NCBI GenBank assembly: GCA_000004985.1
Contig: GG738850.1
Strand: one strand, 5' to 3'
Source: Naegleria gruberi
Taxonomy: Eukaryota
Length of the DNA stretch: 64,000 nt
Part shown: positions 1 through 64,000 of the stretch, one piece after another
How the letters are laid out: the number at the start of each line of letters is the position of its first letter
Position numbering within the stretch: position 1 is the first letter of the stretch
Made by a program: the position numbers and the translations under genes
Notes under the pieces: generated by a model
What the model was told of the DNA's origin: nothing
Seen by the model: only the letters and a program-made list of their open reading frames with translations
Database searches by the model: none

Positions 1-1236
1 AATGCTACAATACAGTACAGAGCTGACGGGCATTCTCTTGTTTCAATATTTGCAGCATATCCTTCCAACATTTTCACCAAGTGTGGTATGATAATTTGCA
101 ATTTCTATTAATTAATTCATTATTGGTATAATTGATTATTAGTTCATATGAATTAATTAAATACTTACCACTGTGATGGCATTCAGAAATTGAGCATCCT
201 TTTCGATCAAAGGTGTCATCAAATCTGTTAAATTTCTAATAGCAAATTCCTTCATTGTCATGTCAACATCTTTGTTGATGAAAATGTAAGCAAACATGTT
301 AAAGAATGGACCAAACTTGTAATTTGGTAAGGTAACAATCTTATCCATATTTCTCATTGATGAAAGAATTGCAAAGATGGCATACAGTCTCATTGAAAAA
401 CTTTTAGATTCCAATAGAGCATAATCTAATATATTGTTTGGAATATTAAGACCCTTAACTGATTCTCCAATATTTCTACAGCCATAAATAGAATTTCCAA
501 GTAATCTCAATAATTCAGTAACATTATCATCAGATACACTCTCATACAATGCCAAACAGTCCAAAATAATTTTGGTTGGGTGATAATTGTCTCTAATCTT
601 TGCAAAAAGATCATTTTCTGCATAAATATTATTCAATATTCTGCATTCTTCCTTGATAGAAACTTCCTTATCGGTACCTGTCAACTTATTCTTGATAGTA
701 TTGAGTAATGCAGTACTATTCTCAACCACTTGTCCTGCTGAATACTTTTTCCATTCCTTCACAAGTGGTTCATCAAATTCTCTTAATCTAGAATCTCTAG
801 GAGATTCATTTCTAATACCGTCATCCTTCATCTTTCTCTGAGATAGAGCCATCATGCACTGCACCAATAATTCTTGTAATTTTGTCCTTCCTTCTTCGGA
901 ATCAAATTGACAAACTTCCAAAGCAGTCCTACATGTATTTTCCATTTCACTCAATCGATCGTGTTGCAAATGAGCCAAAGCCAATCTCAAATACCCCTTC
1001 CACCATTTTGGTTTTAATTTGGTACACATTTGAGCGTCATCAATTGCTTCCAACTCTCTTCCCAAGCACAAATTAGTAGCCGATCGATTTGAATAATATT
1101 CACCCTTCTTCGGATCAGCTGAAATTGCATTAGAATAGTGTAAGAGTGCTTGATCGTAATTTTGTGAGCGGAAGGCCTTGTTGCCCAACTCTTTTTCTGC
1201 CTCTGCTGTTTCCTTATCTCGTACCATTTTGCACAC
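1..1236 (-). CDS. TPR-repeat protein with C-terminal helical/armadillo-like region (possibly UNC-45/UCS-like); partial, continues beyond window start. Model: exon 169..1236 and exon <1..104, intron 105..168.
   Basis: The N-terminus has three TPR-like units (AEKELGNKAFRSQNYDQALLHYSNAISADP, YYSNRSATNLCLGRELEAIDDAQMCTKLKP, KGYLRLALAHLQHDRLSEMENTC). The ORF 157..1236 runs through a GTAAGT donor at 168; an AG acceptor at 105 continues the frame to the window edge. Confidence 0.55.
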
Positions 1237-1966
1237 AATGGGTGTTTTTTGATTTTTGTGATTTTTTTAATTTGTTACAACGTGCTGCAGAAATGCCTGT
1301 TTTGGAAAGTTACAATTTAATAATAGAATAAAAATGTTGCTTACAATGCAATGTATTCATGATGTGTGAAGACCAAGATGGATGGAGCAAGATCGTGATA
1401 TGGCCGTAGCCATCAATTACATGTGTTTCAATTATTGTAGAGTTCCCTTAATATTTTTCACTCGATATTGATGGAGGTAATTAGCAAAATATGGAATCAA
1501 AGTAGAACACTTTACAGGTGTCTTATAGAATGCAATGGGCAACTCATTGGAGAATGAGAAGTGAACTTAATGATGGTTAAGGAATCATCATCCTCACTTT
1601 TGGAAGCCTCAAATTGATCCTTTGTTACTGCATTTCCTTCCATACACTCGAGTTGAAGGAAGCATCTTTAGCAAAGGCGTTAATAATACAGAAATTGCTG
1701 TTCACTAAGGAATGTAATTCTTGATTCTATGGCAGAGAATGTATTCTCGAATCTCTCTTTAACAATGAAAAACATTAAATCTTCACTCTCATCCACATTA
1801 TCAATAAAAGCCTTAAATTCGGATAAACTTAAAACCTTTCCATCTTGTACTCTCAAACCAATAAATTTCCCTTTAAATATACTCTTTTGGAGCGAATGTC
1901 TTGATTAAATTCCAAATATCTGCCACAGAGGAGTTCTTTAGTTGTGGAAAGGTGAATGGATGTCTT

Positions 1967-2170
1967 TTAATGGAGTGAACATTCAGTAGGGAAGAAATCA
2001 TTTTCAGATTTATCGTCTTCCATGTAAATCGTATAACATTGCGGTTTATACTGTGCTTGCTGAGTTGGTATTAAGACAATTTCTTGGCTTGCTTCATCGA
2101 TGATTTTTTCAATCATATGAGAGGTTTTGAGTTTTCTCTTTTTTCCGAAGGAATCGCTGGGATTAGACAT
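1967..2170 (-). pseudogene. Degenerate/unresolved gene on the minus strand (approx 1500..2170). A 67-aa ORF is followed by in-frame TAA and further ORF pieces in other frames.
   Basis: Coding-like composition with codon periodicity but frequent stops. Pieces: MSNPSDSFGKKRKLKTSHMIEKIIDEASQ..., KTSIHLSTTKELLCGRYLEFNQDIRSKRVYLKGNLLV and GKFIGLRVQDGKVLSLSEFKAFIDNVDESEDLMFFIVKERFENTFSAIESRITFLSEQQFLYY. Confidence 0.25.
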
Positions 2171-2265
2171 TGGTATTTTTTTAAGGTATGTTGTGAACTT
2201 GAGGAATTAACACATATGTATATATTCAATAAATTGATTGTTCTCCATCAGGTTCGTTTTCATGA

Positions 2266-3186
2266 TTATATTCCAAAAGTTCTACAATAACTATTGATAA
2301 TATTAAGGCAATTGTTTGCTTCTTTAACCCATGTATTCGGTTCCTCAATTCTGTAAGTAACTATTCGATAAGGAAGAGCTATTTTGGTGGTATAAATTGG
2401 AATTTCACAATTAATAATTGAGCAAAAATCCAAAATTTGTTGATTTTTCTTCAATTCATCTGGTACATAATCAATAATGTTTGCATCTTGTTTAAGAGCA
2501 CTTATAATAAATTCTCTATCATATCTCAATTCATTACTGGCATATTGAAATGCAGATCTATTTTCTTTAATAGCAGCCATCACAATTTCAGAATTATTTC
2601 TCAATTCATTACTAGCATATTGAAGTGTAGATCCATTGTGTTTGATGGCTGTCAAAACAATTTCAAAATCATTTTCCCATTTTTCAAAGGCATATTGAAA
2701 GTAAGTACTATCTTTTCCAACAATTCTCAATACAAACGATCTATATTGCCACAAATTCAACCATTCAGCCAAACAATTAATTGCATTAATATTCGAAAAA
2801 CAAGAGGGAAATAATTCATGTTCCATGAAAGAAGTAATCAAATCCAAATCTCTAACCACATCAATCCGATTCAAATAATTAACCTCATCATTCAAATTAA
2901 AATCTTTAACCATATCAAACCGCTCAAAATTAGGATACCTATTATTCAAATAATTATCAAGTTGTTGTTTGATCACTTCATAGGTTGATTTTTTCATAAT
3001 CTTTCCTTTTAATAATTCCGAATAATTTAATGGAGTGTCGCCATTGTTTTGATTACCATGAGTAGTAATTATGATTAAATCCGTTAAATGACAATTCGTT
3101 ATTGTTGCTGTGTTTTTTTGTTTCTTATCCCAATAGAGTTGACCACAAGAAACTTTTCTCTTCATTTTTTTGTGTTTTATTGGCAA
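2266..3186 (-). CDS. Hypothetical protein with three tandem DUF4116-like repeats (EIVLTAIKHNGSTLQYASNELRNNSEIVMAAIKENRSAFQYASNELRYDREFIISALKQDANIIDYVPDELK).
   Basis: 306-aa ORF; the repeated ~30-aa motif xIVxxAIKxNxxxLQYASxELRxxxE is typical of DUF4116 repeats. Confidence 0.55.
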   Translation of the reverse strand: MPIKHKKMKRKVSCGQLYWDKKQKNTATITNCHLTDLIIITTHGNQNNGDTPLNYSELLKGKIMKKSTYEVIKQQLDNYLNNRYPNFERFDMVKDFNLNDEVNYLNRIDVVRDLDLITSFMEHELFPSCFSNINAINCLAEWLNLWQYRSFVLRIVGKDSTYFQYAFEKWENDFEIVLTAIKHNGSTLQYASNELRNNSEIVMAAIKENRSAFQYASNELRYDREFIISALKQDANIIDYVPDELKKNQQILDFCSIINCEIPIYTTKIALPYRIVTYRIEEPNTWVKEANNCLNIINSYCRTFGI

Positions 3187-3463
3187 AGAAGAACAAATTA
3201 GTGAATATATGGGTGGAATGAATGGATTTGGCCATCAATTTTTCACTCGATACTGATGGAGGTAGATTTATACACATTGAACGTGTCATGAAATCTGTTA
3301 AATTTCTAGTAATTTCAGTAACATGTAAAGAAGATTCTGAAAGAATTGGCTTATACACTCGATATTGATAAGAGATAAAGTCACTCTTTCCATATTCCAT
3401 GAATTTCTTCTCGTTGAACAATAAACAGTCCAAAAACAGCTCGATGTCAGATGTGGAATACAA
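3125..3463 (-). pseudogene. Fragmentary copy of the 3' end of the TPR gene (RNLTDFMT ... PPSVSSEKLMA), likely a gene-fragment relic.
   Basis: 3287..3310 matches 215..240 (gtcat[c/g]aaatctgttaaatttcta) and 3240..3265 matches 1455..1480 (ttttcactcgata[t/c]tgatggaggta). Confidence 0.35.
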
Positions 3464-3950
3464 ATAAGTAAATTTGAAACACCAATTCGTTGGAATGGAC
3501 TTTATCAGAACTTTTATAGATAATAATGAAAAACACTTGTGAAATCTACAAATTCATTCTCTTTTATTCTATATAGAATCTTTTTTACTTCCTTTTGTGC
3601 AATATAGCATCTTTCATATTGTTGTATGTTATCAATTCGATATATTAATGATGATGATCATCTAATGTTGTATGTTTTTCATCATCCCGATCATAGTGAT
3701 GATTGAAGGCTTACTGTACCATCCATCAGCCATTACCATTATCTACATTGTTTAATTCCATTCAAGAGAAGATCCTTCTTCTCAACAAGTTGTTTATTTC
3801 ATGTTGCTGATTGATGGAACAATTCTTCTTGTTTGTTCTTTTGGATTTCTGGATTGTGATTCGCGCCTTTTTTAGATGGCACGAAAACTACATTTTGCTT
3901 TTGGATCATACAAAAAAAAAGACACAACACACAACACTCTATAGCATAAA

Positions 3951-4649
3951 ATGGACTTGTGGTTCGCTGAAGAAGAAATAGAGAGGGTTGACCAATTGCT
4001 TGAACAATGGGAAGAGGAGATTGGAAATATTGATTACAAGACGATGAGAAGTGAAATGTTGATTGCTTCTTTGAAAAGTGTTGATGATGAAAAGAATGAA
4101 TATATGGAAAGTTGGGAATGCTGTTCTGATTGTTCTGATGATCAATCAAGTGTTTATTCCTATGACTATGAAGAAGAGTGTGATTCACCAATCAGCACTC
4201 TATCTACAAGCTCTTGTTACAGCTTCTTTGATGAGGAACAAGAGGAAGAAGCCTTCGAACAAAGATTCGAATGTTGCAATTTCGTCGGAGGCTTGCTTGG
4301 TGACTTTGAAGTCATCGAACAAGATGAAGATGAAGAAGAATCAGATGCTGATGACACAGCCTCTGAATGTACCATAATTACCTGTAATAACAATAATAAT
4401 AATGAGGAAGAACCTCAATGTATAACAATCCATCAATTGTACATTAGTGAAATAAAACGAAAAGAACAAGTTTTAGAAACAATCTGTTTAATATTCATTT
4501 GCTTTATTAAACTGAACATCAAGCTATGTGTTAACATTAGAATGTTGGTATTGAACAATTCCATAAATGTAAAAAATCAAATCGCTCAAAAAGGTGATTT
4601 TACAACTTTCCAAAACAGGACAGCAGCGCTAAATAATTTTTGGCTATAA
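3951..4649 (+). CDS. Hypothetical highly acidic, Cys-containing protein with poly-N tract.
   Basis: 232-aa ORF, D/E-rich (EEEEAFEQRFECCNF...DEDEEESDADD), NNNNNN tract. The 3' part may not all be coding. Confidence 0.4.
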   Translation: MDLWFAEEEIERVDQLLEQWEEEIGNIDYKTMRSEMLIASLKSVDDEKNEYMESWECCSDCSDDQSSVYSYDYEEECDSPISTLSTSSCYSFFDEEQEEEAFEQRFECCNFVGGLLGDFEVIEQDEDEEESDADDTASECTIITCNNNNNNEEEPQCITIHQLYISEIKRKEQVLETICLIFICFIKLNIKLCVNIRMLVLNNSINVKNQIAQKGDFTTFQNRTAALNNFWL

Positions 4650-4692
4650 ATTACATTAAACTAATTGGAATGATAAAAATCATTTTGGTTTG

Positions 4693-5667
4693 TTAATCAA
4701 AGTCAAAGTCTTCCTCTACATATGTAATTCCATTAACTAGAATACTTCTACAAATGAACTTAATGTATTGTTCAGAATATTGTTCCTTTTCTGGTAGTTT
4801 CTTATTTAGCTCGATGTAATGTTGTTTTTCATATTCAATTTCTCTCCTTCTCTCATTATTACAACCAAAATTAAAGACTTGAGAAAGTATAGTTTCATTT
4901 TCATCAATATTTTCAAATTCATTCAAGCTCAAGGATTCGTATTGTAACTTGGCATCGACTTTACCTTGTTCAATTAGTTTAGAATAGAGTGTCTTGTTGT
5001 TCCTACTCAAGTATTCAACAATTTTGCTCCTGCATGGTTTAAATATTTCACAGTTGGTTATTGTTTCACTTTCTGAAAATGAATAATGTCCCTTAAATGA
5101 AAAGACAATAAAGGTTTCGCCATTTTCGAATAGAACCTTATCCACAACCAAAGTGGCATCACTTTCCTTATGTTGGTACCTTTCTCTTGAAACATCAAGA
5201 ACTATTCCATCACATCTTTCCAATATTTGCCTTAATCTGACAAATTCTTCTCCTGTTTCACGTTTTACTTGCTCGAGAGGAATAACCCTTTTTCTAACTT
5301 GTTCAATTGTTGGTGGGGAAGTAGTGGTGATGAGCTTAATTGAAACCTCTTCATTAGTCTTGTTGTTTGCATCATAATGTTGCACCAGTTTAATCCACCA
5401 ACCTTTTTCCATCAACCTGTATTGTTCATTGTCGTAATCATAGAAAATTTCTCTGTGTGAAGATTTTCCAACCAACACAAAGAAGGGTTTGATCTGATTG
5501 TCGAAATCTTCCTTGCCCATAACAAACGAATATTTAGTTTTCATGTTGGGATCATGTTTTAGAGATCTACCTTGTAACAAATCTCTAGGACAGCCATAAT
5601 AATAAACTTGGTTGGACAAAGGAGATTGATCCATCAATTTCAATAGGTGATCATTAAGCGTCGACAT
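4693..5667 (-). CDS. Hypothetical protein (324 aa), no recognisable domain by eye.
   Basis: Long uninterrupted ORF with coding-like composition. Confidence 0.5.
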   Translation of the reverse strand: MSTLNDHLLKLMDQSPLSNQVYYYGCPRDLLQGRSLKHDPNMKTKYSFVMGKEDFDNQIKPFFVLVGKSSHREIFYDYDNEQYRLMEKGWWIKLVQHYDANNKTNEEVSIKLITTTSPPTIEQVRKRVIPLEQVKRETGEEFVRLRQILERCDGIVLDVSRERYQHKESDATLVVDKVLFENGETFIVFSFKGHYSFSESETITNCEIFKPCRSKIVEYLSRNNKTLYSKLIEQGKVDAKLQYESLSLNEFENIDENETILSQVFNFGCNNERRREIEYEKQHYIELNKKLPEKEQYSEQYIKFICRSILVNGITYVEEDFDFD

Positions 5668-5743
5668 TTTTTTGTGTTGTTTCGGTTATTGGAAAATTCA
5701 CTTCCACCTTGATGTAAAAACTTGTGTATTATTTATTAATGTA

Positions 5744-8003
5744 TTACTTTTTCTGATAGGAAAGAACATTCTTAATATTTTCAATATTACCATCTGTTAT
5801 AGTGGATGGTTTAATTTTGAGTAATTCGGCAATTAAGGAGTGAATATGAATATTTTGTATCATTTCATATGCTTTCACACCTCCTCTCTTCAATTTAGGT
5901 CCAATTCCAGTAAAGAAGGCATACATTTCATCGATATCATTTCTATAGCCATGATCACCTCTTTCATTCCACCAAGCTGAAGAATCCAATCCACTATAAT
6001 ATCCAGGGTCTGATATGAGTAAAATATCAGGAATTCTTTCATTCTTATTATAATGATATTGGGCTGGAATTTCATCTCGTTTGTAAATGGTACAATTCAA
6101 AGAATATCTCTTGACAGTTTCTTGAAGATCAGTATAGAGTTGATTAATGGTATTCCTTTTCAATACTGCATCAGTACTATTGACGAGTACATTCATATCT
6201 ACCAATGTTCCAACTGTATTACTGGTCACTACTGATTTGAAATCAACTCGATTGGTTGGTTGGGTTTCATTGTAATATTTTTCCAACATGGTTCTAATCC
6301 AAACAATTCTATCCGCGCTCAAATTAAGCATTCCATGATCTGAAACTATAAGGAAATTAACTCTCGATTTCATTCCAAGTTCATCAATCTTTTTCATAAT
6401 TCCATCAATGAAACCATCAGTAGTTTTGAGAGCATTATAAAATACAGCACTATCATTAGTGGTGCTATCATCAGTGTCTGGGACACCGTAGTAATGAGCA
6501 GCAGAATCAACCCAACTCACATAGTACATGATGAGAGATGGAGCTCCAGGGACCTTATCCCTCTTCATTTTCAAATATTGTTCAATTTTTCCAAGACGTC
6601 TCTCAAATCCACTTTCCTTAATATAGACAGGTTCGTAAAATGATGGATAAATTCCTTGAATTTTCACGTTACCTCCTGGATAATCATAGGTAGCAGTTGA
6701 AACATTTTGTTTTTCTGCAGTGATCCAAATAGGTTCTCCCTGAGACCACCAGTAAGGATCAGTCAATGTTTGTTTGAACAATTTGTTAGCAAATGGAGCA
6801 TTTCTATCATAGAAGCTATTTGAAACAAGTCCATGATTTTCCACATATTGACCTGTTGCAATACTGTAATGATTAGGGAAGGTCTTTGTTGGAAAGCAAG
6901 GTTGCATTCTACCAACGGTCACTCCCTGCTTTCGGAGCGAGGACAAGGCAGGCATGTATTTTGCAAATTTATCCACAAAGTCATATCTGAAGGCGTCTAT
7001 GGATACAAGAATAACAATTGGTTCAGGTGATGAATCAATCTATTTTTCACAAACATAATTTCATACATAATTGGAAATTTTTACATCGTTATGAAATAAA
7101 TGCACAGTCCAACAATGAAAGGTTCACAACAATTTTCCAAACATTAAAATCATCAATTATTCATTACATGTTTCATTATCAAATTGAAATACGCCAATTA
7201 TTATTATTTAACAAATTCCTTCTCTCACTAACAAAACTTACCAACAAGATGCACAAAATCAACGTTAAGAAAGCAATAGCTCCCATCAATATGAACAGCA
7301 ATGCAAGGGCCACAAACATTGCAAATGGATTACATTGTCTCACTCCCACTATAAAAGTTTGCAACTTTCCTCTCCTCTTATTCTCTTGATGATGATGATG
7401 GTGCTGCTGACGATGTGAAATACTCGATGAGGAATCATCCTCCTGACTCATCCTTGAGTAACGAGCATCAACAGCATTCGATGAGTCCAAGGCTGTTCCA
7501 CCAACCCCCGAATGACTACCCACGAGGTGTAATTCAATGGACATTTTTGAATTCTTTTTTTCTAATGAAGAATTTCCTCTTATTGAGGAAGAAGTAAATC
7601 TTCTTGAAGATGATGACGGAGTGGAAGTGAATGGAGGACAGGAGGGATTGTATTCTTCAGAGTAGTAATTGGAATTGAGGGAAGTTTGGGGTTTGAGACG
7701 AAGAGTTGTTGTTGTTGAGGAATTGTGGTTGTTACTTTGAGAATTGTTGCCTCGGAGAGATGATGAGGAAAGATTAATGGTAAATTCATTATCATCATTA
7801 TCCAATATTATTGAATTATCTATTTCATCATTCCCATTAAATTGATGATGAATTAAATTATTATTTTCCAATAATAATTCATCATCATCTTCATCATCAT
7901 GATCACTTAAATTATTAATTATCGGATCGTAATTTACTCTATCGATTGATGATAATTCTCTTCCTCCACTCCTAATGATGGATTGTAAAAAGTTGATCAT
8001 CAC
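5744..8003 (-). CDS. Ectonucleotide pyrophosphatase/phosphodiesterase (ENPP/NPP family), type II membrane protein. Exon 1 is 7242..8003 (low-complexity cytoplasmic tail plus TM), intron 7040..7241, exon 2 is 5744..7039 (catalytic domain).
   Basis: Exon 2 carries the NPP signature ...VSIDAFRYDF...CFPTKTFPNHYSIATGQY... Exon 1 ends after the TM segment FAMFVALALLFILMGAIAFLTLILCILL, followed immediately by a GTAAGT donor. An ATAG acceptor at 7040 restores the frame IDSSPEPIVILVSIDAFRYDFVDKFAKYMP in phase 0. Confidence 0.75.
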
Positions 8004-8432
8004 GTTGTAGTTTCAATTTAATATAAAAACTTGCTGATTCAGAAGATGGCTTATCAGAAAAGAAGGAAAATTCAATCCAAACCATGCATGGGTAATGAAT
8101 GTAAAAAACAATATCTTGTTTTGTGTTCAGATTGGTAGAGTTTCGAAAGCTTTCACTTTTGGCCTTTTTTTTGATTTGTGAAATTGGATAATCCTTTGGA
8201 TTCTCAAATAAATTCAAGCAACAATGATGAAAAATTGAGATGAATTTCTTAAAGTCCACATTAAATTCATTGTAAACTTGTTAAATTTACATCAAAAAGT
8301 GGTTTTGATAATTCGCCTCCAATTTTTTCAAATTATTTAAAAATTTAAATTTGCAATGTTTGAAAAAAAATTCTAAAAAAAAATAGCAAAAACACTATCA
8401 AAGTAACAAAGCCACTAAGATTACATTAAAGA

Positions 8433-9245
8433 ATGGGATTTTTCGGATTCGGAGCAAAGCCTAAAGTTGAAAATGAAATGTTGGAAAATTTATTTGATAT
8501 TGAAACATTGAATAGAACTTCGTGTTGGTTTATTACTCGTCATTTGTACAAGACAAAGGATAGACAAATGAAGAATTACTATTACTCATGTTTGGATACC
8601 ATGTTTAGGAAATTGGATTTATATCGAACGGATAAGCAAAAGAGTTACAATTGGCAATGTCAAACTTATCCCGATTACTTTATTGTACATTCGAATTTGA
8701 TTGGAAAAAAGACAGTAATTAATCCAGAAACTGGAAAAGAAATGAGTTTGGAGGAAAGATACATTTCGATGGCTGAGTGCCAGACTTGTGAAACATGTCC
8801 AAAGAAAAAACTCAGAAAGGATGTTGTGGACGACAAGCTGAAACCTGCCTTGAGTGGTGCATTTCTCTCAACCTTCCCACAGGAATGGATTAAGGAAATG
8901 AATGATAATTCCAATACCGATAAAGCCTATCTTCCATTGAATAAGAAGGAGGAATTACTGAACTCTTCTTATTGTAACCAATATCGACCAAGTAATCCAA
9001 ACTTTGTGCCCTATGTGCAGAAAAACCCAACAGATTTTTACATTCCAACTAAGGAAAATTTTGAAATGGAGAAACAAGTTTTGAAATATCAATATTGCAT
9101 CAATTCAGTTATGTGTGCCAAGACAATTCAAAAGTGTTTGAATAATTTGAAACAACACTCTGAGAATGGAATTATTGAGAACAAACATCTTTCTCAATGT
9201 ATGACCTTTGATCAAGATACTATTAAATGTATAAATTCAATTTGA
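8433..9245 (+). CDS. Hypothetical protein (270 aa), Cys-containing, no recognised domain.
   Basis: Long ORF; divergent from the ENPP gene with a ~430 bp AT-rich spacer. Confidence 0.5.
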   Translation: MGFFGFGAKPKVENEMLENLFDIETLNRTSCWFITRHLYKTKDRQMKNYYYSCLDTMFRKLDLYRTDKQKSYNWQCQTYPDYFIVHSNLIGKKTVINPETGKEMSLEERYISMAECQTCETCPKKKLRKDVVDDKLKPALSGAFLSTFPQEWIKEMNDNSNTDKAYLPLNKKEELLNSSYCNQYRPSNPNFVPYVQKNPTDFYIPTKENFEMEKQVLKYQYCINSVMCAKTIQKCLNNLKQHSENGIIENKHLSQCMTFDQDTIKCINSI

Positions 9246-9437
9246 TTTTATCTAATTCGAATTATTTGTTACAGTTTTAAAAATCAAATTAATGTCAAAC
9301 ATCTTCCTAGCTCATAATAATAAATTGAATTCTTTTAAGAGAATTAATTTTTTAATATATTTTATATAATTAACTAGGTATTAGATAAAAATTGTGTGAA
9401 TGTGTGTGTTGTCGATTGTTGGTAATAAATTGGTCAT

Positions 9438-10423
9438 TTAGAACTTTCCTCCAAATTTGCCACCTCCTCTAGAAAATCCACCTCTGCCACCTCTATCGCC
9501 ACCGAATCCACCACGGTCGCCACCGAAACCTCCACGGCCACCACCACGACCACCACCGAAACCACCACGGTCACCACCGAATCCACCACGACCACCTCTA
9601 TCTCCACCAAATCCACCACGACCACCACCACGGCCACCTCTATCACCGAAACCACCTCTACCACCACCTCTGGATCCACCACGACCACCGAAACCTCCAC
9701 GGCCTCCTCTTCCACCACGACCACCACCACCGGCCTTCTTTTCCTTTGGCATGAGTCTGTATGTGAATAAGGTCAGAAAAAAATTGAACGATTTACAAAA
9801 ATACTTACGGATTCTTTGGTTCTGGAGGAATGAAACGATCCAATGGTAACAATCTCTTTGTATTCAGATAAGCTTCAGTACCCTTAGCAACGTTTCCTCT
9901 AAAGTTAGCATCCTTTTCCATAGAGAAATACTGTTGTTGTTGTGATTAGTTAAAACGATCAAATTTGAAACATACCACTTGGTTGATTGGTCCCAAAACT
10001 TCCTTCAATTTACCGATTAAGGTCTTATCTTTAGTATATACATTGGAGTTACACAATGGAACGAGCTTTTCACCATCGAGAACAGACTTGAACAAGAATT
10101 CTGTTCCAGCAGGCTTTTCAAATTGACCAGCAACTGTATTTCCACAACCAATAACAATTTACACATTTTGAAACATTTCACAAAATAATTTCATCAACAT
10201 CAACAATAAATTTGAACACATTTTCAAAGATTTGATACTAACACTTAATTTCTTCTGGTGGGAATTCTTCACCTCCTCTTCCACCGGAGCCACCAAATCC
10301 ACCTCTACCACCACCACGACCGCCTCCACGGCCACCACCTCTACCACCAAATCCACCTCTACCACCTCTATCACCACCAAATCCACCACGACCACCTCCA
10401 CGAGAACCTCCTCTGAATGACAT
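9438..10423 (-). CDS. GAR1: H/ACA snoRNP subunit GAR1, 4 exons: 10243..10423, 9976..10133, 9809..9930, 9438..9756.
   Basis: Gly/Arg-rich (GAR) domains at both ends (MSFRGGSRGGGRGGFGG... and ...KKAGGGGRGGRGGRGGFGGRGG...GGGKFGGKF). The central domain FEKPAGTEFLFKSVLDGEKLVPLCNSNVYTKDKTLIGKLKEVLGPINQVYFSMEKDANFRGNVAKGTEAYLNTKRLLPLDRFIPPEPKNP matches the GAR1 core. Donors are GTTAGT, GTATGT and GTAAGT, with CAG acceptors and phases consistent. Confidence 0.8.
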
Positions 10424-10927
10424 TTTTTATATTTTTTTTGAAAACGAAAAATGAGAAATTTTTTCTCAAAGAACAAGCAATTTTTTGCTTCAAGAAGAAT
10501 TTTGAGAAAAATTTAAAGAAGGCTTTGATTCAAGAAAACATCACATCAATATTATTATTATCATGAAGAATAATAGACAACGTATTGGAGAGTAGGTTTT
10601 TTTTTCAAAGTGAATCATCGGATGATGATGAATTATTGATGATGATTTGATGATAATTTTGATGATGAAATTTGTTGTTGTTGATGTGGTGATGATGAAA
10701 TTATTCAGATCGAATATTAATTGGGTGGAAGCTGCTTTGGGAATTGGTAAGAATAGAAGAAAGGTTTGTTATTTCATCTATTTTATCTCTAATCTTTTCT
10801 TTAATAATATATTAAATAATAATATTTAATTATTAAATATAATATAACAATGAGAGGATAGACTGTCGGATTTGGAGCCTACAATAAGAAAACAAAAGAA
10901 TATGAGGATGAATTCTACATTCGTGAA

Positions 10928-11596
10928 ATGTCCATCATTGATGCAGGTATTGGATGTGCCTTGTGGGATGCAGCCATCATCATGACTCGATACATTTATG
11001 AATTTGGAGATTTGATATTCAAGGATCGTAAAGTAATGGAATTGGGAGCTGGTGTTGCATTGTGTGGAGTTTGTGCAGCTCGTTTTGCATCCACTTGTTA
11101 TATTACTGATTTGCCTCACTTGATGGATAATATGAAATTCAATTTGAAGGCCAATTCTGATTTTGACGAAACTGATGAGAATACCAAATGTAAAACTGAG
11201 AAAATTAAGGAACAAAAGGAAAATATGCAAAAAAGTGGAAAAGTTGTAGAGCTTGATTGGTACAAGATTTATAATGAAATTCCAAAAGCTATGGAACAAA
11301 TTGCTAGAGGTGAAACACCAATTTTGGAAGTACCAGACAAGTGTGAAATTATTATTGGAAGTGAATTGACCTATACAGGAGATGAAAAGACAGTAGAGGC
11401 ATTGATGAAAGTTATTGATACATTTATGGATGAGAAGGGAGTCTTTTTGGAAATTTTGAGTGATGATCGTGATGGTGTTTCATATTTTGTGGATCAAATT
11501 ACAAACCCTGAACGATACAATTATGTAATCAAGGTTTTCAAAGTTCATAGTAGATATATGGGTAATTTTGGAACTGGTCAAAGAGATGAAACATAG
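10928..11596 (+). CDS. Protein-lysine N-methyltransferase, METTL21/FAM86 (Methyltransf_16) family. An N-terminal exon probably exists upstream but is unresolved.
   Basis: REMSIIDAGIGCALWDAAIIMTRYI...VMELGAGVALCGVCAA...ITDLP matches the VWDAA...LELGAG(T)G motifs of this family. In-frame sequence continues upstream to a TAG at 10859 without an ATG. Confidence 0.65.
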   Translation: MSIIDAGIGCALWDAAIIMTRYIYEFGDLIFKDRKVMELGAGVALCGVCAARFASTCYITDLPHLMDNMKFNLKANSDFDETDENTKCKTEKIKEQKENMQKSGKVVELDWYKIYNEIPKAMEQIARGETPILEVPDKCEIIIGSELTYTGDEKTVEALMKVIDTFMDEKGVFLEILSDDRDGVSYFVDQITNPERYNYVIKVFKVHSRYMGNFGTGQRDET

Positions 11597-11733
11597 TAAG
11601 TAGTAGAATGTTGATCATTTTTTTGCTAATCAACTATTCCAGTAAATTTTATCTTTTAACTAGAAAGGAAAATGAAAATGGTGAATTATTCCTCAAGATG
11701 TGTGAGACTCTCCAAAATGATCAATAAATTTAT

Positions 11734-12437
11734 TTACATTCCTTGAGCCTTGAGAATGAGATTATCTTGATTGGCATCTTCGGCAATTTCTCTTAACAAT
11801 CTAATCAAGTTGATGTACTAAATTAAAGAAATGTTTTTAAAGAATGGAAATACATTTTTGGATATAATTTGAGGTTCTTTTTGATTACTTACATTTTCCT
11901 TAGATGTGACACCAACAACTGATGATTATTAATTTTAAATTTCAATATTCAATAATTAATGTCGTCAGCTCGTATTGGATCATGAAATTACTTACATTTG
12001 GTATCTTCGTCCCATCCATTTCTTTGAATAGAGACTTGCTTTCCTTCCCAAAAGAATACAATGGCAGGACAAGCCTTTACATTGCATTCCAAAGCAAATT
12101 GAATATTTTCTGTTGGATCCAAAATAAATATTTGAGCATAGCTCACAGAATCTCCCATACGAATTTCCTCAAAGCCTTATATTATTTAAATAAATTATTA
12201 AATTCCATCATTGATTATTATTTTTAAATTCCAATAATATTAATGATTTTCATCCCATCATTAAATTCTCCAATTTATGGTTCGATATTAAGAAAACCTA
12301 CACTTTGCTAATCCTCTAGAAATTGGAGAGAATGGTTCAGCAAAACAACAAACGATCAATTTCATGTCTGATTTTGAGAGTAGCGAATCCCGAACTAAAT
12401 CAGAGACATCCCACCGAATAGAAACACTTTCTGTCAT
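11734..12437 (-). CDS. Thioredoxin-fold protein (Dim1/TXNL4-like), 4 exons: 12302..12437, 11996..12175, 11893..11918 (26-nt micro-exon), 11734..11817. About 141 aa.
   Basis: Spliced product MTESVSIRWDVSDLVRDSLLSKSDMKLIVCCFAEPFSPISRGLAKCFEEIRMGDSVSYAQIFILDPTENIQFALECNVKACPAIVFFWEGKQVSIQRNGWDEDTKFVGVTSKENYINLIRLLREIAEDANQDNLILKAQGM. Donors are GTAGGT, GTAAGT, GTAAGT; all phases close. Confidence 0.55.
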
Positions 12438-12552
12438 TTTTTATTATTAATTGAGGTTCTTTGAGATGAAAAGTGTACAATTTTGGCGCCAAAATTTTGG
12501 AATGAAGCGTTTTACTAAGGCCAAGTAAGGAATCGATTCGTTCTTAATGTAA

Positions 12553-12615
12553 TCGGGTGTGGTAGCATTCCAGACTGTCACTCTGGCGACCCGGGTTCAA
12601 TTCCCGGCACTCGAG
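12553..12615 (+). tRNA. tRNA-Asp(GUC)-like element with truncated D-arm; probable pseudogene or tRNA-derived element.
   Basis: Acceptor TCGGGTG pairs with CACTCGA. Anticodon arm is CCAGA-CTGTCAC-TCTGG (anticodon GTC). T-arm is CCGGG-TTCAATT-CCCGG. Only 10 nt lie between acceptor and anticodon stem where about 19 are expected. A T5 run at 12621..12625 follows. Confidence 0.35.
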
Positions 12616-12975
12616 ATTAATTTTTGACACTATCTACAATATTTAAATTTTAACTTTTTCATAATAGGAGGAATGATATATGATCTAGCTAATTTTCAAT
12701 TATCAAAGTTTCAACTTTTAAAACCATCGAGAAAATAATCAAAGATTTGCCACTTTCATTTTCCGTAACAATATCACAACTCGAAACAATTCTATCCACC
12801 AATCTTTAAATTGTCTCAATCCTACTCTCGATGTGCAAGTTCATTCAATAAAAAAACACAATTTCCAAGAAAACAACTATTATTGATTCAAGAGGGTATA
12901 AGCTTTATGAAAAACAAATATAATAGGGTTATAATTTTGAAATATTCAATACATTTAGTTTAAACGTTTATTCAA

Positions 12976-15900
12976 TTAAACACTATAACTTAACATTTCC
13001 ACTTGAGCGTTAGGATCCCCAACTACTGGAACCTCATAGACAGGACCCTTTCTTCTCTTACAACAATCCCACTTCAATTTTAATAAGACAACAATAAAAA
13101 CAAAGACTGTACATAATAAACAAGTGAAACCAAGAATTGTTCCAAGAATTATACCCAAATATCGATCTTCTGCTATTGGTGTGGAAACCTTTACAACCTT
13201 TTCAAGAATATTTTCAATAATCATAGTGCTTGTTGTAGAGTTGCATTTACAAGTTGCGGTAGAGTTGGAGCTCACCACAACAACACAGGATGGATCAACT
13301 CCAACAGTGAAATTCTTAAATGTTCTACATAATAATTCTGAAGATCTATACACTTTTGTAATTACATTTTTGTTTGATTGAGTGGATTTAGTTGTGGAAA
13401 TCAAAGAGTTGCTTGGATAATTCTTGACGTTAGATATTGTCATATTATAAGTGATTGGAGTCAATACATCTGCAGTGGATTCCAATAATTCAAAGAATAA
13501 GACATTGCTTCTAAGAAACATGGTAGAAGATATTGATGTTTCAATCTTAGATGTGTTCACAGTGATGGTGCTATCACTTAACACCACCTTAGCGGCAACA
13601 GTGTCAGAAATACCAAATATATCGTTGGAGGAAATTGAAATAAAGGAAATAGACTTTCTGTTAGATTTTTCGCTCAAGTAGAGAGGCATTTCTGGAGGCA
13701 ACAAAACAACAGCACCTTCAAGTGGTGATGTTAATCTTGATTCAAAACCTGCTCTAAAGAGCTTGTTGGATGAAATTGAAGCAAAGACTGTCTTCAATTG
13801 TAAATCTCTTTCACCAATGTAAATACCTCTCAACATTAAATTAGAAACACGTTTCAGCATTGTGTAGAGAGAACTGAGTTGGTCTGATGCTTGTAACTGA
13901 TTGTATGTAATATAATTGTAGATAGAATTCAAGATATTGGTCAATAACTTGTCAACTCCAAAAGGAACTCTAAGCTCCTTATTATATTCGCAGAATTTAA
14001 GTAAGGTGTTAACAATATCATAGGCCTTTTCCATACTATGTCCATCCAATTCATCATACTTTTCAATCAATGAATCCAAACCGTATGCTTGAAGAGTCAA
14101 GTAGGTTTCTGTAATAATTTCATATGGATTTCTAGCGTCGAATGTTTGAATAAATTCATCCATCAAGGCAACTCTGATTTCCTTATAGGCAGCAAAATCT
14201 TCCTCTGTAACACTGCAATCTGCCTTTTCAAATCCAGATGCACATGAACATCTATTGGTTTCAGTAATAAGAGTTCCTCCATTTTGACAAACGAGCTTCA
14301 CATCTCTTCTTCTTGCACCACTGGTAATCTTTGTTAGCATACCATCAGCGACTCTTGAAATTGTTGCAGAGTTGAAAACCATCTTGGCTGTATCACCATC
14401 TTTGAGTGAATTTTGAATTGTACTGTAAGAGGCAACCTTCTTTTTAACTTCCACGACACTCTTTACAGCTGCAAGATCAATGGTAATGTCCTTTTTGATT
14501 TCAGTGTAGGCACCAGTGGATTTATCTGTTATTCTAATGTATGTGGTGACGATCTTGTTAGAAAGTGGTGTGTATGAACATGGCAGCTTGGTTGAATAGA
14601 CTTCTCCGTTTTGATAAAGTGGAATATTAGCACCTGATTTGTCATCAATAAAACCATAGACCACTTGAAGGGTCTTTTGAGCGTTTTGACAATTGGTACA
14701 TGCGAATGAGAAACTAGTTTCTAAGGCAATACCTGATGAAGGAGAAACAGTGCATGGACAAGCTTGAGGTGGAGCAGCAATTTGGAAAGAGTATGAATAG
14801 ACAGCACTCAATCCATTTCTAATATCAGTTACCTTCAAGGACAAGACATAGGTAGCTCCATCTTCCAACGTTGCAGGATCAATAACAACAGAGTTGGATA
14901 GTGTTGGGCTGGAAGTCATTTTAGAGATAACTGCTTCACCATTTGAAAGTATCTTTGAATTCAAAGTCCATTCTCTGCTAATATACTGATCAATTCCAAC
15001 AGATTCTCCATTGGCAGTGACTGCAAGTTGCAAGTTAACAATATCTTGTTTCAAAATGACAGTCTTAGTTGGGACAACTGAAATAAGTGTAACGGTTGGA
15101 GGAACTTTCTTACTTTCAGGGAAAACAAAATCAAGAGTAGTTTGAACTGATCTTATTCCCTTAACAACCGAGAGGGTTAATTTAAGAGTTGGCATCGAGT
15201 TGTAAACTTTGAGGTCAGCTGAGGAAATTAAAGGTCTAACAGTTCTATCATTTGAATACGAGATAAGGGCAGAATCAATAGTTGTTCCACACCCAACATT
15301 ATTAGTTGCATCGAAGCAAGACCATGTCCATGTTTCAGCCTCAGATGTGACATCAGGATCAACAAGATTGACAACAATAGTACCCATATCGGAAGATACT
15401 TCATCACTATATAAAATTAAGCTCAAAGGGCTTGGTCTAACAGTAATCTTAATGGTGTCGGATGCAGTCGAAAGAGGATTCACCACTGAAGTTACAGTGA
15501 TTTTGAATTCATAGACGGCTTCAACCAGACCAGAAAAGTGGGTGACTGCCAAGTTGTTAAACTTGTCTGTTTCAAAAGTTGTAACTGGACCTGATAATTG
15601 TTCCCAGACAATGTTTAATTGTTGGTTTGGATAGAAGCAACTTGGAAGCTCCAAATGCTTCTTAATGACAACAGGAGATTCATACTTGATAATAGTTCTG
15701 TCATTGAAACCAATAATGTATAGCACTGGAAGTGGAACGGCTGCCTTTGAAACACTCCAAATACTCATAGTACTGACCTTTCCAGATATTGAGCTTTCTA
15801 CTTGAAGACCGAACTTGTACTCACCAGGATATTGCATTGCAATGTAATCAAGAGACAAAACTGAGGTGTTAGGCATAGAGACAGAAAGGAAATTACTTGG

Positions 15901-18900
15901 AGAAGAAACAATTGTCCAATAATATTTCAATGGCTTTCTATCTCCAGAATAAGAAGCAGAGGCATCCAGACTAAAGTTATCGCAAGTACCAATATTATTC
16001 AGACCAGAAAAGACGACAACTGGTATTGCTGGATTATCGGCATTCAAAACATATACATCTTGTAAATCAGTACCACTGGCATCAAATACCAGTCTATTCA
16101 TTCCAACAACTGCTCCTGGCATTAAGGAATAATCATCTCCAAAGAGAATTGTAAATTCACCACTACCTCTATTTGTCCACATGCATACAGGACCAGTACC
16201 AAACAAGGATAATTGGGAGCTTGAAATTAATCTTGAACAATCAACTTTTGATTGAGTATAAGAAGCAGGACCAATAACTTTGAAAACAATGCCATTAAAC
16301 ATGTCCAAGAATTTGGCAGGACCGAATATTTGAGTTGAACATTGTGAACCATAATAACCAGTTTGACACTTGTTACAATTGGATCCTTCCCAATACCCTT
16401 CAGTTGGACTAGCATAACAAGAGCATGTTCCATTATTGGTACAATCTCCATGGTTAGAACATGTTGTTGATTTTTCACAAAATGTTCCACAATCAGAATT
16501 AGGATTGTAATAGTTGGTCTTGCAAACGGAACAGAACTTTCCGTCCCAATTACCATTGCAAACACATTGGAGAGCTGAATTACAATAGCCATGTTGGTTA
16601 CAAGTAGTAGCAGGATCACACTTGAGCTTCTTACATCCTGTTAATTCAGTTTCATAGTCAAGTCTACAAACATCACAATAGGTTCCTTGCCAATAACCAT
16701 CTTGATTATTTTGATTGCAAGAACATGTGTTGTAATCTGTACAATTACCCTGTCCACTGCAGACACCAGATTGATCGAACCTAATATTATTACAAGTGTA
16801 ATATTGACAATAATCACCAGAGTATCCTGTACTGCATTGGCATCCAGTGGAACTACAAATACCCTTTCCATTACATACTCTTGAGTCTGTTGAAACAACA
16901 AATGTATTCTCCTTACTCAAACATTGAAGATATTGACATTGATTTCCAGTGACTTTAGAAAGAGCAGTTGGAGCTGGGCAATTACATACATTAGGTGATG
17001 AACAGACACCTTTTCCACTACAAACATTGGAATCATTTGCAGGCTTTCCAAAACAAACTGGAATTTCACATGTGGCTCCAATGTATCCATTATTGCAAGA
17101 GCAAGTATTTGGAGCTGTGCAGGTTCCATTTGAGCTTGAACAAACTTTTGAATTATTAGCTAAAATTCCAAAACAGATTGGAATATCACAAGTAAAGCCA
17201 GTATATCCTGAAATGCATTGGCAAGAATCTGGAGCTGAACAAATCCCTTTTCCTGAACAAACTGAACTTGAATTTGACAGAATGTCATAACATTTTTTGT
17301 GTTCACAGGCCTCTCCTGCATAACCTTGTTTGCAGGTGCAATTGTTTTGACCTACACAATAGCCATTACCTGAACAAGCTTGAGGGTTCAAGCTTGCGAT
17401 TCCGTAGCAAGTAAAAGTACCTGGAATGATAAACTCACAATTATCTCCATAAAATCCTGCGAGACAACTGCAATTATTGACAGATACACATGCACCTCTG
17501 GATGAGCAAACAGAAGAAGAATTGAACATGGTTCCATTGCAGGTATGATGTTGGCAGTCATTACCAGTGTAGTTCTTGTTGCAAGAACAAACACCAGATA
17601 GACAAATACCATTAAAGGAACAAACTGATGGATCTTCGGCTGTTTTACCATTGCATTTCACATTTTGGCAATCATTTCCGTATGTTGAGGAATTACAATT
17701 ACAAACTCCTGAAATGCATTGACCTGCATAAGAACAAACAGATGGATCTTCAGCAGTCTTTCCATTACATTTGATAAATTGACAGTCATTACCATAGTTG
17801 GAGGAAGAGCAGGTACAAGCTCCTTGATAACAAGTGCCATTGGAGGAACAAACACTTGGATCGACTGCTGTTTTTCCATTACATTTCATGAGTTGACAGT
17901 CAGATCCGTAAGTGGTGGCGTTACAGCTACATGTTCCAGAAATACATTGACCTGCATAAGAACAAACAGAGGGATCTTCAGCAGTTTTACCATTACATTT
18001 GATAAATTGGCAATCATTACCGTAGTTAGTTGAAGAACAGGTACAAACACCTGAGGAGCATGTTCCATTCGATGAACATACTGTTGCGTTTTCTGCTGTT
18101 TTTCCATTACATTTCAAGAATTGACAATCGTTACCATATGTAGTTGAATTACAATTACACACTCCAGAAATACATTGACCAGATGAGGAGCAAACAGTGG
18201 AATCATTAATCATCTTTCCATTGCACTTCAACATTTCACATTGGTTACCATAAACAGTTGAGTTTACACAGGAACAAACGTCCTGAGCAATGCAAGAACC
18301 CATTCCACTGCAAACACTTTGACTACCGGCAGAAATTCCAAAACATGTAAAGAGACTTCCTGAACAATCATTTCCAAAGAATCCTGTATTGCAAGTGCAA
18401 TTATCAGTTGAAATGCAAGAACCATGGCCAGAGCAAACTAGAGTTTCATTGCTCATGACACCACTACATTTCCAAACTTCACAATCAGATCCATAAAAAC
18501 CAGAAGAACAATTACAAGTGCCAGTTAATGCATTACAATCACCACGTGAATGACAAACTGAAGAATCATTGGCAAACTTTCCATTACACTTGGAAAACTC
18601 GCATTCATTACCGTAGAAATCAGATCTGCAAGCACAAGTGTCCAATCTGATGCAATCACCTCTGGAATTACAAACTGAAGAATCATTGGCAAGCTTTCCA
18701 AAGCAAGATGGCTTATCACAGAGAGGACCTGTCCATCCTGGCTCACATTGACACTTATCAGTGCCAACACAAGAGCCATGTACACAACCTGGATTACAAG
18801 ACAAACTACAATTTGCAGTTATGATACCATCTTCACATTGACACAAATTATTGCCAGCACAAATACCATGACCACTGCAATAATTCAAAGCGCTGCAATC

Positions 18901-20020
18901 AAATTGATCACCAACATAGAGAGACGCAGTTGTAAAAGCAGCATTTTCACAAGCATACTTGTAGGCAAGTTTTCTTCTTGGATGGGAGCAAACATTTGTT
19001 CCCTTTCCACCCATTCCATGATAGGCACCTGTTTGACTTCCACCAATACCAATGTAGGCATCAAGTTTTCCACTCTCAACACAAGAGGCATTTGAAGAGG
19101 TTACAACACCAAATCTCACTTTCAAATAATTACTATTTCCCATGTTGAATCCAATTAATTTGTTGGCACAATATTTGGCAGATGTGTAATCTGGAGCTAG
19201 AGAATAGAAATTTCTAGCAGTTCTCAAAGATCCTGGAACTACTCTGGATTGATAAGTTTCATCAGAGAACGCTTCTAACAATGACTTTTTGTTAACTGTA
19301 AAAACAGCAGTATTGGTCTTGTTAGACTCGACAATGAATCCGTCATGATCCAAAACAAAAGCTGTCTTAACTGTTGTCATTTTCAAAGAGTGAGCAACAT
19401 GTTTAGTAAAAGCCAAAGTCTTCAAATTAGTATATTGATATCCAATACTTCCAACTGTGGCGTTATTGGTCCAATATTGACTAGAATAGGAGAAGGTTGC
19501 ATCAGATCCATCCTTCAAATCCAAAGCAAGAGCCCAAGCACCTATATTTTAACACAAAGGAGCCTTGTTAAATATGAAGAAGGAATAATAACATACCCTT
19601 TGATGAAACATCAAACAAGCACTTGGTTTGATAAGTAACCTTATTGTTATTTCCATCCAAAAGGAACAAGTAGAACAAGTTTCCAGAGATACTTGACACT
19701 GACTCTCCCTTACTCAAATAATAATCTCTGATGGCACCACAACTTACAGCAGCGGTATCAGCAGAAGATCCATTAGAGACTTTCAATTTGAGTGTAGTAA
19801 AAGAATCAATCATCCACTGACCCAAATTATCGGAAGGAGAAGAAGCAGCAATTATAGAACAGTTAAATAAAACAATTAATGCAATAATGGCCATAATCAT
19901 GGAGGCGCTTAATAAATTGGAGAATGATTTCTTCAACCTATTGAAACCACCATCATCATCACAGCGTTGAACTTTGTTGCTCAAATGAGGACACGTAAAA
20001 TGTCCCCTCATTGAATTCAT
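12976..20020 (-). CDS. Very large tenascin-type EGF-repeat transmembrane surface protein, about 2330 aa. Exon 1 is 19597..20020, intron 19542..19596, exon 2 is 12976..19541.
   Basis: Exon 1 has an N-terminal hydrophobic segment MIMAIIALIVLFNCSIIAA and ends at a GTATGT donor. ATAG acceptor; G + GT gives GGT in phase. Exon 2 has roughly 30 cysteine-rich repeats of form CNGK(T/M)xxDxSVCSxxGxCxxGxCxCxxxxYGxDCQ, laminin-EGF-like modules, a long beta-rich ectodomain, a C-terminal TM (ILGTILGFTCLLCTVFVFIVVLL) and a short cytoplasmic tail. Confidence 0.75.
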
Positions 20021-20398
20021 TTTTTTTTACACTTGAATCTTTGCAATTTGCGCGGGAGGAAAGGATGCAAATGTTTTTGGTCTTAATTTCCCAAAGGAAA
20101 CATACTTGCTGAATATAAAGCATGGAGACGAAGAAAGATTCTGAAAAAGTTAAGGCTGTCTTGTTTCTTGCTTCGTAATAATCGTTGAAAAAATAACAAC
20201 TTTTTTCCTTAATTATTTTGTGTACAATTAAGAACTGAAGGTGATTAAGGTAAGCTTTACTTTTATAATGGACCCTCCTCATCCCGCCAAAATACTCTCT
20301 AATGAAAAGTCATCATATGCGAGTCTTAATTAAAAAAAATACCTCTGAGAGAGTACACCCACCACAATCAATAATATATTTTCATACCTCGCGAAATT
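20021..20398. promoter_or_regulatory. Shared 378-bp divergent intergenic/promoter region between the two EGF-repeat paralogs.
   Basis: Head-to-head start codons at 20020 (-) and 20399 (+). Confidence 0.4.
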
Positions 20399-23300
20399 AT
20401 GCAAATATCATCACGGAATGTGTTTGTTGTGGTATTGTTGGTAATTGGTTTATTGTCCAATAATGTTTATTCCTTTAATGCTTCAGTGTGCCCCACTTTC
20501 AATAGCCAAGCGTGTAATGGTGCCGCCTTATTGAATCCGTGTGCTTCTGGTGGTGAAGAAACAAATTATTGTGACTGTTTTGGATTTGGGAGTGGCGGGT
20601 TTTCAGCCTTTTATGGAGGTGTTGCATGTGAAACCTTTCAATGCTATAAAGTAGACATGCATATTGGAATTGGTCTGTACGACCAATATATTTGTTCAAA
20701 TAATGGAGATTGCATTGGACCCAATAGTTGTCAGTGTAATCAAGGTTATACTGGTTACAAATGTCAATACTCTATTGCAGATATTTCTTGTTTTAACTTA
20801 CCCGCAAATAGTTCTACTGTCTGTAGTGGAAAAGGAAAGTGTACACATCCGAATGAATGCCTTTGTAATAAGGGATATGAAGGTTTAAATTGTGAAAAGT
20901 TTAGATGTTATGGTCATTTGAACTCGGATTCGAATGCTTGTAGTGGGAAAGGAAAGTGTATAGATTGGAATGTCTGCGATTGTGACAACGGAAATTCTGG
21001 AAAAAATTGTGAACTAGTGTCCACTGTTGGTAGCTCCATTCAAAGAGTATGTTTTGGAATACCTAACACTAACAATTCGGTCTGCAATAACCGTGGTGTT
21101 TGTGTTGGACCTGATTCCTGTGTATGTAATCCAGGATATTTTGGATCTGAATGTGAACATTCCTTCTGTTTTTCTATTCCTCAAAATGACTCATCTGTTT
21201 GTAATGGCAGAGGCTTTTGTAATGAAAAAGATTCATGTAATTGCCTTTCTCAACTCTCAAATGTTCTGATTTCAGGAAGTGAATGTGAATATTTACAGTG
21301 CAAGGGAACTTTTGGCCAATACTATTTCTCTACAGATAGTACCAATGTATGCTCTGGAAATGGAATTTGCACCCTAAACGGTTGTAACTGTACTGAAGGG
21401 TACTCTGGAGAATTTTGTCAAGATTATTTCTGTGGTGGTGTCCCAAATTACAGTCCATCGTCATGCTCTGGACATGGTAACTGTATTGCTCCAGATGATT
21501 GTTCTTGCTATACTAATTCAACTCATGGTTTTTGGATAGGATCTGATTGCAGTGTTTGTGATTCATCTCACCATGGATCTGACTGTTTGTCCAGTGTCAA
21601 CTGTGACAGATATGAAACTTGTAATGGCCAGGGAAATTGCTCTTCAAATCATACATGCCTTTGTGATGATGGATTCGAGGGAGAATTCTGTGATGAATGC
21701 TCAAATGATAGATATGGTTGGGATTGTAAGCAGTTTTGTTCAAGAATTTCAAGCTGCTATGGTCACGGTGAGTGTTCCAGAGATGGCCAGGTATGTGAAT
21801 GTGATTATTCCCAAAGCACTGGTTTTTGGAAAGGAAATAATTGCTCCTCTTGTGCTGATGGTTTTTTTGGAGACGATTGTTTGACAAAGGTTGGATCAAC
21901 CTTTGAGTTTAATTCCCTAGGAAATGAGATTTACTTTGATTTGAATGGTCCTTCAACCTATCTTGGTGGTGTTGTTGATTGTTCAACCCTCTTATCCTCT
22001 TCCTCTTACTCATCTATTGGAAGTTCATTAGCTAAATGTATTTTCAAAACTCCTTTAATTCCATCAAGAATTTCTATAGAGCTTGCAAGCACATCAACTA
22101 TTAAGCCAGGCGACTCCTTGGAGGTTAATTTGAAAGTTTTTGATGCACAACATCTACCAAGATCTCTCTCCACACTCTCATGTTCAGCATCTAATATATC
22201 TTCTCCTATTGCTGAAATTGTTTACCACAACACCTTAGTGAGATATTCTGAAAATTTGGTTCTTACAGGAAGAAATAGATTAGGTATTCCTCGTGAACGC
22301 GTATTGTTCTATGAGTGGACTTTAATTTCAAGTACCTCTTCTTTTAATTCTCTTTCTAGTGTTGTGTCGTCAGGATCAGGTCTAGGAAAATCAGTTCTCA
22401 ATATTTCTAACACGGATTTACCAGATAACAATGCATTTGCAATTCAACTTAAAGTGAAACACCCAGACTTTAACTTGTGGAGTAATTATGTAATCGTTAA
22501 CTTTACAAAAGAAGATCAACCAATAGTTCAATCACCGTACAAAAAATATGAAGTGTATATATATCCTCCTTTAGACCCCTATTATGTGACAGAGTTTGTT
22601 TTTCCAATCACTGTTCCGTATCAAGTTTTGGAAGATGGTGTTCCAGTGGATACTTCTTCATTTACTGCAATTAGTTGGACATTTGATCCAGATATTCAAG
22701 CAAGTGGGCAGAGTATTTTTACAGTGGATACAACAACAAATGGTGTACTTTCTTTTGATGCAACCATTAGTGAAATGGAAAATACTATTGTCACAGTTAA
22801 ATGTGACGTTATAGAAAACAATGTTGTATTAACATCCAGTTCTTTCAAAATCAAATCTGTTGCAGAGTATAAACCTTCTCTCAAAACAAATGAGACAGAT
22901 TATGGGGTTTTCTTTAATATTGGATCTTTGAAGGGAATGCCATTACAGCAGAGCTATTGGGAATGTCACGCACCAACACAGCACCAGGGAAAATGTGAAC
23001 CTGAAATCGAGGCTTTCTTCAAAGATGCAACTAACAAGAAAAGCGTCTTTATTCCTAATGAATATTTATACAAGTACAAAGTACTTTATTATGCTCGTGT
23101 TTCAATGGTTGTTAATGGGGCTCATTATAAGGGACAAGCGGATGCTTTTGGTAAAAAGGGTTTAGAAATCTTAAAGATTGGAAATGAAGATGTAAAGCAT
23201 TATGTCTATTTGAGTAGAACGCAACAAACTAACTACATTTTGTACTATGACAACACAAGACAATCAATGACAAGCCCTCCTTCATATTCAATGTTTGATG

Positions 23301-23971
23301 AGCTTGGAAATAACATTACAGATATTCTTGTTTTGGATGCAACAAACAAACGTATTATAATCAATCCTACCGCAATACCATCTCAATCAACTTTATTAAC
23401 CTTGTCCCTTACTGACACTTATGGAAGCATGATTTATAAGAAAAACCTTCATGCATTTGTTGACATGCTCCCTAAATCAAATTGTACTGTTAAAATTGCT
23501 GAACATCCGGTTACAGTTAGTGTTTTTAATGGAATACTCTACTTTTACAATATTACAGTAGCATGTGTAACTTCTTCAAAATTGCCAACAGTTAAAGTGT
23601 ATTTGAAGAACCAAAATACCGAACTATTCGTATGTGATTTTGATCCACTATTGCTTCCAAGTCAATCTTGCTACATTCTACTTCCAGAATTGATTGGACC
23701 AACAGATGTGTTTGCCAATGTTACTCATGCAACCCAGGAATTGGTTGCCCTATTACCTGTTGCAGAAGTAAGTGAATTGATTCCTATTGGAAGTCTAAGA
23801 GAAAGACAAACAACTCCCTCAGCAGATATTGATTCTCTTCAACAAATGTTCTACCAATATTTTGCCAATCCAAGAGATGTTGAAAACACATCTATGTTAC
23901 TTCAAACTCAAATCAAAAAACTGCTCTACTTACACTACCCAGAAAAGGAGCTTTCGTATCCAAATCTCTAA
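20399..23971 (+). CDS. Secreted tenascin-type EGF-repeat protein (1190 aa), paralog of the adjacent minus-strand giant.
   Basis: Signal peptide MQISSRNVFVVVLLVIGLLSNNVYSF. EGF/laminin-EGF modules. Its CDxxHHGSDC...CDDGFEGEFCDECSNDRYGWDCKQFC...FWKGNNCSSCADGFFGDDC...GPSTYLGGVVDCSTL block parallels the CDVCRLDYE...CSVCKTNYY...YWEGSNCNKCQTGYYGSQC...GPASYTQSKVDCSRL block of the neighbour. No C-terminal TM. Confidence 0.75.
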   Translation: MQISSRNVFVVVLLVIGLLSNNVYSFNASVCPTFNSQACNGAALLNPCASGGEETNYCDCFGFGSGGFSAFYGGVACETFQCYKVDMHIGIGLYDQYICSNNGDCIGPNSCQCNQGYTGYKCQYSIADISCFNLPANSSTVCSGKGKCTHPNECLCNKGYEGLNCEKFRCYGHLNSDSNACSGKGKCIDWNVCDCDNGNSGKNCELVSTVGSSIQRVCFGIPNTNNSVCNNRGVCVGPDSCVCNPGYFGSECEHSFCFSIPQNDSSVCNGRGFCNEKDSCNCLSQLSNVLISGSECEYLQCKGTFGQYYFSTDSTNVCSGNGICTLNGCNCTEGYSGEFCQDYFCGGVPNYSPSSCSGHGNCIAPDDCSCYTNSTHGFWIGSDCSVCDSSHHGSDCLSSVNCDRYETCNGQGNCSSNHTCLCDDGFEGEFCDECSNDRYGWDCKQFCSRISSCYGHGECSRDGQVCECDYSQSTGFWKGNNCSSCADGFFGDDCLTKVGSTFEFNSLGNEIYFDLNGPSTYLGGVVDCSTLLSSSSYSSIGSSLAKCIFKTPLIPSRISIELASTSTIKPGDSLEVNLKVFDAQHLPRSLSTLSCSASNISSPIAEIVYHNTLVRYSENLVLTGRNRLGIPRERVLFYEWTLISSTSSFNSLSSVVSSGSGLGKSVLNISNTDLPDNNAFAIQLKVKHPDFNLWSNYVIVNFTKEDQPIVQSPYKKYEVYIYPPLDPYYVTEFVFPITVPYQVLEDGVPVDTSSFTAISWTFDPDIQASGQSIFTVDTTTNGVLSFDATISEMENTIVTVKCDVIENNVVLTSSSFKIKSVAEYKPSLKTNETDYGVFFNIGSLKGMPLQQSYWECHAPTQHQGKCEPEIEAFFKDATNKKSVFIPNEYLYKYKVLYYARVSMVVNGAHYKGQADAFGKKGLEILKIGNEDVKHYVYLSRTQQTNYILYYDNTRQSMTSPPSYSMFDELGNNITDILVLDATNKRIIINPTAIPSQSTLLTLSLTDTYGSMIYKKNLHAFVDMLPKSNCTVKIAEHPVTVSVFNGILYFYNITVACVTSSKLPTVKVYLKNQNTELFVCDFDPLLLPSQSCYILLPELIGPTDVFANVTHATQELVALLPVAEVSELIPIGSLRERQTTPSADIDSLQQMFYQYFANPRDVENTSMLLQTQIKKLLYLHYPEKELSYPNL

Positions 23972-23981
23972 TCATAAAATT

Positions 23982-26900
23982 TTAATTGAATTCATTATTG
24001 ATTTTTCTCTTTCTTGAGAATATTTCTGCATCTCTGGAAACAAATGGAAAAACAGCAAACCAAATCATACACAATAAACAACTAGAAACCAAACACCACC
24101 CAAGACCTAAACTGAATGCAATCTCATTATTATCACTAACAATACTATCGTCATCATTGAAAGAGAATGGGAATCTGAATATGGTCTCAGTAATCATGGT
24201 AGAAATCAACATGGCCGAGAGAAGCAGAGGGGCAAAGTATTTGACTAAAAAGCACCAAACCCACAAAACTGTCTGTGTTGCCAAATCAGTGCATTTGTAA
24301 ACAAATGTATTCTCAGTGAAAATATTTTCCTCTCCATCTTCATTCTCCTCAGTAGCATACTTTTGAATAATCTTTTGTTTTTTAGCAAGAATGTGGTTTT
24401 TAAATCTCTCAACAGAGAAGAAGGCCGCTCCTTTCCAATATTTCTTTGGGTTGTTTTTCAGTTTTCTGAATGCATGTGTGAGATTAGGGCAGTGAATCAA
24501 ATATTTGAAAAATACCACAAAGTGGGTGGCCATGATTTTACAACGTTTTGTAAATCTTGCACACACAGAGGTGTCTCCCTCCAAAACCATATCAACTATT
24601 CCCTCCTCTGATGGCTCTATCATTTGAATCATTTCTTCTTGCCATTTTTCATGGTTAGCTGCCAAAGCTTCATTAATCTTGTTAACGATATCCTTCTCTT
24701 CCAATTCACTGCATTGACTTTCAAACATTTTACTTCCAAATGCAAAATATCCAACAACTATACACTCAGCCAATCCCATCAAAACTAGACAATAATTTGA
24801 AATGTAGTGATCCACAATTCTAATCAAGTAGTATCCATTATTAAGAGTGAACGGCAATCCTAAAATGAAGCCAACAAGGCAAACAATAAAAGTTGCCACG
24901 TTTCTGTTAGTCAACATTTTGTAAGTGAATGGCATGTCTGGTACATTGTCCTCATGAAGCAAATCTTGCTTCTCTGGAGGAAGATTAATAGTCTCCTTCT
25001 TAATAGCCACAGGAGAAGATGAAATCACATTGGATGAATCGATGGTATCCTCCAGTGGTACTTCATGTTGAGCATCAACTGCTTGTTCTGTCATTTCATG
25101 TTCATTGTGGAAATTCTGCATGTAAATCTTTTGAACATACTTCCAACGTTGAACTTTGAGATTCCACTGCATTGAGAAGTGATCCATCAGGGCACTTGTT
25201 ACACATTCCACACAAGCAAAGGCACTATCTAATCCCATTGAAAATATAGTGGCAATCAGTAAGAGAGCAGAAAAGTGAGGAACTGGCAAATAGGAAACAG
25301 CTTGGAAGTAGACAATAAAAGCCAATCCCAATCCTGAACGAACTGTATCACTAGTAAAGAGCTTGTCAAAATCTGCAAGAGCTGTTTTCAAATAATATTA
25401 TATGAATATTAAGGTAAAAATTAATATTAAAAAAGGTTTGTGAAAAAACTTACCATTCTCACCAAACTTGTCATGAGCCATAACACCCAAAATTGAAAAG
25501 ATAGTAAAGCCACTCAAAAAGGCAATAAAGCAATTGGCTGCCACCACAACAACTGAAGCAATGATAATATTTGATTTTCTACTCAAATATGAAGAATAGG
25601 TAGAGTTGGTTCCATTTCCAACACCAACACTGAAGAATACCTGACCAGCAGCCGCCAACCAAATTTCAGTTTTCAGCAAGACACTGAAATCTGGTTTGAA
25701 AAAGTAGTACAAACCAGAGCTACTTCCCACTTCGAACAATATAGTTCTCAACAAGTAAATGGCCAATAAACAAATTGGCAAAGGTACTGAAATGAAAACT
25801 ACAAATTTGATACTGCTCACACCCTTAAAAACGCACAAAAAGTTGAAAAATACCACAACCAGTAAGCCCAATAAAATTGGCATGGAAACAAAGTCTACTC
25901 CATAAAAATTCGATGGATAATTGCTTATCAATGTAGTTGGTCCAGTGGATTTTCTCAAAACTACAGAATTGAAGAACTCTTCAGCCTTCCCAATCCATGG
26001 TAATTCAGCTTGGAATAAGTTTACAAAATAAACACAAGTCCAACTCAGAATTACATTATAATAACTCAAAATTAATAAACTTCCAAAAACTGTCATGGCC
26101 AAACCAACTCCACAAGCTCTTCTATTCCACTTTGAAATGGATAATATGGAAGATCTTCTCGACATGACACCAAGTGAAAATTCCAACAAGGTCAATGGCA
26201 ATCCCAAAACAACCAAACAGAAAATGTAAGGAATGAGAAATCCACCACCTCCATACGTATAAACAAGATATGGAAAACGAATCAAATCTCCCAAACCAAC
26301 ACTCGAACCAATGGCTGCAAATAAAAAGCTAATAACTGATCCAAAATGTTGTCTCTTATCATCTTCCAATCCATTCGATCCATCATCCACAAATTTGAAA
26401 CATTTCTCATTGGCAATACTTGCCAAATCCAAAGAACTCGTCTCTGAAACATTATCTGCATAATAATCCATACTAGAAGTGGCAGATAAACTTTCCTCTT
26501 CAGTTGTTGTACCTTCCTCTGATTCGAATGCTTGCTCTTCACTCTCAACTTTTGGACCCAAATCTGAATGTCTATGAATGTGATGAGAAATCTTTGGCTT
26601 GTGATTTGGTTTTCTATGGTGATGTCCATGATGACGATGATGAGAAAGTCCCCTTGTGGCATTAAGTTGTTGTTGCTGATGATGACCACGAAGATTATTA
26701 CGAGAACTTCTTCGAGAGGAATCTCTCTTCACTTCTTCCATCATTCCAGCCTGATGTTCCCTCTCAACATCTTCCATCATGATTGTTTCCTCCAACTCTT
26801 CTGGATGATGATTATGAGTGCCTTGTTGTTCTTCTCCTTCTCCAATCATTCCTCTCTTATCAAAGGCTAGAGATGATAAAGTTGTTGGAGCAGCTCCTAC

Positions 26901-27374
26901 TCCGTAATGATGAATGTGTTGGGAGTAGATGGATTTGAGTGCTGAATTATTTACAACTCCAATCCTGTTGCCAATCAATTGGCTATTATCCAAACTTCTT
27001 CTCATATTATTATTGTTAATTATATTTAAATTATTTAAAGTTTTGGAGGGTGGATCCTCTCCACTACTACTACTCATCGATTGTTGTTGTTGTTGAATGA
27101 GAAGTGTGGATGGAAGTTTGGGCGAAGAGGGTGAATTGTTATTTGTATTAGAAAATTGTTGCTGTTGTGATTGTAAAATTCTGGGTGATGACGATGACTG
27201 AGAAGAAACTCTCGGAGAAGATGTACCTGAATTATTGTTCATCATTTCCTTCTCAAAATTGCTGTGAAAATCTTCACAATGGTTTGTTTTCAATTTTTTG
27301 GTTGTTGTCCAACAACTGAAAATTTGGTCACAACTCTGAGATGAGAATTGGTTTTGGTTAGTACTTGATTCCAC
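23982..27374 (-). CDS. Sodium:neurotransmitter symporter family (SNF/SLC6) transporter, about 1105 aa. Exon 1 is 25454..27374, intron 25382..25453, exon 2 is 23982..25381.
   Basis: SLC6 signature AAIGSSVGLGDLIRFPYLVYTYGGGGFLIPYIFCLVVLGLPLTLLEFSLG in exon 1. Exon 1 ends ...HDKFGENG at a GTAAGT donor; AAAACAG acceptor. Exon 2 continues ALADFDKLFTSDTVRSGLGLAFIVYFQAVSYLP...SMGLDSAFACVE (TM6-8 region). The first ~320 aa are a Q/H/S-rich low-complexity tail. Confidence 0.8.
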
Positions 27375-27621
27375 AAGAGTAACAATAAGAGAGTTCCTTA
27401 CGAACAGTTGAGGGTAAGAGAGCAGATTGATAAGGAGATTGATCTGTATTCATCTTCTTCAATCTTGGATGATTCCTTGGTAATCCATTCCTTATTACGG
27501 ACGAGGATTTCATCAGGATTCAATCTGGTAGCCTTGATTTGGGCAGTGTAGTGATTCAGATTTTTCATAATAAAGGGTATGTACAATTTAATAATGTGAG
27601 TAAAATCAATGTGTGTGAAAA

Positions 27622-28467
27622 TTAATTCTTCTTATTGTCTTTAAGGTCTTGATTATTCTTTCCACTTCCAAAGAGTTTTGACCAAATGTTATCATGAAGA
27701 ATCCACAATAAGGTTGAGGTGAATTTAAAATAGAGAGCTGCAATGTATGGAGGTTTCATTTTGGATAAATGTGTCACAATCATGACCAATGCAGGGAAAA
27801 TAAATAGTGGAATAATGCATGCAGCAAATGAGAATCGTCCTGCATTTCTCAATGAAAGACCACCCACAGGGTTATAAGGTTCCAAAATTAAATTCAAATG
27901 ATCTTGCCAAACCTTTGCAACACCATACTCTCTAGCTCCCTCTCTCAAAATATTCAAATATCTAGCACTTGGCAATGCATCAACAATATCCGGTTGAACT
28001 GCTTGCAATGCAATTGCATCAATAGTTTGTCCAAACCATGAAGCATCCTCAGATGCCTTTCTATACTTATCTACAAAACCATCATTCGGATAGAATGGTT
28101 CATAAATCTGAGCCTGAACAATAATTTCTCTATATCCCAAATCATCATGTCCATTTCCTCCCTCTGTTCTTCTAATATGATCCATTTGTTCTCTCGTAAT
28201 TTTATGCACAACACCATGACAATAACCAATCGATCCAATAGCCTTCTCCGATTTTGAAATTGAAGCAAAAGCAGGTTCAAAGTAAGGAAGACCCTTCATA
28301 TCAAATTGAAGGTCATATCCATTAACAATGCAAGGATAGGACTCGATTGGTTGTACCTGTCTTCTTCCAATAAGAACTTTAGATGCCATATTAGCACCAA
28401 AAGCAAAATACCAAACAATTTTATCTTTTGCCGATGATGATGAATCTGTTGCAGAGTTTGAAGCCAT
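27622..28467 (-). CDS. Gamma-glutamylcyclotransferase-like (AIG2/GGCT fold) protein with C-terminal TM segment.
   Basis: VWYFAFGANMASKVLIGRRQV resembles the YFAYGSNM start of GGCT-fold proteins. Hydrophobic FAACIIPLFIFPALVMIV near the C-terminus. Confidence 0.5.
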   Translation of the reverse strand: MASNSATDSSSSAKDKIVWYFAFGANMASKVLIGRRQVQPIESYPCIVNGYDLQFDMKGLPYFEPAFASISKSEKAIGSIGYCHGVVHKITREQMDHIRRTEGGNGHDDLGYREIIVQAQIYEPFYPNDGFVDKYRKASEDASWFGQTIDAIALQAVQPDIVDALPSARYLNILREGAREYGVAKVWQDHLNLILEPYNPVGGLSLRNAGRFSFAACIIPLFIFPALVMIVTHLSKMKPPYIAALYFKFTSTLLWILHDNIWSKLFGSGKNNQDLKDNKKN

Positions 28468-29084
28468 TTTTTTGATTGTTGTTTTTCAAAGAGAATGGAT
28501 AATACAATCTTTAAGAGCAAGAGTAGAAATACTCCACCAAGTGTTGATGGACTTTTTAAAGTGCGCTTCTAAGAAATAATAAGCATGCTCGTTGAAACAC
28601 GCAATAGAAACAAGCGGGCGTATTAAAGCAACTTGATTGAACCTCATTGAAAATATGACCGTTTCATGATTTTTAATATTTTTTTAATTAAAAAATTATA
28701 TTGTGAATTTTATTGAAAAAAAATAACCCGATGTTTACAGGGAGCGCCTCATGAGTCTGTGAACTGTGCTCCTCTGCGATATCAAGTACTGCTTGCCATA
28801 GATGACGAAGAATATTACTCCCCAAAGAACAGTAATAATTTACTGGAGAAATGAACCAGCTAGAAGAACCATTCATGATCTATAAGGCTCCAGTAATCTG
28901 ACTCAATGATCGTGAAGCCTCCTTTGCCCATTCATGATGCTTCCTTTTCTCTCCCTTGTTCCCTACTAGTAACATTTCCAAGCATTTCGGGCACATAATC
29001 ATCATCATCTTCCTTGTGTCTATCATCAGTGATGATAATCATACGCAAATGTGCACTTACCAATTCTGAAAACACGCTCAAAAA

Positions 29085-31711
29085 ATGAAAGAAGACACAA
29101 CAGAACCCACCGCTGCTGGACGGTCATCATTAATTAATCAAACCATAGTTGGCTCGTGGAGAAGGTTGCTTTCAACAATGTCGTTGGGAGGGAACAATAA
29201 ACAATCTACTACTACTACTACTACAACAACAATACCGAATGAGAGTAATAGTAACAATATGATTACTTCTCCACTTACAGTACAGGAAGATTCTGTGGAG
29301 CACTGCTCTGCAAGTGACTCATTGGCTTCTTCAGTGAGTACTTTTCCTACAGTATCCTCCTCCTCCTCGGTAGGAGGAATTGAAGGAACAATAATATCAT
29401 CATCAGCTACTTTGAATAATAATAATAATCAACAAGGAGGGGGATCTGTTGGTGGTGTTACCACTAGTTCTGGTTTAGTAGATCATTCAGCCGCTGTTAT
29501 TAGTAATAGTCAGCCATTTAATGTTCCATCATCATCATCAGAATACCATCACTTTAATAACAATGTTTTTAAAAGTAGTAGTTATTGTAATGAGAGCGTG
29601 GGATATCCATTACATGACCACTACGGCCCAGTTAATACTAATGCATCGTCGTCTGTGGAAGGAAACGTAAGGAAGAAACCAAATGCTATCATGATGAGGA
29701 GAAGAAGATCTCCAAAGAGAAAATCGAATGCCATGATGGATATATCAGATGATGAGGAACAAACATCACCACCAACAAATTCAACAACAACTGCCAGAAA
29801 TCAACCAACAACTAGTCATTCACCACAGGGTCAACGTACCAACAATATGAGAACTAGATTGGAACCACTCTTTAGACCTAATATTGGCAATCATCAACCA
29901 GTACAACATCAACAACTTTTATCTACTTCACCAAATAGTCAACAACCATCAACCTCTCCAAAGAGTGACGAAGACACAATGATGAATGATCCAAGCAGTT
30001 ACTTTTCGGATACAGAAATGTACGTCAAGAAGAAGGATGTTTTGGAATATTCAAAACCAATCCCAGCACACTTTTCTGGTGCTAACACTGCTGCAACTCC
30101 ATTCCAAAAAGTATTTCAAAAATCAACAAATTTCAAACCAGCAACACCATGTCCATCACCGACAAATCAGACCGAGTTTCCATCATCACACAATTTTACT
30201 TCTTCAGGAAGAAGAAACAATGATATTCCAACAGCTTTTCATAATTTAGGGCTTGTTGGTAAATTGAAGGAGTTTTGTGCATCAATACCCTCATATTCAA
30301 TGACATCACCAGTTATCTATTCACCTTTGGATTTATCTGCTAGTTTGGATTCTCTGGATACTGTCTACACATGTTGTGGTAATAATCTTCTTGGTCAATT
30401 GGGTTGTGGTGATAAGCAGAAAAAGACTCTTGCTTTTCAGAGAAAAGCCAAAGGTTCAGTCAAATTTATTGCAGGAGGAAATGGGTTCGTTCTCATAGCA
30501 ACCGTTAATAATGAGCTGTACAGTTGTGGAGATAATTCATATGGTCAATGTGGAGTTGGTCCTATTACTAAAAAGCATTGCCCAAATTTTATGAAATCTG
30601 TTTGGGATAAGAAATTGGATATTAAGAAAATTGCTTGTGGTTATCATCACAGCATGATTTTGACAACCTGCGGAAAGGTATATAGTTGTGGAGCTGGATG
30701 TGCAGGTGCTCTAGGTAGGTTTTTTTAATTGATTATTTATCAATATGTTTCTTATACTAATTAATAGGGCTTGGAGATTTTTTAAATAGAAATACTTTCC
30801 AGAGAGTGAATATTATATTTTTTGGAGATGAAGTTGATAATATTGTATGTGGAATGCATTATTCAGCCATCATTTCAAAGAGTGGCAGACTGTTTGTCAC
30901 TGGTGTAAATATTGCAGGCGAATTGGGTGTAGGAGATTATGTGAATAGAAATTTATTTACATATGTGAGTGAGATACCTCTCCAAGCTAACCCTCAAGTT
31001 GATTTGATTTCTTTCAGACCAGGATTTTCAATAATTTACACAAAATACAAACAGGCTCTTATTGCTGGAAGGACGTTGGGAAATAGATATGCCTATGTGA
31101 ATGGTTTTCCTAACAATGTAAAAAAGATAATTTTCGAAGGTTTACACACTATTATACTGTGTGAAAATGGTATTCTATACAAGTGTAATGATGATGATGT
31201 AGAATTTGACTCCTTTCAAATGCCATTTTTCAATTTTAAACAGGTTCCAATACCCTCTCGAGTTGTTGAAATTTACAATGGTATTGGATATGCTGTTGCA
31301 GTTACGGAAGATAACAAATTCTATGCTATTGGGGATAAGTCTTGGATATTTGCTGTCTTGAATGGAAAAGATAAGACTGATGAACATCCAAATCTTGATG
31401 AGTTTACAAAGATTAGAGTTGATAATTTCCATAATTCGGTAGCATGTGGAGGAACTTTCACTTACTATTACACCAAATCAAATAAGATTGTGAATAATAA
31501 TTCCCTAATTGATAGAATTCAACCACTCGATCCATACCAAGACATTGTCATCAAGTTTGATACCAATAAGAGAGTCAAAACATGGTCTTTAACAAGTGTA
31601 GTTTCTGATTATATATCAAATCAAAAGAAAAAGAGAAAAGTGGAAAGTAGTGATAGTGATAGTGATAGTGATAGAGGTGATTTGGAAGATCTTGAGGAAT
31701 TTAGTAATTAG
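29085..31711 (+). CDS. RCC1-repeat (beta-propeller) protein with long S/T/N-rich N-terminal region. Exons are 29085..30714 and 30768..31711, with a 53-bp intron.
   Basis: RCC1-type repeats are present (LYSCGDNSYGQCGVG, KVYSCGAGCAGALG|LGDFLNRNTFQRVNIIFFGDEVDNIVCGMHYSAIISKSGRLFVTGVNIAGELGVG). GTAGGT donor; TACTAAT then TTAATAG acceptor. The junction restores an RCC1 repeat in frame. Confidence 0.65.
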
Positions 31712-31768
31712 CATTACTGAGAAAATATACTACAAGTGTAAATATTTAAAGATTAAAATAAAAGAGAT

Positions 31769-33247
31769 TTACTTGTATTGCTTCATGAACTTGTCGTGGA
31801 ATTTGGCCAAAGTTTGGACAACACCTTCAATTTGTTCTTCGCTTGGTAAAATGGTAGTTCTAAAGTGATAAGTACCTGGCTTTTGTTGGAAACCAGAACC
31901 TGGAACGACACAGATACCAGTTTCTTCCAACAATTCCAAAACGTACATCAAATCTGGAGCAACACCCATTTCCTTAGCCTTTTGAATGGCCTTTTCTGGG
32001 AGAGTAATTTGTGGGAAAGCATACATGGCACCTTCAACTGGTTGGCAACTAACACCTTCCAAACTGTTCAACATCTTGACCAACTTTTCAGCTCTTCTCT
32101 TCAAGCTATTCAAAATATTGTCTCTTTCAGCAACATATTCTTGGTATGAGGCTTCACCTTGAGATGGTGGACGAACCATCAAATCAACCATAATTTGACC
32201 ATCAGCATTTGGACAGAGATTGACACTACTAATCTTGTACAATTCTTCCTTAACAGCTGGATCAATAGCTTCACTCAATTGGAAGTAACCACCTCTTCTA
32301 CCACATTCACCAATGAAACCCTTAGAAACACTGTGGAAACTGACCATTTCCAATTCCTTTTGAAGTCCCATTTCATAGGCAATCTTGTTGAATGAGTAGA
32401 ATGGCTTCTTACCATTAGTGTAGTTATTTTCTTGATAAACTTCATCAGCCAACAAGACAACTCCCTTATTGACACAGAATTGAATAATTTGTTCCATATC
32501 CTTTCTTTCCAAAACTTGACCAGTTGGATTACCTGGGTTAATAATGACCAAAGCACGAACATTTTGACCATTCTTAATAGCTTGTTCATAAGCTCTTTCC
32601 AATTCTGGCATACCCAAACCCCATCCTTTTTCTTCTTCAAGATAGTATGGAACTTGAGAACCACCACACAAATCAATAGTGGCAGAGTAGAGTGGATATT
32701 GTGGAATTGGAATCATGATACCGTCCTTTTCATTTCTAATGAGCATCTTCAAGCACAATTGAACACCTGGAGAAGCACCATCAGTCAAGAAGATTCTATC
32801 AGTTTGAATGGTTCCCTTAGCAAGTCCATCTCTATTTTCAATGAATTCAACAACATCATCACGAACAAATTCGTAACCTTGAGAGTGAGTATAAGCACCA
32901 GTTGACTTGGCATCAATGTGGCTCATAATTCTTTGAGCTCTATCCAAAACATCAGCATTGAACAATTGAGACAATTGGCTTGACTTGGAAGAATCACCCA
33001 TCAAGTGAGAAGCAGTCAACAATGAGAGAACATTACGATGGAAAGACAATGGCTTTTGCTTCAATTGTTGTGGATTACCAATGTTGCAGTAGACAATTCC
33101 TTGGAATGGGAATTTGGATGGATTTGTCTTTAATTCGTGTTCAATTTGATTAGCACGAATGACGACCTTACCACGGACAGCATAGGAAGTCTTCAAAATG
33201 TTTTGATTGATATTTGAGGTAGAGAGGGCTTTCTTAATACCTTGCAT
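31769..33247 (-). CDS. Alanine aminotransferase (glutamate-pyruvate transaminase), PLP-dependent class I aminotransferase.
   Basis: 492-aa single-exon ORF. LKTSYAVRGKVVIRANQIEHELK...FPFQGIVYCNIGNPQ, ...SVSKGFIGECGRRGGYF (PLP lysine region) and overall collinearity with ALT. Confidence 0.9.
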   Translation of the reverse strand: MQGIKKALSTSNINQNILKTSYAVRGKVVIRANQIEHELKTNPSKFPFQGIVYCNIGNPQQLKQKPLSFHRNVLSLLTASHLMGDSSKSSQLSQLFNADVLDRAQRIMSHIDAKSTGAYTHSQGYEFVRDDVVEFIENRDGLAKGTIQTDRIFLTDGASPGVQLCLKMLIRNEKDGIMIPIPQYPLYSATIDLCGGSQVPYYLEEEKGWGLGMPELERAYEQAIKNGQNVRALVIINPGNPTGQVLERKDMEQIIQFCVNKGVVLLADEVYQENNYTNGKKPFYSFNKIAYEMGLQKELEMVSFHSVSKGFIGECGRRGGYFQLSEAIDPAVKEELYKISSVNLCPNADGQIMVDLMVRPPSQGEASYQEYVAERDNILNSLKRRAEKLVKMLNSLEGVSCQPVEGAMYAFPQITLPEKAIQKAKEMGVAPDLMYVLELLEETGICVVPGSGFQQKPGTYHFRTTILPSEEQIEGVVQTLAKFHDKFMKQYK

Positions 33248-34026
33248 TTCTGTTTAATTTAACATTATTGTTAGTATTATGATGAATTGATTGCATATGT
33301 GAGAGTATCAAGTTCATGCAGTATTATCAAGTGCAATGCAATTTAAATACAATTAGTGTTCGGGATGAAATTTAAAGAATGAACAAGATGATTAATACAT
33401 TCACTATTACACGAACAATCAGCTACATACCTATCGTATTTGCAGAATAATTCATATTTCAATCAATATATTAATAACCAATAACAACAATTTTTTTCAA
33501 TCATAATTGTTAATCATCATCATCCGATATTAAATATTTAAAAGTATAAAAATAACATCATATCCATCGCACCATACATTTCAAAAACCATCGGATCATC
33601 AGTAAAATTAGACGATGCAAAGAAGCAGCGAAAATTGTTTATCGTACAAGATCGAAAAAAATTTATCATCATCAAACCATGAATAAAAAAATCGCAAAAA
33701 GATACAGTACCTTCTTTGGTGTATTTTTTTTAACGCTTTTCTTGTTTGTCCGCTGATTTGTTGGTGCAAATATTGGCTGTGAATCTGGCATGAAGATTAC
33801 AAAAAGTTAAAGAGGCAAAGTCGGAAAGGAAAGGATCCGTTACAAGATGTGAAACTGTAGTGTCGGATTTTTTGGATTTGATTGGATGTAGAGTACCGTT
33901 CGAGTCAATTGAAACCGAGTTAGTGATCTATGTCAAATTTTAACAAATTGTAAAACAATGTGAAAATCAGCTTTTTAAATTGATTATTACTAAAATTTGT
34001 ATTATTTTGTTATTTCTTATAATTAT

Positions 34027-34985
34027 TTACATTAAAAGACACTTTTCGTCCTTTCCACCTGATTTTTTAACTTTTGCAAAAACTTGAGAGGCACAATCAT
34101 TAAAGATTTCTTCCACATTCATTCTAGTCTTGGCACTTGCTTCATAGAATTGAATTCCTCCAAAACGTTGACATAGTTCAGTAGATTCCTCTTTTGTAAC
34201 AGCTCTGTCACTTTCCAAATCTGATTTATTTGCAACCAGAATAATGGCAATGCTATTCTTGGCATTGGAATATTCAGATTCCTCAAGTCCTTTAGTTTGT
34301 AAAATGTGATCAATAAATTGGTAAGCTTCTTCAAAACTGGAACGATTTGTAATACTGTAAACAATTATGTATCCTTCTCCTTGTCTGATATACTATTTGT
34401 TTCGAATATGTAAGAATATGTAAAAAAACAGGGAAATTAATAAAAAACAATAAATTGAAAGAATTTTTCATGAAAATTACCTGATCTCTCAAAGTGTGAA
34501 ATTCTCTATATTGTTGTTGTTATTGTTGTTGTGATTTAAATTATGAAAATTAAAGAAGAAAGGTCATGGTTTCATATCCGATAATATTGTCCAATTAGTT
34601 TCATCACATGATGATGAATTTAAAACTTACTCCTGACCAGCAGTATCCAAAATATCCAAAATTACTTCCTTTTTATCAATTATAGCATCTTTACGATAAC
34701 TTTCATTATTCGAAACTTTATCCTTCCATTAAATTACTTACGAATCTTCCAAGGTTGGGTCATAATGTTCAACAAAAACATTTTGAATCTTTGCAAAATT
34801 AAATTATTTTCTAATTGATGAATGATAACTAACCAACTGAACAACATTCGTATAAATTATTATTCGAAACTTACTTGTACAATTAGAGCACTTTTCCCCA
34901 CACCACCCGAACCGAAGACTACGATTTTAACTTCTTCCTTGCTTTTTTCCTTCTTCTTCTTTTCTGCCTTTTTGACAGGTGGCAT
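34027..34985 (-). CDS. Ras-family small GTPase (Ras-like, DTAGQE; CAAX CLLM), 5 exons: 34875..34985, 34742..34788, 34631..34699, 34481..34505 (25-nt micro-exon), 34027..34392. About 205 aa.
   Basis: G1 KIVVFGSGGVGKSALIVQ. Effector HYDPTLEDSYRK. G3 DILDTAGQEEF. G4 VANKSD. G5 EASAK. C-terminal CLLM. Every junction has GTAAGT/GTAATT donors and AG acceptors; introns are 86, 42, 125 and 87 bp. Confidence 0.8.
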
Positions 34986-35700
34986 TTTTTATTTGTTTTT
35001 GTTTGGCAAATTCACAGAAGGAAACTTGACTGTTGGATGCACCGACTTGTCAAACGATTGAATCACAATATCTTGTTGTATTAATTTCATTATCTTCTAT
35101 TGAAAATCATACATTCGAACAATGTTTCCAATAATTTTGAGAAGATTGTTTACAATAAACAATTTATTCTTTTTTTTAGACTTGCTCCTTTGTTAAAACA
35201 TTCAAATCATCAATTACTCGTTTTTCAAACTCCAATAGAGGCACAACTGCCAAATGTCGTTAGCAATCCTTTTTGTTCATGTCTCCATCATGAATTTACT
35301 TTTCCAATTCTAAATGAATCTTCTCCAAAACAGAATCATCTTTTCTTTATATAAACAAGAAATGGGCAATCTCGAAAGATAAAATCAAATAATTATTAAG
35401 TGCGAAGTTGCTGTCTCACAATAAACCATTCAAACTATTAAAAAAACAACAACTCACGAATTGCAAGATTTTCTTGTTACTCTAATCTGATTCTCTCTAC
35501 CTGCCACCTTGCAAGGTACTAAAACACATCACTGACAGTTGGCAGTTTTCACGTTACTTATTCAAAGAGAGATCTCCAGTTACACAACTTGCTACTACTA
35601 ACCAGATAGGTTCATCAAGACACATTGTGAAAGTAAGTGTTTTTCTTCATTTTGTTAAAGAAAAAAACCTCAAACTATTCTTCATCAAACTTGCACACAA

Positions 35701-37017
35701 ATGAAAACTTCAATAAGAAAGGAAGCAAAATTTCCCGCCTCTTTCTTAACAAGTAGAAATCATCATCATCACCAACCCAAAGGAAAGGAAGAATTATCTT
35801 CAAGAAGCAAAAGACAACGAAGAATATCTGAGGGTAGTAATACTTATAATAATAATTGTATTCTTCAAATATCAACAGTATACAAGAAGAGTGAAGAACC
35901 TCCGCTCTTATTAACAAGCCTTTCGAGTGATCAATTACTTGCAGACAACGCAAAAAAGCCTGCAATTTCTTCATCATTAACAATTGAAAACAATTTGGAG
36001 GACAATATAATATCCAAATATAGTCATCAGGAAAATATTCAAGAAACCAGTAATAATCGTTCAACCCTTAATCATCAACAACCCATTGCAAGTTTGCATC
36101 ATCATCAAGAAGAAGAAGATCATTTCCAATTTTCATCAGCCTTGCAAAATCTCTCTCTTCCACAACCTCCTTATCAACAATATCAATATAATATTAATAA
36201 TAATATCAATAATAATATTGAAAATTCTCAACTATCAAATAGTGTATCATATTCAAATCAAGAAGAAGAATATCAACAACCAATACTTGTATTCACTTCA
36301 GCTTCACCTCCTGTAAATTTTCAATCTTTAGATCTGTATCATCAATATCAATATTATCATAATCAACAACAGAGATTAAGATCACAATCCTTACCACTTC
36401 CAAGACAGCAACATCGACAAGTAATTAAAACTTTTCAATTAACTTCAACTCTAGACGAAAGAAATATTCAACAATTTCAACAAGAACAAAAACTTCCAAC
36501 CCAATTACTACTACCTTTGAAAATCATGTCCAATACTACTGATACCCATTCGAATCTTGAAGTTATTCAACAACATGACAATTCATCAGTTTCGGTGAGT
36601 CCACTGTCGCCAATGCCTCTACTTGCAGATAGTGGAAATCTAGATAATTATAAGGATCAATTTATAGCAATTATAAAAGAGGGCTCTTCTGAATTGTTAG
36701 ATAGTGAGAAAGAATGCTTTGACATTCTTGGAACGTGCCCAAAATCTAATACGAAAGCTGCCTATTGGTATGGTAAATATGGTGGCCCATTCACATGGAA
36801 ATATACTGGTGTGCCAATAGACGATTTAGATTTGGTGTGTAGAATGCACGACCAGAGATTACCATTGAAATTTGTAAAGAAACTTGTAAATCTTATTCGA
36901 AAGCATTATGGAGACAAACAGTTAAGCAAAGATGCCCTGAGCTACATTAAAAAGATAGATGGCATAGGCTTTAGAATAATAGAACCAATTTACATGACAT
37001 TCTTTGGCTGTTTCTAA
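35701..37017 (+). CDS. Hypothetical Q/N/H-rich protein with C-terminal PLA2-like motif (YGKYGGPF...CRMHDQ).
   Basis: 438-aa ORF. The C-terminal ~120 aa carry a YxGxG ... HD pair reminiscent of the phospholipase A2 Ca-loop and catalytic dyad, but without the usual cysteines. Confidence 0.45.
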   Translation: MKTSIRKEAKFPASFLTSRNHHHHQPKGKEELSSRSKRQRRISEGSNTYNNNCILQISTVYKKSEEPPLLLTSLSSDQLLADNAKKPAISSSLTIENNLEDNIISKYSHQENIQETSNNRSTLNHQQPIASLHHHQEEEDHFQFSSALQNLSLPQPPYQQYQYNINNNINNNIENSQLSNSVSYSNQEEEYQQPILVFTSASPPVNFQSLDLYHQYQYYHNQQQRLRSQSLPLPRQQHRQVIKTFQLTSTLDERNIQQFQQEQKLPTQLLLPLKIMSNTTDTHSNLEVIQQHDNSSVSVSPLSPMPLLADSGNLDNYKDQFIAIIKEGSSELLDSEKECFDILGTCPKSNTKAAYWYGKYGGPFTWKYTGVPIDDLDLVCRMHDQRLPLKFVKKLVNLIRKHYGDKQLSKDALSYIKKIDGIGFRIIEPIYMTFFGCF

Positions 37018-37681
37018 CTTGAGCTCAATGTTTCGTCCTTGCATTATTCGAAACGAAACTATGAAACTTCCACAATAAATTCACAAGATCACTTGATAAA
37101 ATATCTTTCATTTGCCACTAAATGGAACCTTCTTATCAAAAACAAAATATGTCTGTACAGACAACTAACATGTTTCCAAATTTATAATTACATCATCCGT
37201 TGTTGGGAACTGAAGTTTGAGCAATCTCCCTGCACGTAAAACTTTCATAAAAAAATTGAAAGAATCATCATCAACAATCTCTCACTTGTTATTGTGTCAA
37301 GTTTCGAATACACATTCTATACAACAATCTATTATTCGAAACAATAGTATTGTATCACATTGTGTTCATCCAACAAGAAACAAAATCACTCACCACTCTA
37401 AAAAAAAACCGCCAATTTCGAACTGTAAATTTCCGTATTTTTTTCTCTTGTTGGAAAAATAGATAACTTCATCATCGAGCGCGAAAAAGATTTTACAATC
37501 AATTTTGTTGTACTTTGAAAAAGCATCTTTATCATCATTATATATTTTGGATATTATATTGGATCGGGAAGAAGGCTAAGATTCTACCTCTTTCTCTCTG
37601 ATCAATTTTTCATCTTCATATATTGAATTAATTTTTGCCTGAATGATTTTGTAATCCTCAATAATAATAATAATCAGAATT

Positions 37682-39850
37682 ATGGAAAATCCAGAACATT
37701 TAACTATTAATCGAATTAATAATAATAATAATAGAGGCTCATTGATGATGATGAGGGTAAATTCATCCCCATTATCGCCCAATACTACTACTGGCTCAAC
37801 AGCTTCAGCAACATCACCATCGACGACGTTGAACGATTCGAATTTATCTTTGGATGAACTTGATTCGTTAAGTAGTGCATCTTCGATGCATTCGAATACA
37901 ATACTATTGAATCAATTTGTGGCAGCCGCTTCTAAAAAGACAAGAAAGAGTAGACCTACTAGTAATGACAGTATTGATGGGTTACCTCAAATTGGAATTA
38001 CTAATGAATTTGGAAATGTAAAGAGAGTAGCAAGTCCTCAGGAGGATGAAGAAAGTTTTGTGATGAGTGATTCTTCAAAGAGTGGAATGACCAGTAATAC
38101 ATCGAGGTCTTCCTTCTCTTCAATGAATTCTTCATTCTTTGAGGAGTTGGAGGCACAATTTATGAATACATCGAGGTCAATACACTTGATTCATTTATTA
38201 TTGCATCCAGTGACAAAGGAATTATTCAGACAATACTGTATCAAGACGAGGGTTTGCGAGCTCTTTGATTGCCTGGAGGAAATTAGATTGTATTATGTGG
38301 CAATCGATACATTTAAAACACAATCTCATAAGAGAAAGATTGAGGAAATGAAACATTTACTCAACACGAATCAAAATTCTCCCAAGATCAGTGCCTCCTC
38401 TGAGAATATGTCTGTTTCTTCTAGTACTGATTCTCTTAAAAGGAAGAATAGAATGTCATTATCAGCGAGTGGTACCAAACTCTTTTCAAACAAACGTCAA
38501 TCAGTAGCTCTCCTCTTTAATAATAATAGTAATTTGATGGAATTATTGCAGGAGAAAATTCATCAGGATAAGAATATGGATGAGGAAATTTCATTTATGG
38601 GATTATTTTCACTTGGAACACAGGAAAAGGATCAAATTACAATAGAAGATATATCAAAAGAGGAGAGGGATTCCCTCAAGGAAAAGGCACAGAAAATATT
38701 CGACTCTTTTCTCTCTCCCAAATCAAATAGAGAAGTCAACATTGATAGCACACTCCGTTCTTCAATAGAGACCAACTTGAAAAATCTCGATTCAGACCAC
38801 TCTCTGTTTGAGAAACTTTATGAGGAATTACGTCTATTAATTCTAAGACAACTCAAAACTGACGTGTTGTTCAGGTTTGAAAAATCATCAGATTGGACCA
38901 CCTTCCTCTCTGATACTCATAATGTTTCAGTGGTGGAACAAGTTATGGATTATAGTAACTCTGTTTGGTCAGCCAATGCAGATTTTGGAGGATTTAAACG
39001 AATGACCAAGAGGGATTGTGTCAGAGATTATGTCAAAAAGGAAGACTTTTCATTCATGAAACATGTTTTATTTGCACCTCTTCCACATTGGAAAAATCTT
39101 ACAAATACCAAAGCAACCAATTCTCCCTTCTCAACATCCTACTCGAAGGGAAAGTACTTCATTGATCAAGAATCAATTCGATTGAAATTTGGATGTCTCA
39201 AAGAAACAGCCACTCTTCCTTTCAGTGCTGAGGAAGTTTTTGCAGCCATTCACTCTAAACTCTTCCAATCCATCACAGATGACACTCTCAATGTCGATGA
39301 CTCGATATTTTGTCTCAAGAGCTTCTCTCACCGTGTAGTAGAAGGTATTCTACCAACTGACATAAGCAAGTTTTCTTTCAATTTGCCAATTCCACTTTCA
39401 AATCAAAGAGGTTGTTATCAAGCTCACTCTACAATTTATGAACCAGAGTCGAAACGATATTATTATTTCAGCAAACCAATTCTATTCAATGAAAATTACT
39501 CTTTCGAAAAAGAGTCTGTACAGTGCTATTCATTCAATATGGTTTGTGTGGAAAAGGTTGATGACAGAAATTGTAAATACTACAGTGCTTTTATATCCAA
39601 CTTTGGAGGAATTTTGAAACACTTCTCCACCAAGGTTTTTAAGAGAATTGCTTGGAAACGATCGAGTCAAACTCGAAAGTCTATGATAGAAAAGCTCACT
39701 GAAAATCGAGATAGTTTATACAATAATACTAGAGATGGCTACGACACTTGTCTGGATAATCTCAAGAGGTATCAATCATGCTCCAATATTTCACTAGATT
39801 TCCCAAAAACCTTTTCAGAGTTTCAAGAACGATTTTGCAAATACTATTAA
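37682..39850 (+). CDS. RGS-domain protein (soluble; S/T-rich N-terminus; RGS domain split by a long insert).
   Basis: LLLHPVTKELFRQYCIKTRVCELFDCLEEIRLYY (RGS N-subdomain). ...AQKIFDSFLSPKSNREVNIDSTLRSSIETNL...LFEKLYEELRLLILRQLKTDVLFRFEKS (RGS C-subdomain). Confidence 0.65.
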   Translation: MENPEHLTINRINNNNNRGSLMMMRVNSSPLSPNTTTGSTASATSPSTTLNDSNLSLDELDSLSSASSMHSNTILLNQFVAAASKKTRKSRPTSNDSIDGLPQIGITNEFGNVKRVASPQEDEESFVMSDSSKSGMTSNTSRSSFSSMNSSFFEELEAQFMNTSRSIHLIHLLLHPVTKELFRQYCIKTRVCELFDCLEEIRLYYVAIDTFKTQSHKRKIEEMKHLLNTNQNSPKISASSENMSVSSSTDSLKRKNRMSLSASGTKLFSNKRQSVALLFNNNSNLMELLQEKIHQDKNMDEEISFMGLFSLGTQEKDQITIEDISKEERDSLKEKAQKIFDSFLSPKSNREVNIDSTLRSSIETNLKNLDSDHSLFEKLYEELRLLILRQLKTDVLFRFEKSSDWTTFLSDTHNVSVVEQVMDYSNSVWSANADFGGFKRMTKRDCVRDYVKKEDFSFMKHVLFAPLPHWKNLTNTKATNSPFSTSYSKGKYFIDQESIRLKFGCLKETATLPFSAEEVFAAIHSKLFQSITDDTLNVDDSIFCLKSFSHRVVEGILPTDISKFSFNLPIPLSNQRGCYQAHSTIYEPESKRYYYFSKPILFNENYSFEKESVQCYSFNMVCVEKVDDRNCKYYSAFISNFGGILKHFSTKVFKRIAWKRSSQTRKSMIEKLTENRDSLYNNTRDGYDTCLDNLKRYQSCSNISLDFPKTFSEFQERFCKYY

Positions 39851-40911
39851 AAATCCAACAATCTTCCAAAATCATGAATTCTTCTTACAAGCAGAGCCAT
39901 CAAGGATCTTCCTCTCATGAACACAGATGTATCGTTTTGACAATTTGAAATGATGAGATATCTATTATCTGCCACAGTTGCCAAGAGTCTGAACTCTTCG
40001 TCTCCAACATTAAAAGTAGCTCTCCACACTGAATATTGATCGTAGCCCTTCTTTAGGAGCATTAAAACCATTTCCTTCTCTTCTGGAATTGTACATTCAT
40101 GACCAAGAAGTGTTACTGTTGCAGGAGAATTTCCCTCGTGTGGTCTTAGATGTATTGTATTGAATAACTTGGTAAGATCTTCTTCGGAGGGTATTTGTTT
40201 CTCCTCTTCTGCATTTAATGGTTTTGGCCAATAGCCTAAAATTGCATGTTCCTTAGAATCGAATATGAGAGCTTGCTTAGCTCCACTAAAATCACCTGAT
40301 TTGATCAAGTGATTCTTGAGGAAGATTGGATATCTTGAATGAGCTTTGGCATCATATTGGTCTACAGAAAATGACTTTTCCAAAGTTAATTTTACACTCA
40401 CTGCCTCATTAGGATTAGAAACAAGTTTTGGATCACCATCTTCTGCTCTTCCCAAGAAAACATGAGGTCTCACATCATTTCCATCACCAATTCTAAATAT
40501 CAAATCTTCAGTATTTGAGAGATTGATATCTTCTGAACAATTTTCAAAAGGCTTTGATCTCCTCACAATATAAACTTCCTCCTCTCCCTTAGCACAAACA
40601 TAATCATGAACACAATCCAAAGTATGTCCTTGTTGCCCTGCAACAACCATAAAATCTTCCGATCGTATCTCCCTAAAGCAAACAGCTTCTCCATACCTAA
40701 CACTTCTCAAGCCATCAGAAAGCAAGCCTCCAGGCAAGGTGATAGAAAAGCACAAACCCTTAAAGTTGATGGTATCATAACGTTCAAAGAAATACAACTG
40801 CTCGCCTCCCTTACCAAATACAAAATCATTTCCTAGGTTTGGTTCCTTACCGGGAGCTTCAAAGAATTTGAGATGGACACTTGAGCCAATTAAGAGTTCT
40901 TGTGGAGACAT
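39847..40911 (-). CDS. Conserved-looking hypothetical protein (354 aa).
   Basis: Long ORF; its 3' end overlaps the stop of the upstream RGS gene by 4 bp (convergent). Confidence 0.5.
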   Translation of the reverse strand: MSPQELLIGSSVHLKFFEAPGKEPNLGNDFVFGKGGEQLYFFERYDTINFKGLCFSITLPGGLLSDGLRSVRYGEAVCFREIRSEDFMVVAGQQGHTLDCVHDYVCAKGEEEVYIVRRSKPFENCSEDINLSNTEDLIFRIGDGNDVRPHVFLGRAEDGDPKLVSNPNEAVSVKLTLEKSFSVDQYDAKAHSRYPIFLKNHLIKSGDFSGAKQALIFDSKEHAILGYWPKPLNAEEEKQIPSEEDLTKLFNTIHLRPHEGNSPATVTLLGHECTIPEEKEMVLMLLKKGYDQYSVWRATFNVGDEEFRLLATVADNRYLIISNCQNDTSVFMRGRSLMALLVRRIHDFGRLLDF

Positions 40912-41101
40912 TTTTTTTAAAGTTTAATAAAGAAGTTTTCCCGCCAAAATCGTAAATCAACAAAATATTTAAAGAGATTTCTATCTGCCTAGTAATAATA
41001 AATTCTTGTAAAATCCCACTAAAATTGAATTTCAAACAATTAAACTCAATTTCCTCCTCGTTTATTACATGGTTTCATTAGTTTCGAAAAATCAATGTAA
41101 A

Positions 41102-41175
41102 GCCGTCATAGCTCAGTTGGATAGAGCACAGGACTTCTAATCCTGGGGTCGTGGGTTCGAGCCCCATTGTCGGTA
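41102..41175 (+). tRNA. tRNA-Arg (anticodon UCU).
   Basis: Cloverleaf is GCCGTCA/TA/GCTC-AGTTGGATA-GAGC/A/CAGGA-CTTCTAA-TCCTG/GGGTC/GTGGG-TTCGAGC-CCCAT/TGTCGGT/A. A-box TAGCTCAGTTGG and B-box GGTTCGAGCC. One T-T mismatch in the acceptor stem. Confidence 0.85.
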
Positions 41176-41180
41176 TCTGA

Positions 41181-41185
41181 TTTTT
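41181..41185 (+). terminator. Pol III terminator T-run downstream of tRNA-Arg.
   Basis: TTTTT 6 nt after the tRNA 3' end. Confidence 0.5.
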
Positions 41186-41482
41186 GTGCATTTGTTTTTA
41201 AGTTTTCAAAATATCTTATTATTTTAATTTCTTTTTCATATGATTATTATTCAACTTCACTAATATTGAGTGGTTCTAGCCATTATTAGCCAATTTTTTC
41301 TTTTTTTTATGAAAGAAACAAGAAGCAGCATGGAAGCTAACAAAAGGATTCCTCTCCAGTTGGTTTCCAATATTAGTTCGCCCAACTGTTCTTCACCCAT
41401 AAGACACCAAAGGTTACCTTTAATGAGTGTTCAATAATAAGGGCTTAGGTTCGTTCTCTTCTCATAAAAAGATGTTAAACAA

Positions 41483-43255
41483 ATGCTTAGCCAAGCAGCT
41501 TTGAAAAAAACAATGCAACTCAATTACCTTTTGTTTGGAAAGCAAAGTGGTGTTGACTTGCATCCACTCAAAGTTGTTACCAGCGATGGTTTCATTCAGT
41601 TTAATTCTGCATCACTTTCTAATAACAATGCTCATCATTCGAATAGACTATTCTTCTCTTCACTCAACAAAACCAGAATAATAGTTTCAATTCTAATAGT
41701 TGTCATCCTCTTTATTCTTCTGAGACACTTCACCTCTCCAAAACATCAACAACATGCCATCTTTCTAGAGTTTGCCAAATTATTAACAAATCCTTCAAAC
41801 TCAATTGACCAAACCAGAGAAGGAACCTACGCTTGGTACAGGTACCAGTTAGAAAAGAACAATAGATTGGGTAACACACTCTTCAAAGACCCAATCATGA
41901 CAAGATTAGGTTTCCAGTCAACCTCCACAACAAGTAAAGAGTTGTTTCACTACTTTCGAACATTTAAAACCAAAGAAAAGTGTTCGAAACAACATACATG
42001 TAAAATTTATGCAGACAAGACAGCTGGTGAGTTCTTAGAAGAAGGTGTACCATTGGATGCTGTTCTTCATCATTGTTTCTATGGAGAACCTTTCTTTTTG
42101 AATTCACTATTGGATGAAGCATCAATTGTGAAGGAATTTCAACATGAAATTGTGGATTCGAATGGAAAATTGAAACGAAACGAAATGTTTACTCATGCGC
42201 AGGATATTCTATTACATTCCCATAGGATGGACGAAAGCCAAGGCGAGAAAATGTGGAGAGGAATGAGAAGATTGTCACTTCTCATGTGCAGTGAAGCTGT
42301 CGTTGTGAATCAACTTGAAAAATTATCACAAAATCCAAATTCACTCCTTCCTCAAATGTCAATGGAAAAATTTGCCCAGTCAACTGCAGATATCTCAATT
42401 TGTTTTCTTTCTACATGCTCTGTTTGGGTTAATTATCAATATAATTACATGTCTCTTTCAAATTCTGATAAATTTGGTACGAAACCCTTCTCCAAAAATA
42501 AGGGAATTTGCTCCTTCATTTCCAATTGTGATAGAGGAGGAACAGAACTCAAACAACGTTATGAACTATTGCAATATCTTTCCAAGTACATTCCAGTGAA
42601 ACAATTTGGCAAATGTGGCAAGAATTCACAAGAAGGAAAAGGCGGGAAACCTTTCGAATTGGAAAATAATTGTCGATTCTATTATGCAGCTGAGAATTCC
42701 ATTACAAAAGATTATGTCACTGAGAAATTCTTTGAAGGAATCAAAGCACTGGAAAATGGAGCTAGAATGATCATGTTGTATCGTGGGGCTCCAAATTTGA
42801 GAATTGATTTCGGATTTCCAAAGAGTTTGTTTATTGACCAATCGGATTTCCAATCTGTTGATGAATTGGGAAGATTTTTGAAGAAACTAAATGAAGATGA
42901 TCAAGCATTTGAGGAATATTTCAATAGAATGATTATTCAGGAAAGAAGCAAAGTCGATAGTGCACTTGCTGGTTTCGAATATCGTTTAGGTTCGAATATT
43001 CCATGTAGAATTTGTAAGATAATAGGACAAATGAAATTGGCAAGATATCTATTATTCAAAATTGGATTCCAATCAACAAATAGACCAAAAATTAATTTGA
43101 AAGAATGGAATAATTTCAAATATCAAAGATTTTCATCTTTTTCAGCCGAACGATTGAAAATTCTTGATGAAATTTATTATTATGGATACGAAATCTTTCA
43201 TAAGGAGAATAACAATCAGAATGAGTTTGGTCGTGGTTGGAACTTTGATAATTAA
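41483..43255 (+). CDS. Alpha-1,3-fucosyltransferase (GT10 family), type II membrane protein.
   Basis: TM IIVSILIVVILFILL. GT10 motifs ...CSFISNCDRGGTELKQRYELLQYLSKYIPVKQFGKCG... and RFYYAAENSITKDYVTEKFFEG (compare FUT YKFYLAFENS...DYITEK). Confidence 0.75.
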   Translation: MLSQAALKKTMQLNYLLFGKQSGVDLHPLKVVTSDGFIQFNSASLSNNNAHHSNRLFFSSLNKTRIIVSILIVVILFILLRHFTSPKHQQHAIFLEFAKLLTNPSNSIDQTREGTYAWYRYQLEKNNRLGNTLFKDPIMTRLGFQSTSTTSKELFHYFRTFKTKEKCSKQHTCKIYADKTAGEFLEEGVPLDAVLHHCFYGEPFFLNSLLDEASIVKEFQHEIVDSNGKLKRNEMFTHAQDILLHSHRMDESQGEKMWRGMRRLSLLMCSEAVVVNQLEKLSQNPNSLLPQMSMEKFAQSTADISICFLSTCSVWVNYQYNYMSLSNSDKFGTKPFSKNKGICSFISNCDRGGTELKQRYELLQYLSKYIPVKQFGKCGKNSQEGKGGKPFELENNCRFYYAAENSITKDYVTEKFFEGIKALENGARMIMLYRGAPNLRIDFGFPKSLFIDQSDFQSVDELGRFLKKLNEDDQAFEEYFNRMIIQERSKVDSALAGFEYRLGSNIPCRICKIIGQMKLARYLLFKIGFQSTNRPKINLKEWNNFKYQRFSSFSAERLKILDEIYYYGYEIFHKENNNQNEFGRGWNFDN

Positions 43256-43301
43256 AGTTTAGTATTAACTATTTCACAAACGAAAGCTCAATAATATTAA
43301 T

Positions 43302-45011
43302 TCAGATTACGTTTGCTTTCGAAATTTGTGTTACACTTTCTAATCTTGTCAATGTTTGAAAATCAACTCGTCCCTCTCTTTCTCTCCACTCCTCCAATAC
43401 TATTCGAATCTTTTCATTCGACTGCCTCAATCGCTCTAAAACATCCTTCAAAGTGAGAAGAGTTTGAATTTGAACCTCCTCAAACAATTCATCAGATAAT
43501 TCATCATCACACATGGCACTATTAATTTTCAGCAAGATATCCTCCCTAATTGCATTCATATTTGGTAAATTCAATTCGTACACTCCTCCAGGTGTCAAGT
43601 AACAATTGATTATTTCCAGAGCCACTAATTTCCTCTTCTTAAAGTTATTGGCCTGTTTAAACTTGGAAATGTCCTTGTATACGAGAACTCCTTCAGGACA
43701 GAATGATCTCCTCGAATATTCCAATAACATTTCACAAGTTTCATTCTTATTGAGAATGAACTCCAATTCATTACTAAATATTTCAACTTTTCTCAAATCT
43801 TTTGCAATGGCATACAGAACTGGTAAGGTCACCGTTATGAAAATCTCAATCGTACAATACGAAACCATAACCAATCCTGATGGAAACACATGATCAATCA
43901 TTTTGAAGAAATCCATAGCCAAACACGTATAAATAATAGCTGCACTAATTTGAAGAACCATTGTAACAATAGTCTCCACTTTGATATAGTAGGTATCCTT
44001 TTCAGTTTTCAACAACCAAAAGAACGCAAACAGTTCAATTGCTATGTAAATCACATATAGAATGAGGATGGTTATGGTGGTTGGAAATAATGTGTAACAA
44101 CCTCTTAGGGAGATCATGGCAGCTTCTTGCATGATAAATCTTGCATTTGAAAAGAAAGATTCCTCAATCACTGCAAAAACAAACCAAATCAAAGTTTGAA
44201 TTCCGTAAATGGTAATAAATATAAAAATTGACCACTTTTTTGAATGTACTATATAATGTGCCTTTCTAAGTAAGAGTTCTCTCTTGTCAATATTATTGTG
44301 TAAATCCAAATATTGTTTAAATTCCTTCAGTTTCTGTTGAGGTACTGAGATTAGTCCAGTTGGACTTGTAGGTGAACTTGTGAGCGAAGATGGACTAGTT
44401 GGAGATCGTGATAGACTTTCCACCGAAGGTATACTATTCAATTCTTCATTATTCCTATTCGATTCCTTACAATTTTCATCCAGTTCATTTTTTCTCAATT
44501 CATTTTCCTTAAAATTTTGAGCTTTAAACCAATTTACTCTCCACTGTGTATAAACTCTCACATTTCTCAAAGTATTTGGTACTGTATAACTTGCTGGCAT
44601 TACAAAAAACATTAAACTATAAACTAAACATGGAAACAAATCTCTGCCAATCATGTATCTCAACGAATAAACACTCACTATTGAAATACTCGATGCAATT
44701 GTGAAATACATGCCTGCTGTTGATCGTGCAATGATGTGAGTCGAATTTCTCTTCCATATGAACCCAAAAATTGAAAGAGTCACTAAGCAAATGTAAAATA
44801 CGAAAGCAAACCCTGCAAGAATGGGAACCGAAATGGCATCCGGGCATTGGTTAGGAATGTTTCGTTGTCGAGGGACAAGAGTAAGGGAAAGTAACCATGA
44901 TTCGCATTCTGTAGCATTGCTGTTGTTTATAATTGTATTATTGGTTTGTTGCCTTGTAGAATTGATTTCGTATATTGTTTCTAATAATTTGCTTGCATGT
45001 TGATTCATCAT
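43302..45011 (-). CDS. Seven-transmembrane receptor-like protein with C-terminal RGS domain (7TM-RGS).
   Basis: Seven hydrophobic segments (ISVPILAGFAFVFYICLVTLSIFGFIW ... GLVMVSYCTIEIFITVTLPVLYAIA). Then CEMLLEYSRRSFCPEGVLVYKDISKFKQ...LVALEIINCYLTPGGVYELNL...ELFEEVQIQTLLTLKDVLERLRQS (RGS). Confidence 0.7.
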   Translation of the reverse strand: MMNQHASKLLETIYEINSTRQQTNNTIINNSNATECESWLLSLTLVPRQRNIPNQCPDAISVPILAGFAFVFYICLVTLSIFGFIWKRNSTHIIARSTAGMYFTIASSISIVSVYSLRYMIGRDLFPCLVYSLMFFVMPASYTVPNTLRNVRVYTQWRVNWFKAQNFKENELRKNELDENCKESNRNNEELNSIPSVESLSRSPTSPSSLTSSPTSPTGLISVPQQKLKEFKQYLDLHNNIDKRELLLRKAHYIVHSKKWSIFIFITIYGIQTLIWFVFAVIEESFFSNARFIMQEAAMISLRGCYTLFPTTITILILYVIYIAIELFAFFWLLKTEKDTYYIKVETIVTMVLQISAAIIYTCLAMDFFKMIDHVFPSGLVMVSYCTIEIFITVTLPVLYAIAKDLRKVEIFSNELEFILNKNETCEMLLEYSRRSFCPEGVLVYKDISKFKQANNFKKRKLVALEIINCYLTPGGVYELNLPNMNAIREDILLKINSAMCDDELSDELFEEVQIQTLLTLKDVLERLRQSNEKIRIVLEEWREREGRVDFQTLTRLESVTQISKANVI

Positions 45012-45164
45012 TCAAGAGATGTTGTCGTATTTTATTTTAAACTTATGATATCATTGATAGTATATCTCTAAGCTTCCAATAAAAAAGGAGTCTGATTTAC
45101 TCCATCAAGAAACACATCAATTCACGTAATGAGTTTTTGACGTTTTTATCTCTTATTCGAAACA

Positions 45165-46467
45165 TTGAAAAAAATGTTTCCACATTCACCCTCAAAAACA
45201 GTCATGGCCATGATTCAAGGGGGTGATTTAAAGCCAAAGAGTCCTCCTCCATCAACGTTAAGAGGTTTAGTTTCTAATAATTTTGAAAATGAAGTTCAGG
45301 AGGTCACTGCAAAATTCATTCAATCTTTGCAAGTTATTCGAAATGAAACTATTGAGCAAGCTAAACAGCAAATTGAAGTGGAGAGACAAGAATTGGAAAT
45401 GGAAAAGAAAGAATGGGAAATGGAAAAGGAAAGATTATTGAAAATGAATCCAATTCAAGATGAAATTGTTTATTTAGATGTTGGCGGGAAATTGTTTACA
45501 ACAAGTATTCAAACTTTAAAGAATTGTTATCCAATTCTGGATTGGAAAGTGAATTGAAAGGTAATTTCTTTACCAGTATGTTTTATGGAAGGTTTTCCTT
45601 ATCAAAAACGAATGAGGGAAGAATTTTCATTGATAGAGATGGTCAACTCTTTGAATATATTATGGAATACTTGAGGAATGGTGAAATTCTATTGGATGAT
45701 AACTTGCCAGAGCATCAAATATTGAAAAAGAAGATTCTGAGAGAGGCTATGTTTTATAGAATGGAAGATTTGATTATTTATCTGAGTGGAGATTCATCAC
45801 AGCTTGATTCGAATAACTTGAAAATTGTGGAAGTGAACCAAAAATTTAAGTATGTGAGTGATTTTGATGAGAATGGGTTGTTTTATTGGATTGGAAAGAA
45901 GCATTCTCAAAGAACAAAGAAAGATTCTTGGTCAAATCCGTATGAAGGTAAGTGTGAAAATTAACAATTTGTAAAAACTTCAAATTCTTCTTGCAGCTGG
46001 ATTGGTAAATATCATAACAGATGCCAATTATTACTGTGTGCCAATTCGGGGTGATTTAAATTCCAATAATTTGGCCTATATATTTGAAAGACAAAGTGTC
46101 AAATTCAACCATTGCCTCAGCAATTGGTTCTTCATTTGTAATTGACTTGAAAACATTTGAATTTCAGCTTGAAAGAGTGACCCTATCATGTAATTATATG
46201 CCAGCTCACTGGTTTAGAGAGATTACAATAGGAGGATCAAACGATGGTGTAGTTTGGAAGTATGCTCGATTGAGGAGAGTTTCGTCCACCTTATTAGATT
46301 CCTCTACTTTAGATTCTCAACCAATTAAGAACTGGATCATCGAACCAAGTTCAAATACGGAGTCAGCCTTCAGTTACAGATATTTCAACATTCGTTCATT
46401 GTCTCAATCACAAACACTCCTCTCCTCCATTGAATTTTATGGAAAGATTACTACAGTATTACAGTAA
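45165..46467 (+). CDS. BTB/POZ (KCTD T1-type) plus C-terminal galactose-binding/DOC-like domain gene. The reading frame is discontinuous (apparent +1 shift near 45530, a GTAAGT intron at 45948..45996 and another frame change near 46050). It may be a pseudogene or contain sequence errors.
   Basis: VYLDVGGKLFTTSIQTLKNCYP (frame 1), then NSGLESELKGNFFTSMFYGRFSLSKTNEGRIFIDRDGQLFEYIMEYLRNGEILL (frame 2) together form a KCTD-type BTB. Downstream is ...SSFVIDLKTFEFQLERVTLSCNYMPAHWFREITIGGSNDGVVWKY...IEFYG. Confidence 0.4.
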
Positions 46468-46707
46468 CTACGCCTCCAACTAACTTCCAACTTACTTCCA
46501 TTACAATAAAAATCCAAGTATTAACAATGTCATCAACAGCCCTTCACAAAACCACCCCCAAAATACATCCTCTCTATATTATCGAACTTTCCATTTGATT
46601 TCCTCAACAATTCACTTCACACAAAGCCTCCTCTCAACTCGATGTCAAATCCAATAAATATCCACCAACAAAAACCTCAATTTCAAAAAATATCCGATTA
46701 AAAAAAA

Positions 46708-47622
46708 ATGTTGTACGGTATTGGCACCTCACCTTCATACGGCACAACCTCCTCACAATATCAAGTCAGTTTTGACTCGATGAGTGAGAAGTTTAATGAA
46801 AACTTCCCGATCATTTTGCAACAACGTATTCATCCGCAAAATTTCTCTGAAACGATGAATCATTGTTCAAAGATTATGAAGGAACAAATGGCAAATATTC
46901 AAACCTCTAGATGGATGGGATTGTTGGTCTTTTTTGTTGTTTTCTTCTGTACTCTTGCATTGACTGGTATTCCATTGTTGGTTTATTTCTTGGCCTATGC
47001 TAATAATGATAATAGTGATCCGACTGGTGGTATTGTAAGTTGATTATTTGTTGATCTGATGATGAAATTAATTGAATTTAATATTGACTTTAATATTGAA
47101 ATAATGATGATGATGATTGTAATTTGATGAAATATAATATATTGTGGAAATTAGTGGGTATGGATTCTCTTCCCACTCTTGTATGTCTTTTTTATTATTG
47201 TCCTCATTATGTGGTCAGTTAGAAGAAGACGTCAAATCATCAATTCACATGCTCAATGTAAAACTGCTCTTACTAATTATTTGGAACATGAAAATCAAAC
47301 AATTTATAATAGAGCTGGAGTTCAATTAGTATTGAGATATGATACCAGAATTATTATGACAAATCGTTATACTATTGCTTTGACTTACAAGTATTTGATG
47401 GTATTGCCTTGTATTGATGTTTATATTGCTGGAAACACACCTGTTGTTGTTAATCAAATTCAACCTGTTATCCAACAACCTATTGTCCAACAACCAATTA
47501 TCACTCAACCAGTTACTTATGATCCAAATGCTTATGGTGGTTATCAACAAGCTACTACTGTTTACTCTCAACCAACTCATCAATATGAAAAGGTTGACAA
47601 TCCTAACCAACCATTATTGTAA
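46708..47622 (+). CDS. Small two-TM membrane protein with Q/P-rich C-terminal tail. Exons are 46708..47034 and 47155..47622, with a 120-bp intron.
   Basis: Exon 1 ends ...DPTGGI at a GTAAGT donor. The TTAG acceptor continues WVWILFPLLYVFFIIVLIMWSVRRRRQ... in frame with the downstream ORF. Confidence 0.6.
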
Positions 47623-47742
47623 ATTATTAATAATACATTTTTATTATTGATTTACAATTTTAGTAATTTTCCTTAAATATATGAAACCCAGATCTACGTA
47701 GATTCAACAGTATTGAAAAGGTGAAATTTCATTGTTAGAAAA

Positions 47743-50352
47743 ATGTTTGGAAATGAAACCGTTTCGAGTATGGAGGACATGAATGGCAGCTCAACCAACA
47801 AACCAACAGTCGCACAAGCATCATCATCAACTGATAAGAAGTTTTCAATTATTGTAACGAATGAGGAATCAAAAACCTCAACAGATGTGAATCTAATGGT
47901 GGATCCGCCACTTTATGAAATTGCAAATGAGAATAACCATCTACATACTACCAATATTGTCAACTCGAGAAGACCCTCTAATAACAGCACTACCTCATCA
48001 ATGATACATCCCATTCATGCCAAACCACATCCAATCTATGGCAGAAGGGATACCATCTTTACCTTTGATGAGGTAATCACTCATTTGCCAGAAGGAACTA
48101 ATCAAACTAATCAGCAGCAGCAACTGCCAAGCATTGAAGTGAATGAAAAGCAAAATCCCACACCAGGCAGCAACAATAGTGGGAATTTATTATTTGGATA
48201 TTGTGGGAGAGGAGTGAGGATTAGTCATGTACTATTAATTCTGTTCATCATTCAAGGATTGGTTGGATTGGTTCCATCCCTCATTCTCATGTACACGAGT
48301 GGAAATAGTATTTTGGAAAGAGTTTCTAAATTCCAGGCACAACAAACTCAAACCTATGTGAATTTTGAGATTAGTCGAATTGTTAATACTTCACAATTAG
48401 TCATTCAACATATCAGATTTGAGTTGGAGAATGGATTTACACTTTCAAACCTCACAGAAATGACTTTATTTGCAACTTATTTGAGGAATCTTTATGTGAA
48501 TAGATCTCCACTCACGGCTGTTCAATTTGGCATGTTTATGGATAATTATGTTGGTACATTAGATATTCCTCCAATTTATCCACCAGTAATTGAATATTTG
48601 AATGGGACTGGAGATTTATTGTATCACTATAGATTAGAAGAAGATAGCATCGAAAATCCCTTGCAAGATCGATACCTTTACAATGTTGAACCTTTCAGAT
48701 TCAAACCATCCCATAGACCTTGGTATGTGCCATTTACTCTCCCAAATGCAACAGAAAGAAGATGGTCAGAAATTTATGTTTCCACATTTGGACAGCTCTC
48801 TATCAATACTGCAATGCCTGTCTTTGTAAAGGAGAATATTACAGCTGCAGTATTGTCAGGGAAACCAATTGATCAGTTTAATTTTCAAATATGTGATTGT
48901 AACCACCCTGATCACTTGTATGGAGTATTTGGAGCTCTGTTCGCACTCAAAGGACTCAATTCATTCCTCAATGACACTTCAAGACCTTACAGCTTTATTA
49001 GTTACAGTTTTATTATGCAAAGAAATGGATCTGTCATTGCATCGAGTAGACATAACACGACCACATCCAGTAGCATTCTAGAAGAAGAGGAAGAGATTGA
49101 TCAAGTTGCAGCCTATATTATCAATCTAGGTCTATTCAAAAATAGTACAATTCCAGGTGAATGCACTTTCAAATTTAGAGGAAAGAATGTAGCCATAACA
49201 CCAGTCTATGATAATTATGGACTTTCTTGGGCTATTGTCATTGGATCTAAGGATGCAGATATTTTAAAAGAGCTACTATCGAGTGGAATGACTTCAGTTG
49301 TGGTTTTTATTGTCATTTTAGTTGCAGGATCCTTAGCATTATTTGTGACTGTACAGTTGTTTGCTCAGCCATTAAATAACGTGCACAGAAAGCTTTCTAA
49401 AATTTTGAGTGACAAGAATCTATCAAAGGATTTGTCAAATCCAAAAATTACAACTGCTGGACTGATTTTCTTTGATATTGGAGAAATGGAAAATGGAATT
49501 AATTCGCTCAAGAGAGGAGTTTCAGCATTTTCTAAATTTATTTCACCAACAATAATGAAAAAAGTTATTAGAAATGAACATTATTTGGATGTTGGAATGA
49601 TAATTCAAAACATGTCAATTTTGGTTTTAAGTATTAGTAATTTCTCTCAATTAGCAGAACAAACTGATATTTCTACATTTGTTTCATTAATGACTGATTA
49701 TTTTGGAAGTTTGACAAAGGTGATGGAAGATCATCGTGGATTAATTGACATGATTACAGGCGAAAGATTGCAAGTAGTGTGGAATGACTCATCCATGCCT
49801 GTTGAAGAACATGAAGTGAGAGCATGTAAAGCTGCAATGGAAGCTATAGAAGTTGTTGAAGAATTGAATAACACCTGGATAAAGGAGAAACATTTGGAGA
49901 TGGATTTTTCAGTGTGTATGAGTATTTCGAGTGGAAATATGATGTATGGTAGCATTGGAAGTGAGCATCGATTGAATTTCACAGCCATGGGAGATGATGT
50001 CAATATAGCAGTAAAGTTGGCAAATCTCAATCCACATTATGAGGCCGATATTCTCATTACTGAAAATACCTATCAACATGTAAAGAATGAATTTGTTTGT
50101 TACTTTGTGGACTATATAATATTGAATGGAAAGGAAAGTCCAACCATGATCTACAGTTTGGAATGTGAAAGAAGTGTTGCTAGTGACCTTCAGGTAAAAG
50201 TAGCAACAGATTTGGAATTGGCACGTAACTATTGGTTCCAAAACAATTATAGAGCCATGTACGATATTTGTGAAAGATTGAGTCTCATTTCTCATTCAAA
50301 AATAATTAATAATTTATTGTTAAAAGCAAAAAGAAAAATTACACATAATTAA
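47743..50352 (+). CDS. Receptor-type class III cyclase-homology-domain protein (TM, ~330-aa extracellular sensor region, TM, then cyclase homology domain). Catalytic residues look partly non-canonical.
   Basis: TMs VLLILFIIQGLVGLVPSLILMY and VVVFIVILVAGSLALFVTVQLF. CHD is ...MSILVLSISNFSQLAEQTDISTFVSLMTDYFGSLTKVMEDHRGLIDMITGERLQVVW...FSVCMSISSGNMMYGSIGSEHRLNFTAMGDDVNIAVKLANL...ILITENTY. By eye, metal Asp1 is replaced by Ser, Asp2 by Glu, and the transition-state Arg by Lys; the Asn is kept. Confidence 0.65.
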   Translation: MFGNETVSSMEDMNGSSTNKPTVAQASSSTDKKFSIIVTNEESKTSTDVNLMVDPPLYEIANENNHLHTTNIVNSRRPSNNSTTSSMIHPIHAKPHPIYGRRDTIFTFDEVITHLPEGTNQTNQQQQLPSIEVNEKQNPTPGSNNSGNLLFGYCGRGVRISHVLLILFIIQGLVGLVPSLILMYTSGNSILERVSKFQAQQTQTYVNFEISRIVNTSQLVIQHIRFELENGFTLSNLTEMTLFATYLRNLYVNRSPLTAVQFGMFMDNYVGTLDIPPIYPPVIEYLNGTGDLLYHYRLEEDSIENPLQDRYLYNVEPFRFKPSHRPWYVPFTLPNATERRWSEIYVSTFGQLSINTAMPVFVKENITAAVLSGKPIDQFNFQICDCNHPDHLYGVFGALFALKGLNSFLNDTSRPYSFISYSFIMQRNGSVIASSRHNTTTSSSILEEEEEIDQVAAYIINLGLFKNSTIPGECTFKFRGKNVAITPVYDNYGLSWAIVIGSKDADILKELLSSGMTSVVVFIVILVAGSLALFVTVQLFAQPLNNVHRKLSKILSDKNLSKDLSNPKITTAGLIFFDIGEMENGINSLKRGVSAFSKFISPTIMKKVIRNEHYLDVGMIIQNMSILVLSISNFSQLAEQTDISTFVSLMTDYFGSLTKVMEDHRGLIDMITGERLQVVWNDSSMPVEEHEVRACKAAMEAIEVVEELNNTWIKEKHLEMDFSVCMSISSGNMMYGSIGSEHRLNFTAMGDDVNIAVKLANLNPHYEADILITENTYQHVKNEFVCYFVDYIILNGKESPTMIYSLECERSVASDLQVKVATDLELARNYWFQNNYRAMYDICERLSLISHSKIINNLLLKAKRKITHN

Positions 50353-51383
50353 ACCTTATTAGATTTGGAAAGTAGTGTTTGATTTTCATGAGATTCTTCC
50401 TCAGAACCATACGATAACTCAGAGTCATCTGTGTGATGGTTATTGTTACTGGTACTGTATTGAGAAGATACAGGACGACGAGCCATTTGAATATCCATCT
50501 TTCCAATTCTATTTCTTTCTTGTTCAAATTTCTTCTCAGCACGATATGCATTCACATTATCAACAATGGCCTTGATGAGCAGGGAAATCAACATGATAGC
50601 AATAATGGGTCCAAACATTGTAACCATAGCAACTGGAACATTAGGATTATGAATGGTTGTCTTGCAATATTGGAAAATCATATTGGTTGCAGTGAATCCA
50701 GGAGTAAATGTTTGCATACTTTTCAGTTCAGCACCATTCTTGAATAGAATTGTTGTTTCAGGACCTTCGGAACTTGATTTAGCTGATCCACCTCCAAAAG
50801 TTTTGACATTTGAAAGTAAACTTGTTGGATAAATGACTGAAACTGAAATGTCCTTAATTACTTGAGCAGGATCATTGCCTACAGACCATAGGAATTTTGT
50901 TGAATTTTTAAACGAGAAGAAAGGTCCTCTAATCGAATATTTGTATTCGATTGTAAAAATTTGCATAGTATCAACTTGTTTTGAAAAATCTATCTGAATG
51001 TAGTGATTCTTGCTGTTTGTTGTCGATTTATACACGTCAACATCAACTATTTTGTTACTTGTTGTTGAGACTATTATTGCCGAAACTTGTTCCACATTAT
51101 TTCCAAATGGCATACCCACAGGCAGATTTCTAGTAATTGTCTTGGTTTTACTATCAAAAATATAAGAAACTCTTTCTGTTACTTTCGCAACACACAACAA
51201 ATCACTATTCAATTTAATTTCGGATTCAAATTTTGTTATTGAATAATCTTGTTGTGTAGAATCTTGTACGAAAAGTAAAATAATTACTAGTATAATACAA
51301 AGAGAGAGAAAACCTCTTGTTCTTCCAATGATCCGATCATCATATTTTGAAAAATGTCGTCCCCTGATGATGATTGTAGACAT
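50349..51383 (-). CDS. Hypothetical type I membrane protein (signal/anchor, ~250-aa ectodomain, TM, acidic/S-rich tail).
   Basis: 344-aa ORF. FLSLCIILVIILLFV near the N-terminus and VAMVTMFGPIIAIMLISLLIKAI near the C-terminus. Convergent with the cyclase-like gene, overlapping it by 4 bp. Confidence 0.5.
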   Translation of the reverse strand: MSTIIIRGRHFSKYDDRIIGRTRGFLSLCIILVIILLFVQDSTQQDYSITKFESEIKLNSDLLCVAKVTERVSYIFDSKTKTITRNLPVGMPFGNNVEQVSAIIVSTTSNKIVDVDVYKSTTNSKNHYIQIDFSKQVDTMQIFTIEYKYSIRGPFFSFKNSTKFLWSVGNDPAQVIKDISVSVIYPTSLLSNVKTFGGGSAKSSSEGPETTILFKNGAELKSMQTFTPGFTATNMIFQYCKTTIHNPNVPVAMVTMFGPIIAIMLISLLIKAIVDNVNAYRAEKKFEQERNRIGKMDIQMARRPVSSQYSTSNNNHHTDDSELSYGSEEESHENQTLLSKSNKV

Positions 51384-51834
51384 TTTTTTAAAATGATGAA
51401 ATTTCAGTGACTTGTCCTGACATGATTTTTGGAGGTAATTTGATGAAAAACTCTCAAATCACTCCTCATTAGTCAGTTGGTAATTTTGGCTACAATGCGA
51501 ATATCAAATTTAATTCATCATGTTTTTATTAATATTAAACTGAATTGTAGTGTAAAGTGTTGTTTTTGTTGGATGGTGCTACAATAATAATCAAATATTT
51601 TCATCATCAAATGATTATTATTATTTTAATTAAAAAATTAAATATTTTAATCATCGGGATGAAATAATCAATCAAACGATAAATTGATCAAACCTCATAT
51701 CCGTGAAAGACAAATCAAGTCCAAATAAGAACAATGGATATGCGTTCTTCACAGCTTCAACCTTTGAAAAAAACAAGACGATTTGCTTGCTGAAAATCTT
51801 CTTTGCTCACGGAATCTTTAATTTATTATTTATT

Positions 51835-52597
51835 ATGGCATCACATTGGCAACAATATATTGAAAGGTAAGGAATATTTGAATTCTATGATGATGGATGA
51901 ATATTGTAAAATTATTACAAAATATTTAATATAATATTATAGTAATATTGTAAAATCTAGGTTTTTTACTCATGGAGCAATACACGGACTGAATGGAGCT
52001 AAATGGGCACAATCAGATGGATTGGAAATTACTAAAAAACAAGTGAAGGAATTGTTAAAGATTTTACAAGATGAAAAGTTGTCATCACCACGATTGATTA
52101 ATAGTTTGGTTTCGAATTCACAAGCACTTACTAATGTATCAGAGAAATCTTCCATCTTTTCAAATTCAGGTGATTTATCATTAGTGGTGGAAAATGATGA
52201 ATTGAAACGAAAATTATCAAATCTGTCACAGATCAGTACATCACTGGGTAATGTGGGATTGGAAATTAATTTCAATGGAAATCAAATGTTTAGAGTTGTA
52301 AATGTTGACAAGTATTGTGCCTTATTAGCTTGTTGGAATTTTGGAGATTCGGATAATGCTTCGTCAATTCCATTTTGTAAAGTATTTAATGTAGAAAAGG
52401 GAGAGTTCTTAATACCTCCAACTCATGTATTTTATTGTGTAACCACTAGTATGTGTATTCTGATAGGTTTGGTGAATAATTCATGTGTATTACCAGAAGA
52501 TCATCATAATAATCAAGCCATAGAATTGACAAATTTTGATGTGGCTATGAAAACATTGGACAAGTTTGCAGATTACTTATTGGAATCTGGGTACTAA
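51835..52597 (+). CDS. Profilin-like protein (long form, ~222 aa). Exons are 51835..51866 and 51961..52597, with a 94-bp intron.
   Basis: MASHWQQYIER|FFTHGAIHGLNGAKWAQSDGLE resembles the profilin N-terminus (MSWQxYVD...G...WAQS). The C-terminus ...MKTLDKFADYLLESGY resembles the profilin C-terminal helix (...LGDYLLEQGL). GTAAGG donor, CTAG acceptor, phase 2 consistent. Confidence 0.5.
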
Positions 52598-53101
52598 AAC
52601 AATTTGGTACACTACTAGGAAACTAATTTATTAAAACGACAATTATTTGTTGTAGTTTGATGCAAGATCACATTAGGTTTTTTAGCAATTACAATAATTA
52701 CAATGTATTGTGTCCAAGAATTCTAATGGACAACCACGGTTGATTTTTACTAACACTTAAAGATCTAGATTACTCCCTCTGTCCAGAGCTGCCTGCATAG
52801 CACATTCACTGTCAGTTTTCAATTGTTGATGGTATTTATTGTTCGAATATGGCAGGGCATTCAAAAATTGTAATTTGACGATTCGAAGGGTCCTTTAGAA
52901 AGTCTTATCCATCAAGAAAAAAACGAGAAAAGATCTGTCACAAGGTTTTGCTTATCAACCATATCACAAGCAGTACAGTCGAAATTTTCACAACTGTAGG
53001 TTGGCCAACCATGATTTTTTGTTGTTAATAATATTTGATGGTTTCTTTCGGATATAATTTGACAATGTGGATATTGACAATCTCTCTTCATGGATTAACA
53101 G

Positions 53102-54586
53102 TTGGAAATGATGAGAACACCATCATCTCCACCGACCAACAGCAACTCACCACAACAAGCTAGTATTCTTCTCAACAACAATATTTCTACAAATGTTTCC
53201 TCTTCGAATAAGAAAGTTACTATTTCATCATCAGCAGAGCCAATAGCAATGAACCAATCACAAGTTAATCTTGCCAATCCGAGTGAAAGTGGCAAGTCAG
53301 GAAGTTCGTTTAGTCAAAGTAAGATTACATTTCGTACATGTTGTGGTGTAATTGAGCTGACTTCTATGAAGTTGGCTTGTTTATTTGGAATGTTAGTCAC
53401 TGTTATTGGATTATTAGTTTTGGCTGGTGTTGCAGTTGCAGCCTTTATTACTGCAACTTCCAAGTCGACTGAAATTTTAATTTCTGTTGGCAGAGTTACT
53501 TCACAATTCGAAGGTGCTAATGCCATAATTGTCAGATATGTTTTCGCAGGAACAGCTGAAACATATTCAACAACTTTGGCTACTTATAAGAAATCCTATC
53601 TTGCTCTTCAACAAAATTTGACAAACATTCTGGCAAATCTTAATGATCCTCAAATAGAGACAATTTTCAATTCCACAGCCATAACTGCTGTAAATAATGT
53701 GGATTCCCTAAACACTATGATGATGTATATGGCTGGTGGAGTAACTAACACTCAGCGATCTGATGCAATTGAAAAACTCAATAGTGAAGTTTACAAAAAT
53801 TATTTTACTACTTTCCGTTCAGGTTTGGATGAATTAGTGACCTATGTGCAAGAAAAGGAACAGGTAAAAGATCAGAATATTTTGGCAATCACATTGGTGC
53901 AGCTCATTATTATTGTACTTTCATTATTTGTCATTTTGCCTATCATTATATTTGTGTTTACATATGCCATTAATCGTGACTCGTTATATTTGGAAAAGAT
54001 TCGTCGTGCTAATGCAGTCATGTTGATGGATACAATTGAGGATGAAGGTTTGAGAGCTCTTTTCAAGGTTCATTGTGAAAAGGAAAAGTCGAGTGAAAAT
54101 TTCCTACTCCTTGAAAAGATTCAATATTATCGTTCTTTGTGTGAACGTTCTATAGATTTACAAATGAGATTATTTGGTCAGGATGCCGCTATAAGTGATG
54201 CTCTGAGTGATATTTCGGCAGATTCATCTCACTCCTCAAAGAAAAAGAAGGAATCTCCATTAGAAAGAGAATATAACGAATTGGAGGCAAAGAAGTATGA
54301 AGTTGCTTTTGAAATATTTACTGAATTTTTGGAAGTAACTGGTGATATGGCTGTCAATGTTTCAAAGGTTCTTACAGATTTTGTGAAGGATAAACTTGAC
54401 AAGTTCAATGACAAACAAATTGATACCCTGCCAGAGGACATGTTTGATATTTTAGGAAAAGAAACATGTCTTGTCATGATGGATACTCACCATAGATTCA
54501 AACAATCTCTTGCATTCCAACGTGAAATGAAGATTGACAAGATAAAGGTAGACCAGATAAAAAAGAAAAGGAATATAGAATTTTAA
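53102..54586 (+). CDS. Two-TM sensor-like protein with C-terminal RGS domain (TM, ~170-aa extracellular helical region, TM, RGS).
   Basis: TM1 LACLFGMLVTVIGLLVLAGVAVAAFITA. TM2 ILAITLVQLIIIVLSLFVILPIIIFVFTYAI. RGS is LMDTIEDEGLRALFKVHCEKEKSSENFLLLEKIQYYRSL ... YEVAFEIFTEFLEVTGDMAVNVSKVLTDFV...LVMMDTHHRFKQS. Confidence 0.65.
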   Translation: MEMMRTPSSPPTNSNSPQQASILLNNNISTNVSSSNKKVTISSSAEPIAMNQSQVNLANPSESGKSGSSFSQSKITFRTCCGVIELTSMKLACLFGMLVTVIGLLVLAGVAVAAFITATSKSTEILISVGRVTSQFEGANAIIVRYVFAGTAETYSTTLATYKKSYLALQQNLTNILANLNDPQIETIFNSTAITAVNNVDSLNTMMMYMAGGVTNTQRSDAIEKLNSEVYKNYFTTFRSGLDELVTYVQEKEQVKDQNILAITLVQLIIIVLSLFVILPIIIFVFTYAINRDSLYLEKIRRANAVMLMDTIEDEGLRALFKVHCEKEKSSENFLLLEKIQYYRSLCERSIDLQMRLFGQDAAISDALSDISADSSHSSKKKKESPLEREYNELEAKKYEVAFEIFTEFLEVTGDMAVNVSKVLTDFVKDKLDKFNDKQIDTLPEDMFDILGKETCLVMMDTHHRFKQSLAFQREMKIDKIKVDQIKKKRNIEF

Positions 54587-54645
54587 AGAAATTATTAGTT
54601 GTACAAATTTAGAGCTAGGAGTTTTGATAAATCAATTGACCATAA

Positions 54646-55536
54646 TTAATTAATTCTAGTTTCATTATGAAGTTCTCTCAGTGCATCCCACCAATTTGTA
54701 AATGGTGTATCCATCTTGTCAGCATTGAATTGAGGAATATTATCCTTGATTATTTTTTGCATATGATTAAACATGATTTGATTTCCAAGAGGAGACATGT
54801 GAAGCCCATCACTGAAAGGATGTCCAGTTGTCCACTCATGCATATCAGTCCACAAATCACACAAGTATACATTTCCTCTTTGGTCATTATTATTTCCACT
54901 TGTAACAATTTCTCTAACAGCTTGAGCATACATGGCAGTGTGCTTGTTATCTCTGAAACCTCCTTGAGGTCCAGAAGTTTGATTCCATTGAGTTGCATTC
55001 ATTGGTGGTGGAGTGGTGAGAATAATGTCAATTCTTGATGACACCATTTTCTTCTTCATAATTGAAATCATTTCCTTAATATTCTCAGTGTATCTCTCCA
55101 CAGGAACGTGTTGTTGTGTTGGAGAGTCTGCGAAACAAGCATCATTAGCTCCCATAGTAAAGATGACCAAAACTGGTTGATTCCAACTCTGGGTTGGTTG
55201 TAAAAATGTCTGTTCAAAATCATTCTCCATAATATTCACCAAAAGGTCAGTATTCCATCCAGAAAATCCACGATTAATAATATCTACCATATTAATATAC
55301 CATCCCAAGAATAAATGTTGAAAACCGTTCGGTAATGATGAAAATTGAGTAATCGAATCACCAACAATATACAACATTGGACGATCCCTAACAAAATGAT
55401 AATCCTTTGATGTTACTATTGTTGATGGTTTGACCTTTCCGATGTGAATCGCACCAATGCATGGTTGAAAATTCATCATCATGATGATCATCAACAGTGC
55501 TGTTATTACTAACATAAAACTCTTCAGTTGTTGCAT
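54646..55536 (-). CDS. Secreted SGNH/GDSL hydrolase, IAH1-like esterase.
   Basis: Signal peptide. Block I LYIVGDSITQFS. Block II RGFSGWNT. Block III FTMGANDA. Block V DGLHMSPLGNQIM. Confidence 0.8.
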   Translation of the reverse strand: MQQLKSFMLVITALLMIIMMMNFQPCIGAIHIGKVKPSTIVTSKDYHFVRDRPMLYIVGDSITQFSSLPNGFQHLFLGWYINMVDIINRGFSGWNTDLLVNIMENDFEQTFLQPTQSWNQPVLVIFTMGANDACFADSPTQQHVPVERYTENIKEMISIMKKKMVSSRIDIILTTPPPMNATQWNQTSGPQGGFRDNKHTAMYAQAVREIVTSGNNNDQRGNVYLCDLWTDMHEWTTGHPFSDGLHMSPLGNQIMFNHMQKIIKDNIPQFNADKMDTPFTNWWDALRELHNETRIN

Positions 55537-56102
55537 TTTTTTTGTCGTATTGTAATTTTGTAAAAAAAAAACCTTTTGGCTTAATGGAGAAAATTCGGGG
55601 AATTCATTGTTGCAAATAATTCCTTATTAATATTTGGAGGTTAATTTAATAACAAAAAAATGGCGAAAAGTCAAGTCAGGAGTACATCATGCCTCTGTTG
55701 ATTCTTGGTGTAATTTCACATCTATTAACTCCAAGAATTTCACCACATCATCTCATCATGATTTAAATAATAGTATTAATAGTAATTTTTGGAATTCAAT
55801 CCTTCAATCATGATTTGAAATAATGTTATTTTTTGGAAAAATTCAAGTTGGTACATCATCATAGGAACAACCAACCATCATCATTGTTATTTATCATACA
55901 CCATTATAATAGCAATATTTGTGGAAATAAATCTGATAATAGTAATATTTTAGTGAAATTTAATATTTTCACTAAAATCATCACAGCCAATCTTCTTAAA
56001 CATTAAACTTTTGTCCATTCCATAAACATTCGGAATGAATTCAACATCTTTTCCCTTAAAACCAGCTAATTTTACAATCTTCATTAAGGAACCTTAAAAA
56101 AA

Positions 56103-57386
56103 ATGAGATTCGTCAGAGAGCGTCTTGAAGTCGTTACCTGTTACATTCCTTTCAATGGTGAGGCGGTTGGTGATAACACTTCTCAAAGTTTACAGAAGAC
56201 TCCTGGTAAGAACCATTATCCATCCAATGCTTGCTTTAACGTTTTTTGGTATCAACAACCAACATGGACACCACCTTTCTGCAAGTATCTAATAGAATAT
56301 TATGATACTCTCAAATCATTACCAAGTGCTTCGGAAGGTGCTAGTGCTGTTGTTAGATTAAGTTCCACGAGGCAAACTGGTAACAACTCTTTTGTTCGAA
56401 GTTCAGGCTCTGGATTTTACCTTCTTCCCAACACAATTATTACAACTAGTCATGTTGAAGCTGAACTTGAGAGAATTGGTGGTAAAATAACTGCATTCAG
56501 CAATGCATGGAACAATAGCAATTCAACAATTTTGCCTACCAGGATCAGAACCTTGCATTCTGGGAAAACTATCAAAGATTCCCAATTGGGTAATTTATTT
56601 CCGGTCACTTATAGTTGGGTTGGAAGAGATCCTATCACTACCAAAGTAGGAGACTTTGATTACTTTGATGTCACCGCAATGGACTTTACTACTGGTTCTC
56701 TTGGTAATAAGGTTTTTTTCATTCCTTCTCCAAGAATTTTGCAACCTAATGATGAAATTATTTCTCTTTCTTATCCAGGAGACAAGCATCAACAACCTCC
56801 TTATTCTAGTAGCCTTACTTATGTTGATTGGGCTCCAAGTGAATCCTTTTTGAAGGACAATATCTTTAATGGCTACGGAAAGTTATGTGCAAGTGTTGGG
56901 ACGATTATGCACCCATACAAATTGTCAGAAAATGGATTTGTAGAAAAAGATGAAAACTTTCGTTACGATTCGTCTAATCAAGAATGTTTGGCAAGCTCTG
57001 AATGCTTAATATATGGAAGTTCTGGTGGTGTTATGATTTCAAAATTCTCACAAGTGTATCAAATTGGAGAGTATACATTAGTTGAGTTTAATGCTATCCA
57101 CACTGGTGGAGAGTTTGTTCGATGTTCAGATTGTTTGAAAGAAAGTTCATCTGCTTACATAATTTCTCCACCAGATTCTTGGAGATTGTGTGGAACTTGT
57201 GTTAATAATGTAAACATTTCTTTCAATAATGCAATTACATACTCTACAAGTATTTCAGTTCATTCAAAGCCATTTGTTGAATTTTATTCAAGTGTTATTC
57301 TTCCACAACTTTGTAAACTTCCACTCACAACAATTCCTGATTCACTTATTGAATACTGTCAAATGCATCAAATTAATATCAAATAA
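56103..57386 (+). CDS. Trypsin-like (chymotrypsin-fold) serine peptidase domain protein.
   Basis: His region NTIITTSHV. Candidate Asp DFDYFDVTAMDF. Ser region IYGSSGGVMIS (GDSGG-like). Confidence 0.5.
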   Translation: MRFVRERLEVVTCYIPFNGEAVGDNTSQSLQKTPGKNHYPSNACFNVFWYQQPTWTPPFCKYLIEYYDTLKSLPSASEGASAVVRLSSTRQTGNNSFVRSSGSGFYLLPNTIITTSHVEAELERIGGKITAFSNAWNNSNSTILPTRIRTLHSGKTIKDSQLGNLFPVTYSWVGRDPITTKVGDFDYFDVTAMDFTTGSLGNKVFFIPSPRILQPNDEIISLSYPGDKHQQPPYSSSLTYVDWAPSESFLKDNIFNGYGKLCASVGTIMHPYKLSENGFVEKDENFRYDSSNQECLASSECLIYGSSGGVMISKFSQVYQIGEYTLVEFNAIHTGGEFVRCSDCLKESSSAYIISPPDSWRLCGTCVNNVNISFNNAITYSTSISVHSKPFVEFYSSVILPQLCKLPLTTIPDSLIEYCQMHQINIK

Positions 57387-57545
57387 ATAAACATATTTTA
57401 AAGCTCTCAAAGACAATTCCGAACAATACTTTAGGATCCACATAGCATTGTTTCTTGTGGCAATACAAACAGAGAGGAATCATTTTTTAATTAATAATTC
57501 GAAATGTTTAGTTTATAATTGTTAAAAGTGGAATCTAAGAATAAA

Positions 57546-58145
57546 CTACATTTTGGAAAGGTCTCTTTCGAATACTCTTTCGCATAACATTCTTCCATTA
57601 AATCTGCTCACTCTATTAGTTTGATAGGTGAGATAATTTCTCGAATCTCTCAATTCGAAACCATTATTTCCCAACAATTCCCACAAGGCATGAGTACTAT
57701 CAGTCATGGCATAAGGAACTGCATACGAATCATCAGTTTGACTCATATCCCTCGCCCAAATCAAATTTAATTCGAAATCTTCAAAGACAACTTGAGCAAT
57801 TTGTTGACCTTCCAAATATTCTGAATTATTTGGATAAGAAACTCCAAATAATTCCTTAAAAACTGATGGAGCAATTCTTAATGCTTGGAAAACATCTTTT
57901 GGTCCAATAATTTCTCTCACATTAATGTACTGTTTCGTTGACTTTTTTGCCTGAATCTTATTGACCTTTCCTCCAATCACTGGAATGGAAACTGGATCTT
58001 GAATCATTGGAGAGAATGATCCAGGAGGTGGTGGAGTGCCTCCTCCTACTTTGAAAGAACTGTTTATTCCAGGAGGTGGTGGTGGAGTAAATCCTTGAGA
58101 AGTACTAATATTGCTATTATTGCTTGGTGGAGGTGGTGGAGGCAT
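57546..58145 (-). CDS. Hypothetical protein with proline-rich N-terminus (PPPPPPS...PPPPPG...PPPPG).
   Basis: 199-aa ORF; C-terminal ~130 aa non-repetitive. Confidence 0.45.
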   Translation of the reverse strand: MPPPPPPSNNSNISTSQGFTPPPPPGINSSFKVGGGTPPPPGSFSPMIQDPVSIPVIGGKVNKIQAKKSTKQYINVREIIGPKDVFQALRIAPSVFKELFGVSYPNNSEYLEGQQIAQVVFEDFELNLIWARDMSQTDDSYAVPYAMTDSTHALWELLGNNGFELRDSRNYLTYQTNRVSRFNGRMLCERVFERDLSKM

Positions 58146-58550
58146 TTGTTGGTTGACTTGTTTTTTTGAAGTTGGTTTTCGGTTGTGTCATGTTATTGGA
58201 CTCGTATTTATAGAGTTTAGTTTATCATGATAACATGGTACAGTTGGTAAAATGGAATCAGAAATCACGGTTAAATGAACTCCAAGGTTCTTTTGTTACT
58301 TTGAGTTGAACTGGAAAGAAGAAGAAAAGAGGTGCAACACGGCAATGGACTTGGATCTATCCTACCATTTCAATGAATCGTGTTACGAAATTACTATAAA
58401 AGGTGCACTACTTTTATTTCTATTGTTTTTCACAATATTTTCCCATTTCTTTAAAAAATTTAAAATATTAAAATGAATTCGAAATTTAACAAATTATTAA
58501 ATATCCAATTTCCATAAATGAGACGAACAATCCAAACACACACATACCAG

Positions 58551-58862
58551 TTAGCAGAACTCAGTTAAAGCACTAGTTCTCACACATTTCACTCTATCAC
58601 CAACAATTAATTGTGGTAATTCTACGCCATTGCCATCACTCAAATTCTTATCACTTTGTTTGAAAATGTACATTTTCAAATTGGTCAATATAATTTTCTT
58701 CTGTGATGCAATTTTCTTGTTGATTATTCTTTCGTTTGGAGAAAAGAGTTTCGTATTGGTATAAGAAATTGTTTGTAAGAGAAAATCCGAATTGTCGACA
58801 GGATCATAAAATATATCCATTGATGGATAATAGAAAAGAATGGATGAATGTTGATTGCGCAA
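58551..58862 (-). CDS. Short hypothetical ORF in an otherwise low-coding 1.2-kb interval; may be an exon of an unresolved gene.
   Basis: 103-aa ORF only; weak. Confidence 0.2.
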   Translation of the reverse strand: MRNQHSSILFYYPSMDIFYDPVDNSDFLLQTISYTNTKLFSPNERIINKKIASQKKIILTNLKMYIFKQSDKNLSDGNGVELPQLIVGDRVKCVRTSALTEFC

Positions 58863-59395
58863 AAATCAGGAATTGCCATCTATGGTTTTTTTGAGATATT
58901 GAAATCTTTAGAAATATCCAGAGGTTATTCACCAAATAAATATAACTCCTCTTTATATGAAACAAGGAGGAATTCATGCTATTATTATTTGGAAGAGCCA
59001 CATTGATTGTGGATACTATCTGAACTGAAATGAGGTAGAAAGAAGGCTAACAATATTTAGACAAACGGACATCCATTTGTTAATGACAAGTCAACAGCTG
59101 GCGAAAAGAACTGTATTCCGAGAGATGACAAAACTCCCATCAACATCTGTATCTATTGAACATTATTTGCATGTACATTTTCCTCTTGTTATTTAATGGC
59201 AAATGACAAGTCCAGATGCTACAATTGTATTGTTCAATTAAGGACTTTACTAAATATCTCTTGGTCTAATGACCGAAAAAATTTAAACGAGATGCATTTA
59301 GTATTTCATCAACCTATTCTTAATACTGGCAACTAAAAATGCATGATGATTGAGCATCAAACAAGCTCAATACCCAATAGAAAAAATCATAAAAA

Positions 59396-62066
59396 ATGAA
59401 AGAAACGACACAAGTCATTCCTGTCAGATCCAAGCACGATGCAGAAGATAATACTCAATCTATCGAAGATACTTCAAGCGATAATTTTCAACAAGAAGAC
59501 GCAAGAAAGGTTGCATTCTTTGGTTCAATTAAAATGTGGTTGATTCTAATTATTTCTGTAATTGTATTATTGACAGTTTTTATTCTGTCAGCAATTTGGT
59601 TGAGTAGTTTCATTCCTTCAGTTGTTGAATATAGCAAGGAACTAAGAGATTTTGAATTTGATAATATTGTTGCATTTGTCAAACAAACAATTAGAGAAGT
59701 AAAAATGACAAGTGAAACTGGTAAACATTTAATGATGAAAACACTTGATTTTTCGAATAGAGATCAGATAGAAGTGTTGATTTATCAGTTTTTGAAACAG
59801 CAGTGGACCTATCTTAAAGGTTTAGTTGTTACAAATCACATTGGTGACAATGAAGGAAGGTAAATACTTTACAACAGTTTTAATCTTTACAATATTGCAT
59901 TAATTTCTTTAGACAATATGGAATTATGGATTGGGGAGGAAAACCTACATTATTCAACATCACCACAAAAGATCAACAACTTTATTATTGTAATAATTTT
60001 GATGAACTTGATTATTGTAATAGAAGTTCAACTCCAGACATTCAATTAGGATTTTTTGATTTGACAATTTTGATTAATGCTGGAAATGCACATCCAGGAA
60101 AACCAACCATCACTAATAGTTTCATAGATGCATCACAACCACAGTATACTTTCATTACAATGGTTAATTCTATTGAGTTACCTCAACCAGATTTGAAAGG
60201 AAACAAATTTAAATATTACTTAGGAACAGATTTGTCTGCTGAGACTATTTCTCAATATTTGGCACATGTAACGTTGAAATTGAGTGGTTCTAAGAGTTTT
60301 ATTATTGAAATGGCAACTCAATACATTATTGCAAGTAAGTTTTATAATGAACAAGGTAAAAAGTTTACAATAATTGAAAGATGACAATTCTAATGCAAGG
60401 GTGGCAGTTGTTAATTCAGATGGATCTGTCACAAGACAAACCTATCTCAAAATTGATAATGATGAAAGAGTTTCGTCAATCGCCAAGGTATTGGCTTCGG
60501 AATTGGGAACAGAATTGGATACTATTGGATGTGGAAACAAATCATTAATTACATCTGCAACTGATTACATTTCAGTTTATAGATTATGCACAGATACTGA
60601 TGTTGATTGGTAAGTTAGCAAATCAATTTCGAACTCTATAATAATTATTCGAAATAGGTTGTTTGTGTTGGCAGTTCCTCAATGGAATTATATTAGTTCA
60701 ATTGTTATTGCTGTTGTTTGTGCTACTCTTGGCGCATGTATTATAATTTCTGCAGGTGTTATAACATCTGTCATTATTTCAGTCAAATTAGTGAAACCAT
60801 TTTACAACTTGATTGATTTATTCGAAAGTGTTTCTCATATGGATTTGGATAATTTAGTAATTAATGATTCCAAATTTACAGAAGTTAAACATTTACAAAA
60901 TCATTTCAAAACCATGACAGACAGAATCAAACTTTACAGAGCTTTCATTCCATCGCATTTACTTTCTCAATTAGATCAAGGAGGAGATCAAGTTGACGCC
61001 AAAAAGAAAGCTCATGAAAACGATTCCATTTCTATGGCTTCCTCTCATAAATCCTCTCAGAGATCTTCGAGATTAGACTCCAAACAATCTAGCTTGAGTA
61101 GAAGTCATGCCTCTAGTTCACATCGAAGATATTCGAATGATTTGGATATTTTCTCACTTCATTTGGATCGAAAGAAATTATCCATTGTTGCAATTCATAT
61201 TGAAGGGTTGAATAGATTATTCTCTGAAATATCAGCAGGAGACTGTGTTGATTTGTTGAAAGATTTCTTTGATCATTTGGGATTAGTTTGTCGAACAAGT
61301 AATGGTTATTTGGGAAATTTTGAAAATGATTTAATTTCAATTTCATTCAATGCAAGTTCAAATCAATCGAAACATTCAGAAAAAGCAGCTGCTGCATGTG
61401 TTCAATTAATGGAAAAGTTGAACACAACCAAATCAAAGAAATGGCCAAATCAATTTAAAAAGAAACCTCACTTGATTGAAATTGTTACATTCAGATTTGC
61501 AATTTGTGTTCAAGAATCATTATGTGGAAATTTAGGATCGAATGATTTTAAGAATTTCACAGTTATTTCAAGTGCCAAATTCAATTTGGAATCCATGTTG
61601 GATGTTGCATCAAAATTGAATTTGAATATTGTATTATCTGATAGAGTATTTGCAAATTTAGAGGAACATTATCAAATGAGATATGTTTATACGAAAGAAT
61701 TAATTCCAGATTCACATTATTCATCTCCATTTATTCAACACAAAGAAAATGAAAGAGCACAAATTGAACCAACACATATTTATGAATTGGGTGAAAGCTT
61801 AAATGTTGGAATGGATGGTAAGTTTACAACATTTAACTTTACAAATTTGATTACGTTCTTTTTTATTAGAATGGATGTATGAATTACAAGAAAAGGAAAA
61901 GAAAGCAAAATGGACCAAATACAATCAAGCTTGCAAACTCTTCTTCTCAAATCAATTCGAAGAAGCTAGAGAATTATTCCGAGAATTTCATGAACAAAAC
62001 AATGATGTGGCAGCTGAATTGATGATTAAAAAATGTTCAACTACAACACCTATTAGTGAATTGTAG
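59396..62066 (+). CDS. Second receptor-type cyclase-homology-domain protein, 5 exons: 59396..59859, 59913..60334, 60381..60609, 60658..61817, 61870..62066. TM, extracellular region, TM, then CHD.
   Basis: Four introns of 53, 46, 48 and 52 bp with GTAAAT/GTAAGT donors and AG acceptors; all phases close across five ORF-track segments. TM MWLILIISVIVLLTVFILSAIWL and IVIAVVCATLGACIIISAGVITSVIISV. CHD is LSIVAIHIEGLNRLFSEISAGDCVDLLKDFFDHLGLVCRTSNGYLGNFENDLISISF...IEIVTFRFAICVQESLCGNLGSNDFKNFTVISSAKFNLESMLDVASKLNLNIVLSDRVF. Metal Asp1 is replaced by His and the transition-state Arg is absent, by eye. Confidence 0.65.
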
Positions 62067-62202
62067 TTTCTTTTACGTTATGGGAAGAGACACAAATTAC
62101 TGTTACAAGTGGGGAGGAGGGGTAGAAATCTTACTTTTTATTTAGGGGTGTTGGCCAGAAAATTACGAAATAATTGGGGGGGTAAACAACATTATTTATT
62201 TA

Positions 62203-62382
62203 ATTATTTCTTCTTTCGTGGTCTACCAGGCTTTCTCTTTACTGCTTCTTCAACTTGAGATTTCATTGGTTCTTTGAATTGTGATTTCTTTGGTCTACCA
62301 CGTTTCTTTTTCTTTAATGGTTCCTCTTCTTGTTCCAATTCTTTCTCTTGTTCCAATTCCTTCTCTTGTTCTTGATCATAAT
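62203..62382 (-). CDS. AT-hook protein, C-terminal fragment; the remainder lies in the assembly gap.
   Basis: Minus-strand translation is ...YDQEQEKELEQEKELEQEEEPLKKKKRGRPKKSQFKEPMKSQVEEAVKRKPGRPRKKK*, with two RGRP AT-hook cores. Confidence 0.5.
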
Positions 62383-63004
62383 NNNNNNNNNNNNNNNNNN
62401 NNNNNNNNNNNNNNNNNNNNNNNNNNNNNNNNNNNNNNNNNNNNNNNNNNNNNNNNNNNNNNNNNNNNNNNNNNNNNNNNNNNNNNNNNNNNNNNNNNNN
62501 NNNNNNNNNNNNNNNNNNNNNNNNNNNNNNNNNNNNNNNNNNNNNNNNNNNNNNNNNNNNNNNNNNNNNNNNNNNNNNNNNNNNNNNNNNNNNNNNNNNN
62601 NNNNNNNNNNNNNNNNNNNNNNNNNNNNNNNNNNNNNNNNNNNNNNNNNNNNNNNNNNNNNNNNNNNNNNNNNNNNNNNNNNNNNNNNNNNNNNNNNNNN
62701 NNNNNNNNNNNNNNNNNNNNNNNNNNNNNNNNNNNNNNNNNNNNNNNNNNNNNNNNNNNNNNNNNNNNNNNNNNNNNNNNNNNNNNNNNNNNNNNNNNNN
62801 NNNNNNNNNNNNNNNNNNNNNNNNNNNNNNNNNNNNNNNNNNNNNNNNNNNNNNNNNNNNNNNNNNNNNNNNNNNNNNNNNNNNNNNNNNNNNNNNNNNN
62901 NNNNNNNNNNNNNNNNNNNNNNNNNNNNNNNNNNNNNNNNNNNNNNNNNNNNNNNNNNNNNNNNNNNNNNNNNNNNNNNNNNNNNNNNNNNNNNNNNNNN
63001 NNNN
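62383..63004. other. Assembly gap (622 N).
   Basis: Run of n characters. Confidence 1.
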
Positions 63005-63462
63005 AATATGCTTCAGATTGAACTTTCCTGTTTCTCGGTTGCACTTTAGGTTTGGAAATACATACTCTTTGATTATTCAATGAAAAACTACTTAACCATT
63101 CATTATGATATCTTACAAACTTGTTCTATACATTTAGGAGGAGCTACCCTGAAAGGATGACATCTTTAAATCAAATATTCATCGAACTATAAGGCACAGG
63201 TTTGAAAGACAAATATTGAAAGTTAGAAAAACGAGTAAAAATGAAAATTTTATAATTTAAAATCGGGGAACAGACCAAATGATGGATAACGAACGTTGTT
63301 CCTCCTTGATCGACTAAGTAATTATCGAGAAGGAAGGTTTCTAAATATTTGCAAAATTTCATTCACATCCTTCAATAATAATTTTCAAACCGAAAAATTT
63401 AAAAATAGAATGGATTAATATCAATAATTTTGGAGATGTGGATTATTATCTAGTATTTTAAT

Positions 63463-63499
63463 GATGGAAGTGGAGGTGCCATAGGCACCCACTTCCATC
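63463..63499. repeat. Subtelomeric 37-bp near-perfect palindrome/hairpin GATGGAAGTGGAGGTGCCATAGGCACCCACTTCCATC.
   Basis: Arms GATGGAAGTGG(A)GGTGCC and GGCACCCACTTCCATC are reverse complements apart from a 1-nt bulge; loop is ATA. Confidence 0.6.
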
Positions 63500-63604
63500 A
63501 AGTGGAGAAACTACATTGAAGGAGGATCTGTTAAAAAAAATACAAGAACATCATGCCTCCTTCATCTTCAAGTATTGCTCCTTCTTCGTCATCTATATCA
63601 TCAA

Positions 63605-64000
63605 TTAGGGTTTGGGTTGGGTTTGGGTTTGGGTTTGGGTTTGGGTTTGGGTTTGGGTTTGGGTTTGGGTTTGGGTTTGGGTTTGGGTTTGGGTTTGGGT
63701 TTGGGTTTGGGTTTGGGTTTGGGTTTGGGTTTGGGTTTGGGTTTGGGTTTGGGTTTGGGTTTGGGTTTGGGTTTGGGTTTGGGTTTGGGTTTGGGTTTGG
63801 GTTTGGGTTTGGGTTTGGGTTTGGGTTTGGGTTTGGGTTTGGGTTTGGGTTTGGGTTTGGGTTTGGGTTTGGGTTTGGGTTTGGGTTTGGGTTTGGGTTT
63901 GGGTTTGGGTTTGGGTTTGGGTTTGGGTTTGGGTTGGGTTTGGGTTTGGGTTTGGGTTTGGGTTTGGGTTTGGGTTTGGGTTTGGGTTTGGGTTTGGGTT
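63605..64000 (+). repeat. Telomeric repeat array (TTTGGG)n. First unit is TTAGGG, with two TTGGG variants. The G-rich strand runs 5'->3' to the window end, so this is a right chromosome end.
   Basis: About 65 tandem 6-mers from 63605 to the last base. Confidence 0.85.

What the first reader, a model, noticed from the sequence alone, without database searches (positions are those of the whole stretch)
12976..23971. Divergently transcribed paralogous EGF-repeat giants sharing a 378-bp promoter
The ~2330-aa TM protein (minus) and the 1190-aa secreted protein (plus) share a collinear block of EGF-repeat array, laminin-EGF-like module and a G-P-[AS]-[ST]-Y...VDCS[RT]L domain. Their start codons are only 378 bp apart. 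This looks like a head-to-head duplication. A bidirectional promoter could co-regulate a membrane receptor/adhesin and a soluble paralog that might act as decoy or ligand.
Basis: seen in the sequence. Interest (0 to 1): 0.5.

Follow-up and report, generated by a model that had tools for sequence, protein, structure and literature searches.

The report
Neighbouring Naegleria EGF-repeat surface protein genes
Two large cysteine-rich surface or secreted protein genes of the amoeba Naegleria gruberi sit head to head and are real but distant relatives within a big gene family, so the arrangement is an ordinary feature of a compact genome and not evidence of a special co-regulated receptor/decoy module.

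Summary
The window is Naegleria gruberi nuclear DNA. Gene A (minus strand, 12976-20020) has one 55-nt GT..AG intron and encodes 2329 aa with a signal/anchor and one C-terminal TM. Gene B (plus strand, 20399-23971) encodes 1190 aa with a signal peptide and no TM. Their ATGs are 378 bp apart, and nothing else is detectable in the spacer.

They are paralogs: A819-1296 aligns with B98-583 at 37% identity (E 1e-87). Most of that is generic EGF similarity. B's EGF part is 35-43% identical to dozens of other EGF-array proteins. Specific homology is limited to the last EGF-like modules plus about 200 aa of two beta-sandwich domains.

In that unique module A groups with P0121 (100% bootstrap, same scaffold, outside the window). 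B groups with P0002 (98%, another scaffold). There is no DNA-level inverted repeat. So this is not a recent head-to-head duplication. At most it is a relic of an old local one.

A has a polycystin-1/suREJ-like ectodomain: orphan head, about 20 EGFs, PKD/REJ, and a GAIN-like domain with a degenerate GPS. B lacks the head, REJ, GAIN and TM, and its C-terminal half is an orphan.

Divergent spacers of 430-620 bp are the norm in this window. Co-regulation and the decoy idea are untested. Low interest.

The parts
12976..19541 (-). Gene A exon 2, including the stop codon at 12976-12978. It encodes residues 142-2329.
   Evidence: A 2182-codon ORF. It joins exon 1 in frame after intron removal.
19542..19596 (-). 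Gene A intron, 55 nt, GTATGT...ATATAG.
   Evidence: Unspliced reading hits a stop and shifts frame. Removing it gives one 2329-aa ORF.
19597..20020 (-). Gene A exon 1: the start codon, a long n-region and a hydrophobic signal/anchor segment (residues 32-62, window 19835-19927).
18886..19843 (-). Orphan N-terminal head domain of A (residues ~60-360; the span includes the intron).
   Evidence: No Pfam hit at E<=1. No homolog in the 5.8-billion-protein search.
16345..18885 (-). EGF-repeat array of A (residues 361-1207, about 20 repeats). It ends in two or three 8-Cys 'laminin-like' modules.
   Evidence: EGF_2 E 1.9e-62, EGF_TEN E 3.3e-47, EGF_Teneurin E 2.5e-36. Motif count. Laminin-EGF hit is sub-threshold.
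17467..18264 (-). Internal tandem array of 114-nt (38-aa) EGF units inside gene A, 60-78% identical at the DNA level.
   Evidence: the repeat finder family D1, spacing 114. TRF periods 114 and 228.
14398..16344 (-). Post-EGF beta-sandwich domain (GPASY...VDCSRL), PKD-like domain and REJ module of A (residues 1208-1856).
   Evidence: REJ PF02010 E 5.8e-29 (101 bits, cut-off 25). K319L-like PKD E 2.4e-9. Family alignment.
13180..14208 (-). GAIN-like juxtamembrane domain of A (residues ~1920-2262). It has a degenerate GPS: four Cys are kept, while the Trp and the H-L|T triad are lost. An isolated EGF lies just upstream.
13063..13161 (-). Single C-terminal transmembrane helix of A (residues 2269-2301), followed by a ~30-aa cytoplasmic tail.
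   Evidence: Hydropathy scan. Coordinates checked by translation.
20021..20398 (.). 378-bp divergent intergenic spacer between the two start codons.
   Evidence: Sequence. No Rfam hit and no tRNA. The only ORF is junk-like and overlapping.
20399..23971 (+). Gene B, single exon, 1190 aa plus stop.
   Evidence: ORF. 100% identical to an NCBI N. gruberi predicted protein.
20399..20473 (+). Signal peptide of B (residues 1-25).
   Evidence: It is the only hydrophobic segment in B. Translation.
20477..21886 (+). EGF-repeat array of B (residues 27-496, about 10 repeats including 8-Cys modules).
   Evidence: EGF_2 E 5.7e-19, EGF_TEN E 9.9e-16, EGF_Teneurin E 2.5e-12. Sub-threshold laminin/attractin EGF hit.
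21887..22513 (+). Two beta-sandwich domains of B shared with the family (residues 497-705: GPSTY...VDCSTL domain plus a PKD-like domain with the L.Y.W motif).
   Evidence: phmmer to A, P0121, P0003 and others. Alignment A1. AF2 pLDDT is mostly 75-89 over these ~210 residues.
22514..23968 (+). Lineage-specific C-terminal half of B (residues 706-1190). It is predicted mostly beta and ends in a helical hairpin.
   Evidence: For residues 578-1190, only P0002 (24% identity, to about residue 911) and one 126-aa fragment match among 1.84 billion representatives. No Pfam hit. The AF2 model is low-confidence and gives only generic Ig-string fold matches.

Best explanation
These are two adjacent, anciently diverged members of a large, lineage-specifically expanded Naegleria family of EGF-array surface glycoproteins.

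Gene A encodes a type I membrane protein. Its roughly 2200-aa ectodomain has, in order:
- an orphan N-terminal head;
- a stalk of about 20 EGF repeats, with a recently amplified 38-aa unit;
- a beta-sandwich plus PKD/REJ module;
- one EGF;
- a GAIN-like juxtamembrane domain whose GPS cleavage site has degenerated.
These are followed by one TM helix and a ~30-aa tail. This is a polycystin-1/suREJ-like ectodomain on a single-pass anchor. By inference, A most likely acts as a non-cleaving adhesion or contact-sensing receptor.

Gene B belongs to a 'short secreted' subfamily together with P0002. It has a signal peptide, about 10 EGFs, the first two beta-sandwich domains of the family, and then a fast-evolving orphan Ig-like region. 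It has no membrane anchor. By inference, it is most likely a soluble or matrix-associated extracellular protein.

The head-to-head position is probably a relic of an old local duplication. After it, each copy gave rise to closer paralogs elsewhere.

The 378-bp spacer is the normal spacing for divergent genes in this compact genome. The two promoters must lie within it. Whether they are co-regulated is not shown.
For: - Organism and gene models.
- Domain content.
- Paralogy beyond the EGFs.
- Phylogeny (NJ, 313 trimmed columns, 200 bootstraps): A+P0121 100%, B+P0002 98%. Pairwise scores agree.
- The EGF-part identity is generic.
- No DNA inverted repeat between the genes. A has an internal 114-nt tandem array.
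- GAIN/GPS.
- TM and signal segments.
- B's C-terminal half is an orphan.
- Family size: 22 N. gruberi proteins among the 120 listed hits, plus P0121 and A.
- Spacer size is typical.
- B cannot extend further. A convergent SNF transporter gene ends 10 nt after B's stop.
- Published context: Naegleria surface proteins with EGF repeats, lectin domains and GPS motifs are known, for example the 7TM-RGS family (PMC9283941).
Against: - No expression, localisation or binding data were available, so the adhesion/sensing role is inferred from architecture alone.
- Both AF2 models are low-confidence (mean pLDDT 54), so the fold evidence for the GAIN-like domain and for B's Ig-like string is weak.
- Relationships among the A-group, the B-group and the environmental group are unresolved (26% bootstrap). 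The age of the A/B split is therefore not dated.
- The tree is NJ on 16 sequences, not ML on the complete family.
- A could not be found in the protein database, so its gene model rests only on ORF continuity and the canonical intron.
Confidence: 0.78

Rival explanations
1. A single, fairly recent inverted (head-to-head) duplication produced the pair. A shared bidirectional promoter co-regulates a membrane receptor and a soluble paralog that acts as its decoy or ligand.
For: - The genes are paralogs, divergent, and 378 bp apart with nothing in between.
- One is membrane-anchored and the other secreted.
- Adjacency of family members is unlikely by chance (family size).
Against: - A and B are not sisters: A+P0121 100% and B+P0002 98% bootstrap.
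- They are only 33% identical in the unique module.
- There is no DNA-level inverted repeat.
- The EGF-part identity is generic.
- B lacks A's head, REJ and GAIN, and has an unrelated C-terminal half.
- The spacer length is ordinary for this genome.
Confidence: 0.1
2. The adjacency is fortuitous. Two family members were brought together by rearrangement or dispersal, with no local duplication at all.
For: - Each gene's closest relative lies elsewhere.
- There is no nucleotide similarity between the genes.
- The one homolog locus that could be read (L001) has no paralog as a neighbour.
Against: - About 11 N. gruberi genes carry the unique module, or about 24 EGF-array genes counted broadly. The genome has roughly 15,700 genes (figure recalled from the 2010 genome paper, not checked here). 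That gives only about 0.007-0.035 adjacent pairs expected by chance.
- A's sister P0121 lies on the same 707,703-bp scaffold, which points to local expansion.
Confidence: 0.1
3. B is a decaying, truncated copy (pseudogene or remnant) of an A-like receptor that lost its REJ/GAIN/TM part.
For: - B stops being alignable to A after about 200 post-EGF residues.
- B's C-terminal half has almost no relatives.
Against: - B is an intact 1190-codon ORF in a 35% G+C genome, with a canonical signal peptide.
- P0002 shares the same TM-less ~1200-aa architecture and aligns to about residue 911. This indicates a maintained secreted subfamily.
- The C-terminal region is predicted to be structured, mostly beta strands plus a helical hairpin, though at low confidence.
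Confidence: 0.04

Closest known systems
N. gruberi paralogs P0121 (partial, same scaffold) and P0021 for gene A; P0002 for gene B
   Same: - P0121 is 42% identical to A over 1138 aa (50% in the unique module). It has the same run of EGF, beta-sandwich, PKD/REJ, EGF and helical GAIN-A region.
- P0021 is 32-34% identical to A through to the TM.
- P0002 is 31% identical to B over about 900 aa. It is also about 1200 aa long and has no TM.
   Different: - The N-terminal heads differ. A's head is an orphan. P0021's head looks lectin-like on reading, which was not tested.
- A carries a larger EGF array with an amplified 38-aa unit.
- B and P0002 diverge completely after about residue 911.
Sea urchin receptor for egg jelly suREJ1, and the PKD1/PKDREJ (polycystin-1) family (architecture recalled from the literature, not re-read here)
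   Same: - REJ domain: Pfam PF02010, E 5.8e-29 in A.
- A PKD-type Ig domain.
- A juxtamembrane GAIN/GPS-like region.
- For suREJ1, EGF plus a binding head plus REJ on a single C-terminal TM.
   Different: - No PLAT domain and no 11-TM region.
- No C-type lectin domains.
- About 20 EGF repeats instead of one.
- The GPS H-L|T site and the Trp are lost in A.
- B has no REJ at all.
Naegleria 7TM-RGS proteins with adhesion-GPCR-like ectodomains (PMC9283941)
   Same: - Same genus.
[quoted passage not shown]
- Several hits to B carry RGS (PF00615) together with the same EGF types.
   Different: - A has one TM and a 30-aa tail, with no 7TM and no RGS box.
- A has a REJ module.
- B is soluble.
Tenascin/teneurin-type EGF arrays
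   Same: Both proteins score well above threshold on EGF_2 and EGF_Teneurin. A also passes EGF_TEN.
   Different: Only the repeat type is shared. No fibronectin III/fibrinogen domains (tenascin) or YD-shell/toxin domains (teneurin) were detected.

Membership tests
Tenascin/teneurin-type EGF-repeat proteins (Pfam EGF_2 PF07974, EGF_Teneurin PF23106, EGF_TEN PF25024) | Several repeats scoring above the curated thresholds | tested here: met
   A: EGF_2 207.7 bits (cut-off 22.1), EGF_TEN 161.5 (65), EGF_Teneurin 123.8 (24.3). B: EGF_2 68.6, EGF_Teneurin 47.1, EGF_TEN 58.5 (just under 65).
Polycystin-1 / suREJ (PKD-REJ) family | REJ domain (PF02010) | tested here: met
   A: E 5.8e-29, 101.4 bits against a cut-off of 25, residues 1480-1856. 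B: no hit even at E<=1 on residues 491-1190, so B does not meet this feature.
Polycystin-1 / suREJ (PKD-REJ) family | PKD-type Ig-like domain(s) N-terminal of REJ | tested here: met
   A: K319L-like_PKD 37.5 bits against 27. B: no Pfam hit. The aligned domain keeps the L.Y.W motif and is modelled as a beta-sandwich with pLDDT about 75-89, so B is inconclusive.
Polycystin-1 / suREJ / adhesion-GPCR GAIN domain | GAIN fold with a GPS motif directly before the first TM | tested here: inconclusive
   - A keeps the four GPS cysteines in register with homologs that have CxCxHLTxF.
- The family profile hits ADGRL3 (E 1.1e-7), ADGRG6, ADGRF1 and latrophilin GAIN.
- The best fold matches are GAIN domains.
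- However, the model has mean pLDDT 54 and TM-scores of 0.21-0.25.
Polycystin-1 / suREJ / adhesion-GPCR GAIN domain | Autoproteolysis triad H-L|T/S and the conserved Trp of the GPS | tested here: not met
   A has ...TCKCN-STT-STMIIEN... where homologs have ...TCECN-HLT-KFAGS.... The Trp column is not conserved in A.
Polycystin-1 proper (PKD1-like) | PLAT/LH2 domain and an 11-TM C-terminal region | tested here: not met
   A has one C-terminal TM (2269-2301), a ~30-aa tail and no PLAT hit.
Adhesion GPCR / Naegleria 7TM-RGS receptors | Seven-TM domain (and an RGS box for 7TM-RGS) | tested here: not met
   Hydropathy shows a single TM after the ectodomain in A and none in B. Neither has an RGS hit.
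Laminin-type EGF module | PF00053 or PF24973 above the gathering score | tested here: inconclusive
   A: EGF_laminin 14.8 bits against 21. B: EGF_LMN_ATRN 16 against 27. The 8-Cys spacing is a resemblance only.
Sister paralogs from one inverted duplication | Each gene is the other's closest relative | tested here: not met
   A+P0121 100% and B+P0002 98% bootstrap. A-B identity is 32.7%, against 50.5% for A-P0121 and 39.0% for B-P0002.
Sister paralogs from one inverted duplication | Residual nucleotide-level inverted repeat | tested here: not met
   0 inverted pairs of at least 30 nt in 12900-24000.
Bidirectional-promoter gene pair | Head-to-head genes less than 1 kb apart with no intervening gene | tested here: met
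   378 bp between the ATGs. No RNA gene and no credible ORF in between. This is also true of most divergent pairs in the window.
Bidirectional-promoter gene pair | Correlated expression, or shared TSS region and regulatory elements | not testable with these tools
   No expression or TSS data are reachable. The promoter scan offered is bacterial sigma-70 only.

The most novel reading that the evidence does not exclude
A and B form a functional module. They would be co-transcribed from the shared 378-bp spacer, with secreted B binding to or modulating the EGF/beta-sandwich region of membrane-bound A, or competing for the same extracellular partner. In addition, A would be a previously unannotated giant receptor whose orphan ~300-aa head domain is a new ligand-binding fold.
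Probability: 0.08. Interest if true: 0.4.

Novelty: new member of a known kind. Interest (0 to 1): 0.17.

Why it matters
The finding matters little beyond annotation.

- It shows that Naegleria, a deep-branching heterolobosean, carries single-pass proteins with a polycystin-1/suREJ-like EGF, PKD/REJ and GAIN-like ectodomain, and also secreted truncated relatives.
- These genes expand locally and evolve fast. They have orphan head and tail domains, and no close orthologs were detected in N. fowleri or N. lovaniensis.
- Gene A appears to be missing from public N. gruberi protein sets, so the locus is a useful annotation fix.
- If the pair were truly co-regulated and interacting, it would be a simple protist model for receptor/soluble-paralog pairs. 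Nothing found here points that way.

Tried and rejected
- **Neighbourhoods of paralogs.** The look-up of encoding contigs on B (P0001), P0121 and P0002 found no record. Whether A-like/B-like pairs recur could therefore not be checked. Only the environmental homolog P0011 could be read (L001), and it has no paralog neighbour.
- **A's N-terminal head (residues 58-365).** The homology search found nothing and Pfam found nothing. It was not modelled, because without an alignment the model would be poor.
- **Full-length A in the database.** A's C-terminal 1277 aa gave no ~100% hit. A seems to be unannotated. This was not confirmed with an exact-sequence look-up.
- **AF2 on B497-1190 and A1872-2272.** Both models have mean pLDDT about 54. 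The fold search on B gave only generic Ig-domain strings with TM-scores of 0.10-0.18, which I treat as uninformative beyond 'beta-sandwich repeats'.
- **Bacterial promoter/terminator scan of the spacer.** It found nothing and is irrelevant for a eukaryote.
- **Literature searches.** Queries combining Naegleria with REJ, polycystin, bidirectional promoter or intergenic gave nothing on this family or locus. Only the 7TM-RGS paper gave context.
- **Gene conversion between A and B in the EGF region.** I considered this as an explanation for the 37-39% identity there. I rejected it because B is equally similar (35-43%) to dozens of other EGF arrays, including a Chloroflexota protein.
- **B continuing past 23971 by splicing.** Rejected, because a convergent SNF-family transporter gene ends 10 nt downstream.


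Full report
**Source and gene models**

The window is nuclear DNA of the heterolobosean amoeba Naegleria gruberi. The plus-strand ORF 20399-23971 (gene B, 1190 aa) is 100% identical to an NCBI 'predicted protein [Naegleria gruberi]' on a 707,703-bp scaffold.

The minus-strand gene (gene A) is not one ORF. A 150-codon ORF starting at the ATG at 20020 is separated from the 2182-codon ORF 12976-19524 by a frame break. A canonical 55-nt intron (GTATGT...ATATAG, 19542-19596) joins them into one 2329-aa reading frame.

Hydropathy shows two segments in A: an N-terminal signal/anchor (residues 32-62) and one C-terminal TM (2269-2301) followed by a ~30-aa tail. B has only an N-terminal signal peptide. 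B cannot extend further, because a convergent SNF-family transporter gene (23982-27374, minus strand) ends 10 nt after B's stop.

The two start codons are 378 bp apart. The spacer has no Rfam match and no tRNA. Its only ORF is a junk-like 107-codon one that overlaps A's start in another frame.

**How similar are the two proteins?**

BLASTP aligns A819-1296 with B98-583 at 37% identity (E 1e-87, composition-corrected). That figure has two very different parts.

- **The EGF part (B98-340).** B is 39% identical to A here. It is also 35-43% identical to dozens of other EGF-array proteins, including a Chloroflexota protein. This part carries no pair-specific signal.
- **The specific part.** This is the last 8-Cys EGF-like modules plus about 200 post-EGF residues. 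phmmer of the non-EGF regions gives E 4e-13 and E 5e-9. A ten-sequence family alignment shows two domains. The other is a PKD-like domain with a conserved L.Y.W motif.

After about B residue 705 there is no detectable similarity to A.

The 'laminin-EGF' label is only a sub-threshold resemblance (14.8 and 16 bits against cut-offs of 21 and 27).

**Are they each other's duplicates?**

No.

- In the unique module (B340-660 and equivalents, 16 family members, 313 trimmed columns, NJ with 200 bootstraps), A groups with P0121 at 100% and B groups with P0002 at 98%. The identities are A-P0121 50.5%, B-P0002 39.0% and A-B 32.7%. Pairwise scores over full lengths agree.
- P0121 is a partial N. gruberi model on the same scaffold but is not in this window. 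P0002 is on another scaffold.
- There is no nucleotide-level inverted repeat between the genes.

Adjacency is still unlikely to be chance. At least 22 N. gruberi proteins appear among the listed hits to B, plus P0121 and A. About 11 of these carry the unique module. With roughly 15,700 genes (my recollection of the 2010 genome paper), only about 0.01-0.04 adjacent pairs are expected.

The best reading is an old local duplication, after which each copy spawned closer paralogs. The branching order among the A-group, the B-group and an environmental group is unresolved (26% bootstrap), so the split cannot be dated.

**What the proteins are**

*Gene A.* Pfam gives A an EGF_2/EGF_TEN/EGF_Teneurin array, a K319L-like PKD domain and a REJ domain (E 5.8e-29).

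- About 20 EGF repeats include a recently amplified 114-nt (38-aa) tandem unit at 17467-18264.
- After REJ comes one EGF, then a helical region followed by a beta region, then the TM.
- Homologs (P0003, P0007, P0015, P0029, P0033) have a canonical GPS (C...W...C...CxCxHLTxF) at this position. A keeps the four cysteines but has STT in place of HLT and lacks the Trp.
- A profile of this region hits the GAIN/GPS of adhesion GPCRs (ADGRL3 E 1.1e-7, ADGRG6, ADGRF1, latrophilin-1).

A thus has a polycystin-1/suREJ-like ectodomain on a single-pass anchor, probably with a non-cleaving GAIN-like domain. It has no PLAT domain, no 11-TM region, no 7TM domain and no RGS box.

Its ~300-aa N-terminal head has no Pfam hit and no homolog.

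*Gene B.* By Pfam, B has only EGFs.

- Its first ~210 post-EGF residues model as two beta-sandwiches (pLDDT about 75-89).
- The rest is low-confidence, mostly beta, with a C-terminal helical hairpin.
- Fold matches are generic Ig-domain strings.
- An exhaustive HMMER search with B578-1190 against 1.84 billion representatives found only P0002 (24% identity, to about residue 911) and one small fragment.
- P0002 is likewise about 1200 aa long and has no TM. B therefore belongs to a maintained secreted subfamily and is not a decaying copy.

**The 'bidirectional promoter' and 'decoy' ideas**

Using first-ATG coordinates of the long ORFs, divergent spacers in the window are 378, 432, 566, 571, 617, 785, 902 and 1250 bp. 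Two larger gaps may hide small genes. Convergent genes are 10-60 nt apart or even overlap. A family homolog on an environmental eukaryotic contig has an unrelated dehydrogenase as its divergent neighbour 389 bp away. A sub-kb shared upstream region is thus the default here and says nothing specific about co-regulation.

No expression or TSS data were reachable. The only promoter scan offered is bacterial.

A decoy would be expected to keep the receptor's ligand-binding part. B lacks A's head, REJ and GAIN, and shares only generic EGFs and two beta-sandwich domains at about 33% identity. The idea is not excluded, but nothing supports it.

**Comparison with known systems**

The closest relatives are N. 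gruberi paralogs (P0121 and P0021 for A, P0002 for B).

In architecture, A resembles sea urchin suREJ1 and the ectodomain of polycystin-1 (from my knowledge of those families). It also resembles the ectodomains of the Naegleria 7TM-RGS proteins, which are described as carrying EGF repeats, lectin-type domains and GPS motifs 'reminiscent of adhesion GPCRs' (PMC9283941).

Literature searches found no paper on Naegleria REJ proteins or on this locus.

**Verdict**

These are paralogs, divergently arranged, one membrane-anchored and one secreted. They are not a direct or recent head-to-head duplication. The spacer is ordinary, and the regulatory and decoy ideas are untested.

These are new or poorly annotated members of a known kind of protein family. 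Interest is low (0.17). The most useful by-product is that gene A, a 2329-aa gene, was not retrievable from the public protein collection while B was. This suggests a missing gene model.

Noticed in passing
window 12976-20020 (-): Gene A (2329 aa) gave no ~100% match in the 5.8-billion-protein collection, although neighbouring gene B did. The best hit to A's C-terminal 1277 aa was the 43%-identical paralog P0121. A therefore appears to be missing from public N. gruberi protein sets.
   Followed up: partly
window 12553-12615 (+): A 63-nt tRNA-like element scores 43.4 bits on the Rfam tRNA model (gathering score 29). Its D arm is reduced to about 3 nt and its anticodon loop is CUGUCAC (GUC, Asp). 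ARAGORN does not call it. It lies in the 1.4-kb gap 3' of gene A and could be a degenerate tRNA gene or a tRNA-derived element.
   Followed up: partly
window 39847-39850 and 50349-50352: Two convergent gene pairs share their stop codons in one palindromic TTAA, which reads TAA on both strands. B and the SNF transporter gene stop 10 nt apart. The 3' UTRs of convergent neighbours must therefore overlap extensively in this genome.
   Followed up: no
window 17467-18264 (-): Gene A contains a tandem array of 114-nt (38-aa) EGF units, 60-78% identical at the DNA level. It looks like a recent internal amplification (KCNGKTAEDPSVCS..G.C.SGVC.C.S..YGNDCQ).
   Followed up: partly
window 41102-41175 (+): A canonical tRNA-Arg(TCT) gene sits inside a 571-bp divergent spacer between two protein-coding genes.
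   Followed up: no
window 62383-63004: A 622-N assembly gap. The flanking 62-64 kb region shows very low G+C (26%) and strong skew in the composition profile, partly an effect of the gap.
   Followed up: no
window 23982-27374 (-): A sodium:neurotransmitter symporter (SNF) family gene is split into two ORFs separated by 6 nt (23982-25391 and 25398-27374). This is probably a short intron or a frame break.
   Followed up: no
L001 10001-15313 (+), JGI metagenome contig Ga0606064_0003: A 320-kb environmental eukaryotic contig carries family homolog P0011, which has an EGF array, PKD and a near-canonical GPS. P0015 is listed with the same longest-contig length (320,854 bp), so it may lie on that contig too. 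The compact gene spacing resembles Naegleria, so it is probably an unsampled heterolobosean.
   Followed up: partly

What the first reader, a model, noticed from the sequence alone, without database searches (positions are those of the whole stretch)
37682..54586. Three RGS-domain genes of three different architectures within 17 kb
37682..39850 is a soluble protein with a split RGS domain. 43302..45011 is a 7TM receptor fused to RGS. 53102..54586 is a TM, extracellular helical domain, TM, RGS protein. RGS domains are GAPs for G-alpha subunits, and membrane-anchored receptor-RGS fusions are rare. Three paralogous-function genes so close together suggest a local expansion or cluster of G-protein regulators.
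Basis: partly seen in the sequence, partly recalled or inferred. Interest (0 to 1): 0.6.

Follow-up and report, generated by a model that had tools for sequence, protein, structure and literature searches.

The report
Three unrelated RGS genes, Naegleria subtelomere
Three real G-protein "off-switch" (RGS) genes of three different designs sit within 17 kb near a chromosome end of the amoeba Naegleria gruberi, but this genome carries over 200 RGS genes, the three are only distant relatives, and such a grouping is expected by chance.

Summary
The window is Naegleria gruberi NEG-M, at the telomeric end of a 707,703-bp scaffold.

The "local expansion/cluster" reading does not hold.
- The three RGS domains are only 22–29% identical to each other.
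- ORF2 and ORF3 have much closer paralogues (48–70%) on other scaffolds.
- N. gruberi is reported to have 229 RGS proteins. A simulation gives about 0.75 such triples per genome by chance, with P(≥1) about 0.5.
- The two N. lovaniensis homologue loci I could fetch share no other gene with the window.
- Receptor-RGS fusions are not rare in this genus: N. fowleri has 28 7TM-RGS proteins, some shown to be Gα GAPs.

What is worth keeping:
- ORF3's ectodomain is predicted to be a four-helix bundle. Its best structural matches are bacterial chemoreceptor and histidine-kinase sensor domains, so the protein looks like a chemoreceptor with an RGS output. The family is multi-copy in Naegleria, with a Willaertia member.
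- ORF1 is buried in a chimeric GenBank model.
- The 7TM-RGS gene appears to be unannotated.

Overall this is an ordinary finding with one moderately interesting architecture.

The parts
37682..39850 (+). ORF1, 722 aa. Soluble RGS protein with a split RGS domain and a conserved C-terminal region with no Pfam match.
   Evidence: ORF. No hydrophobic segment. Pfam RGS 41.4 bits. A 99%-identical 721-aa ENA protein and a N. fowleri orthologue share its own C-terminus.
38174..38335 (+). ORF1 RGS N-terminal half (about aa 165-218).
   Evidence: Once the insert is removed, the Pfam match extends to profile positions 3-112 at 51.8 bits.
38336..38635 (+). ORF1 low-complexity Ser/Asn-rich insert that splits the RGS domain (aa 219-318).
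   Evidence: The intact protein matches only profile positions 34-112.
38636..38890 (+). ORF1 RGS C-terminal half (aa 319-403), with the equivalents of RGS4 Asn128, Asp163 and Arg167.
   Evidence: Pfam match. Alignment to RGS17. Residue mapping.
38924..39847 (+). ORF1 C-terminal region of about 300 aa, conserved between Naegleria species, with no Pfam match.
   Evidence: Many invariant columns in alignment A4. No Pfam hit at E<=10. No PDB sequence hit outside the RGS part.
41102..41175 (+). tRNA-Arg(TCT). It lies inside the supposed intron of the chimeric GenBank model that joins ORF1 to the fucosyltransferase.
   Evidence: ARAGORN. Chimeric model P0031 = EFC48679.1.
43302..45011 (-). ORF2, 569 aa. 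A 7TM-RGS receptor-GAP, apparently missing from the GenBank gene set.
   Evidence: ORF. Pfam RGS 28.9 bits. AF2 model pLDDT 79.7. No identical sequence in the collections.
43788..44831 (-). ORF2 seven-helix transmembrane domain (aa 61-408). It has a long loop of about 100 aa between TM3 and TM4 on the predicted cytoplasmic side. Cys128 (start of TM3) and Cys305 (second extracellular loop) are conserved.
   Evidence: Hydropathy. AF2 helices. Foldseek matches to class C GPCR transmembrane domains. C305 invariant and C128 nearly invariant in 30 sequences. Four N-glycosylation sequons at aa 17-34.
43377..43775 (-). ORF2 C-terminal RGS domain (aa 413-545).
   Evidence: Pfam. Family profile against RGS10, E=2.4e-12. 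Foldseek to RGS4/RGS16, TM 0.79-0.83 at 1.9-2.8 A.
47743..50352 (+). Neighbouring 2-TM adenylate/guanylate cyclase (869 aa = EFC48682.1). It has the same sensor-like topology: TM, ectodomain of about 320 aa, TM, catalytic domain. It is context only, not shown to be functionally linked.
   Evidence: Pfam Guanylate_cyc 37 bits. Two TM segments. Exact match to EFC48682.1.
53102..54586 (+). ORF3, 494 codons from the TTG. The GenBank model EFC48684.1 starts at the ATG at 53111 and is 491 aa. Architecture: TM, four-helix-bundle ectodomain, TM, RGS.
   Evidence: ORF. 100% match to EFC48684.1. AF2 model pLDDT 74.8.
53363..53455 (+). ORF3 TM1, preceded by an invariant cytoplasmic T-C-C-G motif.
   Evidence: Hydropathy peak 2.83. 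AF2 helix 85-115. Invariant T76 C77 C78 G79 in 21 sequences.
53465..53860 (+). ORF3 extracellular four-helix bundle. It resembles bacterial 4HB chemoreceptor and histidine-kinase sensor domains.
53870..53980 (+). ORF3 TM2, continuous with a long helix that runs into the conserved juxtamembrane segment AINRDSLYLEKIRRANA.
   Evidence: Hydropathy peak 3.44. AF2 helix 226-310. Conservation.
54032..54523 (+). ORF3 RGS domain with a Ser-rich insert.
   Evidence: Pfam 22.9 bits intact and 34.8 bits with the insert removed. Foldseek hits to RGS domains. Equivalents of RGS4 S85, E87, N88, N128, D163 and R167 are present.
63608..64000 (+). (GGGTTT)n telomere-type repeat at the window end. It places the three RGS genes 9-26 kb from a chromosome end.
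   Evidence: TRF: 65.8 copies, 98% matches. Sequence read directly. TTTGGG is the reported candidate N. gruberi telomere repeat (PMC3622300).

Best explanation
The window is the telomere-proximal end of a Naegleria gruberi NEG-M scaffold. It carries three genuine RGS genes that diverged long ago. They are members of the very large RGS repertoire of this genus and lie near each other through gene density and chance, not through tandem duplication or a dedicated cluster.

Likely function (inferred): each RGS domain accelerates GTP hydrolysis on one or more of the many Naegleria G-alpha subunits.
- ORF2 is a 7TM-RGS 'receptor-GAP' of the kind characterised in N. fowleri and in plants (AtRGS1). 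A GPCR-like seven-helix domain would hold the RGS domain at the membrane and, on ligand binding or internalisation, change its access to self-activating G-alpha.
- ORF3 is a different receptor-GAP design. An extracellular four-helix bundle sits between two TM helices. TM2 continues as one long helix through a conserved juxtamembrane segment toward the RGS domain. Ligand-induced helix displacement could therefore be passed to the GAP domain, as in bacterial chemoreceptors and sensor kinases.
- ORF1 is a cytosolic RGS protein whose RGS fold is interrupted by a disordered loop. It is followed by a conserved C-terminal region with no Pfam match.

Shown here: the domains, the topology, the family relations and the lack of clustering signal. 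Inferred: GAP activity, ligand regulation and signal transmission.
For: Organism: ORF3 is 100% identical to EFC48684.1, and the cyclase and other ORFs match NEG-M proteins exactly.

RGS domains. RGS folds.

G-alpha-contact residues: the equivalents of RGS4 N128, D163 and R167 are kept in all three proteins. A Glu aligns with E87 in each. The ORF2 N-terminal half aligns differently in MAFFT and HMMER, but a Glu falls at E87 in both.

7TM. The TM3/ECL2 cysteines are conserved.

4HB ectodomain.

Families:
- The ORF2 family has 185 representatives at E<=1e-3, from N. gruberi, N. lovaniensis, N. fowleri and unnamed environmental sequences.
- The ORF3 family has at least 6 N. gruberi paralogues plus N. 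lovaniensis and Willaertia members.

Not duplicates of each other: 22-29% identity, and only weak cross-hits between family HMMs.

Chance expectation: 229 RGS proteins reported in N. gruberi (PMC3971589), and the simulation gives 0.75-1.6 such triples per genome.

Precedent for GAP function: N. fowleri 7TM-RGS domains accelerate GTP hydrolysis on Nf G-alpha subunits (PMC9283941).
Against: - No biochemical or expression data exist for these three genes.
- RGS4 N88 is replaced in ORF1 (Leu) and in ORF2 (Gly or Met, depending on the alignment). Some RGS domains are known to have lost GAP activity.
- The chance calculation assumes uniform placement of RGS genes. I could not map the other 226 genes, so a real subtelomeric enrichment is not excluded.
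- The synteny test used the best available N. lovaniensis homologues, which may be paralogues rather than positional orthologues.
Confidence: 0.8

Rival explanations
1. Subtelomeric accumulation. The three RGS genes are together because chromosome ends in Naegleria collect members of multigene families through ectopic recombination. On this reading the grouping is non-random but not functional.
For: A telomere-type (GGGTTT)n array lies at 63608-64000. The ORFs at 56103-57386 and 57546-58145 have copies at >=90% identity on three or four other NEG-M scaffolds. ORF2 and ORF3 both have several paralogues on other scaffolds.
Against: The RGS paralogues are only 48-70% identical, so they are not part of a recently shared subtelomeric block. 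I could not retrieve the other scaffolds, so the position of the paralogues relative to telomeres is unknown. Chance alone already accounts for the trio.
Confidence: 0.15
2. A functional signalling island. The three RGS genes, the neighbouring 2-TM cyclase and the BTB_2 gene would be co-regulated parts of one G-protein/cyclic-nucleotide pathway, kept together by selection.
For: Three RGS genes, one sensor-type cyclase and a BTB_2 tetramerisation-domain gene lie within 17 kb.
Against: Unrelated genes are interspersed: a GT10 fucosyltransferase, a DUF2207 protein, a tRNA and an Erf4-like gene. Orientations are mixed. RGS genes (229 reported in N. gruberi) and cyclases (80 reported in N. fowleri) are so abundant in the genus that co-occurrence is expected. 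The N. lovaniensis homologues of ORF2 and ORF3 are on different contigs with entirely different neighbours.
Confidence: 0.04
3. Local tandem expansion. The three genes arose by duplication in place, followed by domain shuffling.
For: They share an RGS domain and lie close together. The inserts in ORF1 and ORF3 appear to interrupt the RGS domain at a similar point.
Against: Identity is 22-29% with marginal E-values. ORF2 and ORF3 have far closer relatives on other scaffolds. The architectures outside the RGS domain are unrelated.
Confidence: 0.01

Closest known systems
Naegleria fowleri 7TM RGS proteins (Bosch, Jeck & Siderovski 2022, PMC9283941) and plant AtRGS1
   Same: ORF2 has a seven-helix membrane domain followed by a C-terminal cytosolic RGS domain. 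It has N. fowleri and N. lovaniensis homologues annotated as RGS-domain proteins. The G-alpha-contact residues are kept.
   Different: ORF2 has a short N-terminus without the EGF, lectin or GPS modules reported for some Nf 7TM-RGS proteins. It has a loop of about 100 aa between TM3 and TM4. The RGS motif 'SFCPEG' replaces the usual 'SEEN'. The 7TM part hits no Pfam family and no PDB chain by sequence. I could not test homology of the 7TM part to AtRGS1.
Bacterial four-helix-bundle (4HB_MCP/TarH-type) sensor domains of chemoreceptors and histidine kinases
   Different: The output is a eukaryotic RGS domain, not a HAMP/MCP signalling domain or a kinase. Sequence similarity is not significant (TarH E=0.021, below the Pfam cut-off). 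Common ancestry is not shown, and dimerisation and ligand are unknown.
TM-anchored RGS proteins of diverse eukaryotes (de Mendoza et al. 2014, PMC3971589)
   Same: That paper reports RGS fused to one or more TM helices in most lineages, and a large RGS expansion (229 proteins) in N. gruberi.
   Different: The specific 2-TM architecture with a 4HB ectodomain is not described in any text I could search. Anantharaman et al. 2011 was not available to check.
Canonical R4/RZ-family RGS proteins (RGS4, RGS10, RGS16, RGS17)
   Same: They share the RGS fold and the key G-alpha-contact residues. They are the best sequence and structure matches of the RGS parts.
   Different: ORF1 and ORF3 carry inserts (about 100 aa and about 30 aa) that appear to fall at a similar point in the domain. 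All three proteins have additional, unrelated domains.

Membership tests
RGS domain (Pfam PF00615) | Profile score at or above the curated gathering score (23.9 bits). | tested here: met
   ORF1 scores 41.4 bits, or 51.8 with the insert removed. ORF2 scores 28.9. ORF3 scores 22.9 intact (just below the cut-off) and 34.8 with the insert removed. The ORF2 family profile hits RGS10 at E=2.4e-12.
RGS domain (Pfam PF00615) | All-helical RGS fold that superposes on solved RGS domains. | tested here: met
   ORF2 model: TM 0.79-0.83 at 1.9-2.8 A to RGS4 and RGS16. ORF3 model: TM 0.65-0.76 to SNX13, RGS8 and RGS4.
RGS domain (Pfam PF00615) | Conservation of the G-alpha switch-contact residues (RGS4 E87, N128, D163, R167). 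| tested here: met
   N128, D163 and R167 are conserved in all three, and a Glu aligns with E87 in each. N88 is kept only in ORF3.
RGS domain (Pfam PF00615) | GTPase-accelerating activity on a G-alpha subunit. | not testable with these tools
   This needs recombinant protein assays. The precedent is N. fowleri only (PMC9283941).
7TM-RGS receptor-GAPs (AtRGS1 / Naegleria 7TM RGS) | Seven transmembrane helices N-terminal to the RGS domain, with the N-terminus outside and the RGS domain cytosolic. | tested here: met
   Seven hydropathy peaks. Seven AF2 helices. Four N-glycosylation sequons clustered in the N-terminal 34 aa.
7TM-RGS receptor-GAPs (AtRGS1 / Naegleria 7TM RGS) | GPCR-like fold of the membrane domain. 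| tested here: inconclusive
   Foldseek matches class C GPCR transmembrane domains with probability 1.0, but E=0.015-0.03 and TM 0.33-0.48. Conserved TM3/ECL2 cysteines are suggestive. There is no sequence-level match.
7TM-RGS receptor-GAPs (AtRGS1 / Naegleria 7TM RGS) | Sequence homology over the full length to other Naegleria 7TM-RGS proteins. | tested here: met
   Full-length hits in N. gruberi, N. lovaniensis and N. fowleri, for example P0034 over aa 13-547 and P0042 over aa 24-540.
Bacterial 4HB_MCP / TarH sensor domain | Up-down four-helix bundle located between two TM helices. | tested here: met
Bacterial 4HB_MCP / TarH sensor domain | Significant sequence-profile match to the family. 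| tested here: not met
   Pfam TarH scores 15.2 bits, E=0.021, against a cut-off of 25.2. I therefore do not file ORF3 as a member. The resemblance is in fold and topology only.
Tandemly duplicated gene cluster | Neighbouring genes are each other's closest paralogues. | tested here: not met
   Identity between the three is 22-29%, against 48-70% to genes on other scaffolds.
Tandemly duplicated gene cluster | Local density of family members beyond the chance expectation. | tested here: not met
   0.75 triples per genome are expected, with P(>=1)=0.51. The expectation is 1.6 when counted over 10 consecutive genes. The calculation uses the published count of 229.
Tandemly duplicated gene cluster | Linkage conserved in related species. 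| tested here: not met
   The N. lovaniensis homologues are on different contigs, and no other window ORF matches within +/-10 kb of either. Caveat: orthology is not established.

The most novel reading that the evidence does not exclude
The ORF3 family (TCCG motif, TM1, four-helix-bundle ectodomain, TM2, long helix, RGS) could be a distinct, undescribed class of eukaryotic receptor-GAP. It would sense extracellular ligands through a chemoreceptor-type 4HB module and pass the signal by helix displacement directly to an RGS domain. That would control self-activating G-alpha subunits without any 7TM receptor. The family appears confined to heteroloboseans, and the sensor module might be of bacterial origin.
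Probability: 0.2. Interest if true: 0.55.

Novelty: new member of a known kind. Interest (0 to 1): 0.25.

Why it matters
As a cluster, it matters little. It illustrates how a very large gene family (229 RGS proteins reported in N. gruberi) produces apparent clusters by chance.

Three practical points remain.

1. The reference annotation is wrong at this locus. One RGS gene is fused to a fucosyltransferase across a tRNA and an antisense gene. The 7TM-RGS gene seems to be missing altogether. Published counts of Naegleria RGS and 7TM-RGS genes are therefore probably underestimates.

2. The 2-TM four-helix-bundle RGS family gives a second, simpler design for testing how an extracellular signal can regulate a GAP. 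This bears on the open question of how G-protein signalling is controlled in organisms with self-activating G-alpha and few GPCRs.

3. Naegleria G-protein components have been proposed as drug targets for the pathogenic relative N. fowleri.

Tried and rejected
Calls that returned nothing useful:
- Exact-sequence look-ups of ORF2, P0001, P0004 and P0028 in the contig index found nothing. N. gruberi scaffolds could therefore not be fetched. The positions of the paralogues and genome-wide RGS mapping were not possible.
- Anantharaman et al. 2011 is the paper most likely to describe these architectures. It is not held.
- The afdb50 fold library was unavailable. I could not ask whether the 4HB-RGS architecture exists outside Heterolobosea.
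- Single-sequence and family-profile searches of ORF3 against PDB sequences gave no significant RGS hit. The RGS call for ORF3 rests on Pfam after insert removal and on fold matching.
- ORF1's C-terminal 300 aa has no Pfam hit at E<=10 and no PDB sequence hit.
- The supplementary TM-count data of de Mendoza et al. are not held.

Ideas rejected:
- Tandem duplication.
- A functional island.
- Membership of ORF3's ectodomain in TarH.

One alignment caution: MAFFT misaligned the N-terminal half of ORF2's RGS domain. I used the HMMER alignment to RGS10 for that part.


Full report
**Source of the window**

The window has about 34% G+C and long, intron-poor ORFs. ORF3 is 100% identical to N. gruberi NEG-M protein EFC48684.1/XP_002681428.1, which lies on a 707,703-bp scaffold. 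The neighbouring cyclase and three other ORFs also match NEG-M proteins on that scaffold exactly. The right end of the window (63608-64000) is a 98%-pure (GGGTTT)n array. TTTGGG is the reported candidate telomere repeat of N. gruberi (PMC3622300). The three RGS genes therefore lie 9-26 kb from a chromosome end.

**Check of the observation**

All three ORFs are present as described. Pfam RGS (PF00615) has a gathering score of 23.9 bits.

| ORF | Intact protein | Insert removed |
|---|---|---|
| ORF1 (37682-39850, +) | 41.4 bits, profile positions 34-112 only | 51.8 bits, positions 3-112 (aa 219-318 removed) |
| ORF2 (43302-45011, -) | 28.9 bits | not applicable |
| ORF3 (53102-54586, +) | 22.9 bits, just below the cut-off | 34.8 bits, positions 5-116 (Ser-rich insert removed) |

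- The ORF1 result confirms a split RGS domain.
- A profile of 30 ORF2 family members hits RGS10 at E=2.4e-12.
- Many ORF3 family members carry a precomputed PF00615 assignment.
- AlphaFold models built from family alignments superpose on solved RGS domains. ORF2 (pLDDT 79.7, pTM 0.70) matches RGS4 chain 1agr_H at TM 0.83 and 1.9 A. ORF3 (pLDDT 74.8) matches RGS domains at TM 0.65-0.76.
- The equivalents of RGS4 N128, D163 and R167 are present in all three, and a Glu aligns with E87 in each. N88 survives only in ORF3. The RGS4 reference sequence came from my memory and was checked against its well-known residue numbers.

**Topology**

- ORF1 has no hydrophobic segment.
- ORF2 has seven hydropathy peaks and seven modelled TM helices. 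Four N-glycosylation sequons cluster in the first 34 residues. This fits an outside N-terminus and a cytosolic RGS domain.
- In ORF2, a nearly invariant Cys at the start of TM3 and an invariant Gly-Cys in the second extracellular loop recall the GPCR TM3-ECL2 disulfide.
- Foldseek aligns the ORF2 membrane domain with class C GPCR transmembrane domains. Probability is 1.0, but E-values (about 0.02) and TM-scores (0.33-0.48) are weak. No Pfam 7TM family or PDB chain matches by sequence.
- ORF3 has two strong TM segments.
- In the ORF3 model, TM1 leads into an up-down four-helix bundle. The last bundle helix continues through TM2 and a highly conserved juxtamembrane segment as one long helix (226-310) toward the RGS domain.

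**Is it a cluster?**

- The three RGS domains are 22-29% identical pairwise, with marginal E-values. Family-specific HMMs cross-hit only weakly.
- ORF2's nearest relatives are EFC46152.1 (70%) and a 48% paralogue, both on a different 536,960-bp scaffold. A further family member lies elsewhere on the same scaffold as the window.
- ORF3 has five N. gruberi paralogues at 65-68% and two at about 30%, spread over six other scaffolds. It also has N. lovaniensis and Willaertia homologues.
- ORF1 has a 46% N. fowleri orthologue.
- N. gruberi is reported to have 229 RGS proteins (PMC3971589). N. fowleri has 28 7TM-RGS proteins, 79 other RGS proteins and 80 cyclases (PMC9283941).
- I placed 229 genes at random in 41 Mb. 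This gives 0.75 triples as tight as this one per genome, with P(at least one)=0.51. In gene-order terms (3 RGS genes among 10 consecutive genes of 15,727) 1.6 are expected.
- In N. lovaniensis the best homologues of ORF2 and ORF3 lie on different contigs. No other window ORF has a match within 10 kb of either.
- The ORF2 homologue there happens to lie 4 kb from yet another, unrelated RGS gene. This shows how dense the family is.
- No further RGS is present in the window.

**Most likely explanation**

These are three independent members of a very large family that lie together by chance, possibly helped by their subtelomeric position.

- Each RGS domain probably acts as a G-alpha GAP. This is inferred from residue conservation and from the demonstrated GAP activity of N. 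fowleri 7TM-RGS domains.
- ORF2 is a typical Naegleria 7TM-RGS receptor-GAP.
- ORF3 looks like a chemoreceptor with an RGS output.
- ORF1 is a cytosolic RGS protein with a conserved C-terminal region of about 300 aa that has no Pfam match.

**Comparison with what is known, and novelty**

7TM-RGS proteins, TM-anchored RGS proteins and the Naegleria RGS expansion are all published. The genes come from a published genome. I did not find the 2-TM 4HB-RGS architecture described in the searchable literature. The most relevant paper was not available.

I rate the finding a new member of a known kind, with low overall interest. The 4HB-RGS family is the part worth following up.

**Annotation issues found on the way**

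- GenBank model EFC48679.1 (1216 aa, named 'fucosyltransferase') splices ORF1 onto the GT10 ORF at 41483-43255.
- That splice jumps over an antisense 354-aa ORF and a tRNA-Arg gene.
- A 721-aa ENA protein and the N. fowleri orthologue both end at ORF1's own stop. The fusion is therefore an artefact.
- Accession numbering leaves room for only one minus-strand model between 33 and 57.5 kb.
- Four good minus-strand ORFs lie in that interval: the 7TM-RGS gene, the antisense 354-aa ORF, the DUF2207 gene and the GDSL lipase. None of them is in the protein collection as an exact sequence.
- No near-identical full-length model of ORF2 was found either. ORF2 is probably unannotated.

Noticed in passing
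window 63608-64000: A 393-bp array of (GGGTTT)n, 98% pure, runs to the window end. TTTGGG is the candidate N. gruberi telomere repeat (PMC3622300), so the window ends at a chromosome end.
   Followed up: partly
window 56103-58145: The ORFs at 56103-57386 (EFC48685.1) and 57546-58145 (EFC48820.1) have >=90%-identical copies on three or four other NEG-M scaffolds. This suggests a subtelomeric block shared between chromosome ends. Neither has a Pfam match.
   Followed up: partly
window 37682-43255: GenBank model EFC48679.1 (1216 aa, NAEGRDRAFT_46450, 'fucosyltransferase') is a chimera. It joins ORF1 (RGS) to the GT10 fucosyltransferase ORF, skipping ORF1's stop codon, the antisense ORF at 39847-40911, a tRNA gene and the GT10 N-terminal membrane anchor.
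   Followed up: yes
window 41102-41175 (+): A tRNA-Arg(TCT) gene lies between the antisense ORF and the fucosyltransferase gene.
   Followed up: no
window 39847-55536, minus strand: Four substantial minus-strand ORFs are absent as exact sequences from the protein collection: 39847-40911, the 7TM-RGS gene at 43302-45011, the DUF2207 gene at 50349-51383 and the GDSL lipase at 54646-55536. GenBank accession numbering leaves room for only one minus-strand model between 33 and 57.5 kb. The reference annotation seems to have dropped most minus-strand genes here.
   Followed up: partly
window 47743-50352 (+): An adenylate/guanylate cyclase (EFC48682.1) has a bacterial-sensor-like topology: TM, ectodomain of about 320 aa with no Pfam match, TM, catalytic domain. 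This is the same layout as ORF3 with a different output.
   Followed up: partly
window 45165-46467 (+): Three consecutive + strand ORFs probably form one intron-containing gene. It has a coiled-coil N-terminus and a BTB_2 (potassium-channel tetramerisation type) domain.
   Followed up: no
window 53324-53335 (ORF3 aa 75-78 in 491-aa numbering 76-79): An invariant T-C-C-G motif lies just before TM1 on the cytoplasmic side in all 21 ORF3 family members. It is a plausible S-acylation site, but this is not tested.
   Followed up: no
window 12976-23971: Two very large genes encode EGF-repeat proteins. One is 2182 aa with REJ and PKD-like domains, and the other is 1190 aa. They are adhesion/receptor-like surface proteins.
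   Followed up: no
window 23982-27374 (-) and 29085-31711 (+): A sodium:neurotransmitter symporter (SNF) gene and an RCC1-repeat gene are each split into two adjacent ORFs. The cause is presumably an intron, or possibly a frameshift.
   Followed up: no
L002:15837-17366 (N. lovaniensis PYSW02000037.1): A further RGS gene of another architecture lies only 4 kb from the N. lovaniensis homologue of ORF2. It has an N-terminal region with a CxxC motif and a C-terminal RGS domain. It is another example of chance RGS adjacency.
   Followed up: partly
P0028 (N. fowleri orthologue of ORF1): The N. fowleri model lacks about 65 residues of the C-terminal RGS half that are present in ORF1. The cause is probably a mis-predicted intron in that annotation.
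   Followed up: no

What the first reader, a model, noticed from the sequence alone, without database searches (positions are those of the whole stretch)
47743..62066. Two receptor-type cyclase-homology-domain genes, both with non-canonical catalytic residues
Both genes (47743..50352 and 59396..62066) share the TM, large extracellular domain, TM, class III CHD layout. In the first, metal Asp1 is replaced by Ser, Asp2 by Glu, and the transition-state Arg by Lys. In the second, Asp1 is replaced by His and the Arg is absent, while the Asn is kept in both. They could be pseudo-cyclases or regulatory CHDs, or the two halves of a heterodimer that completes one active site as in mammalian AC C1/C2. 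One lies about 2 kb from the telomere.
Basis: partly seen in the sequence, partly recalled or inferred. Interest (0 to 1): 0.6.

Follow-up and report, generated by a model that had tools for sequence, protein, structure and literature searches.

The report
Two receptor pseudo-cyclases near a Naegleria telomere
Two intact Naegleria gruberi genes encode membrane receptors of bacterial type whose cyclic-nucleotide-making domain has lost essential catalytic residues, so they are probably non-catalytic relatives within a very large, partly degenerate receptor-cyclase family.

Summary
The window is a Naegleria gruberi chromosome end with (GGGTTT)n at 63608-64000. Gene 1 (47743-50352, one exon, 869 aa) and gene 2 (59396-62066, five exons, 823 aa by my model) both read TM, ectodomain, TM, class III cyclase-homology domain (CHD). 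Gene 1 reads S630/M670/E674/C725/T747/N754/K758/N795 where the canon is D/K/D/R/T/N/R/K. Gene 2 reads H552/N592/D596/R651/T673/N681/M685, with no beta7-beta8 Lys. Both ectodomains are divergent dCache_1 sensors. Both proteins are full-length homologues of bacterial dCache-HAMP-CHD(IIIb)-helical-tail cyclases, a family expanded across Heterolobosea (Naegleria, Willaertia, Acrasis). About two thirds of the closest eukaryotic relatives of gene 1 (19 of 30) are degenerate, each in its own way. The 21-member Naegleria family of gene 2 is uniformly degenerate. The two genes cannot complete a canonical site together, because both lack metal Asp1, the base-binding Lys and the transition-state Arg. The CHDs are better conserved between paralogues than the ectodomains, so these are maintained pseudo-cyclases, not decaying genes. 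This is a new member of a known kind, of modest interest.

The parts
47743..50352 (+). Gene 1, single-exon CDS, 869 aa (NCBI 'predicted protein', N. gruberi)
   Evidence: ORF. 100% identical to P0001.
48229..48285 (+). Gene 1 TM1 (aa 163-181)
   Evidence: Hydropathy peak 2.61. Start of the long helix in the AF2 model.
48286..49296 (+). Gene 1 ectodomain, a divergent dCache_1-type double Cache sensor (aa 182-518). It keeps the RPWY motif.
   Evidence: Ectodomain-only hhalign against bacterial dCache_1 ectodomains: Prob 99.2%, E=3.5e-19 over 286 columns. 16 of 30 aligned relatives match PF02743. The AF2 model here has low confidence, pLDDT 50-65.
49297..49353 (+). Gene 1 TM2 (aa 519-537)
   Evidence: Hydropathy peak 3.01.
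49354..49605 (+). Gene 1 HAMP-like linker and cyclase-transducer-like motif FSKFISPTIM. The conserved Pro is replaced by S601. The spacer to the CHD is the canonical 29 aa.
   Evidence: Aligned to HAMP-containing bacterial homologues. Spacer count.
49606..50148 (+). Gene 1 CHD (aa 622-802), class IIIb type. Catalytic positions: S630 (49630), M670 (49750), E674 (49762), C725 (49915), T747 (49981), N754 (50002), K758 (50014), N795 (50125).
   Evidence: PF00211 E=3.4e-9. CyaB and CyaC alignments. Position table. Foldseek TM 0.91 to CyaB.
50149..50349 (+). Gene 1 C-terminal three-helix, TPR-like tail. It is shared with bacterial dCache-CHD cyclases and with gene 2.
   Evidence: AF2 helices at pLDDT 81-92. 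hhalign runs past the CHD towards the tail; the printed alignment is cut off there. Weak TPR_14 hit in the bacterial homologue P0109.
59396..59859 (+). Gene 2 exon 1: cytosolic N-terminus, TM1 (aa 49-67, 59540-59596) and the start of the ectodomain
59913..60334 (+). Gene 2 exon 2 (ectodomain). Its first 37 codons are missing from the annotated model P0010.
   Evidence: My splice gives GRQYGIMDWGGKPTLFNITT..., which matches the N. lovaniensis orthologue P0012.
60381..60609 (+). Gene 2 exon 3 (ectodomain, membrane-proximal part)
   Evidence: Intron 60335-60380 is GT..AG. The junction agrees with P0010 and P0012.
60658..61817 (+). Gene 2 exon 4. It holds TM2 (60692-60748), a HAMP-like linker with the invariant motif LYRAFIPSHLL (60749-60982), a Ser-rich disordered spacer (60983-61147) and the CHD (61148-61717). 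CHD positions: H552 (61196), E554, N592 (61316), E594, D596 (61328), R651 (61493), K670, T673 (61559), N681 (61583), M685 (61595).
   Evidence: Continuous ORF. AF2 model with CHD pLDDT about 90 and spacer below 50. Foldseek to CyaB, CyaC and Cya2 at about 1e-11. Family profile against PDB at 2.9e-10. Codon coordinates.
61870..62066 (+). Gene 2 exon 5: C-terminal helical tail (WMYELQEKEKK...C) and the stop codon
   Evidence: Same C-terminus as P0010 and conserved across the family. Gene 2's own ectodomain family matches bacterial dCache_1 at Prob 97.7%, E=1.9e-12.
63608..64000 (+). Telomere array, (GGGTTT) x 65.8
   Evidence: TRF score 772. TTTGGG is the published candidate telomere repeat of N. 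gruberi (PMC3622300).

Best explanation
Both genes are intact members of the heterolobosean expansion of bacterial-type receptor cyclases. The shared layout is a dCache_1 ectodomain, TM, a HAMP/transducer linker, a class IIIb CHD and a helical tail. In both, the CHD keeps its fold but has lost residues needed on both faces of the dimeric active site.

Neither a homodimer of either protein nor a heterodimer of the two can build the canonical two-metal site that makes cAMP or cGMP. They are receptor pseudo-cyclases.

The most likely mode of action is inferred, not shown. The dCache domain binds a ligand. The CHD still dimerises, with itself or with a catalytically competent paralogue. This either lowers or gates that partner's output in a dominant-negative or modulatory way, or presents a non-catalytic nucleotide or protein-binding surface.

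Shown here: architecture, homology, residue identities and conservation pattern. Inferred here: loss of activity, dimerisation partners and regulatory role.
For: Architecture. Full-length profile-profile homology of the gene 2 family to gene 1 plus bacterial dCache-CHD proteins: Prob 100%, E=7e-46 over 672 columns. Ectodomain-only matches to bacterial dCache_1: 99.2% and 97.7%. Bacterial full-length homologues carry dCache_1 + HAMP + CHD.

Catalytic loss.
- Gene 1 changes 6 of 8 canonical positions. Gene 2 changes 3 of 8 and has no counterpart for a fourth, the beta7-8 Lys. The roles of these positions are as defined in PMC2576301.
- In the gene 2 family, 0/21 have an acidic Asp1, 0/21 the base-binding Lys and 0/21 the transition-state Arg.

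Maintained, not decaying.
- The ORFs are intact with canonical introns.
- The shared substitutions S/M/T/N/K also occur in the gene 1 paralogue P0002, so the loss predates the duplication.
- The CHD is more conserved than the sensor: 72% against 48% for gene 1 vs P0002, and 98% against 67% for gene 2 vs P0011.
- The gene 2 family is conserved across N. gruberi, N. lovaniensis and N. fowleri, with invariant G662, N663, G665, K670, S677 and N681.

Context. Of the 151 sequences tabulated (gene 1, P0002 and the closest cluster representatives), 112 are fully canonical. The degenerate ones cluster among the Naegleria and Willaertia paralogues. Naegleria is reported to encode at least 81 cyclases (PMC9928731).

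Precedent. In chytrid rhodopsin cyclases the CHD of RgNeoR is inactive as a homodimer. CcNeoR4 lacks metal and base-binding residues and a canonical transducer element (PMC10622942).
Against: No activity, expression or interaction data exist here.

Some non-canonical cyclases keep activity with altered base-binding residues. Glu for Asp2 and Lys for Arg are conservative changes.

The gene 2 family has conserved acidic residues at Asp1+2 (E/D in 17/21) and at Asp2-2 (E/D in 21/21, where relatives have Ile in 122/151), plus an invariant Lys670. Together these could rebuild a metal or phosphate site.

Higher CHD than ectodomain identity could also come from gene conversion between paralogues. dN/dS could not be computed because the paralogue DNA was not retrievable.

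A canonical partner within N. gruberi itself was not identified directly. Canonical members were found only in N. lovaniensis, Willaertia and Acrasis.
Confidence: 0.6

Rival explanations
1. Each protein is one half of a genuine C1/C2-like heterodimeric cyclase, but with a different, complementary paralogue. For example, gene 1 could supply Thr, Asn and Lys(Arg) to a partner that supplies the two metal Asp and the beta4 Arg.
For: A clade conserved in N. gruberi (P0042), N. lovaniensis (P0041, P0046) and N. fowleri (P0043) has lost exactly the three metal-face residues (G/S, G, T/S). It keeps K, T, N, R and K/R, which is a C2-like signature. N. gruberi P0057/P0192 (E-Q-D-R-T-P-A) looks C1-like. 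All three metal-face positions of gene 1 are changed (S630, C725, and Glu for Asp2 at E674), while T747 and N754 are kept and K758 is conservative. Obligate heterodimeric receptor cyclases are known (PMC10622942).
Against: Gene 1 also lacks the base-binding Lys (M670) and the beta7-8 Lys (N795). Even with a perfect partner the composite site would miss two residues and carry Arg->Lys. The gene 2 family lacks Asp1 on one face and Lys, Arg and Lys on the other, so it completes no site with any partner. No partner has been identified.
Confidence: 0.17
2. The gene 2 family has a remodelled but working active site. The conserved E/D554, E/D594, D596, R651, K670 and N681 would carry out a modified nucleotidyl reaction or bind nucleotide tightly as a sensor.
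For: These positions are conserved across 21 members from three species (21/21 for 594, 670 and 681). The acid at Asp2-2 replaces an Ile that is near-universal in relatives. The CHD is 98% identical between the two N. gruberi paralogues.
Against: The transition-state Arg is hydrophobic in 21/21 and Asp1 is non-acidic in 21/21. A 67-114 aa disordered spacer separates the transducer motif from the CHD. Conservation could equally reflect folding or the dimer interface.
Confidence: 0.12
3. Gene 1 and gene 2 pair with each other to complete one active site, as in mammalian AC C1/C2.
For: The two genes lie 9 kb apart on the same strand. There is weak complementarity: gene 2 keeps D596 and R651 (metal face) and gene 1 keeps T747, N754 and K758 (other face).
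Against: Both lack Asp1, the base-binding Lys, a true transition-state Arg and the beta7-8 Lys. The best composite site has 4 of 8 canonical residues, the same as a gene 2 homodimer. H552 is not conserved. Six unrelated ORFs lie between the genes. The paralogues P0002 and P0011 are on different scaffolds. The lineages have different distributions: no close counterpart of gene 1 turned up in N. lovaniensis or N. fowleri, whereas the gene 2 family spans the genus.
Confidence: 0.05
4. They are decaying or unexpressed subtelomeric gene copies with no function.
For: The location is subtelomeric. The family is very large and many members are degenerate. Gene 1 has close relatives only in N. gruberi.
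Against: Both ORFs are intact (869 and 823 codons) and all four introns have canonical GT..AG ends. The degenerate pattern is shared with the paralogue P0002. The CHD is more conserved than the ectodomain. The gene 2 family is conserved across three species with invariant motifs.
Confidence: 0.05

Closest known systems
Bacterial dCache_1-HAMP-class IIIb adenylate cyclases (e.g. P0064, P0109, P0123, P0182 here), with solved CHD relatives CyaB of P. aeruginosa (3r5g) and CyaC of S. platensis (1wc0/1wc1)
   Same: They share the full-length architecture: TM, double Cache ectodomain with the RPWY motif, TM, HAMP/transducer motif, a CHD with Thr at the base-specifying position, and a helical TPR-like tail. 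Support: hhalign Prob 100% full length and 97.7-99.2% for the ectodomains alone; CHD fold TM 0.78-0.91 to CyaB.
   Different: The bacterial proteins carry the complete D-K-D-R-T-N-R-K set. Gene 1 changes six of these positions. Gene 2 changes three, has no counterpart for the beta7-8 Lys, and carries a 67-114 aa spacer before the CHD.
Degenerate halves of heterodimeric class III cyclases: the mammalian AC C1/C2 pseudo-site and the chytrid NeoR/RGC heterodimers (PMC2576301, PMC10622942)
   Same: A CHD that keeps its fold and dimerisation but lacks part of the catalytic set. It is inactive as a homodimer, and the receptor module is retained.
   Different: In those systems each partner keeps one complete face, so one site is functional. 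Here both faces are damaged in both genes. The closest match is CcNeoR4, which lacks metal and base-binding residues and a canonical transducer element and was non-functional in all combinations tested.
Expanded nucleotidyl-cyclase repertoires of free-living amoebae: Naegleria with at least 81 (PMC9928731), Physarum with 64 and Acanthamoeba with 67 (PMC4758236)
   Same: Membership of a lineage-specific, massively amplified receptor-cyclase family.
   Different: The amoebozoan expansions are cyclase-kinase fusions or 12-TM types. The family here has a dCache ectodomain, is of bacterial type and is restricted to Heterolobosea. I found no published description of its degeneracy.

Membership tests
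Class III nucleotidyl cyclase catalytic domain (CHD, PF00211): fold and homology | Significant profile match to PF00211 or to solved cyclases | tested here: met
   Gene 1: 37 bits against a cut-off of 21.9; CyaB at 1.7e-15. Gene 2 alone fails the Pfam cut-off at 13.8 bits. Its family profile hits CyaB at 2.9e-10, and tblastn with a bacterial CHD gives 8.7e-11.
Class III nucleotidyl cyclase catalytic domain (CHD, PF00211): fold and homology | CHD fold, judged by structural match to solved cyclase domains | tested here: met
   AF2 CHD pLDDT is about 90 (gene 2) and 80-94 (gene 1). The top Foldseek hits are all cyclases, with TM 0.78 and 0.91 to CyaB.
Catalytically competent class III cyclase | Two metal-binding Asp (beta1 and the beta2-beta3 loop) | tested here: not met
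   Gene 1 has S630 and E674. Gene 2 has H552 and D596.
Catalytically competent class III cyclase | Ribose-orienting Asn and transition-state Arg on helix alpha4 | tested here: not met
   The Asn is kept (N754, N681). The Arg is K758 in gene 1 and M685 in gene 2, and is M/L/V in 21/21 of the gene 2 family.
Catalytically competent class III cyclase | Triphosphate-positioning Arg (beta4) and Lys (beta7-beta8 loop) | tested here: not met
   Gene 1 has C725 and N795. Gene 2 keeps R651, but the Lys-bearing loop is replaced by an insertion.
Catalytically competent class III cyclase | Measured cAMP or cGMP synthesis | not testable with these tools
   This needs an enzyme assay.
Class IIIb subclass (definition from my own knowledge of Linder and Schultz 2003: Thr/Ser replaces the base-specifying Asp) | Thr at the second base-specifying position, and closest solved relatives of IIIb type | tested here: met
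   T747 and T673 align with CyaC T1139. The best PDB hits are CyaB and CyaC. The paired Lys is missing (M670, N592).
dCache_1 (PF02743) extracellular sensor | Profile homology of the ectodomain to the double Cache domain | tested here: met
   There is no direct Pfam hit for either protein. Ectodomain-only family profiles match bacterial dCache_1 ectodomains at Prob 99.2% (E=3.5e-19) and 97.7% (E=1.9e-12). The relative P0058 passes the Pfam cut-off.
dCache_1 (PF02743) extracellular sensor | Predicted double PAS-like fold | tested here: inconclusive
   The gene 1 ectodomain model has pLDDT 50-65, with a long helix followed by two alpha/beta modules. Confidence is too low for a fold search. The gene 2 ectodomain could not be submitted because its sequence is spliced.
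HAMP linker (PF00672) | Profile match between TM2 and the CHD | tested here: inconclusive
   Only 4 of 30 aligned relatives, all bacterial, match PF00672. Genes 1 and 2 align to that region in hhalign but give no direct hit.
C1/C2-type complementary heterodimer formed by gene 1 and gene 2 | Each partner keeps one complete face, so that one composite site has all the catalytic residues | tested here: not met
   Both lack Asp1, the base-binding Lys, the transition-state Arg and the beta7-8 Lys. The best composite has 4 of 8.
C1/C2-type complementary heterodimer formed by gene 1 and gene 2 | Physical interaction of the two proteins | not testable with these tools
   No multimer prediction or interaction data were available.

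The most novel reading that the evidence does not exclude
The gene 2 family is invisible to Pfam and has at least 21 members in three Naegleria species. It may not be a dead cyclase but a neofunctionalised CHD. Its pocket is remodelled: conserved acids at 554, 594 and 596, Arg651, and invariant Lys670 and Asn681. A Ser-rich disordered spacer uncouples the CHD from the transducer helix. On this reading the domain would bind or convert a nucleotide in a new way under control of a dCache receptor.
Probability: 0.12. Interest if true: 0.6.

Novelty: new member of a known kind. Interest (0 to 1): 0.3.

Why it matters
Naegleria carries one of the largest cyclase repertoires known in a eukaryote. Counts of 'cyclases' have been read as counts of cAMP or cGMP sources. 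This locus suggests otherwise. Two thirds of the closest eukaryotic relatives of gene 1 (19 of 30), and every sampled member of the gene 2 family, lack essential catalytic residues. The real signalling network may therefore contain many ligand-binding pseudo-cyclases and probably some C1/C2-like heterodimers.

The profile comparisons also show that divergent dCache sensors are common in heterolobosean receptors. An earlier survey found Cache in only a single Naegleria protein (PMC4822843).

For N. fowleri, a pathogen, the same families exist. Knowing which members are catalytic matters for any attempt to target cyclic-nucleotide signalling.

Tried and rejected
I used the exon 4 translation instead, so the gene 2 ectodomain was not modelled.
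It returned only P0002 plus bacterial proteins, even after the low-complexity N-terminus was removed. The exhaustive representative search was needed to see the heterolobosean family.
- The look-up of encoding contigs found no record for the paralogues P0011 and P0002. dN/dS and synteny of the paralogous loci could not be computed. Per-domain protein identity was used as a weaker proxy.
- Pfam on gene 2 family members P0013 and P0022 returns nothing at E<=0.01. Pfam cannot be used to define this family.
- A direct comparison of the gene 2 and gene 1 ectodomain profiles gives only Prob 77.8% over 112 columns. Each matches bacterial dCache_1 strongly, so homology is inferred through the bacterial intermediates.
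- N-glycosylation sequon density does not distinguish ectodomain from cytosolic parts in this Asn-rich proteome. I dropped it as topology evidence.
- hhalign without a gap puts gene 2 F680 opposite the catalytic Asn. HMMER places a one-residue gap and aligns the invariant N681. I accepted the latter because N681 is invariant and sits in the first turn of helix alpha4 in the model. This remains an alignment choice.
- Literature searches for described degenerate CHDs in Naegleria found none.
- A tblastn scan of the window found no third CHD gene.
Full report
**Where the window comes from**

Gene 1 translates to a protein 100% identical to an NCBI 'predicted protein [Naegleria gruberi]' on a 707,703-bp contig. 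The window ends in 65.8 copies of GGGTTT at 63608-64000. TTTGGG is the repeat proposed as the N. gruberi telomere in a genome survey (PMC3622300). The G+C content is about 34%. A 622-N assembly gap at 62384-63005 lies between gene 2 and the telomere. The '2 kb from the telomere' statement is therefore approximately right (1.5 kb as assembled) but not exact.

**Gene models**

Gene 1 is one uninterrupted ORF, 47743-50352, 869 aa.

Gene 2 needs four short GT..AG introns of 53, 46, 48 and 52 nt. The exons are 59396-59859, 59913-60334, 60381-60609, 60658-61817 and 61870-62066, giving 823 aa. The deposited model (P0010, 786 aa) omits 37 residues, GRQYGIMDWGGKPTLFNITT..., that are present in the N. 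lovaniensis orthologue P0012. I regard the 823-aa model as better. The whole CHD lies in exon 4, so splicing does not affect the catalytic-residue calls.

**Layout**

Hydropathy finds two strong TM segments in each protein: gene 1 at aa 163-181 and 519-537, gene 2 at aa 49-67 and 384-402. They enclose 337 and 316 residues.

**The C-terminal domains are true CHDs**

- Gene 1 passes Pfam PF00211 (E=3.4e-9, 37 bits against 21.9). It matches CyaB (3r5g) at 1.7e-15 and CyaC (1wc1) at 8e-12. Its AF2 CHD (pLDDT 80-94) matches CyaB at TM 0.91, rmsd 2.6 A.
- Gene 2 alone is below Pfam's cut-off (13.8 bits, E=0.045), and two family members give no Pfam hit at all.
- A profile of the 21-member gene 2 family hits CyaB at 2.9e-10 and the guanylyl cyclase Cya2 at 1.2e-8.
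- The AF2 model of gene 2 exon 4 has CHD pLDDT of about 90. All of its top Foldseek hits are cyclases at about 1e-11.

**Catalytic positions**

The HMMER alignment to CyaC has a chain-to-residue offset of 976. This reproduces, without adjustment, the residue numbers I recall for that enzyme: D1017, K1057, D1061, R1117, T1139, N1146, R1150 and K1184. The roles of these positions are two metal Asp, a beta4 Arg, a ribose Asn, a transition-state Arg and a beta7-8 Lys, split over the two monomers. They are as described for class III cyclases in PMC2576301.

| Position (CyaC) | Role | Gene 1 | Gene 2 |
|---|---|---|---|
| D1017 | metal Asp1 | S630 | H552 |
| K1057 | base-binding Lys | M670 | N592 |
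| D1061 | metal Asp2 | E674 | D596 |
| R1117 | beta4 triphosphate Arg | C725 | R651 |
| T1139 | base-specifying Thr | T747 | T673 |
| N1146 | ribose Asn | N754 | N681 |
| R1150 | transition-state Arg | K758 | M685 |
| K1184 | beta7-8 triphosphate Lys | N795 | loop replaced by an insertion |

Sources: gene 1; gene 2.

- G555 sits between the predicted beta1 and alpha1 of gene 2, as in the canonical D-I-x-G-F-T. This fixes H552 as the Asp1 equivalent.
- The Asn assignment in gene 2 depends on a one-residue insertion between Thr and Asn. HMMER places it and hhalign does not. N681 is invariant in the family and lies in the first turn of alpha4, so I accept it.
It misses four further substitutions (M670, C725, N795 and N592), the absence of a beta7-8 Lys in gene 2, and the retention of Asp2 in gene 2.

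**The ectodomains and the full architecture**

- The exhaustive search with gene 1 found 37,760 relatives.
- The best full-length ones are from Willaertia magna, Naegleria spp. and Acrasis kona.
- They are followed by thousands of bacterial-type proteins of about 700 aa. Those I checked carry dCache_1, often HAMP, and a CHD.
- Ectodomain-only profile comparisons give Prob 99.2% (E=3.5e-19) for the gene 1 family against bacterial dCache_1 ectodomains. The gene 2 family gives 97.7% (E=1.9e-12).
- A full-length comparison of the two families gives Prob 100%, E=7e-46 over 672 columns. It covers TM1, ectodomain, TM2, linker, transducer motif and CHD, and runs on towards the C-terminal helical tail.

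The two genes are thus distant paralogues of one ancestral architecture of bacterial type. An earlier survey reported Cache in only one Naegleria protein (PMC4822843). The divergent ectodomains here escape Pfam.

**How unusual is the degeneracy?**

- I tabulated 151 sequences: gene 1, its paralogue P0002 and the closest cluster representatives. Of these, 112 have the complete canonical set.
- The exceptions are concentrated among the 30 closest, heterolobosean hits, where 19 are degenerate, each in a different way.
- One pattern is systematic. P0042 (N. gruberi), P0041 and P0046 (N. lovaniensis) and P0043 (N. fowleri) have lost exactly the three metal-face residues but keep K, T, N, R and K/R, a C2-like signature.
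- N. gruberi P0057/P0192 looks C1-like.
- The gene 2 family is uniformly degenerate. It has 0/21 acidic at Asp1, 0/21 Lys and 0/21 Arg. It has 21/21 Asn681 and 21/21 Lys670, 19/21 acidic at Asp2 and 17/21 Arg651.
- It also carries conserved acids at Asp1+2 (17/21) and at Asp2-2 (21/21, where relatives have Ile in 122/151).
- The family has a 67-114 aa Ser-rich, low-confidence spacer between the invariant transducer-like motif LYRAFIPSHLL and the CHD. Relatives of gene 1 have about 29 aa there.

**Are the genes maintained?**

- The gene 1 paralogue P0002 shares S, M, T, N and K at the same positions (S-M-D-Y-T-N-K-K). The loss therefore predates the duplication.
- Between paralogues the CHD is more conserved than the sensor. 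It is 72% against 48% for gene 1 vs P0002, and 98% against 67% for gene 2 vs P0011.
- The ORFs and splice sites are intact.
- This argues against pseudogenes. Gene conversion is not excluded, and dN/dS could not be computed.

**Heterodimer test**

| Dimer | Metal face | Other face | Canonical residues |
|---|---|---|---|
| Heterodimer, site 1 | gene 2: H552, D596, R651 | gene 1: M670, T747, N754, K758, N795 | 4 of 8, plus one conservative change |
| Heterodimer, site 2 | gene 1: S630, E674, C725 | gene 2: N592, T673, N681, M685, none | 2 of 8 |
| Gene 2 homodimer | gene 2 | gene 2 | 4 of 8 |

- Pairing with gene 1 therefore adds only a Lys in place of the transition-state Arg.
- H552 is not conserved in the gene 2 family.
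- The genes are separated by six unrelated ORFs: DUF2207, an RGS-like TM protein, a GDSL lipase and others.
- Their paralogues sit on different scaffolds.
- The C1/C2 reading for this pair is not supported.

**Mechanism**

I commit to the following at about 0.6. Both proteins are dCache-gated receptor pseudo-cyclases. They cannot make cyclic nucleotide as homodimers or together. They act through CHD dimerisation, with themselves or with competent or complementary paralogues, to modulate output or to provide a non-catalytic signalling surface.

The nearest documented parallel is the chytrid NeoR/RGC system. There RgNeoR's cyclase domain is inactive as a homodimer. CcNeoR4, which lacks metal and base-binding residues and a canonical transducer element, is non-functional in all tested pairs (PMC10622942).

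Rivals:
- completion of a site with another paralogue (0.17);
- a remodelled working site in the gene 2 family (0.12);
- gene 1 + gene 2 complementation (0.05);
- pseudogenes (0.05).

**Verdict**

Degenerate CHDs, dCache-CHD receptors and Naegleria's cyclase expansion are all known kinds, and these are uncharacterised new members. The uniformly degenerate, Pfam-invisible gene 2 family with its conserved remodelled pocket is the only part with some upside.

Noticed in passing
window 63608-64000: The telomere array is (GGGTTT) x 65.8 at 98% match, at the very end of the window. It agrees with TTTGGG, proposed as the candidate N. gruberi telomere repeat from genome data (PMC3622300).
   Followed up: yes
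window 62384-63005: A run of 622 N (an assembly gap) lies between gene 2 and the telomere. The distance from gene to telomere, and any gene in the gap, are unknown. An 18-nt repeat (TCTTGTTCCAATTCCTTC x 2.4) abuts the gap at 62328-62371.
   Followed up: partly
window 59860-60023 (gene 2 exon 2 start): The deposited gene model (P0010, 786 aa) skips 37 codons that are conserved in the N. lovaniensis orthologue P0012. A 53-nt intron (59860-59912) restores them and gives 823 aa.
   Followed up: yes
window 60983-61147, and the gene 2 family alignment A1: The gene 2 family carries a Ser/Asn/His-rich spacer of 67-114 aa, predicted disordered, between the invariant transducer-like motif LYRAFIPSHLL and CHD strand beta1. 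Relatives of gene 1 have about 29 aa there. It may uncouple the CHD from the sensor or be a phosphorylation-regulated linker.
   Followed up: partly
related proteins P0041, P0042, P0043, P0046 and P0057/P0192: One clade is conserved in N. gruberi, N. lovaniensis and N. fowleri. It has lost both metal Asp and the beta4 Arg but keeps Lys, Thr, Asn, Arg and Lys, which is C2-like. N. gruberi P0192 (E-Q-D-R-T-P-A) looks C1-like. This suggests that real heterodimeric receptor cyclases exist in Naegleria.
   Followed up: partly
window 43302-45011 (-) and 53102-54586 (+): Two ORFs have RGS-domain matches: 28.9 bits (above cut-off) and 22.9 bits (just below the 23.9 cut-off). The second also has hydrophobic TM-like stretches. 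Together with the two receptor CHD genes, this subtelomeric stretch is rich in signalling genes.
   Followed up: partly
window 50349-51383 (-): An ORF for a DUF2207-type membrane protein converges on gene 1 and overlaps its stop codon by 4 bases. A GDSL lipase ORF lies at 54646-55536 (-).
   Followed up: no
gene 1 ectodomain, window 48286-49296, and relatives: Gene 1 keeps the RPWY part of the dCache motif (FKPSHRPWY, against YDPRxRPWY in bacteria). The Tyr is replaced by Phe. By eye, the acidic residue of the GVxGxD segment is also lost (GVFGALFAL). From my recollection of the amino-acid-binding dCache motif, this suggests the ligand is not an amino acid. I did not test this.
   Followed up: no
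literature: A 2016 survey states that Cache occurs in a single Naegleria protein (PMC4822843). Profile-profile comparison here indicates divergent dCache_1 ectodomains in two large heterolobosean receptor families that Pfam mostly misses.
   Followed up: partly

What the first reader, a model, noticed from the sequence alone, without database searches (positions are those of the whole stretch)
53102..54586. Bacterial-chemoreceptor-like topology (TM, ~170-aa extracytoplasmic helical domain, TM) fused to an RGS domain
The extracellular region VGRVTSQFEGANAIIVRYVFAGTAETYSTTLATYKKSYLALQQNLTNILANLNDPQIETIFNSTAITAVNNVDSLNTMMMYMAGGVTNTQRSDAIEKLNSEVYKNYFTTFRSGLDELVTYVQEKEQ is helical-looking between two TM segments. 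This is the 4HB_MCP/TarH-type layout, with a eukaryotic RGS output instead of a HAMP/MCP output. A direct ligand-sensor to G-alpha GAP fusion would be a compact and unusual signalling device.
Basis: inference. Interest (0 to 1): 0.6.

Follow-up and report, generated by a model that had tools for sequence, protein, structure and literature searches.

The report
Bacterial-type sensor fused to RGS
This Naegleria gruberi gene encodes a two-pass membrane protein whose outside-facing four-helix bundle is related to a widespread, unnamed bacterial periplasmic sensor domain and whose cytoplasmic end is an RGS (G-protein off-switch) domain, which suggests a receptor that turns G-protein signalling off directly.

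Summary
The ORF (ATG at 53108/53111, stop at 54586) is identical to an annotated N. gruberi "RGS domain-containing protein". Its layout is: disordered N-terminus, conserved Cys-Cys motif, TM1, helical outer domain of about 140 aa (not about 170), TM2, invariant-length helical linker, RGS domain.

The link is more than fold resemblance. A profile of the outer domain alone hits bacterial sensor kinases, GGDEF/EAL proteins and cyclases at E 1e-10 to 1e-6 among 1.84 billion proteins. hhalign gives 99.1% probability (E 1.5e-18), and the search works in reverse. That bacterial domain occurs at 513 or more genome loci across many phyla and has no Pfam, NCBIfam or PDB sequence match. Pfam 4HB_MCP/TarH membership is not met.

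The RGS assignment holds through family Pfam hits (to 7.8e-12), the fold, and conserved Gα-contact residues.

All named members of the fusion family are Naegleria or Willaertia. Ligand-controlled GAP activity is inferred, not shown. I rate it a new variant of the known receptor-GAP idea (7TM-RGS).

The parts
53108..54586 (+). Complete single-exon CDS (492 codons from the first ATG; the annotated protein starts at the second ATG, 53111; stop TAA at 54584-54586)
   Evidence: ORF list. 100% identity to N. gruberi P0001, 491 aa. The family HMM matches only this ORF in the window.
53108..53320 (+). Residues 1-71: low-complexity S/T/N/P-rich cytoplasmic N-terminus, predicted disordered
   Evidence: pLDDT <50 for residues 1-71. 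Length and sequence vary among relatives; mean pairwise identity is 24%.
53321..53368 (+). Residues 72-87: conserved juxtamembrane motif K-I-T-F-R-T-C-C-G-V-I-E-L just before TM1 (candidate palmitoylation site, inferred)
   Evidence: C79 and G80 are invariant and T77, C78, E83 and K88 nearly invariant among 21 sequences. Mean pairwise identity is 60%. C78 is present in 61 and C79 in 53 family members. AF2 gives a low-confidence beta hairpin.
53369..53455 (+). Residues 88-116: TM1, an uncleaved membrane anchor
   Evidence: Hydropathy. AF2 models one helix from TM1 into helix 1 in the ECD model. Bacterial relatives have a TM helix at the same position.
53456..53878 (+). Residues 117-257: extracytoplasmic four-helix-bundle sensor-like domain (helices about 120-147, 153-177, 181-210, 215-257). 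Shared conserved residues: G128, E135, Y160, A220, S226, Y229, F236, G239
53879..53968 (+). Residues 258-287: TM2, with invariant Pro278
   Evidence: Hydropathy. P278 is invariant. TM2 lies inside the single helix 227-311 of the full-length model.
53969..54043 (+). Residues 288-312: helical linker AINRDSLYLEKIRRANAVMLMDTIEDE, the most conserved segment, of invariant length
   Evidence: Mean pairwise identity is 67%, the highest of all regions. The Pro278 to Asp308 spacing is 31 residues in 73/73 members. The linker is helical and continuous with TM2.
54044..54532 (+). Residues 313-475: RGS domain. Putative G-alpha-contact residues: S328, E330, N331, N417, D459, R463
   Evidence: Pfam RGS is marginal here but reaches 7.8e-12 in relatives. 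Foldseek hits RGS8/16/17/4/1 and SNX13-RGS with target TM-score 0.6-0.78. Motif alignments to RGS3 and RGS8. Residue counts in the family.
54176..54256 (+). Residues 357-383: disordered insert inside the RGS domain, acidic and Ser-rich then Lys-rich (SDALSDISADSSHSSKKKK); candidate phosphorylation cluster (inferred)
   Evidence: pLDDT <50 for residues 359-379. Length is highly variable: N331 to N417 spans 51-142 residues in the family. The insert splits the Pfam RGS match.
54533..54583 (+). Residues 476-492: basic C-terminal tail (KIDKIKVDQIKKKRNIEF)
   Evidence: Conserved K-rich tail ending in D/E-F in most members. Low pLDDT for residues 478-492.

Best explanation
The gene encodes a receptor-type GTPase-activating protein for heterotrimeric G-alpha subunits. 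Both termini are cytoplasmic. An extracytoplasmic four-helix bundle of about 140 aa sits between two TM helices. This bundle descends from a bacterial periplasmic sensor domain family that in bacteria feeds histidine kinases, c-di-GMP enzymes and cyclases.

Helix 4 of the bundle, TM2 and a 25-residue linker form one continuous helix of invariant length that leads directly into an RGS domain. The RGS domain keeps the residues RGS proteins use to bind G-alpha switch regions.

The proposed mechanism is inferred. A ligand binds the bundle, probably in a homodimer as in bacterial four-helix sensors. This displaces helix 4 and TM2, and the shift is passed along the rigid helix. It then changes the availability or orientation of the RGS domain at the membrane, or its phosphorylation and internalisation through the Ser-rich insert. 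That sets how fast G-alpha-GTP is switched off. Naegleria G-alpha subunits exchange nucleotide spontaneously ('self-activating'), so GAP control can be the regulated step, as with plant 7TM-RGS proteins.

Shown here: architecture, fold, homology of both domains, family distribution, invariant linker length. Inferred: extracellular ligand binding, GAP activity, and coupling between the two.
For: Identity and family: searches give 82 related proteins. All named ones come from Naegleria gruberi, N. fowleri, N. lovaniensis or Willaertia magna, and 73/82 carry the RGS region.

Topology: two TM segments; AF2 models.

Bacterial partners: they have the same TM, ~140 aa, TM layout and signalling outputs. 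One lies in a bacterial two-component locus.

RGS.

Coupling: the Pro278 to Asp308 spacing is 31 residues in 73/73 members, while ECD loops and the RGS insert vary freely. The linker is the most conserved segment and the ECD the least conserved structured one, 67% against 27%, as expected if paralogues recognise different ligands.

Physiological frame: N. fowleri G-alpha subunits are self-activating and RGS domains of 7TM-RGS proteins accelerate their GTPase (PMC9283941).
Against: No ligand, GAP activity, localisation or expression was tested.

The window protein's own Pfam RGS score is just under the gathering threshold. Its own score against the bacterial sensor profile is only 20.4 bits, so both assignments rest on the family.

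The best Foldseek RGS hit is SNX13, whose RGS domain is not a classical GAP.

Low ECD conservation could reflect relaxed constraint rather than ligand diversification.

The positive-inside rule is not decisive here.

AF2 tends to draw long straight helices, so the continuous helix 227-311 is not independent proof of rigidity.
Confidence: 0.6

Rival explanations
1. The protein is a constitutive membrane-anchored GAP. The outer helical bundle serves only as a structural or dimerisation module, or as a glycosylated spacer, and senses nothing. The protein keeps an RGS domain at the membrane.
For: The ECD is the least conserved structured region, at 27% mean identity. No ligand is known for the bacterial family either, because it has no Pfam, NCBIfam or PDB annotation.
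Against: The residues that are conserved in the ECD are polar or aromatic positions that are invariant in the bacterial sensor family (E135, Y160, S226, Y229). The spacing from helix 4 through TM2 to the RGS domain is strictly invariant, which a passive anchor would not need. There are many paralogues with divergent ECDs and near-identical cytoplasmic parts.
Confidence: 0.2
2. The C-terminal domain is an RGS-like scaffold without GAP activity, as in SNX13/14/25, GRKs or axin. The protein would signal or traffic through another partner.
For: The Pfam score is below the gathering cut-off for this protein. A disordered insert of 27 aa or more lies inside the domain. The top Foldseek hit is the SNX13 RGS domain. 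The PDB sequence search gives only E about 0.2 to RGS3 and RGS8.
Against: The counterparts of RGS4 S85/E87/N88, N128 and D163/R167 are conserved: N331 in 53, N417 in 54, D459 in 56 and R463 in 55 members. Relatives reach Pfam RGS E 7.8e-12. R4-type RGS-G-alpha complex structures fill the Foldseek list.
Confidence: 0.1
3. The resemblance of the outer domain to bacterial sensors is convergence of a generic four-helix bundle, or helical compositional bias, and not common descent.
Against: Profile hits have low bias and run end-to-end in register over all four helices. hhalign gives E 1.5e-18. Detection is reciprocal. Invariant residues coincide. All distant hits inspected are TM-flanked domains of signalling proteins.
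Confidence: 0.05
4. The first hydrophobic segment is a cleaved signal peptide, or translation starts at Met86. The mature protein would then be single-pass with an N-terminal ectodomain.
For: Met86-Lys87 directly precede the hydrophobic stretch.
Against: The 16 residues upstream (RTCCGVVEL) are conserved in frame across species and paralogues. The hydrophobic run is about 29 aa, far longer than a signal-peptide core. AF2 joins it to helix 1 as one helix in the ECD model. Bacterial homologues use a true TM1 at this position.
Confidence: 0.02

Closest known systems
Seven-transmembrane RGS proteins (Arabidopsis AtRGS1; the 28-member N. fowleri 7TM-RGS family, PMC9283941)
   Same: These are membrane receptors with a C-terminal cytoplasmic RGS domain that act as receptor-GAPs on self-activating G-alpha subunits. 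They occur in the same genus, and a multi-TM RGS gene lies 8 kb away in this window (43302-45011).
   Different: Here the membrane part has two TM helices flanking a bacterial-type four-helix sensor, not a 7TM bundle. TM2 connects to the RGS domain by a single helix of fixed length.
Bacterial periplasmic four-helix-bundle sensors (Tar/Tsr TarH, 4HB_MCP, NarX/NarQ, TorS, McpN, PcaY, HK9 3va9)
   Different: There is no significant match to Pfam 4HB_MCP_1, TarH, CHASE3, HBM or NIT models. There is no HAMP or MCP signalling domain. The output is a eukaryotic RGS domain.
Unnamed bacterial periplasmic sensor family with the motif LDEVLTMSARMAAxTGDxxWExRY ... LLxSxEYxxxKxxYxxGM, found here
   Same: The homology is detectable by sequence (hhalign 99.1%, E 1.5e-18). 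The families share E135, Y160, A220, S226, Y229 and G239, an aromatic residue at position 236 (F in the amoeba family, Y in the bacterial one), and the same TM flanks.
   Different: Bacterial members feed HisKA/HATPase_c, PAS, GGDEF/EAL, class III cyclase, HAMP or STAS outputs, and often carry two tandem copies between the TM helices. They lack the Cys-Cys motif and have fewer glycosylation sequons, a mean of 0.9 against 3.1. The amoeba domains are very divergent, about 16% identity.
Other bacterial extracellular sensors captured by eukaryotes (Cache in a Naegleria adenylate cyclase and in animal alpha2-delta; CHASE in plant cytokinin receptors)
   Same: A bacterial extracytoplasmic sensor domain appears in a eukaryotic membrane signalling protein, attributed to horizontal transfer (PMC4822843).
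   Different: Those cases keep bacterial-type outputs (kinase, cyclase) or lose signalling. Here the output is the eukaryote-type RGS domain.

Membership tests
RGS domain (Pfam PF00615) | Sequence match to the RGS profile above the gathering score | tested here: inconclusive
   The window protein scores 22.9 bits against a cut-off of 23.9, E 1.2e-4. 35/54 relatives match at E<=1e-3, best 7.8e-12. Several relatives carry precomputed PF00615. The feature is met for the family and marginal for this member because of the insert.
RGS domain (Pfam PF00615) | All-helical RGS fold | tested here: met
   The AF2 C-terminal domain has pLDDT about 80-93 outside the insert. Foldseek hits RGS8, RGS16, RGS17, RGS4, RGS1 and SNX13-RGS with probability 1.00 and target TM-score 0.6-0.78.
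RGS domain (Pfam PF00615) | G-alpha switch-contact residues (RGS4 S85/E87/N88, N128, D163/R167) | tested here: met
   HMMER alignments to RGS3 and RGS8 place SxEN (328-331) and AVNxS (N417) on the corresponding motifs. The D459/R463 correspondence was made by eye. Family counts are N331 53, N417 54, D459 56, R463 55.
RGS domain (Pfam PF00615) | GAP activity on G-alpha-GTP | not testable with these tools
   This needs single-turnover GTPase assays. Only N. fowleri 7TM-RGS domains have been tested (PMC9283941).
4HB_MCP_1 / TarH (Pfam PF12729 / PF02203) | Significant match to the Pfam profiles | tested here: not met
   The window protein gives no hit at E<=1. One of 20 family ECDs hits 4HB_MCP_1 at E 0.12. 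Bacterial relatives give 2/24 at E 0.058.
4HB_MCP_1 / TarH (Pfam PF12729 / PF02203) | Periplasmic or extracytoplasmic up-down four-helix bundle flanked by TM1 and TM2, with helices 1 and 4 continuous with the TM helices | tested here: met
4HB_MCP_1 / TarH (Pfam PF12729 / PF02203) | Homodimer with ligand binding at or near the dimer interface | not tested
   No multimer prediction or binding assay was possible.
Methyl-accepting chemotaxis protein (chemoreceptor) | Cytoplasmic HAMP and MCPsignal domains | tested here: not met
   Pfam finds only RGS in the window protein and its family.
Unnamed bacterial 'DEVLTMSA' periplasmic sensor family | Profile-profile and reciprocal profile-sequence homology over the whole domain | tested here: met
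   hhalign 99.1%, E 1.5e-18 over 132 columns. Forward E 1e-10 to 1e-6. Reverse E 4e-14 to 6e-5 for RGS-bearing amoeba proteins, but only 20.4 bits for the window protein itself.
Unnamed bacterial 'DEVLTMSA' periplasmic sensor family | Invariant core residues (bacterial E21, Y42, A98, S104, Y107, aromatic 114, G117) | tested here: met
   Window E135, Y160, A220, S226, Y229, F236 and G239 are conserved at 65-100% in the amoeba family. The bacterial D20, T24, R41, N76 and E83 are not kept.
7TM-RGS receptor-GAPs (AtRGS1 type) | Seven transmembrane helices N-terminal to the RGS domain | tested here: not met
   Only two hydrophobic segments are present, and AF2 shows two TM helices.
7TM-RGS receptor-GAPs (AtRGS1 type) | C-terminal cytoplasmic RGS domain tethered to an integral membrane sensor | tested here: met

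The most novel reading that the evidence does not exclude
An ancestor of Naegleria and Willaertia captured a bacterial periplasmic sensor domain by horizontal transfer. It wired the domain, through a rigid helix of invariant length and without HAMP or any other adaptor, directly to a eukaryotic RGS domain. This created and then expanded a second class of receptor-GAPs, alongside 7TM-RGS, that lets extracellular chemicals switch off self-activating G-alpha subunits. The bacterial parent is itself a large, uncharacterised sensor family with no Pfam, NCBIfam or PDB sequence match.
Probability: 0.45. Interest if true: 0.7.

Novelty: new variant of a known kind. Interest (0 to 1): 0.6.

Why it matters
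Receptor-GAPs, which are membrane sensors that end G-protein signalling rather than start it, are so far known as 7TM-RGS proteins in plants and protists. This family would show the same logic built from a bacterial two-TM sensor joined to a eukaryotic G-protein regulator.

The fixed, adaptor-free helix between sensor and RGS gives a simple system for asking how a transmembrane helix movement controls a monomeric output domain.

The family is present in the pathogen N. fowleri, where G-protein pathways are being explored as drug targets (PMC9283941).

The work also exposes a widespread bacterial periplasmic sensor domain, at 513 or more loci across Planctomycetota, Cyanobacteria, Deltaproteobacteria, Acidobacteriota and other phyla, that the Pfam and NCBIfam copies searched here do not describe.

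Tried and rejected
(1) Signal peptide or single-pass topology: rejected.

(2) Pfam 4HB_MCP_1, TarH, CHASE3 and related models: no significant hits for the amoeba domains. The bacterial relatives give only sub-threshold hints (CHASE3 0.0025, Cytochrom_B562 6.6e-5, each 2/24).

(3) PDB sequence searches with the full-length, ECD and bacterial-domain profiles found nothing meaningful. The hits were GPCR TM segments, tropomyosin and a designed HalluTIM protein. The structurally closest chain, 3va9, is not detectably related by sequence.

(4) NCBIfam has no model for the sensor region. There is only a faint GlnX hit (E 0.01) on one bacterial protein.

(5) I looked for other output domains on the amoeba sensor and found only RGS. 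The long members (1144-1302 aa) carry no extra Pfam domain.

(6) I looked for further copies in the window and found none.

(7) The afdb50 fold library was unavailable.

(8) Anantharaman et al. 2011 (Gene 475:63) and Bradford et al. 2013, the papers most likely to have described TM-RGS architectures, are not held. I could not check whether this architecture was already noted there.

(9) The first search for related loci attempt with the 24-sequence alignment failed for lack of a conserved stretch. A 6-sequence subset worked.

(10) The positive-inside rule was uninformative.
Full report
**What is at the coordinates.** The window is Naegleria gruberi nuclear DNA. The ORF at 53102-54586 (+) translates, from the ATG at 53111, to a protein 100% identical to the annotated 491-aa "RGS domain-containing protein [Naegleria gruberi]" (P0001). 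The TTG at 53102 only reflects the bacterial start rule of the ORF tool. I number residues from the first ATG (53108; 492 aa). The family HMM matches no other ORF in the window.

**Anatomy.**
- Kyte-Doolittle analysis gives two hydrophobic segments, about 88-116 and about 258-287. The segment between them is about 141 residues, not about 170.
- Residues 1-71 are low-complexity and predicted disordered.
- Residues 72-87 hold a conserved motif, RTCCGV(V/I)EL, directly before TM1.
- After TM2 comes the linker AINRDSLYLEKIRRANAVMLMDT. It is the best-conserved stretch of the protein, at 67% mean pairwise identity among 21 relatives, against 61-62% for the RGS halves and 27% for the outer domain.
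- The RGS region (313-475) is interrupted by a disordered Ser/Asp-rich then Lys-rich insert (357-383).

**Fold of the outer domain.**
- I built an alignment of residues 72-300 from 20 relatives (A2). AlphaFold2 gave mean pLDDT 83.9. The helices are 15-76, 82-107, 110-139 and 144-153 plus 156-228 in model numbering. This is an up-down four-helix bundle whose first helix continues from TM1 and whose last helix continues into TM2.

**Sequence homology to a bacterial sensor family.**
- An HMM of A2 searched against 1.84 billion representative proteins gave 704 hits at E<=1e-3 and 75 at E<=1e-10.
- Beyond the RGS-bearing relatives, the hits are proteins with TM1 (about 10-45), about 140 residues, then TM2 (about 180-215), or with two tandem copies of the domain before a TM2 at about 305-335.
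- Of 60 such proteins scanned, 39 have HATPase_c, 32 HisKA, 14 receiver domains, about 20 PAS domains, 5 GGDEF, 3 EAL, and one each MCPsignal, class III cyclase and SpoIIE.
- One of them (P0098) lies in a Pirellulales genome next to response-regulator and kinase genes with overlapping reading frames.
- hhalign of the amoeba alignment against an alignment of 24 bacterial domains (A5) gives 99.1% probability, E 1.5e-18, over 132 columns.
- In reverse, the bacterial HMM detects RGS-bearing amoeba proteins: N. lovaniensis P0066 at 4e-14, Willaertia magna P0025 at 1e-11, W. magna P0022 at 6e-8 and N. gruberi P0002 at 6e-5. The window protein itself scores only 20.4 bits, so its link runs through its family.
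- The residues best conserved in the amoeba outer domain are E135, Y160, A220, S226, Y229, an aromatic at 236 and G239. These coincide with invariant positions of the bacterial family. By helix position they lie at one level in the membrane-distal half of the bundle, which makes them a candidate ligand site (inference).

**The bacterial family is not described in the libraries searched.** Its periplasmic region has no Pfam hit even at E<=5, no NCBIfam model, and no PDB relative by sequence. It is nonetheless common. A scan of GTDB representative genomes with two peptide patterns reached the 600-match limit, and 513 matches were confirmed. They span Planctomycetota, many Cyanobacteria, Deltaproteobacteria, Acidobacteriota, Nitrospirae, Verrucomicrobia, Bacteroidota and other phyla. 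Formal membership of the amoeba domain in Pfam 4HB_MCP_1 or TarH is not met. The bacterial domains show only sub-threshold hints to CHASE3, 4HB_MCP_1 and cytochrome b562.

**The RGS domain.**
- On the window protein, Pfam RGS is just below the cut-off (22.9 against 23.9 bits) because the insert splits the match.
- Among 54 relatives, 35 match RGS at E<=1e-3 (best 7.8e-12), and no other Pfam domain appears.
- The full-length AF2 model (pLDDT 74; the C-terminal domain is mostly 80-93) hits RGS8, RGS16, RGS17, RGS4, RGS1 and the SNX13 RGS domain in Foldseek (probability 1.00, target TM-score 0.6-0.78). It also hits chemoreceptor ligand-binding domains for the N-terminal half.
- HMMER alignments to RGS3 and RGS8 place "S-x-E-N" (328-331) on the SEEN motif and "A-V-N-x-S" (N417) on the EVNLD motif that carries the catalytically important Asn of RGS4 (the RGS4 numbering is from my own knowledge).
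- Across 82 family members, N331 is kept in 53, N417 in 54, D459 in 56 and R463 in 55.

**Evidence for mechanical coupling.**
- In the full-length model, residues 227-311 form one helix: helix 4 of the bundle, TM2 and the linker. It runs straight into the first RGS helix.
- The distance from the invariant TM2 proline (P278) to the MDT motif (D308) is 31 residues in all 73 sequences that have both anchors. Y229 to P278 is 50 residues in 68 of 75.
- By contrast, the ECD loops vary by tens of residues, and the insert-bearing span N331-N417 ranges from 51 to 142.
- Invariant length and top conservation of the transmission helix, with a fast-diverging outer domain, is the pattern expected for a family of receptors with different ligands and a common output.

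**Orientation.** The RGS domain must be cytoplasmic to meet G-alpha, so with two TM helices the bundle is extracytoplasmic. This agrees with its homology to periplasmic domains. Every one of 76 family ECDs carries at least one N-x-S/T sequon (mean 3.1, against 0.9 in the bacterial domains), and 51/76 have one at the position of N188. The signal-peptide alternative is rejected because the hydrophobic run starts at residue 88, is about 29 aa long and follows a conserved coding motif.

**Biological frame.** N. fowleri G-alpha subunits exchange nucleotide rapidly ("self-activating"). RGS domains of its 28 7TM-RGS proteins accelerate their GTPase. The same genome has 79 further RGS proteins whose architectures are not described in the main text I searched (PMC9283941). 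RGS fused to at least one TM helix has been noted as common across eukaryotes (PMC3971589). Bacterial Cache sensors are known in a Naegleria cyclase and are attributed to horizontal transfer (PMC4822843).

All named members of the present family are from Naegleria gruberi, N. fowleri, N. lovaniensis or Willaertia magna. The sensor domain is broadly bacterial, so acquisition from bacteria in a heterolobosean ancestor is the simplest reading (inference; no tree was built).

**Verdict.**
The relatives are chiefly sensor kinases rather than chemoreceptors, and the domain is not a Pfam 4HB_MCP or TarH member.
- The most likely function is a ligand-regulated receptor-GAP for self-activating G-alpha subunits (confidence about 0.6). 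The main rivals are a constitutive membrane GAP (0.2) and a non-GAP RGS-like scaffold (0.1).
- The protein is already annotated as an RGS protein, and receptor-GAPs are a known concept. I found no description of the bacterial-sensor origin of its outer domain in the literature available to me. The paper most likely to have noted it (Anantharaman et al. 2011) could not be read. I therefore rate it a new variant of a known kind, with interest 0.6.

Noticed in passing
window 43302-45011 (-): A 569-aa protein with a multi-TM N-terminal half (at least 5 strong hydrophobic segments plus weaker ones) and a C-terminal Pfam RGS domain (E 1.7e-6, residues 417-522). It is probably a 7TM-RGS receptor of the class studied in N. 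fowleri, so two different receptor-RGS architectures lie 8 kb apart.
   Followed up: partly
window 47743-50352 (+): An 869-aa protein with TM (156-186), a segment of about 320 aa rich in glycosylation sequons, TM (507-544), then a class III adenylate/guanylate cyclase domain (E 3.4e-9). This is another bacterial-style TM-sensor-TM-output receptor. The fold of its outer domain was not examined.
   Followed up: partly
window 53333-53359 (residues 76-84, RTCCGVIEL): A Cys-Cys pair immediately before TM1, conserved across species and paralogues (C78 in 61 and C79 in 53 family members). It is absent from the bacterial relatives. It is a candidate juxtamembrane palmitoylation site and has not been tested.
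   Followed up: partly
window 54176-54256 (residues 357-383): A disordered insert inside the RGS domain with the pattern SDxxSDxSxxSS followed by KKKK. Its length is highly variable among relatives. It resembles an acidic phosphorylation cluster.
   Followed up: no
bacterial loci L002-L081; proteins P0082-P0165: A widespread bacterial periplasmic four-helix sensor domain (motif LDEVLTMSARMAAxTGDxxWExRY...LLxSxEYxxxKxxYxxGM) occurs as single or tandem copies between two TM helices. It has no Pfam, NCBIfam or PDB sequence match, and 513 or more loci in GTDB genomes carry it. A faint NCBIfam GlnX hit (E 0.01) on P0090 is the only lead to a named family.
   Followed up: partly
window 62001-64000: GC content drops to 0.26 with a strong GC skew (+0.40) and AT skew (-0.27). 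Three overlapping ORFs of more than 230 aa lie on both strands at 62281-63080, which suggests a low-complexity or repeat tract rather than genes.
   Followed up: no
window 50349-51383 (-), 54646-55536 (-), 41483-43255 (+): The flanking genes are a DUF2207 membrane protein, a secreted-looking GDSL lipase and a GT10 fucosyltransferase. They show no evident functional link to the RGS gene, as expected for a eukaryotic locus.
   Followed up: no

Follow-up and report, generated by a model that had tools for sequence, protein, structure and literature searches.

TTAGGG is taken as the likely ancestral type of eukaryotic telomere repeat; it occurs, for example, in the trypanosomatids, the other well-studied group of Discoba. 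Few free-living Discoba have a sequenced genome, and Naegleria is among them. TTTGGG is an uncommon telomere unit, without the A of the ancestral hexamer. In Paramecium, which uses the ciliate genetic code, telomerase also adds TTTGGG hexamers to the macronuclear and micronuclear telomeres. There they occur together with TTGGGG, a mixture that arises on a single telomerase RNA when the enzyme misincorporates or stutters.

The system closest to the one described here is that of Naegleria gruberi itself. In a search for terminal minisatellites in 143 genome assemblies, TTTGGG emerged as the in silico candidate for the telomere repeat of N. gruberi, judged by where its arrays lie in the assembly and how they are oriented (Fulneckova et al. 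2013, Genome Biol Evol 5:468; PMC3622300). The species was classed among the genomes with a convincing terminal pattern; the evidence was in silico only, and the authors stated that experimental confirmation is required and that the end of an assembly is not proof of a physical end (PMC3622300). In the literature searched, nothing later on the telomeres, TERT or telomerase RNA of Naegleria was found.

The window analysed here is a stretch of 64,000 nucleotides from an N. gruberi scaffold, with a TTTGGG array at its end. Organism, assembly source, motif and type of evidence are all the same as in the published candidate and nothing essential differs. The core finding, a TTTGGG telomere of N. 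gruberi, is thus already known, because the repeat was published as a candidate in 2013. The relevance of the Naegleria telomere type to the reconstruction of telomere and telomerase-template evolution was also pointed out in that year. What the window adds is the anatomy of one end, that is, 66 units including two of TTGGG, a TTAGGG junction, a 600-bp flank, a hairpin and an assembly gap. The features are as follows.

62204..62382, minus strand: 3′ end of the last recognisable ORF, AT-hook-like (...GRPKK...GRPRKKK, then stop), running upstream into the gap
62383..63004, no strand: scaffold gap of 622 N between the telomere-bearing contig and the rest of the scaffold
63005..63604, no strand: unique, apparently non-coding subtelomeric DNA (GC 31.7%), whose left border is a contig edge and not a biological boundary
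63462..63500, no strand: GC-rich near-perfect palindrome of 39 nt, with a 12-bp stem, a bulge, a 5-bp stem and an ATA loop
63517..63564, no strand: weak inverted repeat with a 9-bp stem (arms 63517..63525 and 63556..63564) and a 30-nt loop
63605..64000, plus strand: telomeric repeat array, defined by unit parsing and TRF, with the motif published for N. gruberi
63605..63610, plus strand: junction hexamer TTAGGG, either a proximal variant unit or TTA of the flank with the first GGG of the array
63617..63621, plus strand: short unit TTGGG, one T fewer (unit parsing)
63934..63938, plus strand: short unit TTGGG, one T fewer (unit parsing)

By unit parsing, the array at 63605..64000 consists of one TTAGGG, 63 TTTGGG and two TTGGG, 66 units in total, and the trailing TT forms the final bases of the window. 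The array measures 396 bp, with 95% perfect units. TRF delimits the array at 63608..64000 with a period of 6, 65.8 copies, 98% matches and a score of 772. The G-rich strand is the plus strand and reads 5′ to 3′ toward the end of the window, whose last base is still inside the array; 396 bp is a lower bound for the length of the telomere. An earlier note on this DNA had described a TTTGGG array running to the last base with its G-strand outward and containing two TTGGG units, and all of this was confirmed by direct reading, unit parsing and TRF, the short units lying at 63617 and 63934. In the remaining 63.6 kb of this one window there are no dimers of TTTGGG, CCCAAA, TTAGGG, TTTAGGG or TTGGGG outside the array.

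The array shares with canonical TTAGGG telomeres (e.g., those of trypanosomatids within Discoba) the hexameric, T/G-rich unit ending in GGG, the orientation and presumably the telomerase mechanism, but the A in the third position is replaced by T in all units except the one at the junction. Similarly, it shares the hexamer with Paramecium and differs in its composition, since TTGGGG units are absent (0/66) and the interspersion of TTGGGG and TTTGGG typical of Paramecium is not seen. The window is also read in the standard code: its longest ORF has 2182 codons. It contains low-complexity runs rich in N/Q/S, and its GC content is 31-38%. Three of its proteins are identical to N. gruberi NEG-M EFC48818.1, EFC48817.1 and EFC48685.1 (707,703-bp contig). 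Ciliate contamination was considered as a source of this DNA and rejected, given the missing TTGGGG units, the long standard-code ORFs and the exact N. gruberi proteins of the window.

Metagenome contigs were scanned for (TTTGGG)6, which was found in at least 120 contigs. Among the matches listed, short internal microsatellites make up most of these arrays, and the contigs that hold them are often GC-rich; the motif alone is therefore not diagnostic. However, among the same matches the contig-terminal arrays were oriented outward in 25 cases versus inward in nine (one-sided binomial p = 0.0045). Together with the outward-capped ends of the metagenome assembly JAESGV01, this means that TTTGGG serves as a chromosome cap in nature.

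In JAESGV01, at least 13 contig ends (of L008, L030, L032, L043, L055, L078, L079, L083, L084, L085, L103, L116 and L121) are capped by outward TTTGGG, with 174 of about 196 units being pure TTTGGG. The capped contigs are AT-rich and gene-dense, with ORFs of up to 1254 codons in the standard genetic code, and consequently do not belong to Paramecium-type ciliates. These ends resemble the window end in that nearly pure outward TTTGGG sits on unique DNA that is gene-dense, rich in AT and in the standard code, without a shared subtelomeric repeat. They differ in having no DNA similarity to the window, occasional TTGGGG units and no strong hairpin near the arrays. On sequence grounds, their source appears to be a protist with Naegleria-type telomeres that is not a close relative of Naegleria; among the JAESGV01 ends retrieved, none was found to carry a universal marker gene. 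In one of the contigs, L085, a Ty3/gypsy Pol lies 86 bp from the array, and two PPR-DYW proteins are encoded as well. A JAESGV01 PPR-DYW protein has no close relative in Naegleria; among named sequences it is most similar to plant PPRs, at 22-24% identity. Contigs ending in outward TTTGGG were also seen in other, unrelated metagenomes. For instance, LUMJ01000369.1 (L065; array at 5-68) is very gene-dense and encodes a class II tRNA synthetase and the large subunit of DNA primase, VFQO010000557.1 (L077; 13314-13361) encodes a heavy-metal P-type ATPase, and three further cases are L010, L096 and L107.

The junctions of the JAESGV01 arrays bear on the reading of the first hexamer at the N. gruberi end. 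At the 13 ends among the matches listed, each array adjoins a different unique flank and typically starts after arbitrary bases with GGG (acaGGG, catGGG, gtaGGG, ataGGG, tgaGGG). By analogy, the caaTTA+GGG at the junction in the window may be read as unique flank to which the first GGG of the array is joined. The earlier note had singled out TTAGGG as the first unit. The hexamer is indeed present at 63605 on the plus strand, but with comparable junctions in JAESGV01 its status as a meaningful variant is unsupported. With one hexamer at one end, flank plus GGG, a true variant repeat and the healing of a break at GGG are indistinguishable, and a single TTAGGG in this place is no evidence of ancestry.

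The array abuts approximately 600 bp of unique, apparently non-coding sequence; the genome is gene-dense and AT-rich and uses the standard code. The telomere-bearing contig is only 996 bp long (600 bp unique and 396 bp of array) and is tied to the scaffold through scaffolding alone, across a gap of 622 N that the earlier note did not record. Position 63005 is the first base past this gap, and the "600-bp unit" begins there because the contig begins there. Compared with the rest of the window, the 600-bp piece gives chance-level matches only; it is single-copy and shows no tblastx similarity. In the comparison with 26 other TTTGGG-capped ends among the metagenome matches listed, no similarity to the flank was found either. 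The subtelomeric unit of 600 bp that had been proposed is thus not upheld, its left edge being the assembly gap and its sequence being single-copy in the window and unlike the other TTTGGG-capped ends. A small coding gene within the piece was also considered and dismissed, as the longest ORF has 63 aa, is absent from the protein collection and shows no tblastx similarity.

On the other side of the gap lies the AT-hook-like ORF, in which EQEKEL repeats encoded by an 18-bp tandem repeat at 62328-62371 precede GRPKK...GRPRKKK and the stop. Its 5′ part is missing, cut off by the gap. No homologue of a gap-spanning AT-hook-like peptide was found in the protein collection, so the gap is not bridged in this way. 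Exact-protein look-ups with five proteins of the window and one paralogue gave two contigs of about 2 kb from run ERR1078381, both distant from this end. If the scaffold join is right, the end of the last gene is about 1.4 kb from the array.

Based on general telomere biology, the tract would be extended by a telomerase whose RNA template carries a permutation of CCCAAA, for example CCCAAACCC. Capping proteins would then bind the tract, so that the end is protected and replicated, and the G3T3 runs would have G-quadruplex potential. The two TTGGG units could represent occasional slippage on the template, or Sanger base-calling errors. A telomerase with a CCCAAA-type template and some slippage, as the earlier note had suggested, is plausible. 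In the window, which is a tiny part of the genome and says nothing either way, no CCCAAA-permuted strings of at least 9 nt occur outside coding ORFs; the few 9-10-mers of such a permutation are all inside long coding ORFs.

The array is very probably a genuine telomere of one N. gruberi NEG-M chromosome end. The claim of a chromosome-end telomere with a TTTGGG unit is accordingly supported, TTTGGG being the published candidate repeat of the species, and the main residual doubts concern the scaffold join and the physical terminality, which is supported in silico only. The first of these doubts gives rise to the foremost alternative, in which the telomere is genuine for N. gruberi but the 996-bp contig was scaffolded wrongly and caps a chromosome end other than the one carrying the genes of the window. 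The gap of 622 N between contig and scaffold, bridged by no independent contig or protein, and the lack of shared sequence between the piece and the rest of the window speak for such a misplacement. The orientation of the piece is nevertheless that of a telomere, since the array lies distally rather than beside the gap; the composition of the piece is like that of the scaffold (GC 31.7% vs. 34.3%), and its flank is single-copy as far as seen, which makes a mate-pair placement reliable. A wrong join is considered unlikely. The second doubt concerns the possibility that no physical end is present, and that an interstitial (TTTGGG)n microsatellite or interstitial telomeric sequence marks the point where the Sanger assembly broke. 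Assemblers do halt in long simple repeats, among the metagenome matches listed about three quarters of the (TTTGGG)≥6 arrays are internal, and terminality has been deduced in silico only (PMC3622300). On the contrary, internal arrays reach at most 138 bp among the matches listed, compared with 396 bp here, although short-read assemblies compress repeats. The array also consists to 95% of perfect units, its G-strand points outward, no second copy exists in 63.6 kb, and N. gruberi belongs to the class with a convincing terminal pattern (PMC3622300). On balance, an interstitial origin is improbable.

Two further explanations were weighed and found more remote still. A true telomere might persist without a telomerase if the ends recombine or copy one another in an ALT-like manner, and the literature search did not find any Naegleria telomerase component. 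In known telomerase-independent systems, however, the units are usually long or complex, and a very homogeneous short G/T repeat with variants of a single nucleotide in length only is the signature of templated synthesis; maintenance of this kind is very improbable here. It is hardly credible, finally, that the piece is a contaminant from another organism with TTTGGG in its telomeres, for instance the JAESGV01 protist or a ciliate resembling Paramecium. The piece is short, gene-free and joined by scaffolding only, and other TTTGGG-capped organisms do exist. NEG-M, however, is an axenic strain. Paramecium mixes TTGGGG with TTTGGG and the array at hand is without TTGGGG; no similarity to any JAESGV01 end was seen among the matches listed, and TTTGGG was the pattern that the published survey found at the ends in the N. 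gruberi assembly itself (PMC3622300).

As a telomere of N. gruberi, the array has practical value as an anchor in the search for the Naegleria telomerase RNA, the template of which is expected to contain a sequence like CCCAAACCC, and in the validation of chromosome-scale assemblies. To this the window adds a caution, as the end is joined across an assembly gap, and a strong palindrome which is worth checking at other ends.

This palindrome, TGATGGAAGTGG-AG-GTGCC-ATA-GGCAC-CCACTTCCATCA, had been described as 37 bp long at 63463..63499. It is real and extends one base wider on each side, to 63462..63500, so that its distal edge is 104 bp proximal to the array. It comprises a perfect outer stem of 12 bp, a bulge of 1-2 nt, an inner stem of 5 bp (GGTGC/GCACC) and a loop of 3 nt. 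Folded as single-stranded DNA it reaches a dG of -17.2 kcal/mol (z = -7.7), which was equalled by 0 of 200 shuffles, and a stem of at least 12 bp occurs in 0.5% of the shuffles of the 600-bp piece. In sliding folds of 50 nt no other structure in the window is as strong; the runner-up of 207 interior blocks reaches -11.9 and the median is -5.7 kcal/mol. The palindrome is thus exceptional and far beyond chance.

Its proposed role as a boundary or recombination element at the subtelomere is unsupported, as the structure was seen once. There are no further copies of the hairpin within the window, and an exact search of the metagenome contigs with its core gave 0 matches. Among the matches listed, 18 other ends capped by TTTGGG hold no counterpart in their last 300 bp, which fold at -2.3 to -9.6 kcal/mol, like the interiors of their contigs. 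The Rfam search of 63005..63625 gave a best score of 25.1 bits versus a gathering score of 42, with nothing credible at permissive thresholds as well. The hairpin is most likely a locus-specific feature with no demonstrated role at the telomere, and it is doubtful that it is a recurrent element of Naegleria chromosome ends. If it were recurrent, it would be found at most ends, beside very short and otherwise unique subtelomeres with genes within about 1.5 kb of the telomere, and it could then mark a boundary of replication or transcription, or give a signal which positions telomere addition.

The second inverted motif, at 63517..63564, had been proposed as an element of the same kind. This proposal is not sustained, since a 9-bp stem of its kind is found in 19% of the shuffles and the motif is therefore at the level of chance.

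Three other hairpins with perfect stems of 12-13 bp are located at 7843-7887, 55947-55978 and 57823-57854. They are AT-rich and weaker (dG -8.7 to -11.8 kcal/mol), two being inside long ORFs and one between divergent ORFs. About 0.25 hairpins with stems of at least 12 bp were expected from dinucleotide shuffles of the 62 kb, versus these three observed.

Across the whole window, the Rfam matches are to tRNA only. One of them, at 12553-12615 on the plus strand (43 bits over 63 nt), was not called by ARAGORN and could be a tRNA of unusual or degenerate form. Immediately upstream of it is the 2182-codon ORF. This ORF (12976-19524, minus strand) and the one at 20399-23971 (plus strand) are divergent and encode products of 2182 and 1190 aa, respectively, with cysteine-rich repeats that look EGF-like by eye.

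The ORF at 56103-57386 on the plus strand corresponds to EFC48685.1. Its first 162 residues only are copied, at 91% identity, in EFC37902.1 (191 aa), which is encoded on a separate N. gruberi scaffold (236,320 bp) and may be a truncated duplicate common to chromosome regions. In the metagenome run ERR1078381 (PRJEB11402; contigs L001 and L002), a contig protein is 100% identical over 492 aa to the alanine aminotransferase of N. gruberi, and therefore N. gruberi or a near-identical strain was present in that sample.
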